Positions 1 through 64,000 of a stretch of 64,000 nucleotides of DNA are shown in pieces. The notes under the pieces were generated by a model. The model worked only from the letters and a program-made list of their open reading frames with translations, did no database searches and was not told where the DNA came from. Position 1 is the first letter of the stretch; every line of letters begins with the position of its first letter. The DNA is taken from NCBI GenBank assembly GCA_038087875.1, contig CM075982.1, positions 14,508,001 through 14,572,000 on the forward strand. Direction: 5' to 3'. This DNA comes from Malacoraja senta (taxonomy: Eukaryota). The position numbers were made by a program, and so were the translations under genes.

Positions 1-216
1 CTTAACCCTGAAGCACTATCTCCATTTGTGCTTTGGCTGAACTGGTACAATTGTGCTGCAGGGGAACATGGAGGTGCCAAGAAGCGGCAGGCAGGAAATG
101 TTCAAACGAAATAACCATCTCAGCCTAGTCATCCATGAATGTGAGAAGCATCCTCGGGGAGCACATGCGTCTTAAATCATCCAGCGGGAAATAAACCTTC
201 ACTGCCAGTTTCCGCA

Positions 217-242
217 GTGTGTGTGTGTGTGTGTGTGTGTGT
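217..242. repeat. (GT)13 microsatellite
   Basis: Direct reading of the sequence. Confidence 0.95.
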
Positions 243-747
243 AAGTAATGTGAGGAATGGAAAGAGTAAGTGAAAAGAAACAGTTTTACAGACAGAAGAG
301 CAGTAACCAGAGGACACACATATAAAGTCATTGGCAATACAACCATTGGCGATAGGAGTTTTTTTCTGCAGCAATTATTGTTATGCAGACCTAAACTGTG
401 CATTCACCATTCATTTATCTCACCAGACCTTCCATTTTGGTACACTCAGCAGAACTCTGCTAATTATTCAGGGGTACATCTATAAAGTAATTATTCAAAC
501 ATATGCACAAATGAATATTCAACATTTTAAACCTGTCATTTGCTGTACTGAATCTTGAAATTTCCAATCACACTCTTTCAGTGACAGCCCAATCTGTTCT
601 GTGACTAATCTCACTCCAGGATAAACAGCCAAGGATCATCTCGACCCGAGGAAGGTCTACAACTTGCTGCCGTCAGATCCAAACCCCAGCTTCAGATATT
701 TCCACACCATGAGCTCAACAGGAGGTCATGTCCAATTAGTCCAATTA

Positions 748-879
748 AGTCTGAAGAAGGGTCTCGACATGAAACATCACCCATTCCTTCTCTCCAGAGA
801 ACCTGCCTGTCCCGCTGAGTTACTCCAGCATTTTGTGTCCATTTTGGTTTAAACCAGCATCTGCAGTTTCTTCCTACAC
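748..879 (+). mobile_element. Penelope-like element terminal fragment with degenerate hammerhead core
   Basis: CTGAAGAAGGGTCTCGAC..GAAAC..GCTGAGTTACTCCAGCA..CCAGCATCTGCAG, the same sequence that ends the GIY-YIG-coding copy at 48078-48806; CAATTAGT on both sides. Confidence 0.8.
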
Positions 880-989
880 AATTAGTTTCAGGCTCAGCCA
901 TGAAGCACGAGTTGTGCCACCATGTGGATGCCATTATTTCATACTTTAAAAATGAGGGTAACCAGGGAGAAGGTACGAGCACTCGAGCG

Positions 990-2170
990 TAAAGGAGGGG
1001 ATTTATACTTGAAGTCAGAGGTGATCAAATGAGGGTAGTCAATGGATGATGTCTACATGGATTTTAGTAAAGCATTTAATGAAGTCCCTCATGGTAGTCT
1101 GATCCAGTAAGATGCAAGGGATCCACGGTGACTTATTCAAAGCAGATAGGGAGTTGTGATAGAAAGGTGTTATTCTGCTAGAGGTCTGTGACCAATGGAG
1201 TTCCGCAGGGAAGAGGGACCTCTGTGGTCATGATTAAATATACCCACCCATTTGCATATATAAGATATGGATGGAAATGTTGATGGGTTGGTTAGTAAAT
1301 ATGAATACACTTGGTGGAGTTGTAGGCAGTGAGTAAGGCTGTCAAAGTATGTAGGGAATATAGATCAGCTAAAGAAATTAGTGGAGAAATAGTAAATGGT
1401 GTTTAATCATAGCAAATGTGAGTTGTTGCACATTGTGAGGTTGAAAGTTAGGGGAAAGTATACTGTTAATGACAAGACCCTAATAACATTGATGCACATA
1501 GGGATCTTGGTGTCAAAGTCCATAGCTTTCTGAAAGTGGTAACTCAAGTTGATGGAGTGGTAAAGGCGGCAAATATTATGCTTGCCTTCATCAGTCAGGG
1601 CATCGAGTACAAGAGTCAGAAGTCACGTTGTAGCTTTATAGGACCTTGGTCAAGCTGCATTTGGAGTACTGCGTGCTCCTTTACAGAAAAAATGCGGAGG
1701 CTTTGGAGAAAGTGCAGAGGAGTTTTATCAGAATGCTGCCTCAGTTAGCAAGTATTAGCTGCAAGGTGAGATCGGGCAGACTTGGATTGTTTTCTCTGGT
1801 ACATCAGAGGTTGAGAAGAGACGATAAAAGTATATACATTTATGAGAGGCATAGATAGGGTAGATAATCAGAACCTTTTCCCCAGGGTCAAAGAGGCAAA
1901 GACGATAGCATTGTTTTAAAGGGCGAGGGGCAACATTTAAAGGGGATATGCAGGGCAATTTGTTTACTGTGTGGTGGGCACCTAGAATGTGATGTAGACA
2001 GATGGGATATTGATCATTAAAATGCTGTTATTGGGCACATGGATGTGCAGGGAATGAAGGCATATAGAAGGCATGTGTAAACAGAGGAGAATAGTTTAAC
2101 CTTGAATCATGCTCAGTTCAGACATTGTGGGCCAAAGGGCCTGCTCCTGTGCTGCATCGTTCTGTATTAT
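990..2170 (+). mobile_element. Degenerate CR1 LINE (RT C-terminal half and 3' end)
   Basis: Remnants of VYMDFSKAF, GVPQG, KCE.LH, 'VVKAANIMLAFISQGIEYKS', 'LEYCV', 'LGLFSL'; many stops and frameshifts; CR1-type 3' end. Confidence 0.85.
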
Positions 2171-2209
2171 ATTAACTTGGAAAAAGTGACACAATAACTA
2201 TTCCTAGAA

Positions 2210-2420
2210 GATAGACACAAAAAGCTGGAGTAACTCAGTGGGACAGGCAGCATCTCTGGAGAGATGGGATGGGTGACGTTTCGGTTGAGACCCTTTTTCT
2301 GAACCCGAAATGTCACCCATTCCTTTTATCCAGAGATACTGCCAGTCCCACTGAGTTACTCCAGCTTTTTGCGGCTATCTTCAGTTTAAACCAGCATCTG
2401 CAGTTCCTTCCCACACACAG
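2210..2420. mobile_element. Fold-back PLE terminal insertion (inverted then forward copy)
   Basis: 2210-2295 is the reverse complement of about 2303-2390; flanked by direct repeat CTATTCCTAGAA (2198-2209 and 2421-2432). Confidence 0.85.
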
Positions 2421-2486
2421 CTATTCCTAGAAATTGGATCTCACAGTTTTGTGATTTTGTTTGCTGTGCATTTTAATTTCAAAATA

Positions 2487-2745
2487 CTAGGGGGCATAGC
2501 TTTAAAGTGAGGGTGGAACATTTATAGGAGTTTTAAGAGGCACTTTTCTTTTACAAAGAGGGTGGTAGGTGTCTGAAATGTGCTGCCAGTGCATGTGGTG
2601 GAAGCAGATACAATAGCAATATTTAAGATGCATTTGGACAGACACATGAACAGGCAGTGAATGGAAGGGTAGAGATCCTGTGCAGGCAGATGAGTTAATT
2701 TTGATTGGCATCATAGTTGGCTGAAAGGCCTGTTCCTGTATTGTA
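2487..2745 (+). mobile_element. CR1 3' end remnant
   Basis: ACTAGGGGGCATAGCTTTAAAGTG..CAAAGAGGGTGGTAGGTGTCTGAAAT..GGCTGAAAGGCCTGTT, like other CR1 ends in the window. Confidence 0.75.
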
Positions 2746-2749
2746 ATTA

Positions 2750-3345
2750 TCATGCCCTCGTTACCACAGACATGACCAAACCAAGGCTGGCCTCCTCCCT
2801 TGTATTCTTACTTAACCTTACACAATTCAAAACGTTGATGTATGTGTCCCAGGTTCCATCGTCCCATTAACCCACCACTATGTTTGCTGATCAACGTTGG
2901 CTCCTTGTTAAAGAAACTTCAGTTCTGAAACTTCAGGAGAGCTCCCATTTGTTTGACACAGAGCAGGAAACTAATCTACCACAGGGATGATTTTCTCATG
3001 TGGTGTATTTCAAGCAGCTGTGCTTCTACCCACCCTGTGATTCTTGTGCGAGATCCAGTTAATATTAATGATCAGTCCTCATTTCTTGTTTGTAAATATC
3101 TCTGAGGCATTCCCCTCATATGGCCAAGAATCTTCTCCAGGTCTGACAAACTTCCCAGCCTCTAATCATCCCTGATTTCTTAACAGTTTAATGTCTTCAG
3201 CTGTCAAGGTGCCATGTTTTGGAATTTCTCCAAGGTACCCCTTAAAATTCACTACTTTGACCAAGCCCAACCTAAATTTTGTTCAAATGTTCCTGGAAAT
3301 TGTCTCGAGACTTTCTGTTACATTACAGGTGCTATTTAAATGGAT
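2750..3345 (+). mobile_element. Old L2 LINE 3' remnant
   Basis: Degenerate HALVT..RLD and P.FADQRWL motifs; L2-type end AGGTGCTATTTAAATG. Confidence 0.5.
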
Positions 3346-3894
3346 GTTGTGGTGTATCATTGTACTTTAACATAAACTTGAACACATTCTTTCACATTTC
3401 CTTTCTTCAATAGAATCCTTTTATTTTGCCCCTTCATTGGTGTCTGGAACCAATTGGAAGTTGGAATAATAGTTCAAACTGGCACATTCCCATCCAGATC
3501 TTGCAATACCAAATTAAAAACTCTTCAATCTGATTGATTAAAGGTACACAGTTGCTGGACCTGACCAGATAGACATTCTGCCTACAACATTATGCCACTA
3601 TTTTCGACAATCAGTCAGAGAAAATATTGTAGCAATTACATAGACAACGGGGAAAGACTGGCTTTATGTGGTACAGCATTGGGCATGACTGTTAATTACC
3701 CAATATTCCATGTGTTAATTCTCAGTTATTTTTATGTTTCACTTTTACTAAAATTCGCAGAGATAATATTTTCCCCACTCTTAGAATATATTGTCACTGC
3801 ACACATGCTCATTTGCTTAAATTATGCCTCCAGTTTCCACATTAGTCATGGTTTGAATCTTCAAAAAGTGTGGATATAAGGAAGGCAAAGAGCA

Positions 3895-4750
3895 CAAGAT
3901 ATAGGAGCAGAATTAGGCCATTCAGCCCATCAAATCCACTCTGTCATTCAGACATGGCTGATCTGTTTTTCACACTCATCCCCACAACCTCTGAAATCCT
4001 TACTTAATCAAGAATCTATTAATCCATGTTTTAAAAACACCCAATGACTTGGCCTTCACAACTGCCTGCGGCAATGAATTCCACAGGTTCACCTCCATCT
4101 TGCTAAAGAAATTCCTCCTTATCTCCATTCTTTTATTGGGAGGCATCACATTTCTTTAATGTAATGAGACTCTCCTATTACTGTAAACATCCTTTCCACT
4201 CAATTTAGACCTTTCATTATCCATTGTTCATATGGATACTTAGACTATACATAAGTACATAGAATCAGTAACTCACAAACATGGAGCCAGATTGGTCAAT
4301 CTTCTCTGCAGTCCCTCATCCAGGCCCATTTACAGTATTCCAGATGTGGTCTCACCAGCCAGATATAACAGCAACAAATTGTCTCTACTCTTCTGTCTCA
4401 ACTGACTGCTTACTGCATCTGTGCATTGACTTGCAATGATTTATACATGAGGCTCCCCAGATCCTACACAACATCTTTCATTCTTTTACCAGTTTTTTTT
4501 AAATTACTTTAAAGAGCTTTTCCATCAGTGGGCAACTTCCCATTTTTTCTCCTTACATCTCACCCACAAAGTTTTCAACCATTTTATTAGCCTGCCTATG
4601 TCCCCTCCTCTCACCCCAATGCAAAATTGTTGTCTTTGACCTACATTCAAGCTGAAAGTAGTCACCCAATCCTTCCAGTTGCAAGCAGCAGCACTTGTTG
4701 TTGTAGAATCAGATGAGGAAGTCAATGAACAATATAGAGCCCAAAGACAT
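3895..4750 (-). mobile_element. Degenerate CR1 remnant
   Basis: Reverse complement of the CR1 3' end (ATAGGAGCAGAATTAGGCCATTCAGCCC) and of RPHLEY (TTCCAGATGTGGTCTCACCAG). Confidence 0.75.
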
Positions 4751-5164
4751 GCTTGTCAGAAACTGCCTCACCTGGATTTATTACAACTGATACAAACCCA
4801 CAACCATAAAGTTTAAAACAAGACATGTGCGCATTTAGCCTTAAGGGCTTTTGTTATTTAATCTCCTTGGTACTGGTATTAAATAAACCCCACTGCTCTA
4901 ATTCCAATCTCAGCAGCTGCACCCCTCTTCCTTTAGTGTAATTAGGAATGTGTGAAACCCAGCAGGCTATTGGTAGAGTGATCAGTACAGGCAGCTCTAT
5001 GCAAATGAGGACTGGTCCTTAATGCTGATTAAATCTCAAACCGAGAGCCTTGGTTGAAACTGGAGGCAGCTGATGCGCATTGCATGTGAAAATCAGCCAT
5101 GTGGAGTTAATTACGTTTCTCGTTCAGAGCTTCAGGAAGTGAAGCTGGCCATTCAGCCTTCAAA

Positions 5165-5627
5165 CAAAACAAAAAAAAACTGCTTGAGGAACTCAGTGTC
5201 AGGCAGCAGCTGTCGAGCTTTTTGGGTTCCGACCATTTAGTTTGGTTTAGAGATACAGCGCAGAAATAGGCCCTTTGGCCCACCAAGTCTGTGTCGACCA
5301 GTGATTCCCCACACACTAACGCTATCCTGCACACATTCAGGACAACTTACAGAAGCAAATTAACCTACAAAACTTGCACGTCTTTGGAGTGTGGGAGGTA
5401 ACCGGAGCACCCGGAGAAAACTCACGTAGGTCACAGGGAGAACGTACAAACTCCGTACAGACAACATAGTCTCTGGCACTGTAAGACAGCAACTCTACCG
5501 CTGCGCCACTGTGCTGCTCTTCGTCGGACTGATCCATTTCCCTCCACAGATGCTTCCTGACCCATTGAGTTCCTCCAGCAGTTTTCTTTTTGCTGAGGAT
5601 TCTAGCATCTACAGTCTCTTGTGTCTC
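5165..5627. mobile_element. Fold-back PLE terminal insertion interrupted by a SINE
   Basis: Inverted arm 5165-5235 and forward arm about 5530-5627; imperfect TSD CCATTCAG(C/G)C(T/C)TCAA at about 5149-5163 and 5627-5641. Confidence 0.7.
5236..5517 (-). mobile_element. tRNA-headed SINE (HE1/V-SINE-like)
   Basis: Minus strand reads GCACAGTGGCGCAGCGGTAGAGTTGCTG head, V-domain-like TTCTCCGGGTGCTCCGGT..CCTCCCACACTCCAAAGAC, CR1-like tail and (CTAAA)n. Confidence 0.85.
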
Positions 5628-7049
5628 CATTCAGGCCTCAAGTTGGTTCTGCCGCTCACTTACACCATGGCTAACCTGTCTGTGCTTATCCATCTTTGTT
5701 TTGCAACCCATAACATCCTCGTCCAACAAAATCCGTTTAAAAAAGAACGGTTAGCCTCAGAATATCGCATTCCACTCCCCTTGTGGTGGAGGAAGTGTGA
5801 AGAGTATTAATGAATCAAGCATACATTTGCAGGACAGCTCATATTTATTGACTGTAAATCTTCAGTAAGGGTTTCAGTAGCTGAGCCAAAAAAACTGCTG
5901 GCTGGAGCGGAGGCAAGGGGAGGATGGATGAGTTATAACATCATTTACCAAGCAGGTATTTAGGGTTGTGCTAATCCTTAAATGACTAGGTCCCTTTAAC
6001 AGAGGTTGCATTAGTTTTGTTTCACCCCTCCCATATATAAAGACAAAAAAAATTATATATACAAGCACATGGTGAAAAAGCTCCTCAACTGTGTCTGTTG
6101 TTTTTACTTGAGGTTTGCATGGAGGGAATGCTGTGATACCAATGATCTATGGAACAGTTTCTCGAGCTACAACAGACCACATGGAGAAGGTGCATTGATG
6201 TGTGGACTTCCAGCATTTAGACTGGATCACAATATCCTTACTCTGTCCCTCTAGATCATCTGCAATTATGTTTCAGTCAAGTATATCAATGAGTAAACAA
6301 GATGACTAAATATGGCCCTGCGTAATCCCTCACTTCAATTTCATTCTATGGGGCTCTCAACGTTCTTCAAGCTACCCTTGCTCCACAAATAATAGTTTAG
6401 CCACAGTGTCTTGTCCACCCTGACCTGCAGATTTGCTTGTTTTGGGGTTGATTCATGAACACTAAAAATGACGTAGAACAGATCCTAGCCATTGGACTCA
6501 TGTGATCTGTGCCAGTGTTTGTGTTCCACTTTGATCATTTTCCATCTTACCTAATCCTCCCGTTCCTCTCTCCCAACTTTATCTGGCTTCACCTTCATTC
6601 AGGTTGTTGTATTCTCTTCAACCGCTCCGCAGTGACGCCATTTCTCCATTAATTTTGTTCTCTCACGACAGAAGCTTTCCCGAAACTTGGTTGAATGCAA
6701 TTCTGATCCCAATTCCCAATTCTGATTCCTATTATGAACTGACCAATGTCAGTCAGATCCTCCAGTTTGTTCTATATTGCATCGGTTATTGCAATTCAAA
6801 AGCACCTTATCGACTGTGAAATGCCCAGGGAAGTATTGTGAAGGAGGTTTTGTAAACGCAAGTCCTTCTATCTTGGGTAGAGTAGAGGAGGAATGGAAGT
6901 CAGCCAGCCTTTTTGATCATTATCCTAACCAACCATAATTTATAATTGTCTCCAACTCAACCACGTCAGGTTAATACTGGGGAAATGGCATCTGTACAGA
7001 TTGGGATTCAGGTTTATGGCATTTCTGTTCCCCTTGACTCATACTCTAA

Positions 7050-7745
7050 AGAAATAAATCCAATAACATCAATTCCATGCCATCATTAAGACTGCTTATT
7101 TCCACCTGTGGAGCGCTGCTGAGCATTGTCCCAGCCTCCGCTCATCCACACCTTTGCTCCATCCCTGCTGATCAAGAGAGTGATGAAATGGCCATATTCC
7201 AAACACTCTCCTGATCGGCTTCCCTCATTCTATTCACAGACACCCAAAGTCATCCAGCACGCTGGGCTAATGTACACCATCCTGTTCGCACATGCCGACT
7301 CACTCTGGATCTCCACCTTTGCCATCTCAGGTCCATGCACCAACATCAAGAACATTTCCATGGGCAGGGATGGTGATCCTGGTTTATTTAGTGAATGGCG
7401 ACGAAAGGATCTGTAGTCAGGTCACTGAAGCCATGATGTGGATGCTCTTACCATGGTTCCATCTTTCCCAGTTAAGCAAGGTTATTAAGATTCTCAACCT
7501 GGAGTTCACCCTCAAGCCCCTCCCAACCTGTGTGATTCCATGCAATTCCATAATCCTCCACATCTCTAACTATGTGCGTCTCCAGTTCCTGCTCATTCCC
7601 AAGTTAAATTGCTGCAAAAATCGGTATCCATAAGCTCAGCTGCCCAGGACCAAGCTTTGGAACTAGGTCCATAAACCTGCCTCACCTTTTCTTACCCCTT
7701 TTCCTCCATCAGTACCTTTCTTAAAACCCACCTATTTGACCGAGA
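7050..7745 (+). mobile_element. Old L2 ORF2 C-terminal remnant
   Basis: Degenerate IIKTAYFHL, LIHTF, YVRLQ/LRSS, PKLWN and LKTHLFD motifs. Confidence 0.6.
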
Positions 7746-8018
7746 TATTGATCGGCTGGTCTATGTGATTATGTTCTTTCTTTTTTCGGGAACTTTTCTG
7801 AAAATCATTTTCGGATACACTTGCTTTAGTAAATATAACATGTTGTTTAACAATGTGAAAGAGTAACCAAGAAATCCAATGGCAAATTCAGAACCAAATC
7901 CTTTACCTCCAGAGTGGTGTGGTGAGTGGTGACGTTTTTTCACTGTATCTCGCTACACATGACAATAATAAACCACTACCATTACAAATACCAATAAAAT
8001 ACTCCAATGTTGGCCTTC

Positions 8019-8182
8019 GGCTGGCAGCTCAATCACTCAGGCTTAGTGGGCTGGCAGCTCAGTCACTCAGGCCTAGTGGGCTGGCAGCTCAGTCACTCAG
8101 GCCTGGTGGGCTGGCAGCTCAGTCACTCAGGCCTGGTGGGCTGGCAGCTCAGTCACTCAGGGCTGGTGGGCTGGCAGCTCAG
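8019..8182. repeat. 30-bp minisatellite, about 5.5 copies
   Basis: Unit GGCTGGCAGCTCAGTCACTCAGGCCTGGTG. Confidence 0.95.
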
Positions 8183-8734
8183 AAACTGCCAGAAATTCTG
8201 CCCAAAACAGATGAGAGACTCTGTGAGAGAGAAGAGGGAGAGGGTGGAGAATCAATTTTAGATCACAGCAATGAAGGAGGAAAGTCTATCCTGGCCTGGA
8301 TCTCACAGGGAGCCAATAAAGGGAGGGAGAAAAATACTGGGGTGAGGTTTAATACTTGCAGGGGGAATACTTACTGATGGGCCGAAGGGACTCCTGGGCT
8401 AGTACAGGCCTGGTGGGCTGAAAGGGCTCTTAAAAAAATCTGAGTGAAATCTCAGAGAAAGGCACTTTTTCTGGACTTTTCCTGGCCTGGCACAGGCCTT
8501 TTGGGCAAAAGTGCTCCTCCTGGGCTAATACTGGCATTTTGGGCAAAAGGGACTGGTTTCTCAGCTGATGGGGGCCTAGTGGGCTGAAATTAGTGGTTTC
8601 AGGCAGGCCAAAAACTCATTTCATTTCATTTCCATTTCAATTTCAAGCACAGAGCAGGCCAAACAACTCATTTCATTTCCATTTCCATTTCCATTTCAAT
8701 TTCAATTTCAAGCACAGGGCAGGCCAAACAACTA

Positions 8735-9507
8735 AATGGCGTCAAGTTGGGAAAAGGGGATGTACAAAGGGATCTGGGGGTCCTTGTACATCAGTCTATG
8801 AAAGTAAGCATGCAGGTACAGCAGGCAGTGAAGAAAGCGAATGGCATGTTGGCCTTTATAACAAGAGGAATCGAATATAGGAGCAAAGAGGTCCTTCTGC
8901 AGTTGTACAGAGCCCTAGTGAGACCACACCTGGAGTATTGAGATCACACCTGGAGTTTGGTCCCCTAATTTGAGGAAGGACATTCTTGCTATTTAGGGAA
9001 TGCAGCTTAGGTTTACAAGGTTAATTCCCAGGATGGTTGGACTGTCATATGCTGAGGGAATGGAGCAGCTGGGCTTGTACACTCTGGAGTTTAGAAGGAT
9101 GAGAGGGCATCTCATTGAAACATATAAGATGGTTAAGGGTTTGGACACGCTAGAGGCAGGAAACATGTTCCCGATGTTGGGGGAGTCCAGAACCAGGGGC
9201 CACAGTTTAAGAATAAGGAGTAAGCCATTTGGAACAGAAACGAGGAAGCACTTTTTCTCTCAGAGAGTGGTGAGTCTGTGGAATTCTCTGCCTCAGAGGG
9301 TGGTGGAGGCAGGTTCTCTGGATGCTTTCAAGAGAGAGCTAGATAGGGCTCTTAAAAATAGCGGAGTCAGGGGATATGGGGAGAAGGCAGGAACGGGGTA
9401 CTGATTGGGGATGATCAGCCATGATCACATTGAATGGCGGTGCTGGCTCGAAGGGCCAAATGGCCTACTCCTGCACCTATTGTCTATAGTCTATTGTCTA
9501 TTGTCTA
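8735..9507 (+). mobile_element. 5'-truncated CR1 LINE inserted in the tandem array
   Basis: ORFs 8747-8941 and 9000-9404 ([39 protein letters not shown]); (ATTGTCT)n tail. Confidence 0.95.
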
Positions 9508-9839
9508 ACTCGTTTCATTTCCATTTCCATTTCCATTGCAGTTTCAAGCACAGGGCAGGCCAAACAACTCATATCATTTTCATTTAATTTCATTTCCATT
9601 TCCATTGCAGTTTCAAGCACAGTGTAGGCAAACAACTCATTGCATGTTCATTTAATTTCCATTTCCATTGCAGTTTCAAGCACAGGGCAGGCCAAACAAC
9701 TCATTTCATCTTCAATTCATTTCCATTGCAGTTTCAAGCACAGGCCAGGTCAAACAACTCATTGCATTTTCATTTAATTTCCATTTCCATTGCAGTTTCA
9801 AGCATAGGGCAGGCCAAACAGCTCATTGCATTTTCATAA

Positions 9840-10316
9840 TGGTGCTTGTTCTTTTGTTCTTTTCTTTTTTTGTTCTTTTATTTGTTCTTTTTTTTGTTCT
9901 TTTTTTTTAATAGCTTGATTGGAGTAGTTTTATTTGAATTGTCTGTTTAGTTTAGTTTATTGAATTTTGCATTTGTTAATGGTGAAGAATGGGGGTAGGA
10001 CTTGACAAGCATAGGCTTCTTCCTATCCCTTTTTGAACGAGTCTAATGTGTATTATGTTGAAATTGGCTTTTGATTTTTTAATTTATGTATNNNNNNNNN
10101 NNNNNNNNNNNNNNNNNNNNNNNNNNNNNNNNNNNNNNNNNNNNNNNNNNNNNNNNNNNNNNNNNNNNNNNNNNNNNNNNNNNNNNNNNNNNNNNNNNNN
10201 NNNNNNNNNNNNNNNNNNNNNNNNNNNNNNNNNNNNNNNNTCATTTTCATCTTTTCTTTTCTTCTTTTTTTAATCGTTCGAAATAAAAGATATCAATCAA
10301 TCAATCAATCAATCAA
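9840..10316 (+). mobile_element. Non-LTR retrotransposon 3' end (clade uncertain) spanning an assembly gap
   Basis: T-rich UTR, stem-loop GGGGTAGGA..AAGC-ATAG-GCTT..TCCTATCCC, AATAAA, (ATCA)n tail. Confidence 0.6.
10092..10240. other. Assembly gap (149 N)
   Basis: Run of N. Confidence 0.99.
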
Positions 10317-10891
10317 TTTCATGTCCATTTCCATTGCAGTTTCAATCACAGGGCAGGCCAAACAGCTCATTGCATTTTCATTTAATTTCCATTGCAGTTT
10401 CAAGCACACAGCAGGTCAAACAGCTCATTGTATTTTCATTTCATTTCCATTTCCAATGCCATTTCCAGCACAGGGCAGGTCAAACAGCTCATTGCATTTT
10501 CATTTCATTTCCATTGCAGTTTCAAGCACAGGGCAGGCCAAACAACTCATTGCATTTTCATTTCATTTCCATTTCCATTGCAGTTTCAAGCACAGGGCAG
10601 GCCAAACAGCTCATTGCATTTTCATTTCATTTCCATTTCCATTGCAGTTTCAAGCCCAGGGCAGGCAAAACAGCTCATTACATTTTCATTTCATTTCCAT
10701 TTTCATTGCAGTTTCAAGCACAGGGCAGGCCAAACAGCTCATTGCAGTTTCAAGCACAGGGCAGGCCAAACAGCTCATTGCATTTACATTTCATTTCCGT
10801 TTCCATTGCAGTTTCAAGCACAGGGCAGACCAAGCAGCTCATTGCATTTTCATTAAGGGCTAACAAATCATTTATTGTAAGTACATTGCAG

Positions 10892-11059
10892 ACTCACAGT
10901 TCAGTTGATTCACCGCTTAGAATCACAGTTGTTGCCTCTCCCTCGCGATCTTCCAGAGTGACTGACTCACGTCCTGGCATCCGGGGTTTTATAGTCCTGC
11001 CCCCCCCCCCAGAAGGGTCTTTACCTTCATCATGATGATTGACAGGCGAAAGGACCAAT
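10892..11059 (-). promoter_or_regulatory. Candidate Pol II core promoter and first exon inside the Helitron 5' arm
   Basis: CCAAT at 11055-11059, G-rich box, TATAAAA 10993-10987, Inr TCAGTC with A at 10963 (30 nt from the TATA T), donor GTGAGT 10897-10892. Confidence 0.5.
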
Positions 11060-11309
11060 CAGCTGATCTCAAGATTTTTTAAACACTCATAACTTTTTTA
11101 TTTTTAATCGATTGGAAAAATCCTCGGGGCTGCCTCGGCGGAGGAGGACTGTGAGTAAGATGGCCAAATATCATAGTGATATAGGGTAGCGTTTTTTTCT
11201 AAAATCAATATACAGCGCAGACAGGAAGTGGTCAAGATGAGACTTTTAGTTATATAGATGAAGCACTGCAGATTTTTTCTTGTACAATCTCAAATATTAA
11301 TTGATGGAA

Positions 11310-11665
11310 CTAGATGAGGAGAGGCAGCCACATTAAGTGCATGGTCAGGCATGTATATGAGATGACCCATCCAATGGAAGCAAGTGAGTGGAACTAGGAT
11401 CTCATTCCTGAGGATGTCAACTTGGGGGAAGGACACAATGTTAGTTCCAGGATTGGAGCCTTGTGTGGAGACAGCAGTGACGGGGTCTTCCTGTGCCTTG
11501 AGTTGGGAATCCATCTCTCAAGAGCATTGTGGAGCACAGACATCGCTGCTGCTCGGTGGATTATCCATTTGGGGTCAGAGTCTGAAGTCTCGATCTTCAA
11601 ACAGTCTTTCCTTCAAACTACCAAAGCCAATGTTGGTACATTGATACTAATGAAGAATTTCACCA
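11310..11665 (-). mobile_element. Old RTE-clade LINE remnant
   Basis: Minus-strand translation gives EI.H..QC..FG.LKERLFEDRD and TN.V...HWMGHLIYMPD, resembling RTE ORF C-terminal motifs (AFGRLRKRVF; LRWAGHVIRMPD). Confidence 0.6.
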
Positions 11666-12949
11666 CTGATGCTTGGGGGGGGGGGGCAGCTGTAATGCCA
11701 TTTGATTAACTAGTCCATTCTCAAAATGTCACACTTCAATTGGATACATCAAATCTGTTTGTACTCACTTACCATTTATTTTATGTTTCATCCAAGTGCA
11801 CCTTGATGATTTCAATATTCCGATCACTTAACCTTTCTGATAATTAGACACATGCTGAACAGCAGCTTTGTCTTTCATGATCACGGATCAGGTAATGATC
11901 CTCCCATGCACTTCAGCATCTAACTACATCTGAAACAGATACAGAACAAGGCAGCCTTTTACACTGAAGGGAACTGGAGTACTTGTCTACTGTAATCCAT
12001 TCATTGATTCACAGTAGAAATGACAAAAGGTTTACACGATTCGAATCATTGCTAATTAATCTCTCACATCATCAATCTCAGTGACACCTCTCTGCCAACT
12101 CTGTTAATGACAGCAGCCTAGAATATTTTAGCACTGTTATCAGTAATGAACATTTAATGCATTTGCATCATTTTAATAATTATTGTAAATTTTCAATTGA
12201 ACCAAAAGTTGCCAGCATTAAAATAACGGAATATATCGGCATTGGCTCTTATTTCCTTGTTTTTTTGAGACACAAATTATCTCCCGACATTTCTACAATA
12301 GCAACTGCATTTCAAAAAGTATGCTATTTGGGCATAGGATGCACTAGATGCTGTGATTGGTGTTGTGTCATTTTGTCTTGCTCTTTTGTTATCTATGATC
12401 CTGCATACATAATTTCATGATTACATCCATGAATGCTTACACTCTGTGCATCTTCACATAACCTAAGGTGATCTACTGGGAGTTTTATGATTCTCCATGA
12501 GGTATGGGTTTGAGAGTCCGAAATCCCAAATACCTGTATTATTCTGTACATACAAAACAATGTTGACCAAAAGACATAACTCCCCTTATATTATTTCTCT
12601 TCAAATCCTTATTTTTCCCTCTAAACTATTATTACTATTTTATTCTTTAATTTCATCTACCTGCACCATTGATTTATTGCCTGGCTGTTTACTTAAGTTT
12701 CTTGATCTCAGACATTACCATAATCTCACACAAGCCCTCTCCAAAAGATCTGGGACCAGAAACATTAACTGTTTCTCTTTTCACAGACGCTCCCTGATCT
12801 GCTGAGTGTTTCTTGCATTTTTCTTTTTTCTTTTAGATTTCCAACCTTTTTATTTTCATCCCCTGTTATGGCACTTGGAGTTAAGGAGTAGGATTGCAGA
12901 GTAAACATGCTAACATCAAGGGAAAAGACAATCTATTTTAATTATTCAT

Positions 12950-13990
12950 ACTTTTGAATGGGCACATCACTGACGATGCATCATTTAATGCCCATCCCTA
13001 ACTTCTCTTGTAAAGGAGGCACAGTGGTGCAGCAGTAGAGCTGCTGCCTCACAGTGCCAGAGATCTGGGTTCAATCCTGACTACAGGTGCTCTCTTTGCA
13101 GAGTTGTCTGTTCTCCCCGTGGCCGTGTGTTTTTTCTCTGGGTGCTCCAGTTCCTCCCACATTCCATAGATGTGCAGGTTTGTAGGTTAATTGGCATCTG
13201 TAAATTGCTTCTAGTGTGTAGGATGCGACAGTGGGAAACATAGAACTAGTGTACAGGTGATCGATGTTCGGCGTGGACTTGGTGAGCTGAAGGGCCTGTA
13301 ACTCTAAATTAAAAAGGCTTCAAGCTACCTTCTTGCAGCTCTGTAATCTTTGATGAATCTACTCTTGCTGTACTTTGGTTAAGACCCATCCATTTGCAAT
13401 GAAGGAGATATATTTCTAACATTAAATGCCATTGGATTTGAAGTTGGTGTTCCAACCAGTCTATTGTCTTTTACATCAGGATGACAGAGGTTATGGGTTT
13501 GTGATTTGCTGTCCAATAAGTTTTAGCCAGTCACTAAAATAAATGATATAGATGGTAAACACTTCAGTCACAAGATATTGGAGGAAGGCAATATTCAGGA
13601 TGGTTGTGAGGTGTTTTGTTCCAGATGATGCTAGTTTTTTTTTAACATAATAGAAACATCACGCCACTAGGTAACTGAAGAGTATCCATTGTGCTCCTTG
13701 CTTTGTGCCTTTTAGATAATGGGAAGGCCTTGGGGAGTCAGGAGGTGAGACATTTGCCACAGGACACCCAGCCTCTGATCGTGTAGCCTCAGTATTTACA
13801 TCAATGATGACTTCTAGGATGTTTATAGTGGGGAGTATTAGATAATAGCAATGTTAAGGGAGAGGAGAGGGATTGTTGGGATTGCCAAAGTAAACTTAAT
13901 GTGCCAAATGGCCTCCTCTGCATTATGAAATATATGGAGTTGAACAGTGATTGGGAATGGAAGGAATTCACTATTGTTATTATCAACAAT
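12950..13990 (-). mobile_element. Old CR1-clade LINE 3' part, interrupted by a SINE
   Basis: Reverse-complement 3' end GCATCATTTAATGCCCATCCCTAA; related copies at about 24870-25720 (minus), 26740-26930 and 38960-39220 (plus). Confidence 0.55.
13018..13313 (+). mobile_element. tRNA-headed SINE (HE1/V-SINE-like), full length
   Basis: A box TGGTGCAGCAGTAG, B box GGTTCAATCC, V-domain, CR1-like tail GCTGAAGGGCCTGT. Confidence 0.9.
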
Positions 13991-15119
13991 ATTTTTGCAA
14001 TGCATCAATAATTCAGCAAAAATTCTGACACGATTAATGACGCAGTAAACCTTCGTCATCCTCCAGAGAATGGTCCAGGAACGGGGTTGGAATTAGATCT
14101 GGTCTACTTATTGCCCGGGGTTGTTCTATTCCTCGTACAAGCAATCAGGAGAACAAATTGAGACTAAAAACCGCAGCTGATGAGATTATCTTTGTTTCAG
14201 TGCTGTCGGATTCTGGCAAGCCCATTCCTTAAACAAATTCAGAAATCACAGGCTGGCGCTCTGCAATTTTGCAACATATGCCAGGAACTGGGACAGCACA
14301 GTTCGAAGCTTTAATCTCTCTGCATGGTACCAAGACACATGACCCCCCTGCAATAGCATTGGTAACATACTCCCATCCCTGACAAGAATAAAAATTCATC
14401 CTAATAAAATGAGTGACAATTAAAATGTAGGCTTAGACACTGTTCAAAGCAAAATAAACTAGCAGAGATCCAGAGCAGTACAGGAATGCTAATGTAACCT
14501 AAAATTGGAACAGCCTAATAACTACAGTATGCAGTAATCACTTGCTCAAATTGATGTTGGTTTTACAGCCTCAGGCCTTTGCTGTGTATTTTCCCTTAAA
14601 ATAAAATTTCACAAAAGAAACAAAGCGAACTTTCAAACCCTGCAGTTGAACGGATTTTATTGCAGAACAATCATATCATCCAAGATAATGGAACATCGAA
14701 AGAATTCATTGGAACAATGCAATGCCAAGAAAAATCTTAATTGTATTGCTCGCCCTGGAAAACACATGAGTTGTTAATGGGCCAGGAAGCTATAATAGGC
14801 AGATCAACCCCTTCAATAATGCTTCTCAAGTGTATAAATTTTGAAAGAATAAGCTTATTGCTGCTTTTGGAGCAGTCATGCAGTGCTACAGCATGAAAAC
14901 AAGGCATGAAATTGAACCACAAAACGCAGTCAGAATCTGACAACTGGGGTTATAGAGTTACTGGAATAATGGGTAGTGCTGAAAGTGGCATCAGTAAAAC
15001 ATGTAAGATGAGCCCATCAATGAGATAGGTTATTTTCAGTGGAGTAGCCTTGGCTATATATGCAGTCCACCTGAAATATTTCTACATGAACAGTAAATGT
15101 ACATTATTGTTGACTGTTG

Positions 15120-15257
15120 AAGATACAAGAAAGAGACTGCAGATGTTGAAGTCTTGAACAAAGACCAAATTACTGGAGAAACTCAGTGGGTCAGACATCT
15201 TCTGTGGAGGGAATTGGACGGACATGGTTTTTGGATCGGGACCTTTCTTCAGACTGA
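15120..15257 (-). mobile_element. PLE terminal fragment
   Basis: Reverse complement of CTGAAGAAAGGTCCCGATCC..CTGAGTTTCTCCAG..CATCTGCAGTCTC. Confidence 0.7.
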
Positions 15258-15774
15258 TGGTAAGGGTGAACGCTAGAAGATGTAAGAGGGAGTTGGCCAC
15301 CTGGCCCCTCAAGCCTGCACCACCATTCAATAAGATCATGGTAAATGTATCCCAGGACTCAATTCCTACTCTATGCCAGTTCCCCATAGCGCATAATTTC
15401 TCAATCTTTCAAAATATAACCTACCTTTAAATACTTCTAATGAGCTATCTTCATAATTCTCTCGGGCAGCGTATTCCAGAGATTCATGCTTCAGGGTTTC
15501 TGCACTTTGTGAAATAATAGGCTCACCTCCCAAACGTAATTTTTGTGTCCACTGTCACCTCTGAGCTCAAAGGTTGTGATACATGTTCATGGATCCAGAC
15601 CCAAGTTGAGATGATCAAGGCTTCCCAAGTAGACCTCTTTGGGGGTGTTGTACTCTGGCAGGCATCACTTACTAGAAGAAACTTGCAACCAAATTGCAGC
15701 CTATCATAATTAATCATAAAGTTGAGCAAGGAAGATCTCCCAGCATCTTGCCCAATTTTTAATCCCTTAACCAA

Positions 15775-17045
15775 CAAGTAACCCTTGCTTTCCCTCTCTC
15801 TCCATCCCTCCCCCCACCCTAGTTGTCGTACTAGTTTCACTGTCCTCAAGATTAATTTTACTGTTTGTATGCATCGTTGTCAGCTTCCACTCTTCCAACA
15901 ATGAAGACAATGACATTTCCTTGAGCATCATCTGCTTTGATCTGTTCTTTTCACACCTTACATTTTCTTTGTGCCCTTCCATATCTCATTTCCCTCTCCC
16001 CTGACCCTTAACCCAAAACATCACCTATTCCTTCTTTCCAGAAACATAGAAACTTAGAAAATAGGTGCAGGAGTAGGACATCCGGCCCTTCGAGCTAGCC
16101 CCGCCATTCAATATGATCATGGCTGATCATTCAAAATCAGTTCCCCATTCCTGCTTTCTCGCCATATCCCCTGATTCTGTTACCCCCAAGAGCTTTTTTT
16201 TAACTCTCTCTTGAAAACATTCAATGAATTGGCCTCCACTGCCTTCAGTGGCAGAGAATTACACAGATTCACAACTCTCTGAATCAAAAAGTGTTTCCTC
16301 ATCTCAGTCCTAAATGGCCTGCCCCTTATTCTTAAACTGTAACCCCTGGTTCTGGACTCCCCCAACATTGGGAACATTTTTCCTGCATCTAGTCTGTCCA
16401 ATCCCTTAAGAAAGTTATATGTTTCCATAAGATCCCCTCTCATCCTTCTATATTCCAGTGAAAATAAGCCCAGTCTTTAATCATGTGTCAGTCCCACCAT
16501 CCCGGGAATTAACCTGGTGAGCCTACGCTGCTGTACTCTCTCAATAGCAAGAATGTCCTTCCTCAAATTAGGAGATTAAAAATGCACACGGTACTCCAGG
16601 TGTGGTCTCACCAGGGCCCTGTACAACTGCAGTAGGACCTTCTTGCTCCTATACTCAAATCCTCTCAATATGAAGGCCAACATTCCATTTGCTTTCTTCA
16701 CCGCCTGCTGTACCTGCATGCTTGCTTTCAGTGACTGATGTACAAGGACACCCTGGTCTCGTTGTACCTCCCCTTTTCCTAATCTAACACCATTCAGATA
16801 ATAATCTAACTTCTTGTTCTTACCTCCAAAGTGGATAACCTCACATTTATCCACATTATACAGCATCTGCCATGCATCTGCCCACTCACCCAACCTATCC
16901 AAGTCACACTGCAGCCTCACAGCATCCTCATCACAGCTCACACTGCCACCCAGCTTTGTGTCATCTGCAAACGTGTAATCCGCAAACTGTCATCCGCAAA
17001 CAGAGATACTGCCTGTCACACTGAGTTACTCCAACATTTAGTATC
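15775..17045 (+). mobile_element. PLE 3' UTR and terminus split by a CR1 insertion
   Basis: 15775-16041 matches the PLE UTR at 31790-32193 (reverse); continues CAGAGATACTGCCTGTC..GAGTTACTCC at 17001. Confidence 0.75.
16042..17001 (-). mobile_element. 5'-truncated CR1 LINE
   Basis: ORFs 16576-16941 and 16180-16443 (LQCDLDRLGEWADAWQM..KCEVIHFG..RPHLEY); truncated at the FADD motif; TATGTTTC-type tail. Confidence 0.95.
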
Positions 17046-17059
17046 GATCTAAAAAGAAG

Positions 17060-17190
17060 GGTCTGCTTGTACATTGTTGCTTGTATTGGCTCGTGCACAA
17101 TTTGGCCATATTTTTTCCTGACCTTCACTACAACAAAGTACTTCATTGGCTGTGAAGCCCTTGAGACATCGTGAAATTTTGAAAAGAGCT
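17060..17190 (+). mobile_element. Deu-domain SINE remnant (SacSINE1-like)
   Basis: GTGCACAATTTGGC..AAAGTACTTCATTGGCTGTGAAGC..TTGAGACATC; related decayed copies near 12260, 26055, 29920, 31680, 32950, 43340 and 58920. Confidence 0.55.
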
Positions 17191-17282
17191 TTTTTCATTG
17201 GTTGAGTAGACTTTGATTCAAACTGGAAGCACTATTTTAAATGAAAAACAGATTGTAAGTTATGAGTCACGCAGATAGATCT

Positions 17283-17568
17283 TTAGTTCAGTTGGGAGCT
17301 ACAGCGCGGAAACAGAGCCTTCGGCCCACAGAGTCCGCACTGACCAGCGATCACCACTCACTAACACTAACCGACACACACTAGGGACAATTTTACCAAG
17401 CCAATTAGCCTACAAACCTGTACATCTTTGGAGTGTGGGAGGAAACCGGAGATCCCGGAGTTCACGCAGGTGATGGGGAGAACGTACAAATTCCGTACAG
17501 ATAGTAAGGATCAAACCTGGGTCTCATCTGCTGTAAGGTAACACTCTACCACTGCGCCACCGCGCTGC
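17283..17568 (-). mobile_element. tRNA-headed SINE (HE1/V-SINE-like)
   Basis: Same sequence family as 13018-13313, reversed. Confidence 0.9.
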
Positions 17569-18264
17569 ACTTGACATAGAAACTGAGGTATTGGTGATTA
17601 TTGTTGTAAATGAATCCCATCTCCTGGTTACTTCCAGCCCAAATTGAGGAAAAAATTTTACATGTACCTTGCATTTCTCCGTGAAGTTAACACTGCCAAC
17701 AATCATTTAAAATAAACTAGTTAATAACTCTGCTAATATAGGGTGAGGAGCAATGTCGCAATATCCTGTTGCAATAATAATCAATAACAATCCGTCTAGA
17801 AAAGGTTGCTGACCTGAAACGTCACCCATTCATGTTCTCCAGTGATGCTGCCTGACCCGTTGAGTTAGTCCAGCACTTTGTGTCTTTTTTCTCTCTAACC
17901 TCAGCTCACCAGGAAGGAGTTTCAGTCAAGCCACCTCAAGTCAGTCACACACTGGCTGCAAAAGCAATTGAAGAAAACAGTCTGAGCTAAATGTTGTAAT
18001 GAGAAGAGCTGCTTCTGTAATGAGCTGGTGTGATTTGTCAGTTACCTGTTACCCCAAAGCCACTAGCCAGCCACCATCATGTGAACCACTCCCAACACTC
18101 TGATTTATTTCCTGGCCTTCTTCCAGATCTCCGCTGAATCAGTTCTTCATCCCTCAGTGTCCGCGAGGGCTTCTAAATCAGAGCACGCCTCCCTGTGCTC
18201 TACATTTAGACGTTTACTTCATGTGCAAGTTCAAATTCACCTGGCCCCTTTTAAGCTGTTTAAT

Positions 18265-18567
18265 GGGAACCAGGGGCCACAGTTTAGGAATAAGTGGTAA
18301 GCCATTTAGAACGGAGATGCTGAAATACTTTTTCACACAGAGAGTTGTGAGTCTGTGGAATTCTCTGCCTCAGAGGGTGGTGGAGACCAGTTCTCTGGAT
18401 GCTTTCAAGAGAGAGTTAGATATAGCTCTTAAAGATGGAGTAAAGGGATATGGGGAGAAGGCAAGAACGGGGTACTGATTGTGGATGATCAGCCATGATC
18501 ACATTGAATGGCGGTGCTGGCTTGAAGGGCCAAATGGCTTACTCCTGTACCTATTGTCTATTGTCGA
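18265..18567 (+). mobile_element. CR1 3' end
   Basis: TRGHSL..FFTQRVVSLWNSLP..GYGEKARTGY; (ATTGTCT)n tail as at 9480. Confidence 0.9.
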
Positions 18568-18609
18568 TACCTGCTGTAATTTTAGTTCAAATTCTGTGTC
18601 CTAACTCTG

Positions 18610-19430
18610 ACAAGACTACTATGTACCTCATAGGGGACCCTTGGACTATCTTTGATCAGACTTTACTGGCTTTACCTTGCACTAAACATTATTCCTTTAT
18701 CATGTACTTGTACACTGTGTATGGCTCAATTGTCATCATGCTAGATGCAGGAAGGATTTGAGTATAGGAGCAGGGAGGTTCTACTGCAGTTGTACAGGGT
18801 CTTGGTGAGACTACACCTGGAGTATTGCGTACAGTTTTGGTCTCCAAATCTGAGGAAGGACATTATAGCCATAGAGGGAGTGCAGAGAAGGTTCACCAGA
18901 CTGATTCCTGGGATGTCAGGACTTTCATATGAAGAAAGACTGGATAGACTTGGCTTATACTCGCTAGAATTTAGGAGATTGAGAGGGGATCTTATAGAAA
19001 CGTACAAAATTCTTATGGGGTTGGACAGGCTAGATGCAGGAAGATTGTTCCCGATGTTGGGGAAGTCCAGGACAAGGGGTCACAGCTTAAGGATAAGGGG
19101 GAAATCCTTTAAGACCGAGATGAGAAAAAACGTTTTCATACAGAGAGTGGTGAATCTCTGGAACTCTCTGCCACAGAGGGTAGTTGAGGCCAGTTCATTG
19201 GCTATATTTAAGAGGGAGTTAGATGTGGCCCTTGTGGCTAAAGGGATCAGGGGGTATGGAGAGAAGGCAGGTACGGGATACTGAGTTGGATGATCAGCCA
19301 TGATCATATTGAATGGCGGTGCAGGCTCGAAGGTCCGAATGGCCTACTCCTGCACCTATTTTCTATGTATCTATGTATCCATGTATTGTCTTTCCGCTGG
19401 CTGGTTAGCATGCAATAAAAGCTTTTCACT
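18610..19430 (+). mobile_element. Rex1/Babar-type 3' UTR split by a CR1
   Basis: Collinear with the uninterrupted copy at 19983-20241; CATG on both sides of the CR1. Confidence 0.7.
18741..19378 (+). mobile_element. Young 5'-truncated CR1 LINE
   Basis: Open frame 18745-19284 (179 aa, CR1 ORF2 C-terminus), nearly identical to 55455-56090; TATGT(T/A)TC tail. Confidence 0.95.
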
Positions 19431-19627
19431 TTTCCATTCTATTTTTTTTAAACAAATCTTATTCAGACAATAGGTCGCATTTACGAAAAAGGAATACATA
19501 ATCTTTGCTTGCCTTAAGTATTGAAGACAAGGGGTGGGATACAGGCAATTACCTTTTAGCAAGTGCAAGGTCTTGGATGGATATGTTTGAGATATGTGAA
19601 ATAGAATGGAGGATGAGAAAAGAAAAG

Positions 19628-19742
19628 GAGGAAAGAACTGCAGATGCTGGTTTAAATCGAAGGTAGGCACAAAATGCTGGAGTAACTCAGCGGGACAGGC
19701 AGCATCTCTGGAGAGAAGCTTACTCCAGCATTTTGTGTCTAT
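19628..19742. mobile_element. Fold-back PLE terminal insertion
   Basis: Reverse PLE end followed by short forward TTACTCCAGCATTTTGTGTCT; GAGAAAAGA on both sides. Confidence 0.75.
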
Positions 19743-19982
19743 CAGGAGAAAAGATAGGTCAGGATTAATGTGTCCTTATACAGAAATGGCTACCGTGACA
19801 GGAATTCTGTGTAATGGCACAGCTTTAACTTGGGTAGTGCTTTAAATATTCCCAACATTAAACTTTATAGAAATAATTACAAAGATAAAAAGAAAAGGAA
19901 ATATCATAGCTCAAATTACTAAAAGTGTTATAAAGTGTTGGGATACTGAAGAGTTGCTCTGGATCATGTCTCTATAATTAGG

Positions 19983-20241
19983 AATCAGACAACTGAACCA
20001 TCCTACCTCAACCAGAGAGCAGTCCTGAACTACAATCTACTTCATCAGGGACCATCAGACTCTCTTTGATCAGACTTTACTGGCTTTACCTTGCACTAAA
20101 TGTTATTCCCTTATCATGTGTCTGTACACTGTGTATGGCTCGATTATAATCATGTATTGCCCTTCCACTGGCTGGTTAGCATGCAACAAAAGCTTTTCTC
20201 TATACCTCGGTACACATGCCAATAAAATAAACTGAACTGAA
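19983..20241 (+). mobile_element. Rex1/Babar-type 3' UTR
   Basis: ATCAGACAACTGAAC..CCTTGCACTAAA..TACCTCGGTACACATGCCAATAAA with (AACTG)n tail. Confidence 0.7.
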
Positions 20242-21194
20242 GGATATGCCCTATAATAATACTAACCATCCTTCATGATCTGTATTTTGTGTGTTGATAT
20301 TAAGGAATAGAAGAGATTAACAGATTAATGGCTGTGCTGAATTAATCAGACTGTGAATTAATGAGAAGACTGGACCACCCAAAGGCAACCTTGTAGAATG
20401 TCAACAATGGAGGTTAAAACTTATTGTATAAAGTTTTATAAAGCAAGATGTTACACCTTCAGTGGGGATAGGTATGATGACAGACTTCTAATAAATACAC
20501 CAGAAAATTGCCCTGTTGGAGGGAGACATTTTAGGGACAATGATCATAAAATAAGTTGGTTTCAAGTCAGAACAGATAAAAGAAAAACAAGAAAGAAAAT
20601 AAAAGTACATGTGTTAGACTGGAAAAGATGTTAGACTGTACAGACACTCCAAAAGATAAGTCGGCCAAACCATTTACAACAAAAGATGGTATGCTTGGAG
20701 AATACAAAAGAAGAGACTCAAGACTTACTCACAGTAACTTTAGATGCGTATCGAATATTGCTCTGATTTAAACATTAAACTAAATCAAACAAAGGCAGAA
20801 TGTTGCTGGCGCTGGAAATGTAATGGAAAGTCATTAACCTGAAACATTAAGTCAGTTTCTTTCTCAACGGACCTGCTGACTATTTCCAGCATTTAAAAAA
20901 AAAAAAATTGTCTGTTGCATTATGCAACGGTCAATATAGTGCAAACACAATTCAATTTAAGAATTCAGTTTAATGTATCAGTTCAATGTATTGCAACACA
21001 GTTCAGATAAACAAGCAAAAAAAGATCAACATTAGGCGTACAGATCCAACACCACCAACCCTTCACAAAACCTAAACACATATCTCCTAGTCTCCCCTCA
21101 ACTAAACAAAGAAATATCCTCAAATAACTTAGTTAAATGTAATTTATCATTCATATCCCCATGTTGGCCCTGCTCAATCACATTGTTATTTTCA

Positions 21195-21705
21195 AGCGGC
21201 TTTATTCAAGGTCTGCAGTCTGCAGTTTGATGGCATCCTGCGATTTGGTGGGCGGCGCTGGATCAAAAACACCGCTGAGTCGAAGCTCCAACCGGCGCGG
21301 CCTGAAGTCCACGGGCATCGCAGTCTCCGGGGAAGGAGCGGCCGCACCAGACACTTCAAGGCCGCTGAGGACTTTTCCACCCGATGGCGGTGTTCCAGCT
21401 TCCCGGCGGGTGGGCCTATAATCATCGGGCTGTTGCGGCGACTGGCTGCAGTGGCCTCAAACTGGCCCCGACCTCGGGTAGACTAGGAGGAGGAGGAGGA
21501 CTGGACACTTTAGTGCCTTCCCTCACAGTGGAGAGTGTAGATTCTGCTGTGGGGGGATGTTCGTGTTGAATCTCTTACAGTGTGTTGTGTCATTTTTTTT
21601 CTACCTCTTTTTATTATTTATATGGATAATTTTCTCTGTAAAGCACTTTGGCTTCTTTGATTGAAATTGATTGAAAAGTGCTATATAAATAAATTTACTT
21701 TACTT
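21195..21705 (+). mobile_element. GC-rich non-autonomous retroelement with hairpin core and L2-type tail
   Basis: CpG-rich body, hairpin 21518-21557, tail TGTAAAGCACTTTG..GAAAAGTGCTATATAAATAAA(TTTAC)n. Confidence 0.7.
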
Positions 21706-21976
21706 TCCTTTAATGGTTTAATATCTTATCCACAGGTTAGCACCTCTGACATAGCTGCATTTCCTCAGTATTGTAATGTTGATGTGGGTTAAGCTTTGAG
21801 ATTCTGGGGTGGGACTTAAAGATATAATGAGTGCTTTGCAGCAAAAATAGCCAAATTAATTACTTCTACATCATTATCCAAATTAACATTTCAACATTTT
21901 CCCCATTTCATGAACGTTCCTTCATTTCACATTATAAACTGAAATAAGTAGTGTTGATTTCAGATTTTCCTTCTGA

Positions 21977-22867
21977 AGGGCCTGTCCCACTTTCACGACT
22001 TAATTCTTTCATCCCGACCATTTTTTTACTCGTGGACATTTTTTATTGGGCTGGAAAAAACGTCCCGACTTACCTGATGCCACGAGTACCTATGGCTAGC
22101 ATAACGAGCCGCTACGATATATCTACGAACTCCTACGACCTCCTACGGACTCGTTACGAACATTCTGCGAGTTTGAATCAGGGGAACATGGGAGAATTCG
22201 TGAATTACCTCGTGAATTATTACACTAATGCAATTATCAAGAAAGCACATCAGTGTCTCTACTTCCTGAGAAGATTACGGAGAGTCAGTTTGTCAAGGAG
22301 GACTCTCTCTAACTTCTGCAGGTGCACAGTAGAGAGCATGCTGACCGGTTACATCGTGGCTTGGTTCGGCTACTTGAGCGCCCTGGAGAGGAAAAGACTA
22401 CAAAGAGTAGTAAACACTGCCCAGTCCATCATCGGCTCTGACCTTCCTTCCATCGAGGGGATTTATCGCAGTCGCTGCCTCAAAAAGGTGGGAAGTATCA
22501 TCAAGGACCCACACCATCCTGGCCACACACTCATCTCCCTGCTACCTTCAGGTAGAAGGTACAGGAGCCTGAAGACTGCAACAACCAGGTTCAGGAATAG
22601 ATACTTCCCCACAGCCATCAGGCTATTAAACCTGGCTCGGACAAAACTCTGATCATTAATAACCCATTATCTATTATTTGCACTTTATCCGTTTATTTAT
22701 TCATGTGTGTATATATTTATATAATGGTATATGGACACACTGATCTGTTTTGTAGTAAATGCCTACTATGTTCTGTGTGCTGAAGCAAAGCAAGAATTTC
22801 ATTGTCCTATCAGGGACACATGACAATAAACTCACCTGAACTTGAACTTGAAAGTGGGACAGGCGCT
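21977..22867. mobile_element. PIF/Harbinger-like MITE carrying a nested Rex1 fragment
   Basis: 17-bp TIRs AGGGCCTGTCCCACTTT (21977-21993) and AAAGTGGGACAGGCGCT (22851-22867, one mismatch); flanks TGA and TAA. Confidence 0.75.
22217..22852 (+). mobile_element. 5'-truncated Rex1/Babar LINE
   Basis: IIKKAHQCLYFLRRLRR..CTVESMLT..IIKDPHHPGH..LPSGRRYRS..FPTAIRLLN; (CTTGAA)n tail. Confidence 0.9.
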
Positions 22868-23749
22868 TAAGGCAAACTTTTGGATCCACCTCCTCTCCTC
22901 TGCTGTTTAACACAAGTGTGTCTCCCTCCCCACATCTCCATATTCTATTCAAAGCACAATAACATTTTCACACCATTCACAAGCAAAAACAAATGTTTGA
23001 TGATGTTTTCAGTTTATGTTACAGAAATAAACCGAACACCAAACTTCTGGAGCACTAAATGTATCAAGCAGCATCTGTGTGTGTGAGAAGAATTGTCGAC
23101 GTTTCAGGTTGAGACCCTGCATTAGGACTTGAGTGTTCAATTGCAAAATATTAAAGAGTTCACCCTCACATCTTCATCATCTTTTTTGCGTTCATTTCAA
23201 GCATACATTTTGAATCTGTTTTTCAATTCTTATTTCAAATTCCAATAATCACTTTTGAATGACTTTTCTTAACTCAGCTTGATGGATCGATCTATTTCTC
23301 CTGTCTATGCCTGTGCAGAGTTATGATTTAAATGACATTTCAATCTGATCTCTAGATATTGAAGATAAACATTGTGATTCCTCCATACAAATACAGCTTC
23401 ATTTTTATTTTTTGAGAAAACTCATTCAGGCATTGAAATCCTATTTTCCAGAGGTAATTATTGTCTTAGTTGACATTGCAGATGGTTTTTCTTCTCAACC
23501 AGTGCTTTTGTCACTGCCATTTCAAATTGAAAGGAGCAGCGATGATTTTATTTTGGTCTGTGTTTCTAAATCATGCTATTATATTTCAATCCGTTTCTTT
23601 TGTCCACACTCCAAGATATACTGTCATCATTTAAATTAGAATATTATTTCAGAATTCAATGTGATCTTTGTATGAAGTACAACACAGTTAACACATGAGT
23701 TTCTAACTTCATCCCATCCCTTACTGGGATGTGGATATTGGCAGTGATA

Positions 23750-24048
23750 AAGTCATAAGTGATAGGAGTAGAATTAGGCCATTTGGCCCACCAAGTGTAC
23801 TCCACCATTCAATCATGGCTGATCTCTCTCTCTCTCCTAATCCCATTCTCCTGCCTTCTCCCCATAACCTTTGACATCTGTACTAATCAAGAATCTATCT
23901 ATCTCTGCCTTAAAAATATCCACTAATGACCTCCACTGCCTTCTGTGGCAAAGAATTCCACAGATTCACCACCGACTAAAGAAAATCCTTTAATTCTGAG
24001 GCTAGGACCTCTAGTCCTAGACTCTCCCATTACTGGAAACATCCTCGT
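23750..24048 (-). mobile_element. CR1 3' end
   Basis: Reverse complement of the family at 41488-41838. Confidence 0.85.
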
Positions 24049-24869
24049 CAAAATACTGCAGAGGTTGGAAGTCTGAAATTTATTTTTAATAACTGGAAAC
24101 ACTCATCAGGTTAGACAGCATCTGTGGAAAGAAAAACAGAGTTAACATTTAACGAATCAATGTTAAAATCCACAATAACAGAAAATGCTGAAACACTCTG
24201 CAGGTCAGGGGTATCTGTGGAAAAAGAAAACTTGCATCACAAAGCCCCTTCATCAAATCAGTCTTCAATCCCATAACATTCACTGTGTTTCTCTTTCTAC
24301 ATTTCTGTTATTCACCTTTCTCAGTGTAATTTTTGCCATTGGCATGAACTTGATTAATCAGAAATATTGCACTTGGGTAATGGCACGCCAGACCAAGAAG
24401 ATTGAATACATGATCTTTCTCTTATTTTCCATTCAGGTTCAGGGCAACATTTGCAAAGACATTTGTCACCAGTCTCAAAAAATCATGCGTCATGATTAAA
24501 AAAATGGCGAAGAGTGTTTTATTGTCATAGGACAATATTGTCATATTGTCAAAATGGAACAATGAAAATTCTTACTAAAAAAGAGAAAACGCTGGAAATA
24601 CTCAGCAATTCAGCAATGCCTGTGGGAATAGAAACAGAAGCGGGGATGAGACAGAAGAAGCTTGTTACTCTGCAGGGTGTGGTGTTTCCCATAGGATAAA
24701 ACTGGGATTGATGAAGGAGCATAGACATAAGAATGGAGGAGTTATAAACTGCTGAGCAGGATGACATTTCGGGTCGAGACCCTTCTTCAGATGACATAAC
24801 TGGCAAACCTAGCCGGTCACGAGAAAAGATCTGCGCCAATTTTCATCAGAGGGTTTTTTGATTTTCATT

Positions 24870-25720
24870 AACATGGTGAGTCATGAAGCGGCCCATTCAA
24901 AACACTGCAATCAGTGTGGTGTGGGTATTCCCATCATGTTCTTAAGTGGGGAGTACAGTATTTAGACCCTGCGTTGATTAAGGAATGGCAGTAATACTTC
25001 AAGTACATGTAACATATATTGAGATAGAAGGGATTGGGCAGATGATGGTGTCCTTGAACATTGAGGTCATGGAGTTGGCTGATGTGGTTGAAGAAACCTC
25101 AGTGCATCAGCAACTTGCTTCAGCGCCATTATTAGATGGTACAATACACAGCCCTGTAGTGCCATGGGAGGAGGAGAGCATGTTTGAGATGGTGGTCGAG
25201 GGTGCCTTGCTTTCACCTGGATGGTGCTGGGCTTCTAGATTGTTGTTGGAGCTGCACACACCCAGGCTAGTGGACAGGTATTCTAGAAACAAAGAACTGC
25301 AGATGCTGGTTAATGCACGAAAGGACACAAAGTGCTGACGTAACTCAGAGCATCTCTGGTGAACATGGATCGGTAATGTATCAGACCCAAAATGTCACCT
25401 GTCTACGTTCTCCAGAGATGCTCTGAGTTAGTCTAGCACTTGGTGTCCTTTTGTGGAAAGTGTTCTATCCTGCTTGTCGAGTCCAGCAATGGAAATTGAT
25501 TTTTGAGGTGCACTGGGGAGTTCTTGACTAAAGGAATTCCTGCAGCAATGCCAGAAGCTGAGAAACAGTACAACTCCAATGATCCAGCATGCCCAGGGCT
25601 TTGATGCTGTTGAGCTGGTAGTTTTTTTTATTACTATTGGATGTTTCCACCACATCCCATGTGCACTTTTAATTCACCTTATTATAGATATTACAGAATA
25701 TCACCATAAATTTTCCAGTG
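24870..25720 (-). mobile_element. Old CR1-clade LINE remnant containing a fold-back PLE insertion (about 25283-25453)
   Basis: Similar to 12950-13990; inverted PLE arms in the middle. Confidence 0.55.
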
Positions 25721-26054
25721 AACCAGGTAAGCTTAAAGAGGACACAGGAAGCGGGGCCCTGGTGAGTGGAAAGGGAATTCAGCAATTATCACCTTGGGAC
25801 TAAAACAATAAGATTTAGAAACATTCAAATACCAGATTATTGGATTTTTACTCCACAAAGGCAGCAACTCTACCGCTGCGCCACCGTGCTGCTTACCACA
25901 TGTGTTTCCAACGTGGGGTTCCACAGGACCAGTAAGAGCACCAGTAAGATTAGATATAGATAACAAACAGTAATGTTTGCTAAACAATCTCCTATATTCC
26001 CTATCGGGGAGCAAGGTATAGCGTACTACTAAAATAAAAACAGTGGATCCGCCT

Positions 26055-26250
26055 AGTATCTCAGCAACAATTTATTCCTCAACCAATATCACGAAGAATT
26101 GATTATGGGGTCATTAACAATTGCCGCAATGGGAGCTTCCTGGGCACAAAATGGCAGCATTTTTTCCCCTACTACTCATCAAAGCCTCTTCATTTTTAAG
26201 CTCTTTGGTATGTCCTGAGCTTGTGAATTGCACTGGTAAATGCAAGGATT
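26055..26250 (+). mobile_element. Deu-domain SINE remnant
   Basis: CAATTTATTCCTCAACCAATATCAC..GATTATGGGGTCATTA..GGGAGCTT..GCACAAAATGGCAGC..TAAATGCAAG. Confidence 0.65.
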
Positions 26251-28235
26251 TATTTTTGTTAAGAGTTCTACCATGGGGATTCGCGATCTCCAAATGTTCA
26301 TTCCACGTAATTGATTGAAACAACGTTGTTCAGTTCCATCGAAACCTTCTTGTACAAAACCTGTCCTGAAACCTCCTGTTCAGACGGAATACACGGAGAA
26401 AAGTATTTCATCTTAATTTGCTCTGTGCATTAGTTTTCATCATTCCCATACTGTTTATCATGTTGCAAATGAGAGGGAGAATGTGGGAAAGATTTTTCAC
26501 TTTAATGCGATCATGCAGACTGATTTATTCAAAACACACAGGGTCCTGTAAAAGCTCCATCAAATGCAACAGTGGAAGAATTATTAAAGGAACACTTTTA
26601 AATCAGCATGATGTGCAGTTCTGTTTATTGTTCCCTTCAGCCTGTGGTGTGTTGTTAAATGACTAGCACTCTGAGCTGGTTTTCTTCACATAGCCTTGGG
26701 CTATCGTTACAGAACTAAATTCCTTAAATGGTTCTGTGCTCTCCCCCAATGAGATTAAACAGTTAACTTCAAACAATCTCAAAAAAATATACAGCAGGTC
26801 ATGGTCAGTGTGTAACATCCACAAAATACAATGCAGCATCTTTACAGGGCTTCTTCAACAGCACCTCCAAACCCAGGCCCTCAGCATTGTCAAAGACAAA
26901 GGCACTGAAGCACCACTGACTGCAACCTCGTCATCTCTGTTCCACAGGCAACAAGCTTAGTTTCTCCAAGACGGAATGCACATGACGGGTTGCGATGCGC
27001 AAGTCCCCAGAGAATGGGGGAGAAGCATATCCAACATCGCTCTTGTCCTGATAGCCAGCTTTGTGAGTGGCTGCATCAAGCTGTGTGCAGAACAGAAATA
27101 GACGAACACCAGCATCTCTTTGTGCTGAGGTTGTATCTGTCCTGGTGTGTCGAAAGATGGGCCTGGCTCGTTACCCCACAATGTTTCAAACAGTTAGACA
27201 TCGTGGCACTTTATGGAAATGTTCTTTCAGTAAAAACAGTCCATCAGAGAGTGGAACTTCCTGCAGACCATGAGGGAAAAGATAACGATGGATCCAGAAG
27301 GGTGGTGGTTCGCTGAATTATTTGGCAGAATGGCTGATCACCAGGACTCGCCAACAAGCACCAGGTGCTTGCCAAACAGTGGGGTAAAAGAGGACTCATT
27401 GATCTATGAGCTGTGTCCAGGACCCACTGAGACGGACATCAAATGCTGTTGGGAGATCATTAACTTATGAAAGGTGCAATTTTGTCTGCTCAAAACGTTT
27501 TGTTATTCTGATATATTGAGATGTACGTAAAGGAGTAGCATATTCCATGCTGCAGGAGTACAAGCGGAGGGTTGCTCTGAAGCTCAGCGCTACCAACATA
27601 AAGATATTGTGGGGAAGGACTGCAATCTCAGGCCCTTCTGCCACTTGATATGGAGGGCTGTGTCAAAGCCTCTCAAACACTGGACCTTCATTCTCACCCA
27701 GGTGACCACATGACCAGCAATGGGTCTCTGTAGACAGAATGTACAAACATTCCCACTGTGGAGAACCAATAACACTGTGAATGGATAATCTGAATAACAC
27801 TATCTGTGTGTAATGAAACCCATGCACTGCTTTTGTTATATTTCCTGTATATATTTTTATGAACAAAGTTAATATTTAAAATAATAAAATAAATCTCTCC
27901 TCACAGCTGCAACATTCCAGCCCTGGCAACATCCTCATAAATCTCTTCAGTACTCTCTCCATTTCAACTTTATCTTTCCTGTAATGTGGCAATATAGCAC
28001 TTAAACTGTGTCGCATGGAGTGTATACACAACATAACACATACTATGCTCTATACAGCTCCAGCATAACCCTTTTCTCATATTCCTGTATGTCTATTTTA
28101 CCACCTTATTGACCTTTTACGGATCTGTTGACATAGATGACAGAGATCTTTAAAAGTAGGCCAATATCTTCCACTTATTGGACATTTCCTTGCCTTGTAG
28201 CACTTTCCCAAATGCATCCCCACGTCCTTTGCTTT

Positions 28236-28486
28236 GGTTTAGTTTAGTTTAGAGATACAGCGTGGAAACAAGTCCATGCCAACCAGCGATCGCCGCACAC
28301 TTGCACTATCCTACACACACTAGGGACGATTTCCAATTTTTACCAAGCCAATTAACCTACAAACCTGTGCATCTTTGGAGTCTGGGAGGAAACCGGAGAT
28401 CCAGGAGAAAACACACACAGGTCATGGGGAGAACATACAAACTCCGTACAGACAGTACCCATAGTCAGGATCAAACCCGGGTCTCA
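28236..28486 (-). mobile_element. tRNA-headed SINE interrupted by Rex1
   Basis: (CTAAA)n tail, V-domain, B box; most of the head is missing at the Rex1 junction. Confidence 0.85.
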
Positions 28487-29050
28487 GATTCAAGATTCAA
28501 GATTCAAGAGAGTTTATTGTCATGTGTCCCTGATAGGACAATGAAATTCTTGCTTTGTTTCAGCACAACAGAACATAGTAGGCATGACTACGGAACAGAT
28601 CAGTGTGTCCATGTACCATTATATAAATATATACACACATGAATAAATAAACTGATAACGTGCAAATAAACAGATAATGGGCTATTAATGTTCAGAGTTT
28701 TGTCCGAGCCAAGTTTAATAGCCTGATGGCTGTGGGGAAGTAGCTATTCCTGAACCTGGTCGTTGCAGTCTTCAGGCTCCTGTACCTTCTACCTGAAGGT
28801 AGCGGGGAGATGAGTGTGTGGCCAGGATGGTGTGGGTCCTTGATGATACTGCCAGCCTTTTTGAGGCAGCGACTGTGGTAGATCCCCTCGATGGAAGGGA
28901 GGTCAGAGCCGATGATGGACTGGGCAGTGTTTACTACTTTTTGCAGTCTTTTCCGCTCCAGGGCGCACAAGTTGCCGAAACACGCCACGATGCAACCGGT
29001 CAGCATGCTCTCTACTGTGCACCTGTAGAACATAGAGAGAGTCCTCCTTG
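28487..29050 (-). mobile_element. 5'-truncated Rex1/Babar LINE
   Basis: ORF 28692-29084 C-terminus nearly identical to the 22217-22852 copy; (TCTTGAA)n tail. Confidence 0.9.
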
Positions 29051-30620
29051 CCGCCCCTTCTCCAGAGTAAATTCCATTTGCCATAATAACATGTCACACA
29101 GCATTTGATTTCTATTTGCTATTTTCCCATCAACCAGACCATCCATATCTTCCTGTAGCCTACAGTCTTTCTCCTGAATTCACTTAATTCTGCATCATAA
29201 TTTCCTGCCTCCCAAACCAAACTACACTTTTAGGTTTTCAGTTAACAGGAAATTAACTTAAGTTGGCCTACTTTCATGTTAGATTTCAGGACAAGATGAA
29301 TTCTCCAATTAGTCGTGAAACAGAAATCAAATCCTTTCAGCTTTTCTTATTTGCCAATTTGTTCGTGGTTTTTGTTAATTGCAGGAGGACAGGATGTCTC
29401 TTGGTGTTTAATGAATACTGGAAAAGGGAGCAATTTGGAAGGGCAAAGCTGGTTTTAATTGGACTGGTAGGAGAACACTTCAAACCTCAGGATCACAGAA
29501 CAGAAATCGTCATTGGTGCAACCTCAGGGAGGGTAATACTCTGAAATAATCAGACCCAAGAGCTCAACCCAACTAAAGAAGTGTAACAGATGTAAACCAG
29601 CATATTACTGTCGTGGTCATTTATAGAATCACAGCTCGAGAGACCTCAGGGCTTTGCATGCAGAATGGCTACATTTCTTATTGTATAGACCAGTTATAGA
29701 AATCACCAATTTGGTAACTTGAAATAAAAGATGTGCTTCAATAAAACCTATCACAACCATAGAATGTTGGAGTCATAGTCAAACAGTGTGGAAACAGGCC
29801 CAACTTACCTAATCCAAACAACATGTCCCATCTGCACTAGTCCCACTTGCCTGCGTTTGGCCCAGATCCCTCAAAACCTGTCCTATCCATGTACCTGTCT
29901 AATTGTTCCTTAAATGTGTTCCAAAGCATTTTACAGCCAGTGAAGTTGTTGCTTTAATATGTCAAATACAGATTGTGGAAGCAACTCCACCGGCAGGAAC
30001 ATGAACCTGAGAATGAACAGAAAATCTGACCTTCAGTGATGATGACTGCAGAATGCTAGTTAAGGATTAAATGTTGGCTGGAAAAAAAACGGTGTTTTGT
30101 TTGGGACCATCTGAGAGGGATAACTCCTCTCAGAATGGATAGATTTTGGCTTTGCTTTGGCATGATTTAAATAGTTAAAATGGGTGTCATTCCCTTCATG
30201 TGAATATAAGATGAGGGTCAGAGATGTCCTGCAGAAACAAAGGTAAAAAAGGAATTCTACTTAAGCTGCGTGTTTAAAATGATAACAAGTGCAGTGTGTT
30301 TGTAGACCAAAAATGTAATTCTCAAGACAACCGGGCTATTATAAACAAGGATACCAACAGTTGGGAGCCATTATCTTGTTGTTAATTGTTAACAGTTTGA
30401 TTGCTCGCCAGCCTCAAGCAACTAGTTGGAATATTAAAGGAATAAACATAATCTTGTTACATTAACCTCATCATTCTATCTACCACATCAGCTACCTTAT
30501 CAAATGTAAAGGGCAATAGTACTCTATTGCAATAAGATGCAATTTGTCCCAACATTTTGTACCACCACCCATCATCCTTCCCTCAGTTACCATACAAAAT
30601 AACAGATCAGCATGTTATTA

Positions 30621-30655
30621 AGTCTGAAGAAGGGTTTCGGCCCGAAACGTTGCCT
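30621..30655 (+). ncRNA. Minimal type I hammerhead ribozyme-like motif in a PLE end
   Basis: CUGAAGA-A-[GGGU UUCG GCCC]-GAAA-CGUU; palindromic AACGUU in place of helix III; PLE end sequence continues to about 30695. Confidence 0.6.
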
Positions 30656-30794
30656 ATTTCCTTCGCTCCATAGATGCTGCCGCACCGGCTGAGTGGATGT
30701 CTTTACCAGCCGTCCACTTTTCCAGAATAATACACTAGATGTGGGAAGCATAGCAGGTGCAAGTTAGACCAAGGTTTTGCTATAATCCCAAGGC

Positions 30795-31092
30795 TGCCCG
30801 GTGCACAGCGGTAGAGTTGCTGCCTCACAGCGCCAGAGAGCCAGGTTCAATCCTGGCTACGAGTGCTGTCAATACAGACTGTACATTCTCCTCGTGACTT
30901 GTGTGGGTTTTCTCCGGGATCTCCAGTTTCCTCCCACACATACAGATGTGTAAGTTAATTGGCTTGGTATAATTGATAAATTGTCCCTAGTGCGTGTAGG
31001 ATAGTGTTATTGTACAGGGATCGCTGATGGGAACTGACTTGTTGGGCTGAAGGGCCTGTTTCTCATCACTGTATCTCTAAACTAAACTAAAA
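30795..31092 (+). mobile_element. tRNA-headed SINE (HE1/V-SINE-like)
   Basis: A and B boxes, V-domain, CR1-like tail, (CTAAA)n. Confidence 0.9.
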
Positions 31093-31789
31093 AAGGTATC
31101 ACATTATTTTAAAAAAGGTGGGATGCATTGATAACGATTAACGTCCAGAGTGTTTGTGGAAGAAAAGACAATTCAAGCATTAGTCATTTAAAAACAAAGC
31201 AAAAAGCCCATGTGTTAAAGAAGGAACTGCAGATGCTGGAAAATCGAAGGTACACAAAAATGCTGGAGAAACTCAGCGGGTGCCCATGTACCTGACTCAC
31301 TTCCCAGGCAACGTTCTGCTTGAGCTGTGATTGGAAATGTTTGCACAAATATGCATTAGTTGTTCTGCTCTTCAATCTCAAGGACTGTGGCGCACTACAT
31401 TATTAAATTAAACTAATCAATACTGACATTTCAAACGATACAATAGCCAGGATTGCTCGACTGTGCCAGTGATTTGGTTCTAATTATAATTCACTGTAAA
31501 TGCTTCGGAAGAAAATATTCGGTCTCGCTCTCCTTTACTGAGTGCATCTGAGAAAATCAAATCATACAAAAAAATAGCAATTTGCCTCAGCAATCGTTTG
31601 GTACAACAACAACAACAACCAGGGATGGGCTTTGAGATGGGGGGGGGGGTCATTTAAACAAAGGAAATAATTTCATTAACGTGCCACCATTCACAATCTC
31701 AGGAACTTGCAGAGCACATGACAGCTTCTCTGAAATAGTGTCGTTGTTGGAATAAGGGGAGGCAGTACGGTTCCACAAAAAGCAAGATG

Positions 31790-32193
31790 AACACAAAATG
31801 CTGGAGTAACTCAACAGGGCAGGCAGGATCTCTGGAAAGAACGGGTGATGTTACAGGTCAAGACCCTTCTTCCATCTGAGAGTCAGGGGAGAGGGAAACT
31901 AGAGATATGGAAGGGTAACAAAGACAATGCAAGGTGTGAAAACGACAGATTAAATCAGACAATGTTCAAGGAAATGTAGAATGGTCCATTGTTGGCTGAG
32001 ACGGAGGTGACAACAAGGCATACAAACAGTAAAATTAATCCGGAGGACAATGAAACTAGTCGGAGAACTAGTGTGGAGGAGGGACGGAGAGAGGGGGAAA
32101 CCAAAGGTTACTTGAAGTTAGAGAAATCAATATTCATACTGCTGGGTGTATGCTACCCAAGTGTAAGATGAGGTGCCGTTCCTCCAATTTACA
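31790..32193 (-). mobile_element. PLE 3' end (end of GIY-YIG ORF, UTR and terminus)
   Basis: Minus strand KLEERHLI..P.SMNIDFSNFK* then UTR and terminal motif; a short related end lies at about 31211-31283. Confidence 0.8.
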
Positions 32194-32205
32194 TTTTGGA
32201 GGCCA

Positions 32206-32922
32206 ATAATCATAATCATACTTTATCAGCCAATTATGTTTTGCAACATGCGAGGAATTTGATTTGCCTTACAGTCATACAAATAAAAAGCAACAAAATA
32301 CACACAAAATACAATTGAACATAAACATCCACCACAGTGACTCCTCCACATTCCTCACTGTAATGGAAGGCGAAAAAAAAGTTCAATCTCTTCTGTTCTC
32401 CCACAGTCGGGGGTCAGGCGCTCCGCGTCGGGGCGATCAAGTTCTCACATCGGGGGATCTCAGCTCCCCGCACCGGGCGATCGGACCCCGGGTCGTGGCT
32501 AGTTGAACCTCTTGCGACTTTGGAGCTTCCTGACATCAGTCTCTACCCAAGACTGCGAGCTCCCCGATGTTGAAATTCGCAGGTCGCAGTTGGAGCGTCC
32601 ATCCCAGGCAAGGGATCGCAGGCTCCGATGGTAAGTCCACGGCCCTGTGGTGGGGCTCAAAGTCAGTCTCGAGCAAGGCCGCCAGCTCCATGATGTTAGG
32701 CCGCAGAGCGACCGGAGATACGATCCGGAAAACAACCACATCTCCGGCAAGGTAAAAGATTGAAAAAAAAGTTTCCCCCGACTCCCGCCCCCCCCCCCCC
32801 CACCACATAAAACAAACTAGAGATCATTAACACATACTTTTTAAAACACACAAAAAATAACAGAAAGAGACGAAAAGGCAGACAGACTGTCGGCGAGGCT
32901 GCCATCGCTGACGGCGCCACCT
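32206..32922 (-). mobile_element. GC-rich non-autonomous retroelement, apparently full length, Rex1-type tail
   Basis: 5' AGGTGGCGCCGTCAGCGATGGC, G-run+GGGGGAAAC, hairpin 32328-32367, tail AATTCCTCGCATGTTGCAAAACAT..ATAAAG(TATGAT)n. Confidence 0.75.
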
Positions 32923-33709
32923 GCAAGCTGTTAATAAGCAGGTAATCTACTTGTTATCAATGGAGAAGTAAATATTGACCAGGACATTGTCGGAAGATGC
33001 ACTATTCCAAATAGTGGCCTGGAATATTTGAATTTCACTTTGTACGGCATATAGGGGAAGAGACCGGGGGCTGGGTGTAGGGGGAGATAAGTGTAAAGTA
33101 GGCATAAAGTGCTGGTGCTCTGCAGTGCAATACAAGCCCACAACTGACTGACCATGACTAGCTTTATTTCTAGGAAAAGGCTGCTAAAAATAAAAGTTAA
33201 GTAAGGGAAACGTTTCATTACAACTAATTATGCAGCCTGTGCAATGATTTATGCACCATGAGCCAACTGTGATGTGTCCTAATAAGAAATAATAAGATAC
33301 AATTTGGCCTTTTGTAATGATATTTTTTACCAAAATGGACTGAGATGAAGTGTCGAGGGAAAATATAATAGGGGCAGTTTACAGACTACTTGGTAAGGGT
33401 AGGTAAGGCCACATTTGGAGTACTGTGTTCAGTTCTGGTCACCCTGTTATGGAAGAATGTCATTAAAATGGAAAAGGGGGTAAAATGATTTACCAGGTCT
33501 GGACAGAGGAGAGATTAGATTGATAGGGATTTGTTTTGCTAGTGTGCAAGAGGCTGAAGGGTGATCTTATAGAGGCTGGGCAAGGAGAACTGTACATAGC
33601 ACTCCAAGTGTGATCCCAAAGAGATTTGTACAGTAGTAACGTTATGACCCCTACTCAATGCGTTGACCAATGAAGGCAAGTATACCAAAATCCTTCTTCA
33701 CCCTGCAAG

Positions 33710-36700
33710 AAAAGTGAAAGCTAGTGAGTCAATGGCATAGGTCTGTAATGAGAGTTTTCAATAATCTGTCAGAGAAAGGAGGGAAAAGGAGAAAACAAGG
33801 ATGGAGTTATTGTAGCTTCTTTTGACTTTCAAACAATGAGGATTCAATACTGGAAATGGTAGGGAAGCATCCTGGTCGTTGCGATTGTAACAATTGTTTC
33901 AAATAATAATCACAAAAGATCAGAGCAGCAAAAAACTGGAATAAAATGATCAAAAGACAAACATGAAACTTGGGAAGGCAAACTGGAAGATTCGTTGCCA
34001 GACTTTGAACGGCAATGGGAAATAAGTTAAAAGGTCAACAAAGAGATGAGAAGAAGTGTTTTCTTCTAAAATATGAATCATCCAATCAAAAATTCTGATT
34101 GGATAATCAGACAGAGTAACATACAATTTAAAGAAAAAGCACACATACTGAGAGAGGTAACACAAGAGAATACGAGTCTCGGAATACAAAAAGGCATTTT
34201 GAGTATTGTGTTTAGTTTTGGTCACCTGCTTTAGGAAAGATGTTATTAAACTTGAAAGAGTGCAAAAAAGATTTACGTGGATGTTGCCAGGACTTGAGGG
34301 CCTAACCTATAGAGAGAGATTGGATAGGCTAGGGGATGAGGGGTGATCGTACATGAGGGACATAGAAAGGGCTTTTACCTAGAATAGGGGAATCAAAAAC
34401 TAGAGGTCATTGGTTTTAAGGTGAGAAGGGAAAGATTTAGTAGGAACCTGAGGGGCAACGGTAGTTGAGGCAGGTACTATCACAAAGTTAATTTAAAAAA
34501 TGAGGACATCTCCAATGCCCAGGTCTGGAACACCTCATCCTGGGTGCAGATGCGGCGTAGACAGAGCAATTGGGAGTAGGGGATAGAGTCCTTACAGGAA
34601 GCAGGGTGGGAAGAAGTGTAGTCCAGGTAGCTGTGGGTGTCAGTGGGGTTGTAGTAGATGTCGGTCAGTAGTCTGTGGCCTGCGATGGAGATGGTGAGAT
34701 CTAGGAACGGTAGGGAGATGTCGGAAAAGGTCCAGGTGAATTTGAGTGCCGGATGGAAATTAGTGGTGAAATGGATGAAGTCAGTGAGTTCTGCATGGAT
34801 GCAGGAGGTAGCACCACTGCAGTCATCAATGCAGCGGGGGTAGAGTTCGGGGATGGGGCCACGGTATGCTTGGAACAACGATTGTTTGACGTCCCCTACA
34901 AAGAGGCAGGCATAGCTGGGGCCCATGCGCGTGCCCATAGCTATGCCTTGGATTTGGAGGAAATGGGAGGAGTCAAAGGAAAAGTTGTTGAGGGCAAGGA
35001 CCAGCTCCGCTAGGTGGAGGAGAGTATTAGTAAAGGGAGATTGGTTGGTTCTGCGGTCGAGGAAGAAACGGAGGGCTTTAAGGCCCTCCTGGTGGGGGAT
35101 GGAGGTGCAGAGGGACTGGACATCCATAGTGTAGATGAGGGAGTGGGGGATTGGAAAACGGAAGTCATGAAGAAGACGAAGAGTGTGTGAGGTGTCTTGG
35201 ACATAGGTGGGGAGGGATTTGACCAAAGGGAATAGGATGAAGTCGACGTATGTGGAAATATGTTCCGTGGGACTTGAACAAGCAAGAAGAACTTTAAAGT
35301 ATTTTGCAGATATATGATTAATAAATCAGAGGAAGAAACTGGGCACTAAAGGATGTGCAAGATAAATCTCACAGTTAACGACAGCAAAGGTGCAGAAATA
35401 TTGAATAACTTCCTTATTTTATTATTTACTATAGAAGCCAACAAGCTTGAAAAGAGAAGAGAATGAGAAATCAGAAAATAACACATTGTCAGATAGAAAT
35501 ACGTGAGATAATTGACAAATTTATAGCAGCCCTGGTCTTGATCAATTGCATTTGCACATATGAAGGGTTAGGTTTGGGAGAATAGAGGCACTGAACATAT
35601 ATAAATAATATGTAATAATAAATTCATTAGAAAAGGGAATAGTAGCAGCAGGCTGGCAGGTAGTTAATATTATTCTTATATTTAAAATGAGAGACAAAGC
35701 ACATTTGGGGAATTTTAGGCCAAATAGATTAATGTCAGTGGTAGGAAAGATAATTAAATCTTCATTCGATGTGAAATAGAGAAACAGCAAGAAGCTGAAA
35801 ATATAATAAAGAACAGTCAGCATGGTTTACATAGGCAGTCATACTTCTCGAGTTCTTGAAAAAGGAGCTTTTGATGAAAGACAAGGGAAATCCAGAGAAT
35901 ATATTTGAATTTCCAATAGGTCTACAATACAGTGCCAAATAGCAGACTTAAGATCAAGGTCAGGGCATGTGAAATCACAAGAGTAGGTACAGAACAGATC
36001 ACAAGTTGAGTATAGAACAAAAAACAAGTGTTTGTCTCAGAGTGGCTAGTCAAAAGACACCAGGTTTTCCACAAGGAATTACTGGCATTCACAATTCCCA
36101 GAAATGGTTTGACTTATGAATCATGAAGACAATTTTAATATTTGCCAAACATGCCATTTGCAGAAAAGACGGGAAGCACAAGCATTAATAGATTTGCATA
36201 ATAGACATGTAAACTTTAATATAAGAAGGAGACATCAAATTACTTTTGCAGGAATAGAAAGTCTACATAAATCTTGGATAATGTAGCTATGTGTTGGATG
36301 AGCAAACATATCAAGGGGCACAGATGATAATATTGAAAGATAATGAATCTATAAAGAGACATGGATAACATGGAAATTAAAATCAAATCAATGAAACTAG
36401 CAACAGATTAATAAAGCCATCAAAATAATGTTCAGAAGGCACAAAACTGCAGATTCTGTAAATCTGTAGGCTTCATCGGAGCACATACATATCTGTGAAG
36501 AGTTCTGATCCACTATCACAAAAAGGTGGCACTGTGGAAATGTAAAATAAAATGGTAAGAATTATATCAGAACTCAGAGATTGAACCTTACAGGAAAGGC
36601 TAAACACAATGCAGCTCTCTTCTATAGAAAAAAGAAAATTGAAGACTGACTTAATGGGGACATTTAAGATAATACAGGGACTTGACATAATGGACTTAAA

Positions 36701-36950
36701 ATAATTCTATTCACAGGCAAGTCCAAAACTAGGGGTTAATTATGTATGGTAAGAACCTATAATTCTGAATCTCATTTGGGTGAAACCTGTTTATTCAGAC
36801 TAGTTCGAATATGGGTCTGGTTACCATTAGGTAGAATAATGTAGAGCATTTTAGACAAAGCAAATGACTCCGAATGGAAAAGGAGATGGGGTTAAATGTA
36901 AAGCATGGAGCAAAGTTCAGTTGAATGAAATGGCCTGCTACCTCTCGGAA
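33710..36950 (+). mobile_element. Very old CR1 ORF2 remnant with nested younger CR1 (about 34200-34480) and PLE
   Basis: Degenerate AEILNN.F, NFRPNRLMSVVGKI, NSQHGL, LNFQ and FKII.GLD motifs in CR1 order. Confidence 0.65.
34490..35280 (-). mobile_element. Penelope-like element reverse transcriptase fragment
   Basis: 248-aa ORF 34480-35226: TMDVQSLCTSIP, QIQGIAMGTRMGPSYACLFVG, RCIDD, LPFLDL, YLDYTSSHP, SIPYSQ..LRRIC. Confidence 0.92.
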
Positions 36951-36973
36951 ATCTGATGTAATAACATTGTAGC

Positions 36974-37041
36974 GGGGCTCATGTTGTTGACCTCCCCGTG
37001 GTGAGCCCTGTCAACTGACTTCAGTCAGGCGAACTACAACA
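36974..37041 (+). ncRNA. HDV/CPEB3-like self-cleaving ribozyme (predicted)
   Basis: P1 GGGGCUC/GAGCCCU, P2 UGUUGUUG/CUACAACA, P3 ACC/GGU, L3 UCCCCGU, P4 CUGAC/GUCAG, J4/2 GCGAA with candidate catalytic C37030. Confidence 0.85.
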
Positions 37042-37177
37042 CAGAGACAGCAGCAGCACCGCAGCTTGGCACCAACCCGGAGAATGCGCCCTTTTTAGAG
37101 CAGGCAACTACAGATGTCGAACAGGATGGCATCACCCTGCTGCAGACTTCTGCTGCCTCAAACGCAAGAAGAAGAAG
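36974..37177 (+). mobile_element. Short non-autonomous retroposon with ribozyme head and (GAA)n tail
   Basis: Starts at G1 of an HDV-like fold, ends AAACGC(AAG)4; imperfect 10-bp TSD ACATTGTAGC (36964-36973) and ACCTTGTAGT (37178-37187). Confidence 0.75.
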
Positions 37178-37499
37178 ACCTTGTAGTATCATCTTGTTGG
37201 TGATCAAATGGAATCAGAACCTCTGTAAAGTAGGGGGCAGAGGAGCAGGAGGGTGGATTTCAGGATGGGGCATCTCAAGCAGAGGATCCAGCAGGGAGAT
37301 GGTTTCGGAAATCATGGCTCTCATCACCAGCCTTGTGATATTACATTAACACACATAGATTCAGAGGCTGGGGAACTGTGGATCTGCAACCACTGGTCCC
37401 TGCAGCCACAACACCTGATGCAGTACCCATTGTCAGCCCTATTATAGGTCCTCCCTGAACTCCCCACCATGGACATCCCATCCATGCGAACAAGCTCCA

Positions 37500-37707
37500 A
37501 AAAATATGAAGTGCTGGAGGAACTCAAGCGACCTCTGTGGAGGGAATGGACAGGTGAGGTTTCGGGTCAGTACCCTTCTTCAAGATGGCTCCTAACCCAG
37601 AGTGTCATCTGTCCATTCCTGCCAAAGATGCTACCTGACCTGCTGAGTTCCTCCAGCACTTTGTGTTCTTCTCAAAATTCTAGCATCTACAGTCTCTTGT
37701 GTCTCCG
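37500..37707. mobile_element. Fold-back PLE terminal insertion
   Basis: Reverse arm 37500-37585, forward arm about 37592-37707. Confidence 0.75.
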
Positions 37708-37979
37708 GTAAATGTTATTAAATTCAAACACGAACCAGTCTTGAAGAAGAATGTGTTTACAAGTAAACCTCTCTGCGGTAATCAAACACTATTGTCTCTT
37801 CAGAACAGCTTCACCGCAGGAGGCTGCTTGCTTTGAAAATGGATAAGCAATGGCTTCTATTGTAACTTGCACAAGGATGCTGTATTGAACAAAGTAACAC
37901 TAATTGATACTTCAAGCGCATCGAAACCAGCATGTGAGAACGGGACATCCAGTGGGGCATCCTGATTCAGTTTCATTGT

Positions 37980-38146
37980 CGACACAAAATCCTGGAGTAA
38001 GTCAGCGGGTCAGGCAGCATCTCTGGAGAGAAGGAATGGGTGACCTTTTGGGTCGAGACCCTTCTTCAGACCCGACCTAAAACGTCACCGATTCCTTCTC
38101 TGAGTTACTCCAGCATTTTGTGTCCATCTGCAGTTCCTTCATACAT
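37980..38146. mobile_element. Fold-back PLE terminal insertion
   Basis: Reverse arm to 38070 including the hammerhead core, then forward arm. Confidence 0.8.
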
Positions 38147-38209
38147 CAGGGACAGTGACATATTTCCAAGTAGGGATGTGTGCTTGTAGGGATGATATAC
38201 ATCTACATC

Positions 38210-38892
38210 AGGGTGGTGGGGGGAAGGGGGAAACTGCTTTTCGAGTCCCTCCGAGGAGCGCCTTCGACCTGTCCTTGCGGCCTACCAGCGGGTCCTGGAG
38301 CGACGTTTCCCTGAGGGGACCTGGCCAGAACATCGGCTTTGGCGGCGGTGCAGCGCTGGAGCGCTGTCGTGGAGCGGGCGATGCCTTTCCTGGGTCGCCG
38401 CGCTGGAACTCCAGTATGCTGGGACCGCCGATGAGAACATCGTGGAGCAGCGGTTCTGTGGAGCGGCCCAGCTGCGACGCTGAACGGTACATCCCGGAGC
38501 CTGGGATATCTTGCTGAGATCGCCAGTGTGTGGAGCTCCGTCCGGCGCGGTCTGTTGGCTTGGAAGATGCGGTCTTCGGTGGGAAGGTGGTCGTTCCTGG
38601 TACCCCAAGCCGCTGGGGGTTCTCCCGACGCTGGAGCACCATCACCCGGCGAGAACATCGGGCGCCGTGGCGGCGACTGTGGAGGCCTCAGTGGGCCCGA
38701 CTCTGGGTGGACAAGAGGATGGGGACTGGACTTTGTGCCTTCCCCCACAGTGGGAACCACTGTGGGGGGATGTTTTGGTGTTGAACTTCTTTTTAATACT
38801 ATGTTGTATTTTATTAGTGTGCTGCAAGGACATCTGAATTTCCCCTGAATAAGGGGATTAATAAAGTCTAATTCAATTCAATTCAATTCAAT
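38210..38892 (+). mobile_element. GC-rich non-autonomous retroelement with hairpin core
   Basis: G-run+GGGGGAAAC at the start, hairpin 38740-38770, tail AATTTCCCCTGAATAAGGGGATTAATAAAG then (AATTC)n. Confidence 0.75.
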
Positions 38893-40559
38893 CAGTTTTA
38901 TTGTAACTAGTTTAGAGAAGACGATAAATAACTATTCATGTTAATTGGCCCTCATCAACACCATTCATTGTAATACATTGGGGGTATGGTTACTATATCA
39001 TCCCTACAAGCACACATCCCTACTTGGAAATATGTCACTGTTCCTTCATGTTCACAGGGTCTATATCCAGGAAGTCCCCACTAAGCACATTGTGGAAGTA
39101 TCTTCACCAGAAAGACTGCCTCAGTTCAGGAAGGGCTCATCACCTCAAGAGCAGTTAGTGATGGGCAACAAATGCTGGCTTTCCCGGAAATACCCAGATC
39201 CCATAGGATGAGTAAATATTAAAAAATAACCCATTAGCATCATCTTTATTGCAGAATACCAACTAATATTAAGAGGAATTGATTATTTAAAATTAATATT
39301 ATTGATTTTATGCAGTAAATCACAAAAGGATTGGTTTAAGATGGAAGTAAATAGATCACATACACCTAATGAGGTATCGCTGTTTCTCCGGATGTTTGAC
39401 AGTGGAAGACTAATGTTACAAAGAAGAAGCATAGATCCAAAACATTGGAAACTAACTGTTAACCAAACTGAAGTCTAATCATAATCACTATTGGAATACA
39501 TAAAGGCTTGATTCATAACTAAATCGTTCACACTGATGTCATAATTAACTCCAGTGGCTTCAAGTCGACAGTTTCATCACCCCGTCAACCTAACAGTCAG
39601 AATAGTTATCAATTCAAGGAAGCTGCAGATTCCATTACTGGGAAATTCAATCGCAGAGAACAACACCTCCATGATCGTGCCTGGGATACAGGGCCATTGA
39701 CTCCAGGAAATGCTCAGCCAAAGGCCCAATGAGTGATGGAGAAAGACAAGTAAATGTTGTTGGACTTTTGGCTGAATGTTTAAGGACATTTATTATTTAT
39801 CGATGCAACATTGCTTTCAAGTGAATGGCCTTTTGTATTTCAGCAATAAACTAAACGATATCAACAATAATGTACAGTACGTGCTGCACAGTTCTATAAC
39901 TCTACAACTAATTGCCGAGGAATAGAAGGTTACAGACCAAACGTGAGTGAATGGGGTTTGTATAGATAGGTGCATGGACACAGTGGGCTGAAGGGCCAGG
40001 TTCTGTGCTAGATGTTTCTATGAATGCAGCCAATCCTGTCTGGAGGTTAGGGAATGCAGGTGAGACTGATCCTTCTGGATGGTTACTGCTGTGTGTGGTC
40101 ACACACCAACATCTTCTGGCAAGGGAGGGATGTGGATCGGGGTTCTTGTGCTATCTGGGTGCTGCAGTTGTTGTGGTTGCACAACTCGCAATATGTCAGG
40201 ACTGCATTGTTGTGATAGAGAGAGGGTGCCGCAGTGGGCATACACTCAAATGGGGATTGCTGGGGTTTGGGGTGCATCAAAATGGCATTGTCTAAGTCTA
40301 CTATTGCACCTGGTGGGAGTTCGAGTTGTGCATCGATTCACCAACTTTCTCATCATCTGTCTTCCACCTGCCTTGCAACAAAGGAAGGAAATGTGTCTGG
40401 AAATTATTGACGTTCTTGCAGATTGCATCTCAAGACCTGGCTCTTGGATTTGTCTACTGCTCCCACTGCCTTTTAGCATGTGTCTGACCCCTGTAACACA
40501 CTGAACCTCTCCTGTGCTCATCCTCTTTCTCTACTAACATTCCAGAATAGTTCTGCAAC

Positions 40560-40728
40560 TGTGTAGGAAAGATCTGCAGATGCTGGTTTAAATAGAAGGT
40601 GGACACAAAATGCTGGAGTAACTTAGCGGGACAGGCAACATCTCTGAAGAGAAGGAATGGGTGAGATTTCAGGTCAAGACCCTTCTTCAGTCTGATGCTG
40701 CCTGTACCCCTGAGTTACTCCAGCATTT
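40560..40728. mobile_element. Fold-back PLE terminal insertion
   Basis: Reverse PLE end 40560-40692 plus forward GATGCTGCCTG..TTACTCCAGCATTT. Confidence 0.8.
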
Positions 40729-40999
40729 CTCGATGCCAAAATTGGACACTTCCCACAGGACACTCAACACTTGCTCAAAGCCCAGTGCACATTTCCTCAA
40801 GGGTTCACCAAAAGACATGATGCCTCAAACCATTGTGACCTCCAAGCACTCACACCTGAGCCTTCCACACACACTGCTTCCCTGTGACCACCGGAACAGA
40901 AATACTCTCTCAAGCTCTCCAGATGGATTAATTTGCATTGCTAGTGTAATAGTCTTTTTGTTCCAGCCGTAATATCATTTAAACTAATGAACGAAGGTC

Positions 41000-41327
41000 A
41001 CAGAGTCATGGAATATACAGCACAGAAAGGTGCCCTTCGACCCACCATGTCTGCACAGAGCGTGTTGCACCCATTTCCATTACTCCTAACTCATTTTATC
41101 GCCTATCCCCACACCCTCAGATTGTACTATTCACTCAGGGCAGGTTACCTGGGAACAAATACCTTACCAACTAACCTCTTTTGGGAGGAAACCGCAACAT
41201 GTGGGGAAACCCACACGGTCAGAAGGAAAGCATGCAAATTCCACACAAACAGCACTGCCGGTCAGGATTGAACCCAGCACCCTGGTGTTGTGCGGCAGCA
41301 CCTCCACTAGCTGTGCCACTGTGCTAT
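41000..41327 (-). mobile_element. Older tRNA-headed SINE
   Basis: Minus strand GCACAGTGGCACAGCTAGTGGAG..GGTTCAATCCTGACC head and CR1-like tail. Confidence 0.75.
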
Positions 41328-41487
41328 CCTGAAATTATTCAAAGAAAGTAAACAAAACACAACTTTGTTTAATGCCTCCCTGATCCAGTTGGTGACAGTA
41401 TCGGAGTGAGTGACCACTTACAGTCCTTGGACATATTTTCAGCACAAATGTGAGACAGATCCCTCTTCAGCCTGCTGGCTGGTGACC

Positions 41488-41838
41488 TTGGATAGAGTAG
41501 ATGTGGAGAGGATGTTTCCACTAATGCGAGAGTCCAGGACTAGATGTCTTAGCCCAAGAATTAAAGGATGTTCTTTCAGGAAGAAGCTGAGGAGAAATGT
41601 CTTTAGTCAGAGGGTGGTGAATCTGTGGAATTCTTTGCCACAGAAGGCTGTGGAGGCCGTCAGTGGATATTTTTAAGGCAGAGGTAGATAGATTCTTGAT
41701 TAGTACAGGTGTTAGAGGTTATGGGGAGAAGGCAGGAGAATGGGGTTAGGAGGGAGAGATAGATCTGTCATGATTGAATGGCGGAGTAGACTTGATGGGC
41801 CAAATGGCCTAATTCTACTCCTATTCCTTATGACCTCT
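41488..41838 (+). mobile_element. CR1 3' end
   Basis: LDRVDVERMFPL..FSQRVVNLWNSLP; GGGCCAAATGGCCTAATTCT terminus. Confidence 0.9.
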
Positions 41839-42834
41839 AATCGAGTCCCTGGGCAGCATCGTTGCCCGAGTCAGGCCTTCATCCTGGCAACCTCACCATG
41901 GCAGATTTTGAAATAAATTAGCATTCTCATAATACTGTAAATCCCGGAGACACATGCCGGTGATATTAATGGATGGGAAGGAACAGGTTATTTAATCTAA
42001 TCATTGCCCATCACCCTCCCACCAACTGTTAACAACGGAGACAGGGAGACTGACACATGGACGCGGTAAGCAGTTGTTTAATAAATATCAGCATCAGCCA
42101 CTTCAAGGTTCAAGTGTCAGAGCTGAGTCACAGGAATGGAAATTGAAAGTAGCCTGTGGCCGATTAATAAAAAGATAGTGCTTGAGCAGTTTGTCTAAAC
42201 TATTTGTTGCCACTGACGAGTGTTATATGGTCTCTCAAACTGATTAAATTATGGAAATGAGACACAATGAATAATAAAAGTCTATTCTATTATCTGCGTT
42301 GTACTTTGTGGTGAATATAATTATTCGGTCCACACTATCAAGGCCTTTCACCTTCAGAAACACTTTAAGCAAAATAATTTCACATTTGAGACCTTTTTTA
42401 AAGAGTCTGATGGTGAGAAATAAAACAAGGCACACAATGGGCATGGGCAGAGAGACCTTTCTAAACATGTTGTACATGTTTGTATTGTGCAAACATAAGA
42501 GGAAATCTAACACATACACTGACCTCAGATATGAAAGTGGTTTAAATGATCCAACAGCCCTTTGCAATCACATCTCTGCAGTATGATTACTTATCAGCTA
42601 CTTTTATTATGATAATGACAGCCAATTTGAAAATAAGTCTTTCAAAATGTTTCATTACATTTATGGAAATTTAGTATTTTAATAACTGCAGGACAGACTG
42701 TAACAATCTGTAATTCGTGGCACCTCATTAGACACCGTCACCATAGCAATCTGTAACATTGACATGGTGTTTTAATGATGTGGAATATGTTTCTTCCTCC
42801 TTTTTGTGGAAAGCAGAGGTTTATTATTCTGCTG

Positions 42835-43040
42835 GTAGACACAAAATGCTGGAGTAACTCAGCGGGACAGGCAGCATCTCTGGAGAGAAGGAATGTTTCG
42901 GGTCGAGACCCTTCTTCAGCCTGCTACCTTCGATTTAAACCAGCATTTGCAGTTCTTTCCTACACATTTTGTCTGCTCCACTGCAAAATCTCCTCAAGGT
43001 ATGTCTACTTTAAAGAAGTTCTCCTCCTCTCTCCGACGAG
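42835..43040. mobile_element. PLE insertion (inverted plus forward end with 3' extension)
   Basis: Perfect 17-bp TSD GGTTTATTATTCTGCTG at 42818-42834 and 43041-43057. Confidence 0.85.
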
Positions 43041-43725
43041 GGTTTATTATTCTGCTGATGGTTTGATTTTGATTTCAGCATCGCTCTCAGTAACTGGATC
43101 TTGCTTCCACAGTCCTAAATCCAGGCTGCTCCCTTATAGAAAGGAGACTTGAACGAGTTAGATACAGATTTGCTGGATATTCCCATCACACATTAATGCC
43201 TGGAGGGAGCGGAGATTAAAAATGAGGACGATATTGAGAATTTAATTTTAACAAAGATCCATATGGGACTTCTCAACACTATGTCTGTCGTTCATAATAA
43301 AAATATTCTTTAGTCTGGAACAAAAACTATAACATTAAGAACCTCAAGGCATTCCAAAGCAATTTTCAACCTATGAAGCAGTTACTATTATAATGTGGAA
43401 AATGCAATTCCAAATACACTCAGGATCCCAGAGACAGGAATGTGACAATCTGGTTTGTTTAACATTGACCAAGAAACGAGTGAACATCCTTACTGTTTCT
43501 CAGATACTCACGTTAAACAAAGATTGCAGTTTAACAACTTTTTTTTCATTTCTGAAGAGCCATAGAGTGACTGGTGCTGTAAATGTAATTAGTCTTTATT
43601 CAACACAACCATATAGGAAAGAGAACTCAACGTCCATCTATATCTTTGTCCTACGCTTTAATAATAACCGATGATTGAATACAATTTCAATAGTCCTGAT
43701 GCATAGTTTATTGCAATATTTAGTG

Positions 43726-44170
43726 CTGCTCCCGGGTGAGAGACCGCTCCCGCAACGCAACTTCTCCAGCCCGAGTCGCGGGGTTGGAACGACCCGGAGC
43801 GGGGCCGTACATCGCCCGGCGCGGCTTTAATGGCCGCGGGACATTCCAGCGCCCGCCGGGGGCTCCAACTTTGTGACGTTTGAGCCCGGAGCGAGGTCGT
43901 ACATCGCCCGGCGCGGCCTCAACGGCCGTGGGACTTAACATTGCCCGCCTGGGGCTTCAACATCGGGAGAAAAATGGTGCAGGGGAGAGAAAAGTCTTTG
44001 CCTTCCATCACAGTGAGGAGGAGATTCACTGTGATGGATGTTTTCTGTAAATTGAATTGTTTGTGTTTCGTGTAGGAATTGCTTTGTTTGTATGGCTGTA
44101 GAAACGGAGTTTCGTTTGAGCCTCTCTGAGGTTCAAATGACAAGTAATAAAATCTAATCTAATCTAATCT
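43726..44170 (+). mobile_element. GC-rich non-autonomous retroelement, 5'-truncated
   Basis: 11-bp TSD AATATTTAGTG (43715-43725 and 44171-44181); internal ~90-bp duplication; hairpin 44004-44038; (AATCT)n tail. Confidence 0.85.
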
Positions 44171-45399
44171 AATATTTAGTGAACAAATGGTTCCAAGGAA
44201 TTATTTATTTCCAAGGGAGCACATCTTAAGCAACAAGTGTTAAGAAAGGCCAGCTCGCATTAATATTCCGAAAGCTGTAGAGGATGAAACCCAGGAATCA
44301 TTTTCCACAGTGTTGTGAAGGATGACTTTGGATACACAAACATCCAAAGTACTGATTGAGAGAGCAGATATAACTAAAGACACATTTGTTATGCTAAATG
44401 GCAAAATAACTTCCTTGATATTATTCTGAGATTTAAGACAGACCCCCCTTTGTCTAGACATTTGATTCATAGCATCATAGTCACCCAGTGCCGAAACAGA
44501 CCCTTCAGTCTTTCAACTGTGGAACAAGTGTAAATAGTAATTCAGCACCAAAACAGGCCCTTCGGTCCAACTTGCCTATGCTGTCCAAGAAGCCCCATCT
44601 ACAGTAGTCCCGCCTGCCCTTGTTTGGCCCATATCCCTCTAAACCTTTCCTATACATGTACCTACCATGTGCCTTTATAAACGTTGTTATTATACTTGCC
44701 TCAACTACTTCTTCTGGCAGCTCGTTCCATTTACCAAGTCTGTGTGAAAAAGCTGCCTCAGGATCCTATTAAATCTTTCCTCTCTCACCTTAAACCTCTG
44801 GTTCTTGATTTCTCTTACATGAACATAGATATAAAGACTTTCTACAGATGTTTAAAAAAAACATTAACCAAGTGAAGATTGGTCCTTTAGAAAGTGAGTC
44901 CAGGTAAATGATAATGGAAAACAAAAGGACAGTAGATGATTAAATAAGTATTTTGCATTTGTCTTCAACACAGAGGGTACAGTAACATCCCAGAAACAGC
45001 TGTAAATCAGGAAGTGGAAACGAGGGAGCATCACAGAGAAATTACAATCACCAGTGAAAAGCCGCTGAGCTGCAGTCTGATTAGTCTCTGGGTTCTGACG
45101 GAGTGAACCTGCCTGAATCTGAGCCTCCCTCTGCTCTTCACTCATAGCTTGTCCCCTCCATCAAATCATAAAAGTGGGGCAGACGCCAACAACTTGGAAT
45201 AGTGCAGATTTAGATCAGTTTACGGTCAGATACACCAGGGTGGAATGAAATTCATTTTTCATACGAACCTCATCGAGTAAACAGTGTAGCTAAAACAATG
45301 ATAAATACGACAGCAAATACAACACGTGTAAAACAGCAGAATGGAGCAAGATTGCACTCCAAAACCATTGCACAATGTGTGGTTGAGAGTGGGGGTTTG

Positions 45400-47050
45400 G
45401 AGGAAGAGCAATTACAGTCTCATAGGGATCCCTGCTGTTAGGAAATCATCAGATTCAGACCCACATGCTGTCTTGTCTCCCAGGTGGCAGGATACAGAAC
45501 GCCACTGAGAAGGGACGAGATGTTCTGTGAAGGAGAACATGTTGATGAACTACATCAGAGGGAGGGCTTAGCTGTACAAATAGGGGTCCTATAATCAGAC
45601 AGTCGGCTGCTATGAAAGTAGTTTAAAAAGTGGTGCATTGAAGGATATTAGCTATATGGAGATTGGACAAACTTGAATTGTTTTCTCTGGAATGTTTGAG
45701 GTTGAGGAAGTATGCATCGGTTGCATGTTCCAACAAGAAAGAAAATGGACATATCGGTTGGGTTATGTATGGTTAACAGCATAGTTTGGGAGAGAGGGCT
45801 TCAGATGTTTGTAAAGGAGGAAGAAGTTGAAGACGGATGTGTTGCACTTCAATGTAACTGGTTCATTAGCAGGGTTGGGAAGAGTTTAAATTGAATTGGC
45901 GATTGGATCAAACTAGTGCATAGTAATTTAGATAGATTTAGATTTAGATATTTATTTGTTGTCATTTGAACCTAAGTTCAAACGAAATTCTGTTTCTGCA
46001 GTCATACAAACAAGTAAAAAGAACCAAGACACAACACAATTTACACAAACATCCATCACAGTGAATCTCCTCCTCACTGTGATGGAAGGCAAAGTCTTAT
46101 CTCTCCCCTGAACTCCACATTCTCCTCCCGATGTCAAAGTCAAAGCCCCCGGCGGGCGATTGTAGATATGTCCCGCGGCCATTAAAGCTGCACCGGGCGA
46201 TGCAAGGCCACGCTCCGGGTCTTGATGTTGTAGCCCCCGGTAGCGCCAGCAAGTCCCAATGCCACCAATGCCTCGCCGGGCGATGCCAGACCCCGCTCCA
46301 GGTCATCCTCAACCCCGCAACTCGGGCGGGGGTAGCTGCCGTTGCGGGAGCCCCGAAAAGCGGTCTCCCACCATGGACCCGCGAGCTCCCGATGTTACCA
46401 TCCACCAGACCTGCGGCTGAAGCCTCCGAATCTCCGGGGTCGGGTAGCTGCAGCGCGCCATCACAGCTCCTCCCGCTCCGAACTCGGCCAGCTCCACGAT
46501 GGTGAGTAGTCCGCAGGCTCCGCGACTGGAGCCCCAGGTCGTTCCAGTTGGAGGCCGCTCCACGGTGCTAGGCCCCAACGACAACGGAGACCCGACAGAG
46601 AAAGGTCGGGTCTCCCGTGCAGGGAAAAGATTTTAAAAGTTTCCCCCACCCCCACCCCCCGCCCCCCGCCCCCCCACACATACCCAGTTTTTAAAAAAAC
46701 ACTATACAAAATTCAAACGAAACAAAAAATATATAGAAAGGAGGAAAAGGTGCGTAAACAAATGGAAATGTTAGATGGGAGTAGGGAAGGCCATAGAACA
46801 ATGCTCATTCAGCAAACTAAGAGAGACTGTGGAAAGTGCAAAAAAGGATTAGAGAGCCCGTATTGAAATGTACAAAGTACAGTTGATGATCTCCAAATAC
46901 AAATAGCATGTGGGATGACAATGTTGAGAGAATTGGAACTTGGTTCAAAAGACAGGTGGGAGTTAATATTCCAGGATATATCCTGTTCAATAAAGTGAAT
47001 TGAAGAGGGAAAAAATTGGATAACAGTGCTAATTAAGGAAGATAACATGG
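45400..47050 (+). mobile_element. Old CR1 5' part: ORF1 esterase-like and ORF2 endonuclease N-terminal remnants
   Basis: CLPGGRIQNATE, W...WEREGFR, K.DVLH.N..G; then VDDLQIQIA and WELNIPGY-like motifs; interrupted by the element at 45928-46745. Confidence 0.55.
45928..46745 (-). mobile_element. GC-rich non-autonomous retroelement (same subfamily as 43726-44170)
   Basis: Identical hairpin 46052-46086, same tail type with (TCTAAA)n, G-run+GGGGGAAAC near the 5' end. Confidence 0.85.
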
Positions 47051-48077
47051 AAGATATCTAGCTGGCAATCAGAAGGCAATTCTCCAATGATAACCGAGTC
47101 CAGGGTTGCTCCATAATTTGCTGTGCTGAGCAGTCAGATACATGGTGTCTCTGGCCTCTTGGCTTCATGCCAGCCACAACTGACACATCTAGTGCAGGCC
47201 TCTTCATAGGAAAGGATCACTGACCTGCATTAAAATGGTAAGTGGCTTGTTGTTTTTACTTTAATTTAATTCTAATGCTTTTAATCCATTTCCATCAGTT
47301 ACATGTATCTTTAAATGCATTTTCTTTTTTTTTTAAGTCTGTTAATTTTTTTCTGACCGTTTCTAAATTTGTCTACTCATCAGAGGCCTAGAAGAGAGCA
47401 TCTTCAACCAATGCACTCAAAATCGTTCACAATCATTAACATTTTCTGAAGAGGAGGAATTATTGTCACTGCAGATTGTATTTTATAAGGTTGACATTCT
47501 TGTGGAATTGGACTGTGTGTAAACACTGGAGTTACATTTGCCATCAAATACCTGCATCCATTCTTCTTTTGACATTCATAACATATATTACATTCAGGCC
47601 TGCCCAAAGCCTTATGTCGCTCCCACCATTACTTTTGAGTTTCATATGTTATCAAAGAGAGGTGCATCTTCTGCCCTTGCACCGTTATTTTCCCAGTTAA
47701 ACTGATCTGGAAATAAGTTGCTTCCCATGGGCTTGAATTTGTTACGAGTGTTTCTCACTGTATGCGGGGTACATGTTCTAAATTATTCTTATCTTGTGCT
47801 ACGACCGAGGTTTATTCAAAGGCTGGAGTCTGCGGACAATCTTGCTGGAACTGTGCAGAACCCAATGCTCGGCTGGCTGGTCTTTATGTAGTCGCAAGAG
47901 CACCACAAGCCATGTTTGTTACCTCCCTCTCGAGACTTCACATGGCACAATCTGGAGATTTTATTGATTTGCAGGAAAATAGTTAAGGATTAGGGTGGAA
48001 TCTTACTACCTTTAACAGGCAGGTATAATCAAGGGAACTCAGCCCATCCCCTCCCCAAGTCACCCAAACTACCCCCT

Positions 48078-48806
48078 CCCCAGATACCTTCCCCTGCAAC
48101 CGCAGAAGATGCAACACCTGTCGCTATACCTCCTCCTGCGACTCTGTCCAGGGACTATCCTTTCAGGTTAGGCAGAGGTTCAGTTGCACCTCCTCCAACC
48201 TCATGTACTGTATACGTTGTTCAAGATGTGGACTCTTATACATCAGCGAGACCAAGCGCAGACTAAGCGATCATTTCCTGGAAAACCTTCGCTCAGCCGG
48301 TGTGAACCAACCTGATCTCCCGGTTGCCGGACACTCTAATTCTCCTTCCCATTTCCTACACAGACCTTTCTGTTCTTGATCTCCTCCATTGTCAGCGTGA
48401 GGCTAAATGCAAATTGGAGGAACAGCATCTCATATTTCGCTTGGGCAGCTTACAGCCCAGTGGTATGAATATTGATTTATTTCACTTCAGGTAGCCCTGG
48501 CATTCCCTCTCTCTCTATCCCTCTACCACCCGTCGCACGAGCTTCTCGTTTTCACCTTACAAACAGCTTACAATGGCCTTTTTCCTTTATTATCATTACT
48601 TTTTTGCATATCTTTCATTCATTGTTCTTTATCTCGTCACCTCTATATCTCTTGTTTCCCTTATCCCTGACCAACCTGTAAAAGGGTCTAGACCCGAAAC
48701 ATCACCCATTCCTTCTCTCCAGAGTTGCTGCCTGTTCCGCTGAGTTACTCCAGCTTTTTGTGTCTATCTTCGGTTTAAACCAGCATCTGCAGTTCCTTCT
48801 GACACA
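48078..48806 (+). mobile_element. Penelope-like element 3' part: Cys-rich linker, GIY-YIG endonuclease, UTR and terminus (Neptune-like)
   Basis: Manual translation PDTFPCNRRRCNTCRYTSS and FQVRQRFSCTSSNLMYCIRCSRCGLLYISETKRRLSDHFLENLRS, KLEEQHLIFRLGSLQPSGMNID; frameshifted. Confidence 0.9.
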
Positions 48807-50569
48807 ACTCAGTACAGGAACTGATATCATGTTTTAATTATCAGCTCTTGTTCATATCTAGAGAGAGGATTGTCTTTTAAATGCATTTAAAACAGATTGG
48901 ATGAAACAACCAGGCATGGTCCTTTCATCTCAAAGAAATCCAAACTGCAGAGAGAAAGAAACAATCCTCATTTTAATCCAACTTTCATTTTGTGAGACAA
49001 GTTTCCACATTAAACATGCCTCGGTCACTGTTGTAAGATGTTGTTGTAATTGGCCATCAGGATCCAATGTGAATGAGTGCCCCTGCATGGTGATGGTGTG
49101 TCAAAGGTAAAATGTACTTTTATTTGTGAAAGGATTAGTTACCCATTAAGTTGCAATGGAAAGGAATTTGAAGCCAATGGAAGCTAGGAGCCAACAGATC
49201 CAACTCTTGCAGCCACCCACCTACTTTTGCTAAATCAGTTAGAATGTCAGAACTGTAGAAGAAAGCAGTTTCTATGCCCAGGGATGTGGTCGGGATAAAG
49301 AAAGAAGCAGCTTGCTGTACACCTGTGTGTGATATTTTGGTTCATTAGTGCTTAAAATAGCACAAAATTATTGTTTGATATCTTCCCTTTTACTAGGTCT
49401 GTGAAACCCTGTTATTTTTCAAGTTCATGGGAGTAACTTAATACCAATCTAGGAAGCTATACCATTCAGCTAATAACTGATAACATCCACACTGCATCTA
49501 ATCCTGACATATACTTTATTGTTATCTTGAATGTTGTAGGTATATTTGCCAATCCTCAAGAGTTGCTTCAATAATTTATGGAGTTTTACTAATTCCATGT
49601 TTTTAATTCATTAACAGGATTTTCCAGTGGTTCTTACAGATTGTTGGCCTGTGCCCAGATAGCCTTGGATCCAGGAACTTACTTTGTGTGTACAAGATTT
49701 CTGGAAAGTCTTGTGAATTTACACCTTCAAGCTTAGGCTTTAAGTTGTCTCACGCGTTTCCCCATGTCAAAGTCTTACTTGATTTGTGCTATAAGAGTTT
49801 TTACCCTGACCATTTCTGCCTGGATAACTTACTTTGTATTTGAATCAGTAACTGCTTTTCTGTGTACGATTTATTCACATGGTTTCATAGCATGAGTTTA
49901 CAGAATATTTTATTGATGTTATTTGATGTGGTCTCTAATATTAACCAGGAAAAGTATCTTCCTGTTGTGTTCAGTTAGAATACCGGGTTAAAACCAAGTA
50001 AATCCTGGATTCACTAGGAACCTTGATCTCATGAACACCACTGTGAGTAACACCAAGATGATAAGCACAGTTTTAGCACAGGGAGATAGGAAAGCAGAAT
50101 GCCAGTATTTGGGAAGGGAAAGTGGTACTTTGGGGATAACAAAGGAAATATGGGAAAGCCATAAGGAATCTGGGTGTAACAGAGGAATAAACCATTCAGC
50201 CAGAGTACATTATACCATACATTCAATCATTTGTCATCTAATTTACCTCAACTCTATTCCTCCATTTTGTTCCTCGTTTTTTGATCAGGACACCTTAACC
50301 TAATAAATATCTCTGGGTCAGTCTTTAAATTCCCTACCAACCCAGTATCCACTGGTTTTTGATTAGGAAACTCAGCAGGAGGTTCAGAAAAAGAAAGGAA
50401 AGAACTCAGGAAGCAGGATTAAACCCAGGTCCCTGCAGCAACTACCAGCTGCACCATCATACCAACAACATCTTGGGAGTCCCCACGTGCTCTGGACAAC
50501 AATCAAACTAGTCTGACACTTTCCCATCTCTTCCCCAAAGTTCTGCTTTCTTTTGGCCTTTTCAAGTCA

Positions 50570-51910
50570 ATCAATCAATGACTTTATTGTCATTCAAAAA
50601 TACACCAACAAATGCAAGTCTGAACGAAATTTTGTTGCATCTGGCTCACCGTGCAACATAAAATAACAAAAGGATAAAATAGATAAAAAGATAAAATAGA
50701 TAAATAGAAAAAATAGATACTAGTGGCAGCACATTATATGGAATTCAAGAGTCTGATGGCTCAGGGGAAGAAGCTGTTGCAAAACCTGGCCGTTCTGCTC
50801 CTTATACTGCGATACCTTTTGCCCAAGGGCAACAGAGTGAACAGTCCATGATGGAGATGTGCGGGGTCTTTTATAATGCTGTTGGCCTTGGACAAGCGAC
50901 GTTTGCACGCAATGTCCCAGATGTCATGGCAAAAACAAGGGGGCAGATTATTATCTCAATGGGATTAGGTTAGGTAAGGGAGAGGTGCAGCGAGACCTGG
51001 GTGTCCTTGTACCCTGTTGTTGGCGTGCAGGTACAGCAGGCAGTGAAGAAAGCTAATGGAATGTTGACCTTCATAACAAGAGGATTTCAGTATAGGAGTA
51101 AAGAGGTTCTTCTGCAATTGCATAGGCGAGACCACATCTGGAGTATTGTGTACAGTTTTGGTCTCCTAATTTGAGGAAGGACATCCTTGTGATTGAGGCA
51201 GTGCAGCGTAGGTTCACGAGATTGATCCCTGGGATGGCGGGACTGTCATATGAGGAAAGATTGAAAAGACTAGGCTTGTATTCACTGGAGTTTAGAAGGA
51301 TGAGAGGATATCTTATAGAAACATATAAAATTATAAAAGGACTGGACAAGCTAGATGCAAGAAAAATGTTCCCAATGTTGGGCGTCCAGAACCAGGGGCC
51401 ACAGTCTTAGAATAATGGGGAGGTCATTTAAGACTGAGGTGAGAAAAAACTTTTTCACCCAGAGTTGTGAATTTATGGAATTCCCTGCCACAGAGGGCAG
51501 TGGAGGCCAAATCACTGGATGGATTTAAGAGAGTTAGATAGAGCTCTAGGGGCTAGTGGAGTCAAGGGATATGGGGAGAAGGTAGGCACGGGTTATTGAT
51601 AGGGAACGATCAGCCATGATCACAATGAATGGCGGTGCTGGCTCGAAGGGCCGAATGGCCTCCTTCTGCACTTATCAGGGCCTGCCGCCTTCCGTGTGTT
51701 CACTCCTTTTAGGGTCCTCCGGACATCCACTGTATCAAGACTGAGTGCCTGTTCATCATAGTGAGGAATACCTTTCCTCGCAGGTGTGTTGTTGAATGCC
51801 TCGAACGGTCCAAAATATTTATTGAGTTCATTGAGGAAGTTTATGTTGTCTTCACAGGGTACAAATCCAGTTCTCGTGAACACTTTGATTAAATCTACCT
51901 CCACTGCTGC
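50570..51910 (-). mobile_element. Rex1/Babar LINE, two pieces flanking a CR1
   Basis: 51672-51910 encodes FLNELNKYF..VRRTLKGVNTRKAAGPD; 50570-50925 encodes IIKDPAHLHH..LP.GKRYRS..FP.AIRLLN, UTR and (TTGA)n tail. Confidence 0.8.
50927..51671 (+). mobile_element. CR1 LINE fragment lacking its tail
   Basis: [32 protein letters not shown]..; ends at GGCCTCCTTCTGCAC. Confidence 0.92.
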
Positions 51911-54900
51911 AGCAGACCTAAACAATCATGCTCTTTTTCCTTTTCGATTTTTCTCCCAATCACCTTCATTTTCTGTCCACTGATACTTGACACACCACCA
52001 ATGAAAGAGATTGGTCATCCAGGGAACACAGGTTTTAACAGACCTATCCTTTCTGTCAGTGGAATATGTATAGGTTCTACCAGACCATTGCGTTCCAACC
52101 AGATCTGCCCTCATTGAAATCAGCCCTCTTCTAATTGTCCATTTTTACATTTGAATTCTCCACACCTTTTCCATAGTTATTCTAACCATGCAATTGTCCA
52201 GTTCCTAAATGCTCCTCTGCTGATACCTGCTTCACTTAGCCCACCTTTCTTGGAGCTGCGTTACCTTATTCCTCATCGAACCAGAAACATACCAGTTATA
52301 GTTCTACCCAAGATACTTCAATCATTCTTCCCCACTTTGGGAAGTGGTTGATGAATGGAGACTTGGAATGGGTGGAAGACAAGAATAGGAATGATAAGCT
52401 AAGCGAGAGGTGAAGAACAATTTTGGTGACTGAAGACAAGGTAAGAGTAAAAGGGATGACACTTCTGTGTGGAGGGGCATTTGGTAAGGTGAAATGCTTA
52501 GTGGGCAAGGAGATGGAATGGATGTTCAAGGTATGGGGAGGAGAAACATGAGAAAGTAATGGGATAATGGAGACATAGAAAACAGAAAAAGATGACAGCA
52601 AACTACAGAAATAGTAAAACAGAAGGGTCTGGGAAACTGGGCAAGACAGAGGAACATCGGGAACTTTAAGAGCGGGGAGGCCAATGGAGAGGAAATATGG
52701 CAAACAGTAATGATGTAGAAGAATAGTGAAATGGAAACCAAAGATACTGAAGTTGATGGGAAACCTGAATCATGATTACTGGTCGATGAGGACACGAATA
52801 TCTCAGGATTATTCCATGGTAACTTCAAAGCTGAGATATTGCATAATACCAACTGGTGTAGGTACATCAAAGCTCAGCGCTTTTACACCAACACATTAAG
52901 TGACCATGAATCTTCTTGAAAGCCTGAGTGAAATATTTTAGGAATGAGTGGCAGTAACTTTACTGTAACGACTGAAGCTTAAACTCAATACTGAGGACCT
53001 CACCCTCAGGTCAGATTAGTCACATTGCTGGGACTTTTCCACTGGGACAAACCTAAGATGTTACCAGGTGGAACTCAGTAGCTGTTAATAGCCTAATTTA
53101 TAATCTGTACAGCACTTGTCTCTGCTTTAGGCTTTGATGGATGAATTCAGACCTGGCAACAATGATGAAGCTCTCTGCTCATCGATGCTTTAAGTACTTA
53201 CCATGCACAAGTTCCTCAAATTAATTTAATGGGATTTTGACAGTGAGCAAAACTGTTTGTAAATTAATTAACAGATACATTTTGGAACTGAATGCACCAG
53301 CTTTCCACTCAACTACGCAAATTGAAAATGGTGTAAAATTATTTTGAATGCTTAAAATACTTTATTACTTGACTGCAACCTAACCAAAGGTTTCGGAACA
53401 GCAGGCACAGTTGCAGCCTGGGATCTAATTGAGAGATGTGGGTGATTGCAGATAGAATAACATGTCTCTGGTAATGGATTTCAGACTGGGATCAAAGCAT
53501 GGGATTATATAGTTCACATATAGAAGACACAACACTTGACAGGTTGTAGGTTGGGATCTAATTAAAGTTTAGATAGTTTATATTTGAGTTATGGATCCAT
53601 CAAAGTGGAATGTAGGCTGGATCTAAATTAGGGCTATGTCAAATAACTATCTGGCCTGTGTCTACAAACAGTTAATTTGGAGTTTTGTACACAAAAATGC
53701 TGTATAAGTACAGGCCATACATGTTATTTCATCAGTTGCATTTTGTCTCACCTGAAGTTCTCAAGCACCAGCTCAGAGAAAATTAAATTAAATTATAAAT
53801 AATGGCAATCCTTCAGTGACAAATACCCCAAATGTTCTATTTAGTTCAGCAAAGCTACAGTCTAAATTCTCATTAGATTTTTTTGCTAAAATAGTGACGG
53901 GCCGGTGCAATTTACTACAGCACTACAGGGTAGAAAGAGAAGGGCATCCACTCCCAATTATTGGCCAGCAAAATTAATGACCGTCCATGAAACGCAAGTG
54001 TTGGCATGAGCAGTGACTGGGATCGAATCCCTCCCCGCTCTTCCTCCTCTTGCAGTAAGTACTGCCGTATCCTGTAACTATGCTTATTGAGAAACTAAGA
54101 TAATGTGAACCTAACCATCCCTCATTAAAACCCCTGTCATATTTCCTTCTAATAAATGCTCCATTCTGCATCCTACAAACACAAACCTAGAGAAACTGGC
54201 AGGGGAACAGTGAAAGCGGATTTGTGTGGCGTTTAAAAGGGAACTAGGTAGATGGTTGAAAGGAAAATATGTAGAGGGGAGGGGAGCTGGAGTGGACTAC
54301 TGCATGAAGCTGATATTCTGTAGGATGAATCTTATTCTATACTGTAACCTTGCTGTGATTGGATTGTATTATCACTGAGTACTGGATCTGGGAAGAATGG
54401 TATTGTCACAGTGAGATGTTTGGTGAGCAGTGTCAGAAATGTTGCAGATCAAAGACTACATGGATAACCACAACTTCAAGTGATCATAAAAGATTAATGA
54501 ACTCTTTTTCATTTGATGGATCATACAATAAGTCCTTAATAGGCTCTGGGATCCCAGATATGTGAACATCCAGTCTAATTCTGATTTTGCAACTACTGAA
54601 TTTAGTAGCAGCAGAGCTCTCCAGGCTCTGATAAGTAAAGAACCAGAAAGTGTCCGAGGTTCAATGCAGATTACTGATCACTGGCCAGTCCTTCATAGTA
54701 TGCATGGATGGATATGGGATTAAACAATGAGACACACATACAACATTTACCATAATCCAATAATCCGTCAATACTGTCTAGACAGGTATACATGGATTAG
54801 CCACTTACATTAAGTATGGGAAGACAGTGACAAGCAGCACAGAATGTAGGAGTGGAACGATCGGAAAAATGATAAGGAAAATAATCAGCATCACCTACAG

Positions 54901-54930
54901 CCCGTTTAATGATTCGTTTGGTGTGGCAAT

Positions 54931-54949
54931 GTTGCCCTCTGCTGGTCCA
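54931..54949 (-). promoter_or_regulatory. Candidate CTCF site
   Basis: Minus strand TGGACCAGCAGAGGGCAAC matches the CTCF core CCAGCAGAGGGC; lies in apparently unique DNA. Confidence 0.5.
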
Positions 54950-55099
54950 AAGTATTTTATCAGGAAGAACAAACTTTTCGACACATGCCATTATTTCCAG
55001 CCTGAGCAATATCAATGGTTAGCTTGGATTACGGACAGCACATGCCCTCAATATTAAAATAGTTTATTTTATGAAATCAACTTTTTTGATGACATTTGA

Positions 55100-56093
55100 T
55101 GATATTAATGAACTGGATGAGGGAATTGAAGGCAATATCTCCAAGTTTGCGGATGACACTAAGCTGGGGGGCAGTGTTAGCTGTGAGGAGGATGCTAGGA
55201 GACTGCAAGGTGACTTGGATAGGCTGGGTGAGTGGGCAAATGTTTGGCAGATGCAGTATAATGTGGATAAATGTGAGGTTATCCATTTTGGTGGCAAAAA
55301 CAGGAAAGCAGACTATTATCTAAATGGTGGCCGACTAGGAAAAGGGGAGATGCAGCGAGACCTGGGTGTCATGGTACACCAGTCATTGAAAGTAGGCATG
55401 CAGGTGCAGCAGGCAGTGAAGAAAGCGAATGGTATGTTAGCTTTCAAAGCAAAAGGATTTGAGTATAGGAGCAGGGAGGTTCTACTGCAGTTGTACAGGG
55501 TCTTGGTGAGACCACACCTGGAGTATTGCGTACAGTTTTGGTCTCCAAATCTGAGGAAGGACATTATTGCCATAGAGGGAGTGCAGAGAAGGTTCACCAG
55601 ACTGATTCCTGGGATGTCAGGACTGTCTTATGAAGAAAGACTGGATAGACTTGGTTTATACTCTCTAGAATTTAGGAGATTGAGAGGGGATCTTATAGAA
55701 ACTTACAAAATTCTTAAGGGGTTGGACAGGCTAGATGCAGGAAGATTGCTCCCGATGTTGGGGAAGTCCAGGACAAGGGGTCACAGCTTAAGGATATGGG
55801 GGAAATCCTTTAAAACCGAGAAATCCTTTAAGTTCTTCTCAACTTTTTTCACACAGAGAGTGGTGAATCTCTGGAACTCTCTGCCACAGAGGGTAGTCGA
55901 GGCCAGTTCATTGGCTATATTTAAGAGGGAGTTAGATGTGGCCCTTGTGGCTAAAGGGATCAGAGGGTATGGAGAGAAGGCAGGTACGGGATACTGAGTT
56001 GGATGATCAGCCATGATCATATTGAATGGCGGTGCAGGCTCGAAGGGCCGAATGGCCTACTCCTGCACCTATTTTCTATGTTTCTATGTTTCT
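55100..56093 (+). mobile_element. Young 5'-truncated CR1 LINE with open frame
   Basis: 308-aa ORF 55071-55997: [37 protein letters not shown]; (TATGTTTC)n tail. Confidence 0.95.
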
Positions 56094-56569
56094 AAATGAT
56101 CGTCCAGTCTACATTTGGTCTCGCTGATGTGTAAGAGTCCACATCTTCTATCTGTGATTTTATTTTTGATTTTGTTTTAGAATCTGAAGAGGGGGCCCGA
56201 ACCTTCATGTCCATTCCCTCCACAGATGCTGCCTGACTCGTTGAGTTCCTCCGGAACTATGTGTTTTACTGAAGATTCCAGCATCTGTAGTTCCTTGAGA
56301 CTCCAGACTTTTATCCTCACTATGTTTCTATGTTTCTATTTGATATTCACCCAGTGGGAGTATATCAGGCAATTCACTCTCATTCTACATGTGGCCTTGT
56401 CGTCTTTTTTAAACCTGCATTGTAATTACATTTTGCTCACCTACTTCCTTGGACTTGATGATAGACTGAATATAGAGTGTATTGCCAGGGAACAGTTACA
56501 TATGGAATGAATGGGACAAGGTTCAGAGCTTTCACCATTAAGAAATGTCATTGGAAAGTTCCACCAAGA

Positions 56570-56680
56570 TGCAGGACGGAACGCCACTGGAGATCTTTCT
56601 GCCCTGTGGCTATCAAATGTACAACTCCTCCTCCTTCTGTCGTGGGGTAGACTGAGGCTAACTCAATCCCCCCCTCCCCC

Positions 56681-56711
<31 letters not shown>

Positions 56712-56842
56712 TCTGCACATCCCCAATCCTTTCCACTCGTCACTTTAATTTCATGTTTCATGTATTTTGTGCCTTTGTGATCTTTATGATTGTTGGCAGA
56801 TCAATTTCCCTCCTGGGATAAATAAAGTTCCATCGTATCATA
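56570..56842 (+). mobile_element. Rex1-type 3' end with (CA)n (56681-56708)
   Basis: RSFCPVAIKC.N remnant, UTR, AATTTCCCTCCTGGGATAAATAAAG terminus. Confidence 0.65.
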
Positions 56843-56899
56843 TGGTTAATGCAACTGAATTAGAAGGGAACAAGTGTGTGGAGAGAACAGAATCAGTTT

Positions 56900-58710
56900 A
56901 CAAGGAATAAAATTGGTCCATTAGAGAGTCAGAGTGGACAGCTATCTGCAGAGCCAAAAGATTTGGGGGAGATATTGAACAATTTATTTTCTTCGGTATT
57001 CACCAAGGAGAAGGATATGGAATTATGTGAGGTAAGGGAAACAGGCAGAGTAGCAATGGAAACTATGAGATTCAAAGAAGAGGAGGCGTGGACACTTTTG
57101 AAAAATATGAAAACGGATAAGTCTCCAGGTCCTGACAGGATATTCCCTAGGACATTGAGGGAAGTTAGTGTAGAAATAGCAGGGACTATGACAGAAATAT
57201 TTCAAATGTCATTTGAAACGGGAATAGTGCCGGAGGATTGGCGTACTGCGCATGTTGTTCCGTTGTTTAAAAAGGGTTCTAAGAGTAAACCTAGCAATTA
57301 TAGACCTGTTAGTTTGACGTCAGTGGTGGGCAAATTAATGGAAAGGATACTTAGAGATAATATATATAAGCATCTGGATAAGCAGGGTCTGATTAGGAAC
57401 AGTCAACATGGATTTGTGCCTGGAAGGTCATGTTTGACTAATCTTCTTGAATTTTTCGAAGAGGTTACTAGGGAAATTGATGAGGGTAAAGCAGTGGATG
57501 TTGTCTATACGGACTTCAGTAAGGCCTTTGACAAGGTTCCTCATGGAAGGTTGGTTAAGAAGATTCAATTGTTGGGTATTCAATTGTTGGAGTAGCAAGA
57601 TGGATTCAACAGTGGCTGAATGGGAGATGCCAGAGAGTAATGGTGGATGGCTGTTTGTCAGGTTGGAGGCCGGTGACTAGTGGGGTGCCTCAGGGGTCTG
57701 TGTTGGATCCACTGTTGTTTTCGTCATGTACATCAATGATCTGGATGATGGTGTGGAAAATTGGATTAGTAAGTATGCAGATGATACTAAGATAGGTGGT
57801 GTTGTGGATAATGAAGTAGATTTTCAAAGTCTACAGAGAGATTTAGGCCATTTGGAAGAGTGGGCTGAAAGATGGCAGATGGAGTTTAATGCTGATAAAT
57901 GTGAGGTGCTACATCTCGGCAGGACAAATCAAAATAGGACGTACATGGTAAATGGTAGCGAATTGAGGAATGCAGTTGAACAGAGGGATCTAGGAATAAC
58001 TGTGCATAGTTCCCTGAAGGTGGAATCTCATGTAGATAGGGTGGTAAAGAAAGCTTTTGATGTGCTGGCCTTTATAAATCAGAGCATTGAATATAGAAGT
58101 TGGGATGTAATGTTAAAATTGTACAAGGCATTGGTGAGGCCAATTCTGGAGTATGGAGTACAATTTTGGTCGCCTAATTATAGGAAGGATGTCAACAAAA
58201 TAGAGAGAGTACAGAGGAGATTTACTAGAATGTTGCCTGGGTTTCAGCAACTAAGTTACAGAGAAAGGTTGAACAAGTTAGGTCTTTATTCTTTGGAGCG
58301 CAGAAGGTTAAGGGGGGACTTGATAGAGGTCTTTAAAATTATGAGCGGGTTAGACAGAGTTGACGTGGATAAGCTTTTCCCATTGAGAGTAGGGAAGATT
58401 CAAACAAGGGGACATGACTTGAGAATTAAGGGACAGAAGTTTAGGGGTAAAATTAGGGGGAACTTCTTTACTCAGTGTGGTAGCTGTGTGGAATGAGCTT
58501 CCAGTGGAAGTGGTAGAGGCAGGTTCGATTTTATCCTTTAAAAATAGATTGGATGGGTATATGGACGGGAAAGGAATGGAGGGTTATGGTCTGAGTGCAG
58601 GTAGATGGGACTAGGGGGATGTAAAAAAAAATGTTTTAAAAAGTGTTCGGCACGGACTTGAAGGGCCGAGATGGCCTGTTTCCGTGCTGTAATGGTTATA
58701 TGGTTATATG
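56900..58710 (+). mobile_element. CR1 LINE ~1.8 kb including the whole RT domain, frameshifted
   Basis: ORFs 56876-57595 (KSPGPD, PEDWR, NYRPVSLTS, QHGF, DFSKAFDKV) and 57726-58496 (YINDL, YADDTK); GVPQGSVLDP between them; (ATGGTTAT)n tail. Confidence 0.95.
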
Positions 58711-60489
58711 ATGTGAACTTCATCATTGACACAATACAAGTCCACGAGAGCTTTGCAGCTAAGAACAGAATTAACAATGGGAGAAGTATTTATTGTGTCT
58801 GTAATTATATTTCTTAATAAATTTGAGTTTGTAGCTTGAGCCATACAACCTGGTGTTTTCAAGAGAGGAATCTGGGGACTCAGTGTCAGGTTGACATCCT
58901 CCGTAGAAAATGCTTCATAACACCGTCGATCATCTGATCACTGTTGCTGTTTTTGCAAGCTTGCCGTGCAGAAACCTATCTATATTACAATGGCTACAAA
59001 CTAGAAGTACTTAACTGCCTGTGCCACCTACAACCTTGACATGAACACAATCATTTAAAACATGTCATGTTTACTGCCTACAAATGCAATTGTGTATCGT
59101 AAGCACAGGTAAACTATATTAGGCAGTTGCCCAAACTGTTACAACATTTAAATCTCTAGGTCTGGATGCATATTCCATTTTGAAAGGACATGCAAGCACA
59201 GTGGTGAATGGAAGCATGAAAACAGTATAACTGAACTAAGTGCCGATTCAAAGCAAACAGTTAGTCAAGAACTAGTCAAAACAACAGAAGCTGAAAATCT
59301 CTATTTTTATGATTTAAAACAAATATTAAAAAGTATAAAGTCAGGCTGGTACAAAGTTGGAATAAATTCATTACAGGAGCATGGGTGCAGAGTATTGTTT
59401 CTGTAAGTGTGCTCAGTATTAGAGAATAATGCCACAGCAATCAAATCCCTGCAATAGATCAGTCACAGTTTGCAATGAAAGGGGAAACATTCTCAGTAGA
59501 CATCATCCATGGATCATTGCTGGTGCGGTCACACAACCAATGTTCAACTGCAAAGAGCAAGTCATGTCAAACTTTCCTGCTTAAAATTTTTTTTAATGTT
59601 AAGCTATGAAGGGAATTAGAATGTCTAATATTTTCAGGAAAGTAATAATCAAGATATTTTGAGATACATTAGCAGATTTGTCATGGGTAAACTTAATTCA
59701 TTTAAAATAAATTGTTAAAATCATACTTTCTCCCAAGGAGTTATAAATCTGAGTGTTTTATCTCTCAACCGATGAACCCCCTTCACCAGCACTGGAACGG
59801 TACATTATTGAGTTGCAGCTGCTGACCAGTAAACTAATATAAAACTTTGCTTTCCTCTCTCTTCCTAAAGCTGAAATTAGATTAAGTAAAAGTCAACACC
59901 ACAGGTCGATATTGCTCTTTCACTTCTTCCTCTGCAAATCTCAATATAGCATAGAGCATTGACATAGCAAGAGATATTGTTCTGAGATAGTCACTGTGCA
60001 GTAAGTTCTACCATGCATGAAGCAGAAGGGGAATAGGGACGGTAGGGGTCAGTGGGATGAACTGGAGGGAAGAAAAGGTTGGATAAATACAAGGGAGAAA
60101 ATAAGAAAACATAGCAATAGAAAACAAACCGCTGGAAGAATTCTGCGTGCTAGGCAACAACAGAAGCTGCTTAAGTTCCCCAGCAGTTTCTTTTTTGCTC
60201 CAGACTCCAGAATCTGCAATCTCTTGTGTCTATGCCAGCATTTTCAAAGGGTAGGGTTAAGTAAATGGAGCATAAACAACAGCAATGGTCAGGCCCTGCT
60301 GTGCCGTAGAATGCAGTGCAACAAGATGGCAAAGAACTGCAGCAGAATGTAAGGGCAAAGGCAGCAGCGACAAGGGAACGCTATGACATGCATGTTCCCT
60401 TCAGGTTGTACACCATTCAGACCACATTTCCATTTCCTCATTGTTAGATCAAAATTCTCCACCTAATAGCTTTCAATAAGTACTATCAC

Positions 60490-60617
60490 AGGTACACAAA
60501 AATGCTGGAGAAACTCAGCGGGTGCAGCAGCATCTAGATGCTGCTGCACCCGCTGAGTTTCTCCAGCATTTTTGTGTACCTTCGATTTTCCAGCATCTGC
60601 AGTTCCTTCTTTAACAC
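60490..60617. mobile_element. PLE terminal insertion forming a perfect 92-bp palindrome
   Basis: 60490-60535 is the exact reverse complement of 60536-60581; TSD AAGTAC(T/C)ATCACAG at 60478-60491 and 60618-60631. Confidence 0.9.
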
Positions 60618-61664
60618 AAGTACCATCACAGTGTGAATGGGACCATTAAGGAAAACAGCCCCACCCCACTTTCTCATGGACAATTATACATGGGCATGAA
60701 ATGGTATCCTTTCTTGCATTGTCCGCAAACCTTGTGGGATAATAAAAAGCTGCCACTGGGCTGCGAAGATGGGCGAAGAAATCACACTGGGCTCTTGCAA
60801 TGATTCTGGAGACATGTCCTTTGTACAGGAAATACAACCAAATTACTTATTCTGACCACTTTTAAAGAAAGTACTGGTGTTGTGCCACATTTCCAAATTA
60901 CACTGTCCATCCTCCGGGAATGCATATCAAAGAGTATTTGCGTCAGTCAGACTGGACAATAAGATACTAGGTGAAGGACAGCAGCATACACTCCCTATCC
61001 ATTACAAAATGGAGTACACAACAAAAAGAATATTGGCACTCTTTTCATTTCTTCACTGACCTGTTAGACCTACAATAATTGCTACCCTGATTGCTGATTT
61101 GGGCTGAACACAGATACCTTGGGACTCTCTCGTCTCTGTCTTAACAATACAGCAAACCATTGCTAACCAGTTAACGTAGTTTTGAATAGAGGAAAAAGCA
61201 AACCACTTGAAATGTTACAAAACTGTCATATCTTGCTGCAGGTTACTGATATGTGCCGGCAAAGGGGGTATAAATAGTCAAACTAAAACTTGCTGCAGGT
61301 ACTGGAAATGCAAAGACTAGCATAATACTTACCACTGGTGTGCAAAAACAAAAGGTAAAAATATACATGTAATAAATAAAGGAACATAACAGTGTTGTGT
61401 CAATAGTGACAGAATCCTGGAATACAATTGGAAAACACTGATGCAGAAGTGTAGGACCATTCTGGCCAAGGCTCGCGGTTACTGCATGTATCCTCTCGAA
61501 GCTGGAGAGAATGGAGTGGGTTTTGTGTGCTCAGAGTTTCAATGTTCATTCAGTCTTTGATTGGAGGATACATTCTCACAATCTCCGTGTCTCATTCTCT
61601 ACTCAGCACCTATTTGGTATCTGTGTTTAAAAAAAATAAGATGTTTAGTTTCTGCCCAAACTTT

Positions 61665-61770
61665 GATCTGATGAGAGGTCATTAGCATGAAACATTAACT
61701 CTGTTTCTCCGTCCACATATACCACCTGAGCCGCTGAGTATTTCTAGATTATTTTTGTGTACATTTTGCA
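61665..61770 (+). mobile_element. Older PLE-type end with CTGATGA hammerhead-like core
   Basis: CTGATGAGAGGTCATTAGCATGAAACATTAACTCTGTTTCTC..GCTGAGTATTTC; relatives near 12745, 20825, 23095 and 24060-24300. Confidence 0.55.
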
Positions 61771-61979
61771 TTTCCCTAATTACTAACTTTACATTATTTA
61801 AAAAAAATACTTAGGCCAACCCTGCTTTATCCCAAAACACATTGTCATCGTTTTCAGCATGAAATTATAACCTTGTAAGCTTTTGCTCCCTATTACATTT
61901 CTTATTTTGCCATCTATCTTCTCATCTCAGGACTATGATTCCTTGTTGTGTTAACCACATCATTAATATAATGAATATA

Positions 61980-62324
61980 GTGTACGAAATCATGAGGGGA
62001 GATGATATTGTGAATGCACAGAGTCTCTTACCCAGGGATGGGAATCAAAAACTAAAGGTCATATGTTTTAGGTGAGAGAGGCAACATTTAATACGGTGAG
62101 GGGCAGCTTTTCACTCAGAGTATGGTGGGCATATGGAACAAGCTGACAGAGGAGGTCATTGAGGCAGATACTATAACAGCATTTAAAAGACGCTTGGACA
62201 GATACATGGATAGGAAAGGTTTCGAGCAATATGGGCCAAATGCAAGACTAGCTTAAATGGGGCACCTTGGTCGGATTTGACAAGAGGGGCTGAAGAGCTT
62301 GTTTCCATGCTGTACTATTCAATG
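61980..62324 (+). mobile_element. CR1 3' end remnant
   Basis: VYEIMRG..SKTKGH..TQSMVGIWNKL; tail interrupted by the TIR element. Confidence 0.8.
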
Positions 62325-63367
62325 TAGCAATGTTACAAAATTTTGAGATTTTAAAAATAAAGTCTGCAATTTATCCCATCAGATAAAGCATAAAAAGAAG
62401 TTTAATTTGACACCTAATTCACTTTCATATCTTCAGTATTAAAAAAGTTATGGCCATTTTCATACTTGGAAATTAGCATCTTGTTCCCTATTGCTTTTCC
62501 ATTGACTTAACACAAAAGCTGTGATCGAGGACAGTCAAAAGTCCATAACTTTCTTAAAAATTAAGAGAACTGAAATAAATTTTCAGTTATTATAGATTGA
62601 AGCATTCTGAAACAAATATGAAACAATCTTACTTAGATGACATGAAATTAAAGCATATAATTAGTTAGTTACCTAATTGTAGCTAATTACAAAATTAAAC
62701 TACTAGATCTAAACATCTATCAATTTCTTAAGAATAGATTAACATTTTTAAATAGCCTAAGTGTCCAAATAACATTCACACAAGAATTCACAATATAACA
62801 TAATTTTTAAATCTCATTGTCATGAATTTACAGGCCAAATGGAAGGAATTGAATGTTTAATACCTGTAAATTAATGGGCATTTAAATCATCTTGTGAGTG
62901 AGGATTTCTGGAACGCGATCTTTTGGAACGTTGATTTGCGGTGAATTTAACCCCGTATTGGCATGAAAAATACTGCCGTTAGTTCGGGGAATAAAATCAC
63001 CGTTTCGCATGAAAAAATGTGAATTAAAGGCTTCTTAAGAAGCACTTTTATACATTAAAAGAAACCACTTTCGTTTACCTGTCCCGTGTGTGAAATCCGT
63101 CCCCATTATCGGCGTTGACGGCTTCAGGAGCTGATTTCAAAATGACTCCAGGGCTGACATTGACGATTTAATAAAAATAAAAAATTCACAAAACGCCCCT
63201 AGGAACGATTTTTCAGCAAACGCTTGTACTCCAACTAAATATAATTCAGGACAAGGTAGGAGAAACCCGCGTTTTAAGCCCGCCCCCCCCTTAAAGGCGC
63301 CAAAATCGCGCACAGGGCCAGTGGCAGAATTACAGCGCCATTGAAGGTAAGTATTGTAACATACCTA
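62325..63367. mobile_element. Non-autonomous TIR DNA transposon (~1043 bp)
   Basis: Imperfect TIRs TAGCAATGTTACAAA and ATTGTAACATACCTA (12/15); TTCAATG duplicated at 62318-62324 and 63368-63374; no ORF in the track. Confidence 0.8.
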
Positions 63368-63394
63368 TTCAATGACTCTTTTTGATTCTAATAG

Positions 63395-64000
63395 CTGAAG
63401 CCTCATCATTGATCCCTGTAGGACCCCAGAAATTACTTTCTTCCAGCTCGACTGTACACCTATTAGTGTGCTGTCTGCGTTCTATTGTCTGACCAATCTT
63501 CTAAACGGGTCAATGACTTGACTTCAATTCGATTGGCCTTAAACTTAAATTTCCTGTACGCAGAAACTTAGAGTATGTTCTGGAAAACAATTATGTTGTG
63601 AAAGGAAAACCCGTTTGAAGTAGGTAGTTTCTAATCAGCGCAGATTCCTCAAGTGCTCAGTCATTCTCTCCTTTATTATAGATTCCAATAAATTCCTTGC
63701 AACAGATGTTAGTCTATAGATATAGAATTTCCAGGTCTGCCCATTTTTATCTTCAGGTAATAATGAATTTATATTTGCAATTTTCCACTTCAAAGCAACA
63801 TTTTTTTAGTTATTGAAGGAATCTGAAATGTTAAAAAATTGGGCAGCAGGAACCCATTTTCTAGATATGTTTTCTCATAAAATCCATCCAGTTCTTTAAT
63901 ATCCCCCAGTGAAGAAAATCCTTAACACTGAGTTATACCAAAATACAGTGATACTGCAATATCCTCTGTAATTCCCTTGGCTGGTCAAGGGATTTACAGA
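63395..64000 (-). mobile_element. Old CR1 RT remnant running off the window
   Basis: Reverse complement of GVLQGS (GGGTCCTACAGGGATCA) and PGN.ISI..LTSV motifs. Confidence 0.6.

What the first reader, a model, noticed from the sequence alone, without database searches (positions are those of the whole stretch)
21195..46745. Modular GC-rich retroposon family: one covarying hairpin core, four different LINE-type tails
Seen: five elements (21195+, 32206-, 38210+, 43726+, 45928-) share GCCTTCC-stem-loop-GGATGTT about 120-150 nt from the 3' end. Stems are 13-15 bp with variable loops (3-14 nt). TCCATCACAGTGA/TCACTGTGATGGA becomes TCCCCCACAGTGG/CCACTGTGGGGG (compensatory), and other changes give G-U pairs in the sense strand. 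Three copies also share a 5' G-run+GGGGGAAAC. The tails differ: one L2-type and three distinct Rex1-type ends. No Pol III A/B boxes were seen; the longest copy begins AGGTGGCGCC, resembling LINE 5' ends. Inference: a non-tRNA SINE-like superfamily with a selected RNA structure that swaps partner LINEs, analogous to CORE, V or Deu domains. I cannot tell whether it is already catalogued.
Basis: partly seen in the sequence, partly recalled or inferred. Interest (0 to 1): 0.72.

Follow-up and report, generated by a model that had tools for sequence, protein, structure and literature searches.

The report
Non-coding skate retroposon with conserved hairpin
Five copies of a very abundant, gene-less jumping element of skates share a GC-rich body and one strongly conserved RNA hairpin but end in different LINE-type tails, and two of them are recent insertions absent from the same sites in related species; it is an unusual form of a familiar genomic parasite, not a new class.

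Summary
All five elements carry GCCTTCC-hairpin-GGATGTT 118-151 nt from their 3' ends. There are 4 exact pattern hits against 0.04 expected. A covariance model finds only these five in the window.

The 13-14 bp helix is paired in 68 of 69 cells. Three pairs change on both sides, and all 7 non-Watson-Crick cells are G-U on the sense strand.

New here:
- Contigs of two related species join cleanly across E4 and E5. Both are therefore recent insertions; E4 has an 11-bp target duplication.
- E4 and E5 are only 73% identical, yet their longest perfect run (45 nt) is exactly the hairpin.
- The whole GC-rich bodies are homologous and collinear, not only the hairpin.
- The E4/E5 tails match the 3' ends of two RT-linked Rex1-like LINE fragments in the window.

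There is no tRNA or Rfam head and no coding capacity. Internal T-runs and an AATAAA near the 3' end argue against Pol III.

Best reading: an ORF-less, LINE-dependent retroposon family, probably Pol II-transcribed, that exchanges tails. It is neither a SINE in the strict sense nor a shown superfamily. Its origin from a LINE (bipartite or internally deleted derivative) stays open.

The scan has met this family many times on other pieces of this genome. Repeat catalogues could not be queried.

The parts
21195..21712 (+). E1: a 5'-truncated copy without the head. Core hairpin at 21515-21561. The last ~100 nt are a different, L2-like tail with a (TTTAC)n end.
   Evidence: Body homologous to E3 (z 14.7). 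Homology to E3 ends about 50 nt 3' of the hairpin. The L2 label comes from memory and was not tested.
32206..32922 (-). E2: the longest copy (717 nt). G-run plus GGGGGAAAC at 32805-32771, core hairpin at 32371-32324, tail with an (ATGATT)n end.
   Evidence: Body collinear with E5 (z 29). The 5' boundary was not verified by an empty site.
38210..38893 (+). E3: a copy that begins at the G-run (38211-38234). Core hairpin at 38737-38774 with a 3-nt loop. Rex1-like tail with an (AATTC)n end.
   Evidence: Sequence upstream of the G-run is not alignable to the E2 or E5 heads. Tail against the LINE 3' UTR gives z 2.7.
43726..44170 (+). E4: a 5'-truncated copy (445 nt) and a recent insertion. Core hairpin at 44000-44042. 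Internal 92-nt tandem unit x1.8 at 43793-43961. Tail with an (AATCT)n end.
   Evidence: Contigs of organisms C and D join 43725 to 44182-44185, so the site is empty there. Also. Tail against the LINE 3' UTR gives z 7.4.
43715..43725 (+). 5' copy of the 11-bp target-site duplication AATATTTAGTG of E4. The second copy is at 44171-44181.
   Evidence: Read. Consistent with the empty-site joins.
45926..46732 (-). E5: an 807-nt copy and a recent insertion. AT-rich leader at 46732-46676. G-run plus GGGGGAAAC at 46675-46639. Head hairpin at 46615-46586. Core hairpin at 46090-46048. Rex1-like tail at 46010-45926.
   Evidence: Contigs of organisms C and D join 45925 to 46733. The run of organism A has both filled junctions with 0 mismatches. 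Also.
21951..22856 (+). Comparator, not part of the family: the 3' end of a Rex1-like LINE. It has an RT C-terminal ORF, a ~200-nt 3' UTR and a (TGAACT)n end.
   Evidence: The ORF hits PF09004 and has RT-bearing relatives in skates, a shark and teleosts. It shares the GAATTTC-hairpin-ATGACAA architecture with E5.
28486..28800 (-). Comparator: a second 3' end of the same Rex1-like LINE family, with a (TGAATCT)n end.
   Evidence: (z 61 against the first LINE).

Best explanation
These are copies of one very abundant, recently active family of ORF-less, LINE-dependent retroposons of skates, with full length at least 0.7-0.8 kb.

Layout of a copy, 5' to 3':
- an AT-rich leader;
- a G-run ending in GGGGGAAAC;
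- a GC-rich body (54-65% G+C) built partly of 80-90-nt tandem units;
- a strongly conserved core hairpin with fixed flanks (GCCTTCC ... GGATGTT);
- a T-rich spacer;
- a terminal module of about 60-100 nt of LINE type: a stem-loop, AATAAA and a 5-7-nt microsatellite.

Inferred mechanism: the RNA is made by Pol II, or by read-through, not by Pol III. The reverse transcriptase of a CR1-group LINE (Rex1-like for E2-E5, another type for E1) recognises the terminal stem-loop and microsatellite and copies the RNA into the genome by target-primed reverse transcription. This gives 5'-truncated copies and variable target duplications.

The terminal module is exchanged between lineages, so the family can change helpers. 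The core hairpin stays when tails change. It is therefore most likely a cis element of the parasite RNA itself (stability, ribonucleoprotein formation or access to the LINE protein), not the partner-specific recognition site.

What is shown: structure, conservation, insertion polymorphism, tail likeness and absence of coding capacity. What is inferred: the polymerase, the helper and the hairpin's role.
For: Mobility:
- Empty sites for E4 and E5 in two related species, filled junctions in the source-like run, and an 11-bp target duplication for E4.
- Summed contig depth in element bins is about 1e5-1e6, against 20-100 in the unique flanks, in three DNA runs.
- E4 and E1 lack heads, as expected for 5' truncation.

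One family: the bodies are collinear and significantly alike.

Constraint on the hairpin:
- 68 of 69 cells are paired, 3 pairs change on both sides, and slid controls reach 37-54%.
- The 7 G-U cells are all on the sense strand.
- E4 and E5 are 73% identical overall, and their longest perfect run (45 nt) is the hairpin (permutation p 5e-5). Both are recent insertions, so this divergence arose between source lineages.

LINE dependence:
- GAATTTC-hairpin-ATGACAA occurs 3 times against 0.07 expected: in E5 and in the two LINE 3' ends.
- Local alignment to the LINE 3' UTR gives z 7.4 for E4 and 4.2 for E5.
- All copies end in microsatellites.

Not Pol III and non-coding:
- No tRNA, no Rfam family, no A or B box, and T4-T8 runs in the 5' halves.
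- AATAAA lies 24-33 nt from the 3' end in 4 of 5 copies.
- No Pfam family in the sense-strand ORFs.
Against: - Only five copies in two sub-lineages. The double changes at two pairs split the copies the same way and may each be a single event.
- No partner LINE with an identical tail is in the window. The E2 and E1 tails show no significant likeness to the LINE 3' UTR present (z 0.8 and 0.6).
- The 5' terminus and the promoter are undefined. The leaders of E2 and E5 do not align significantly.
- No RNA evidence: the RNA-labelled run looked like DNA, and contigs cannot show transcript ends.
- The core hairpin could itself be LINE 3' UTR material. The Rex1-like LINE 3' UTR has a hairpin of its own at about the same distance from the end.
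- Dfam and Repbase could not be queried.
Confidence: 0.72

Rival explanations
1. Origin rival, compatible with the mechanism above. The family is a bipartite, internally deleted derivative (SIDE-type) of one Rex1-type LINE: the head is the LINE's 5' UTR, and the last ~190 nt, core hairpin included, are its 3' UTR. The hairpin would then be a LINE structure, and the other tails later replacements.
For: - The E4/E5 terminal ~100-135 nt resemble the 3' UTR of the Rex1-like LINE in the window.
- That UTR has a 16-bp hairpin of its own about 110 nt from the end, followed by a similar T-rich stretch.
- ORF-less bipartite LINE derivatives are a known kind and are thought to be Pol II-transcribed (PMC5786205, PMC6740152).
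Against: - The stem sequence of the LINE hairpin is unrelated to the core hairpin.
- The 500-600-nt GC-rich body with tandem units matches nothing else in the window.
- No full-length LINE 5' end is available for comparison.
- By 2018 such ORF-less derivatives were reported only for RTE, Ingi, Vingi and R2 (PMC5786205).
Confidence: 0.3
2. The elements are ordinary 5'-truncated copies of an autonomous LINE with a very long (0.7-0.9 kb) 3' UTR.
For: The tails are of LINE type, truncated copies exist (E1, E4), and the true 5' end of the family is unverified.
Against: - E5 is a complete insertion of 807 nt bounded by empty-site junctions. It has no ORF and begins with an AT-rich leader, not coding sequence.
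- Three copies share the same G-run head.
- Contig depth stays high through the head and falls sharply in the bin that holds the AT-rich leader and the flank.
- The LINE 3' UTRs seen here are only about 200 nt.
Confidence: 0.06
3. A true Pol III SINE whose head derives from an unrecognised small RNA.
For: The elements are abundant, non-coding and LINE-tailed like SINEs. A block conserved in the heads of E2, E3 and E5 (GCGGCCTA.CA...TGGAGC) loosely recalls an A box.
Against: - No tRNA, 5S, 7SL or snRNA match even at E 5, and no B box.
- T6-T8 runs shortly after or before the head would terminate Pol III.
- The length is 0.7-0.8 kb.
Confidence: 0.05

Closest known systems
SINE superfamilies with a highly conserved central domain (CORE, V, Deu, Ceph, Meta; e.g. 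PMC4824008, PMC5499810, PMC11481361)
   Same: A conserved internal segment is kept while the 3' tail is exchanged between LINE partners. Both are non-coding and abundant.
   Different: Those have Pol III heads (tRNA or 5S), are 150-500 nt long, and their domain is shared by otherwise unrelated families across distant taxa. Here there is no Pol III head, the length is 0.7-0.8 kb, the whole body is homologous, and the family has so far been seen only in skate-like genomes. Likeness to the known domains was not tested.
ORF-less bipartite non-autonomous LINEs and short internally deleted elements (Kojima 2018, PMC5786205; Persaeus/Zenon, PMC6740152)
   Same: No ORF, a LINE 3' end, probable Pol II transcription, and dependence on the parent LINE's protein.
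   Different: Homology of the 5' part to a LINE 5' UTR is not shown. The body is a long GC-rich repeat-bearing segment. Several unrelated tails occur in one family.
SVA-type composite retroposons of hominids (from general knowledge)
   Same: A non-coding element with a simple-repeat 5' end, a GC-rich body with variable tandem units, a poly(A) signal near the 3' end, and mobilisation in trans by a LINE.
   Different: No sequence relation. SVA uses L1 through a poly(A) tail, whereas these elements carry stringent-type stem-loop and microsatellite tails of CR1-group LINEs.
Stringent-type 3'-tail recognition by L2-clade LINEs (UnaL2, ZfL2; PMC4176376)
   Same: A terminal stem-loop plus short repeats is the element recognised by the LINE protein. 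The tail hairpins here keep their position but not their sequence.
   Different: The conserved core hairpin lies 120-150 nt upstream of the end, outside the exchanged module. Recognition was not tested.

Membership tests
SINE (strict sense, as in SINEBase, PMC3531059) | Internal Pol III promoter from a tRNA, 5S or 7SL-derived head | tested here: not met
   ARAGORN finds 0 genes. Rfam finds nothing in the elements at gathering score or at E up to 5. No A- or B-box pattern in the heads.
SINE (strict sense, as in SINEBase, PMC3531059) | Short length and a transcript that Pol III can complete (no internal T-run terminators) | tested here: not met
   The copies are 717 and 807 nt. T4-T8 runs occur on the sense strand: E2 has T8 at position 153 and E5 has T6 and T7 near its 5' end.
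SINE (strict sense, as in SINEBase, PMC3531059) | Non-coding, with a LINE-derived 3' tail | tested here: met
   No Pfam family in the sense ORFs. The tail architecture is shared with LINE 3' ends.
Conserved-domain SINE superfamily (CORE, V, Deu, Ceph, Meta) | Central domain shared by families with different heads in distant taxa, or identity with a known domain | not testable with these tools
   No Dfam, Repbase or other vertebrate genomes were on hand. Pattern scans of the metagenome and viral collections found 0. Within the window the whole body is shared, not only the domain.
LINE-mobilised retroposon (target-primed reverse transcription) | Insertion with a precise empty site in relatives, target-site duplication, 5' truncation and a 3' simple-repeat end | tested here: met
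   Empty sites for E4 and E5 in two species. An 11-bp duplication for E4 and at most 2 bp for E5. E1 and E4 are truncated. All copies have microsatellite ends.
Bipartite ORF-less non-autonomous LINE / SIDE | 3' part homologous to the 3' end of an autonomous LINE | tested here: inconclusive
   Significant for E4 (z 7.4) and E5 (z 4.2), weak for E3 (z 2.7), and absent for E2 and E1 against the one LINE family in the window.
Bipartite ORF-less non-autonomous LINE / SIDE | 5' part homologous to the 5' UTR of the same LINE | not testable with these tools
Rex1-type 3' end | Conserved 3' UTR followed by oligonucleotide tandem repeats of variable unit (Volff 2000, as summarised in PMC6274825), on an element whose RT groups with Rex1 | tested here: inconclusive
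   The architecture is met. The comparator LINE's ORF has PF09004 and RT-bearing fish relatives. No RT phylogeny was made, so the clade name is provisional.
Structured RNA element under selection | Helix kept by compensatory and G-U changes, specific to one strand, more conserved than its surroundings | tested here: met
   Power is low with five copies.

The most novel reading that the evidence does not exclude
The core hairpin with its fixed flanks is a partner-independent cis element. It lets a Pol II-made, ORF-less RNA capture the proteins of several different CR1-group LINEs (Rex1-like and L2-like). On this reading, the family is an SVA-like composite retroposon lineage of cartilaginous fish that accounts for part of the 'recently expanded LINE' and high 'Rex1' content reported for skates and rays. 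It would be undescribed and not derived from any single LINE.
Probability: 0.3. Interest if true: 0.65.

Novelty: new variant of a known kind. Interest (0 to 1): 0.45.

Why it matters
Skate genomes are reported to be dominated by recently expanded LINEs (PMC10115646), and rays to have the highest Rex1 coverage among vertebrates (PMC13343379). An ORF-less family with LINE tails at this abundance could make up a good part of that signal while being filed as LINE.

The family also offers a natural experiment on how a parasite of parasites changes helpers. Closely related bodies carry different tails, and a structured segment is kept throughout. ORF-less non-autonomous derivatives were long known from only a few LINE clades (PMC5786205).

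The species-specific insertions shown here make the family usable as presence/absence markers in skates.

Tried and rejected
- Fetching more copies through spurious ORFs: the ORF spanning the hairpin has no relatives in the protein collection.
No further copies, no full-length LINEs and no other species' sequences could be read.
- Pattern scans of the metagenome and viral contig collections for the hairpin: 0 hits.
- The search of earlier findings by sequence: blank.
- Paper searches by topic and by sequence strings found no description of the family.
- Rfam and ARAGORN: nothing in the elements.
- AGGTGGCGCC as a LINE-like 5' end: the only occurrence in the window is E2 itself, about as expected by chance.
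- Leaders upstream of the G-run (E2 against E5, and E3 upstream): not significantly alike. The family's 5' terminus therefore stays undefined.
- Apparent 17-nt likeness between E5's verified 5' flank and internal E2 sequence: not significant on its own (96 of 1000 shuffles; 3.5% of random genomic 40-mers). I do not claim microhomology-guided joining.
- Homology between the LINE 3' UTR hairpin and the core hairpin: only the position is alike, not the sequence.
- Exact partner tails for E1, E2 and E3: none in the window.
- The RNA-labelled run X18 behaved like DNA, and contigs cannot show transcript ends, so nothing can be said on expression.
Full report
**What is there.**
- The pattern GCCTTCC, 25-55 bases, GGATGTT occurs four times exactly against 0.04 expected.
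- The fifth copy (E3) has the same flanks around a shorter loop.
- A self-comparison of the window finds no further copies.
- A covariance model built from the five hairpins and run with filters off finds only these five. E-values run from 1e-13 to 1e-20, and the next sense-strand hit has E 0.3.
- Corrected coordinates: E1 21195-21712 (+), E2 32206-32922 (-), E3 38210-38893 (+), E4 43726-44170 (+), E5 45926-46732 (-).

**The hairpin.**
- Each copy folds on its own into a 13-16 bp helix (-18 to -28 kcal/mol, z -2.7 to -4.3) with loops of 3 to 14 nt.
- On a clean alignment (A2) the 14-pair helix is paired in 98.6% of cells, against 37-54% when the partners are slid.
- Seven pairs never vary, four vary on one side, and three change on both sides.
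- RNAalifold recovers the same helix without being told.
- All seven non-Watson-Crick cells are G-U on the sense strand and none on the antisense strand. This points to an RNA of the element's own sense.
- The strongest single argument for constraint is E4 against E5. They are 73% identical over 475 columns, yet their longest perfect run, 45 nt, covers exactly the hairpin with its flanks (permutation p 5e-5). Both are recent insertions, so their divergence arose between source lineages, where selection for propagation acts.
- The caveat is sample size. There are five copies in two sub-lineages, and two of the double changes split the copies the same way.

**More than a hairpin is shared.** With the hairpin region removed, the bodies still align collinearly and significantly: E2-E5 z 29, E4-E5 z 36, E1-E3 z 14.7, E3-E5 z 8.7, E2-E3 z 6.2. 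The multiple alignment shows further invariant blocks.
- The bodies are 54-65% G+C with CpG observed/expected of 0.8-1.1.
- They hold 80-92-nt tandem units whose number varies.
- Three copies share a G-run ending in GGGGGAAAC. In E5 this is followed by a second hairpin of 11 pairs.
- This is one family with subfamilies, not unrelated elements sharing a module.

**They moved, and recently.** I laid the contigs of four public runs on 43400-47000.
- In organisms C and D, single contigs join 43725 to 44182-44185 and 45925 to 46733. E4 and E5 are therefore absent from otherwise alignable sites whose flanks differ by about 5%.
- The run of organism A holds both filled junctions of E5 with no mismatch.
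- E4 is flanked by an 11-bp direct repeat, AATATTTAGTG (43715-43725 and 44171-44181). E5 has at most 2 bp.
- E4 and E1 lack the head, as expected for 5' truncation.
- In all three DNA runs the summed contig depth over the elements is 1e5 to 1e6, against 20-100 in the unique flanks. It stays high from the tail through the G-run and falls sharply in the next bin, which holds E5's AT-rich leader and the flank. The tool warns that this depth is not a copy number. It does show great abundance in several related species.

**Tails.** The window holds two 3' ends of one RT-linked LINE family (21951-22856 + and 28486-28800 -).
- Their ORF carries PF09004 and has RT-bearing relatives in Leucoraja, Rhinoraja, Scyliorhinus and teleosts.
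- Their 3' UTR runs: a GTGCTG...GAATTTC block, a stem-loop, ATGACAATAAA, and a 6-7-nt microsatellite.
- GAATTTC-(8-38)-ATGACAA occurs three times against 0.07 expected: in the two LINEs and in E5.
- Local alignment of the LINE UTR gives z 7.4 for E4, 4.2 for E5, 2.7 for E3, 0.8 for E2 and 0.6 for E1.
- The tail stem-loops keep their place but not their sequence.
- E1 and E3 are each other's closest relatives in the body, yet lose all likeness about 50 nt 3' of the hairpin. E2 and E5 diverge at the tail stem-loop and the microsatellite.
- At least two tail exchanges therefore happened inside the family.
- No identical partner tail for E1, E2 or E3 is in the window.
- The L2 label of E1's tail and the clade name Rex1 rest on recalled features and on the description of Rex1 3' ends in PMC6274825. 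No phylogeny was made.

**Not a SINE in the strict sense.**
- No tRNA gene or tRNA-like head, and no Rfam family even at E 5.
- No A or B box, and T4-T8 runs on the sense strand in the 5' halves that would stop Pol III.
- Lengths of 717 and 807 nt.
- AATAAA lies 24-33 nt before the 3' end in four of five copies, and in the LINEs as well. This fits Pol II transcripts.
- The sense ORFs are short, lie in several frames and match no Pfam family.

**How it most likely works.** Shown: structure, conservation, insertion polymorphism and tail likeness. Inferred: the rest.
- The RNA is probably made by Pol II or by read-through transcription.
- A CR1-group LINE protein recognises the terminal stem-loop and repeat, as established for stringent-type LINEs (PMC4176376), and inserts a copy by target-primed reverse transcription.
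- The core hairpin lies outside the exchanged module and is kept across tail types. I therefore take it for a cis element of the parasite RNA itself, not the partner-specific site.
- Main rival on origin: the last ~190 nt, hairpin included, and the head are the UTRs of one Rex1-type LINE, which would make the family a bipartite or internally deleted derivative (PMC5786205, PMC6740152).
- In favour of that rival, the LINE UTR in the window has a 16-bp hairpin of its own at about the same distance from the end. Against it, that hairpin's sequence is unrelated.

**Known or new.**
- No paper in the searchable library describes the family.
- The skate genome papers speak only of recently expanded LINEs.
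- Dfam and Repbase were not available.
- Earlier notes of this scan report the same family many times on other pieces of this genome. I used them as leads only.
- New in this report: the empty sites, the target duplication, the E4/E5 conservation test, the strand asymmetry of the G-U pairs, the in-window LINE comparison and the Pol III arguments.

**Verdict.** This is a new variant of a known kind, of moderate interest.

Noticed in passing
window 36974-37041 (+): Weak match to an HDV-type ribozyme model: RF02682, 30.3 bits against a gathering score of 44, E 0.046, full model length. It lies where another note of the scan (s1-177972) reports a ribozyme-headed retroposon.
   Followed up: no
window 44489-44851: Another repeat between E4 and E5 is even more abundant than the family studied (summed contig depth up to 2-3 million). 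Many contigs skip about 92-111 nt inside it (44650-44663 to 44756-44764), so a shorter variant is common.
   Followed up: no
window 28250-28490 (-) and 30795-31095 (+): Two copies of a classical-looking SINE with a tRNA-like start (GGTTCAATCCTGG-type B box), a CR1-like terminal stem and a (CTAAA)n end. One abuts the Rex1-like LINE end at 28486. ARAGORN does not call a tRNA there.
   Followed up: no
window 55071-58715 (+): A long LINE fragment with RVT_1 matches in two ORFs. It ends in a GC-rich stem and a (TGGTTATA)n repeat, which is a CR1-like end. It shows no likeness to the family's body or head.
   Followed up: partly
window 22701-22743 (+) and 28600-28640 (-): The 3' UTR of the Rex1-like LINE has a 16-bp hairpin of its own about 110 nt from the end, followed by a T-rich stretch. 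The position is the same as that of the retroposon's core hairpin, but the sequence is unrelated.
   Followed up: partly
window 46733-46750 (-) and 32860-32878 (-): The verified flank just 5' of E5 resembles internal sequence of E2 at the collinear place (16 identities in a 17-column local alignment). On its own this is not significant. It may be chance in T/C-rich sequence or microhomology at the 5' junction.
   Followed up: partly
window 46639-46675 (-), 32771-32805 (-), 38211-38234 (+): The sense-strand G-runs of the heads have four or more G tracts and could form G-quadruplexes in the RNA. Contigs of the public runs tend to break there.
   Followed up: no
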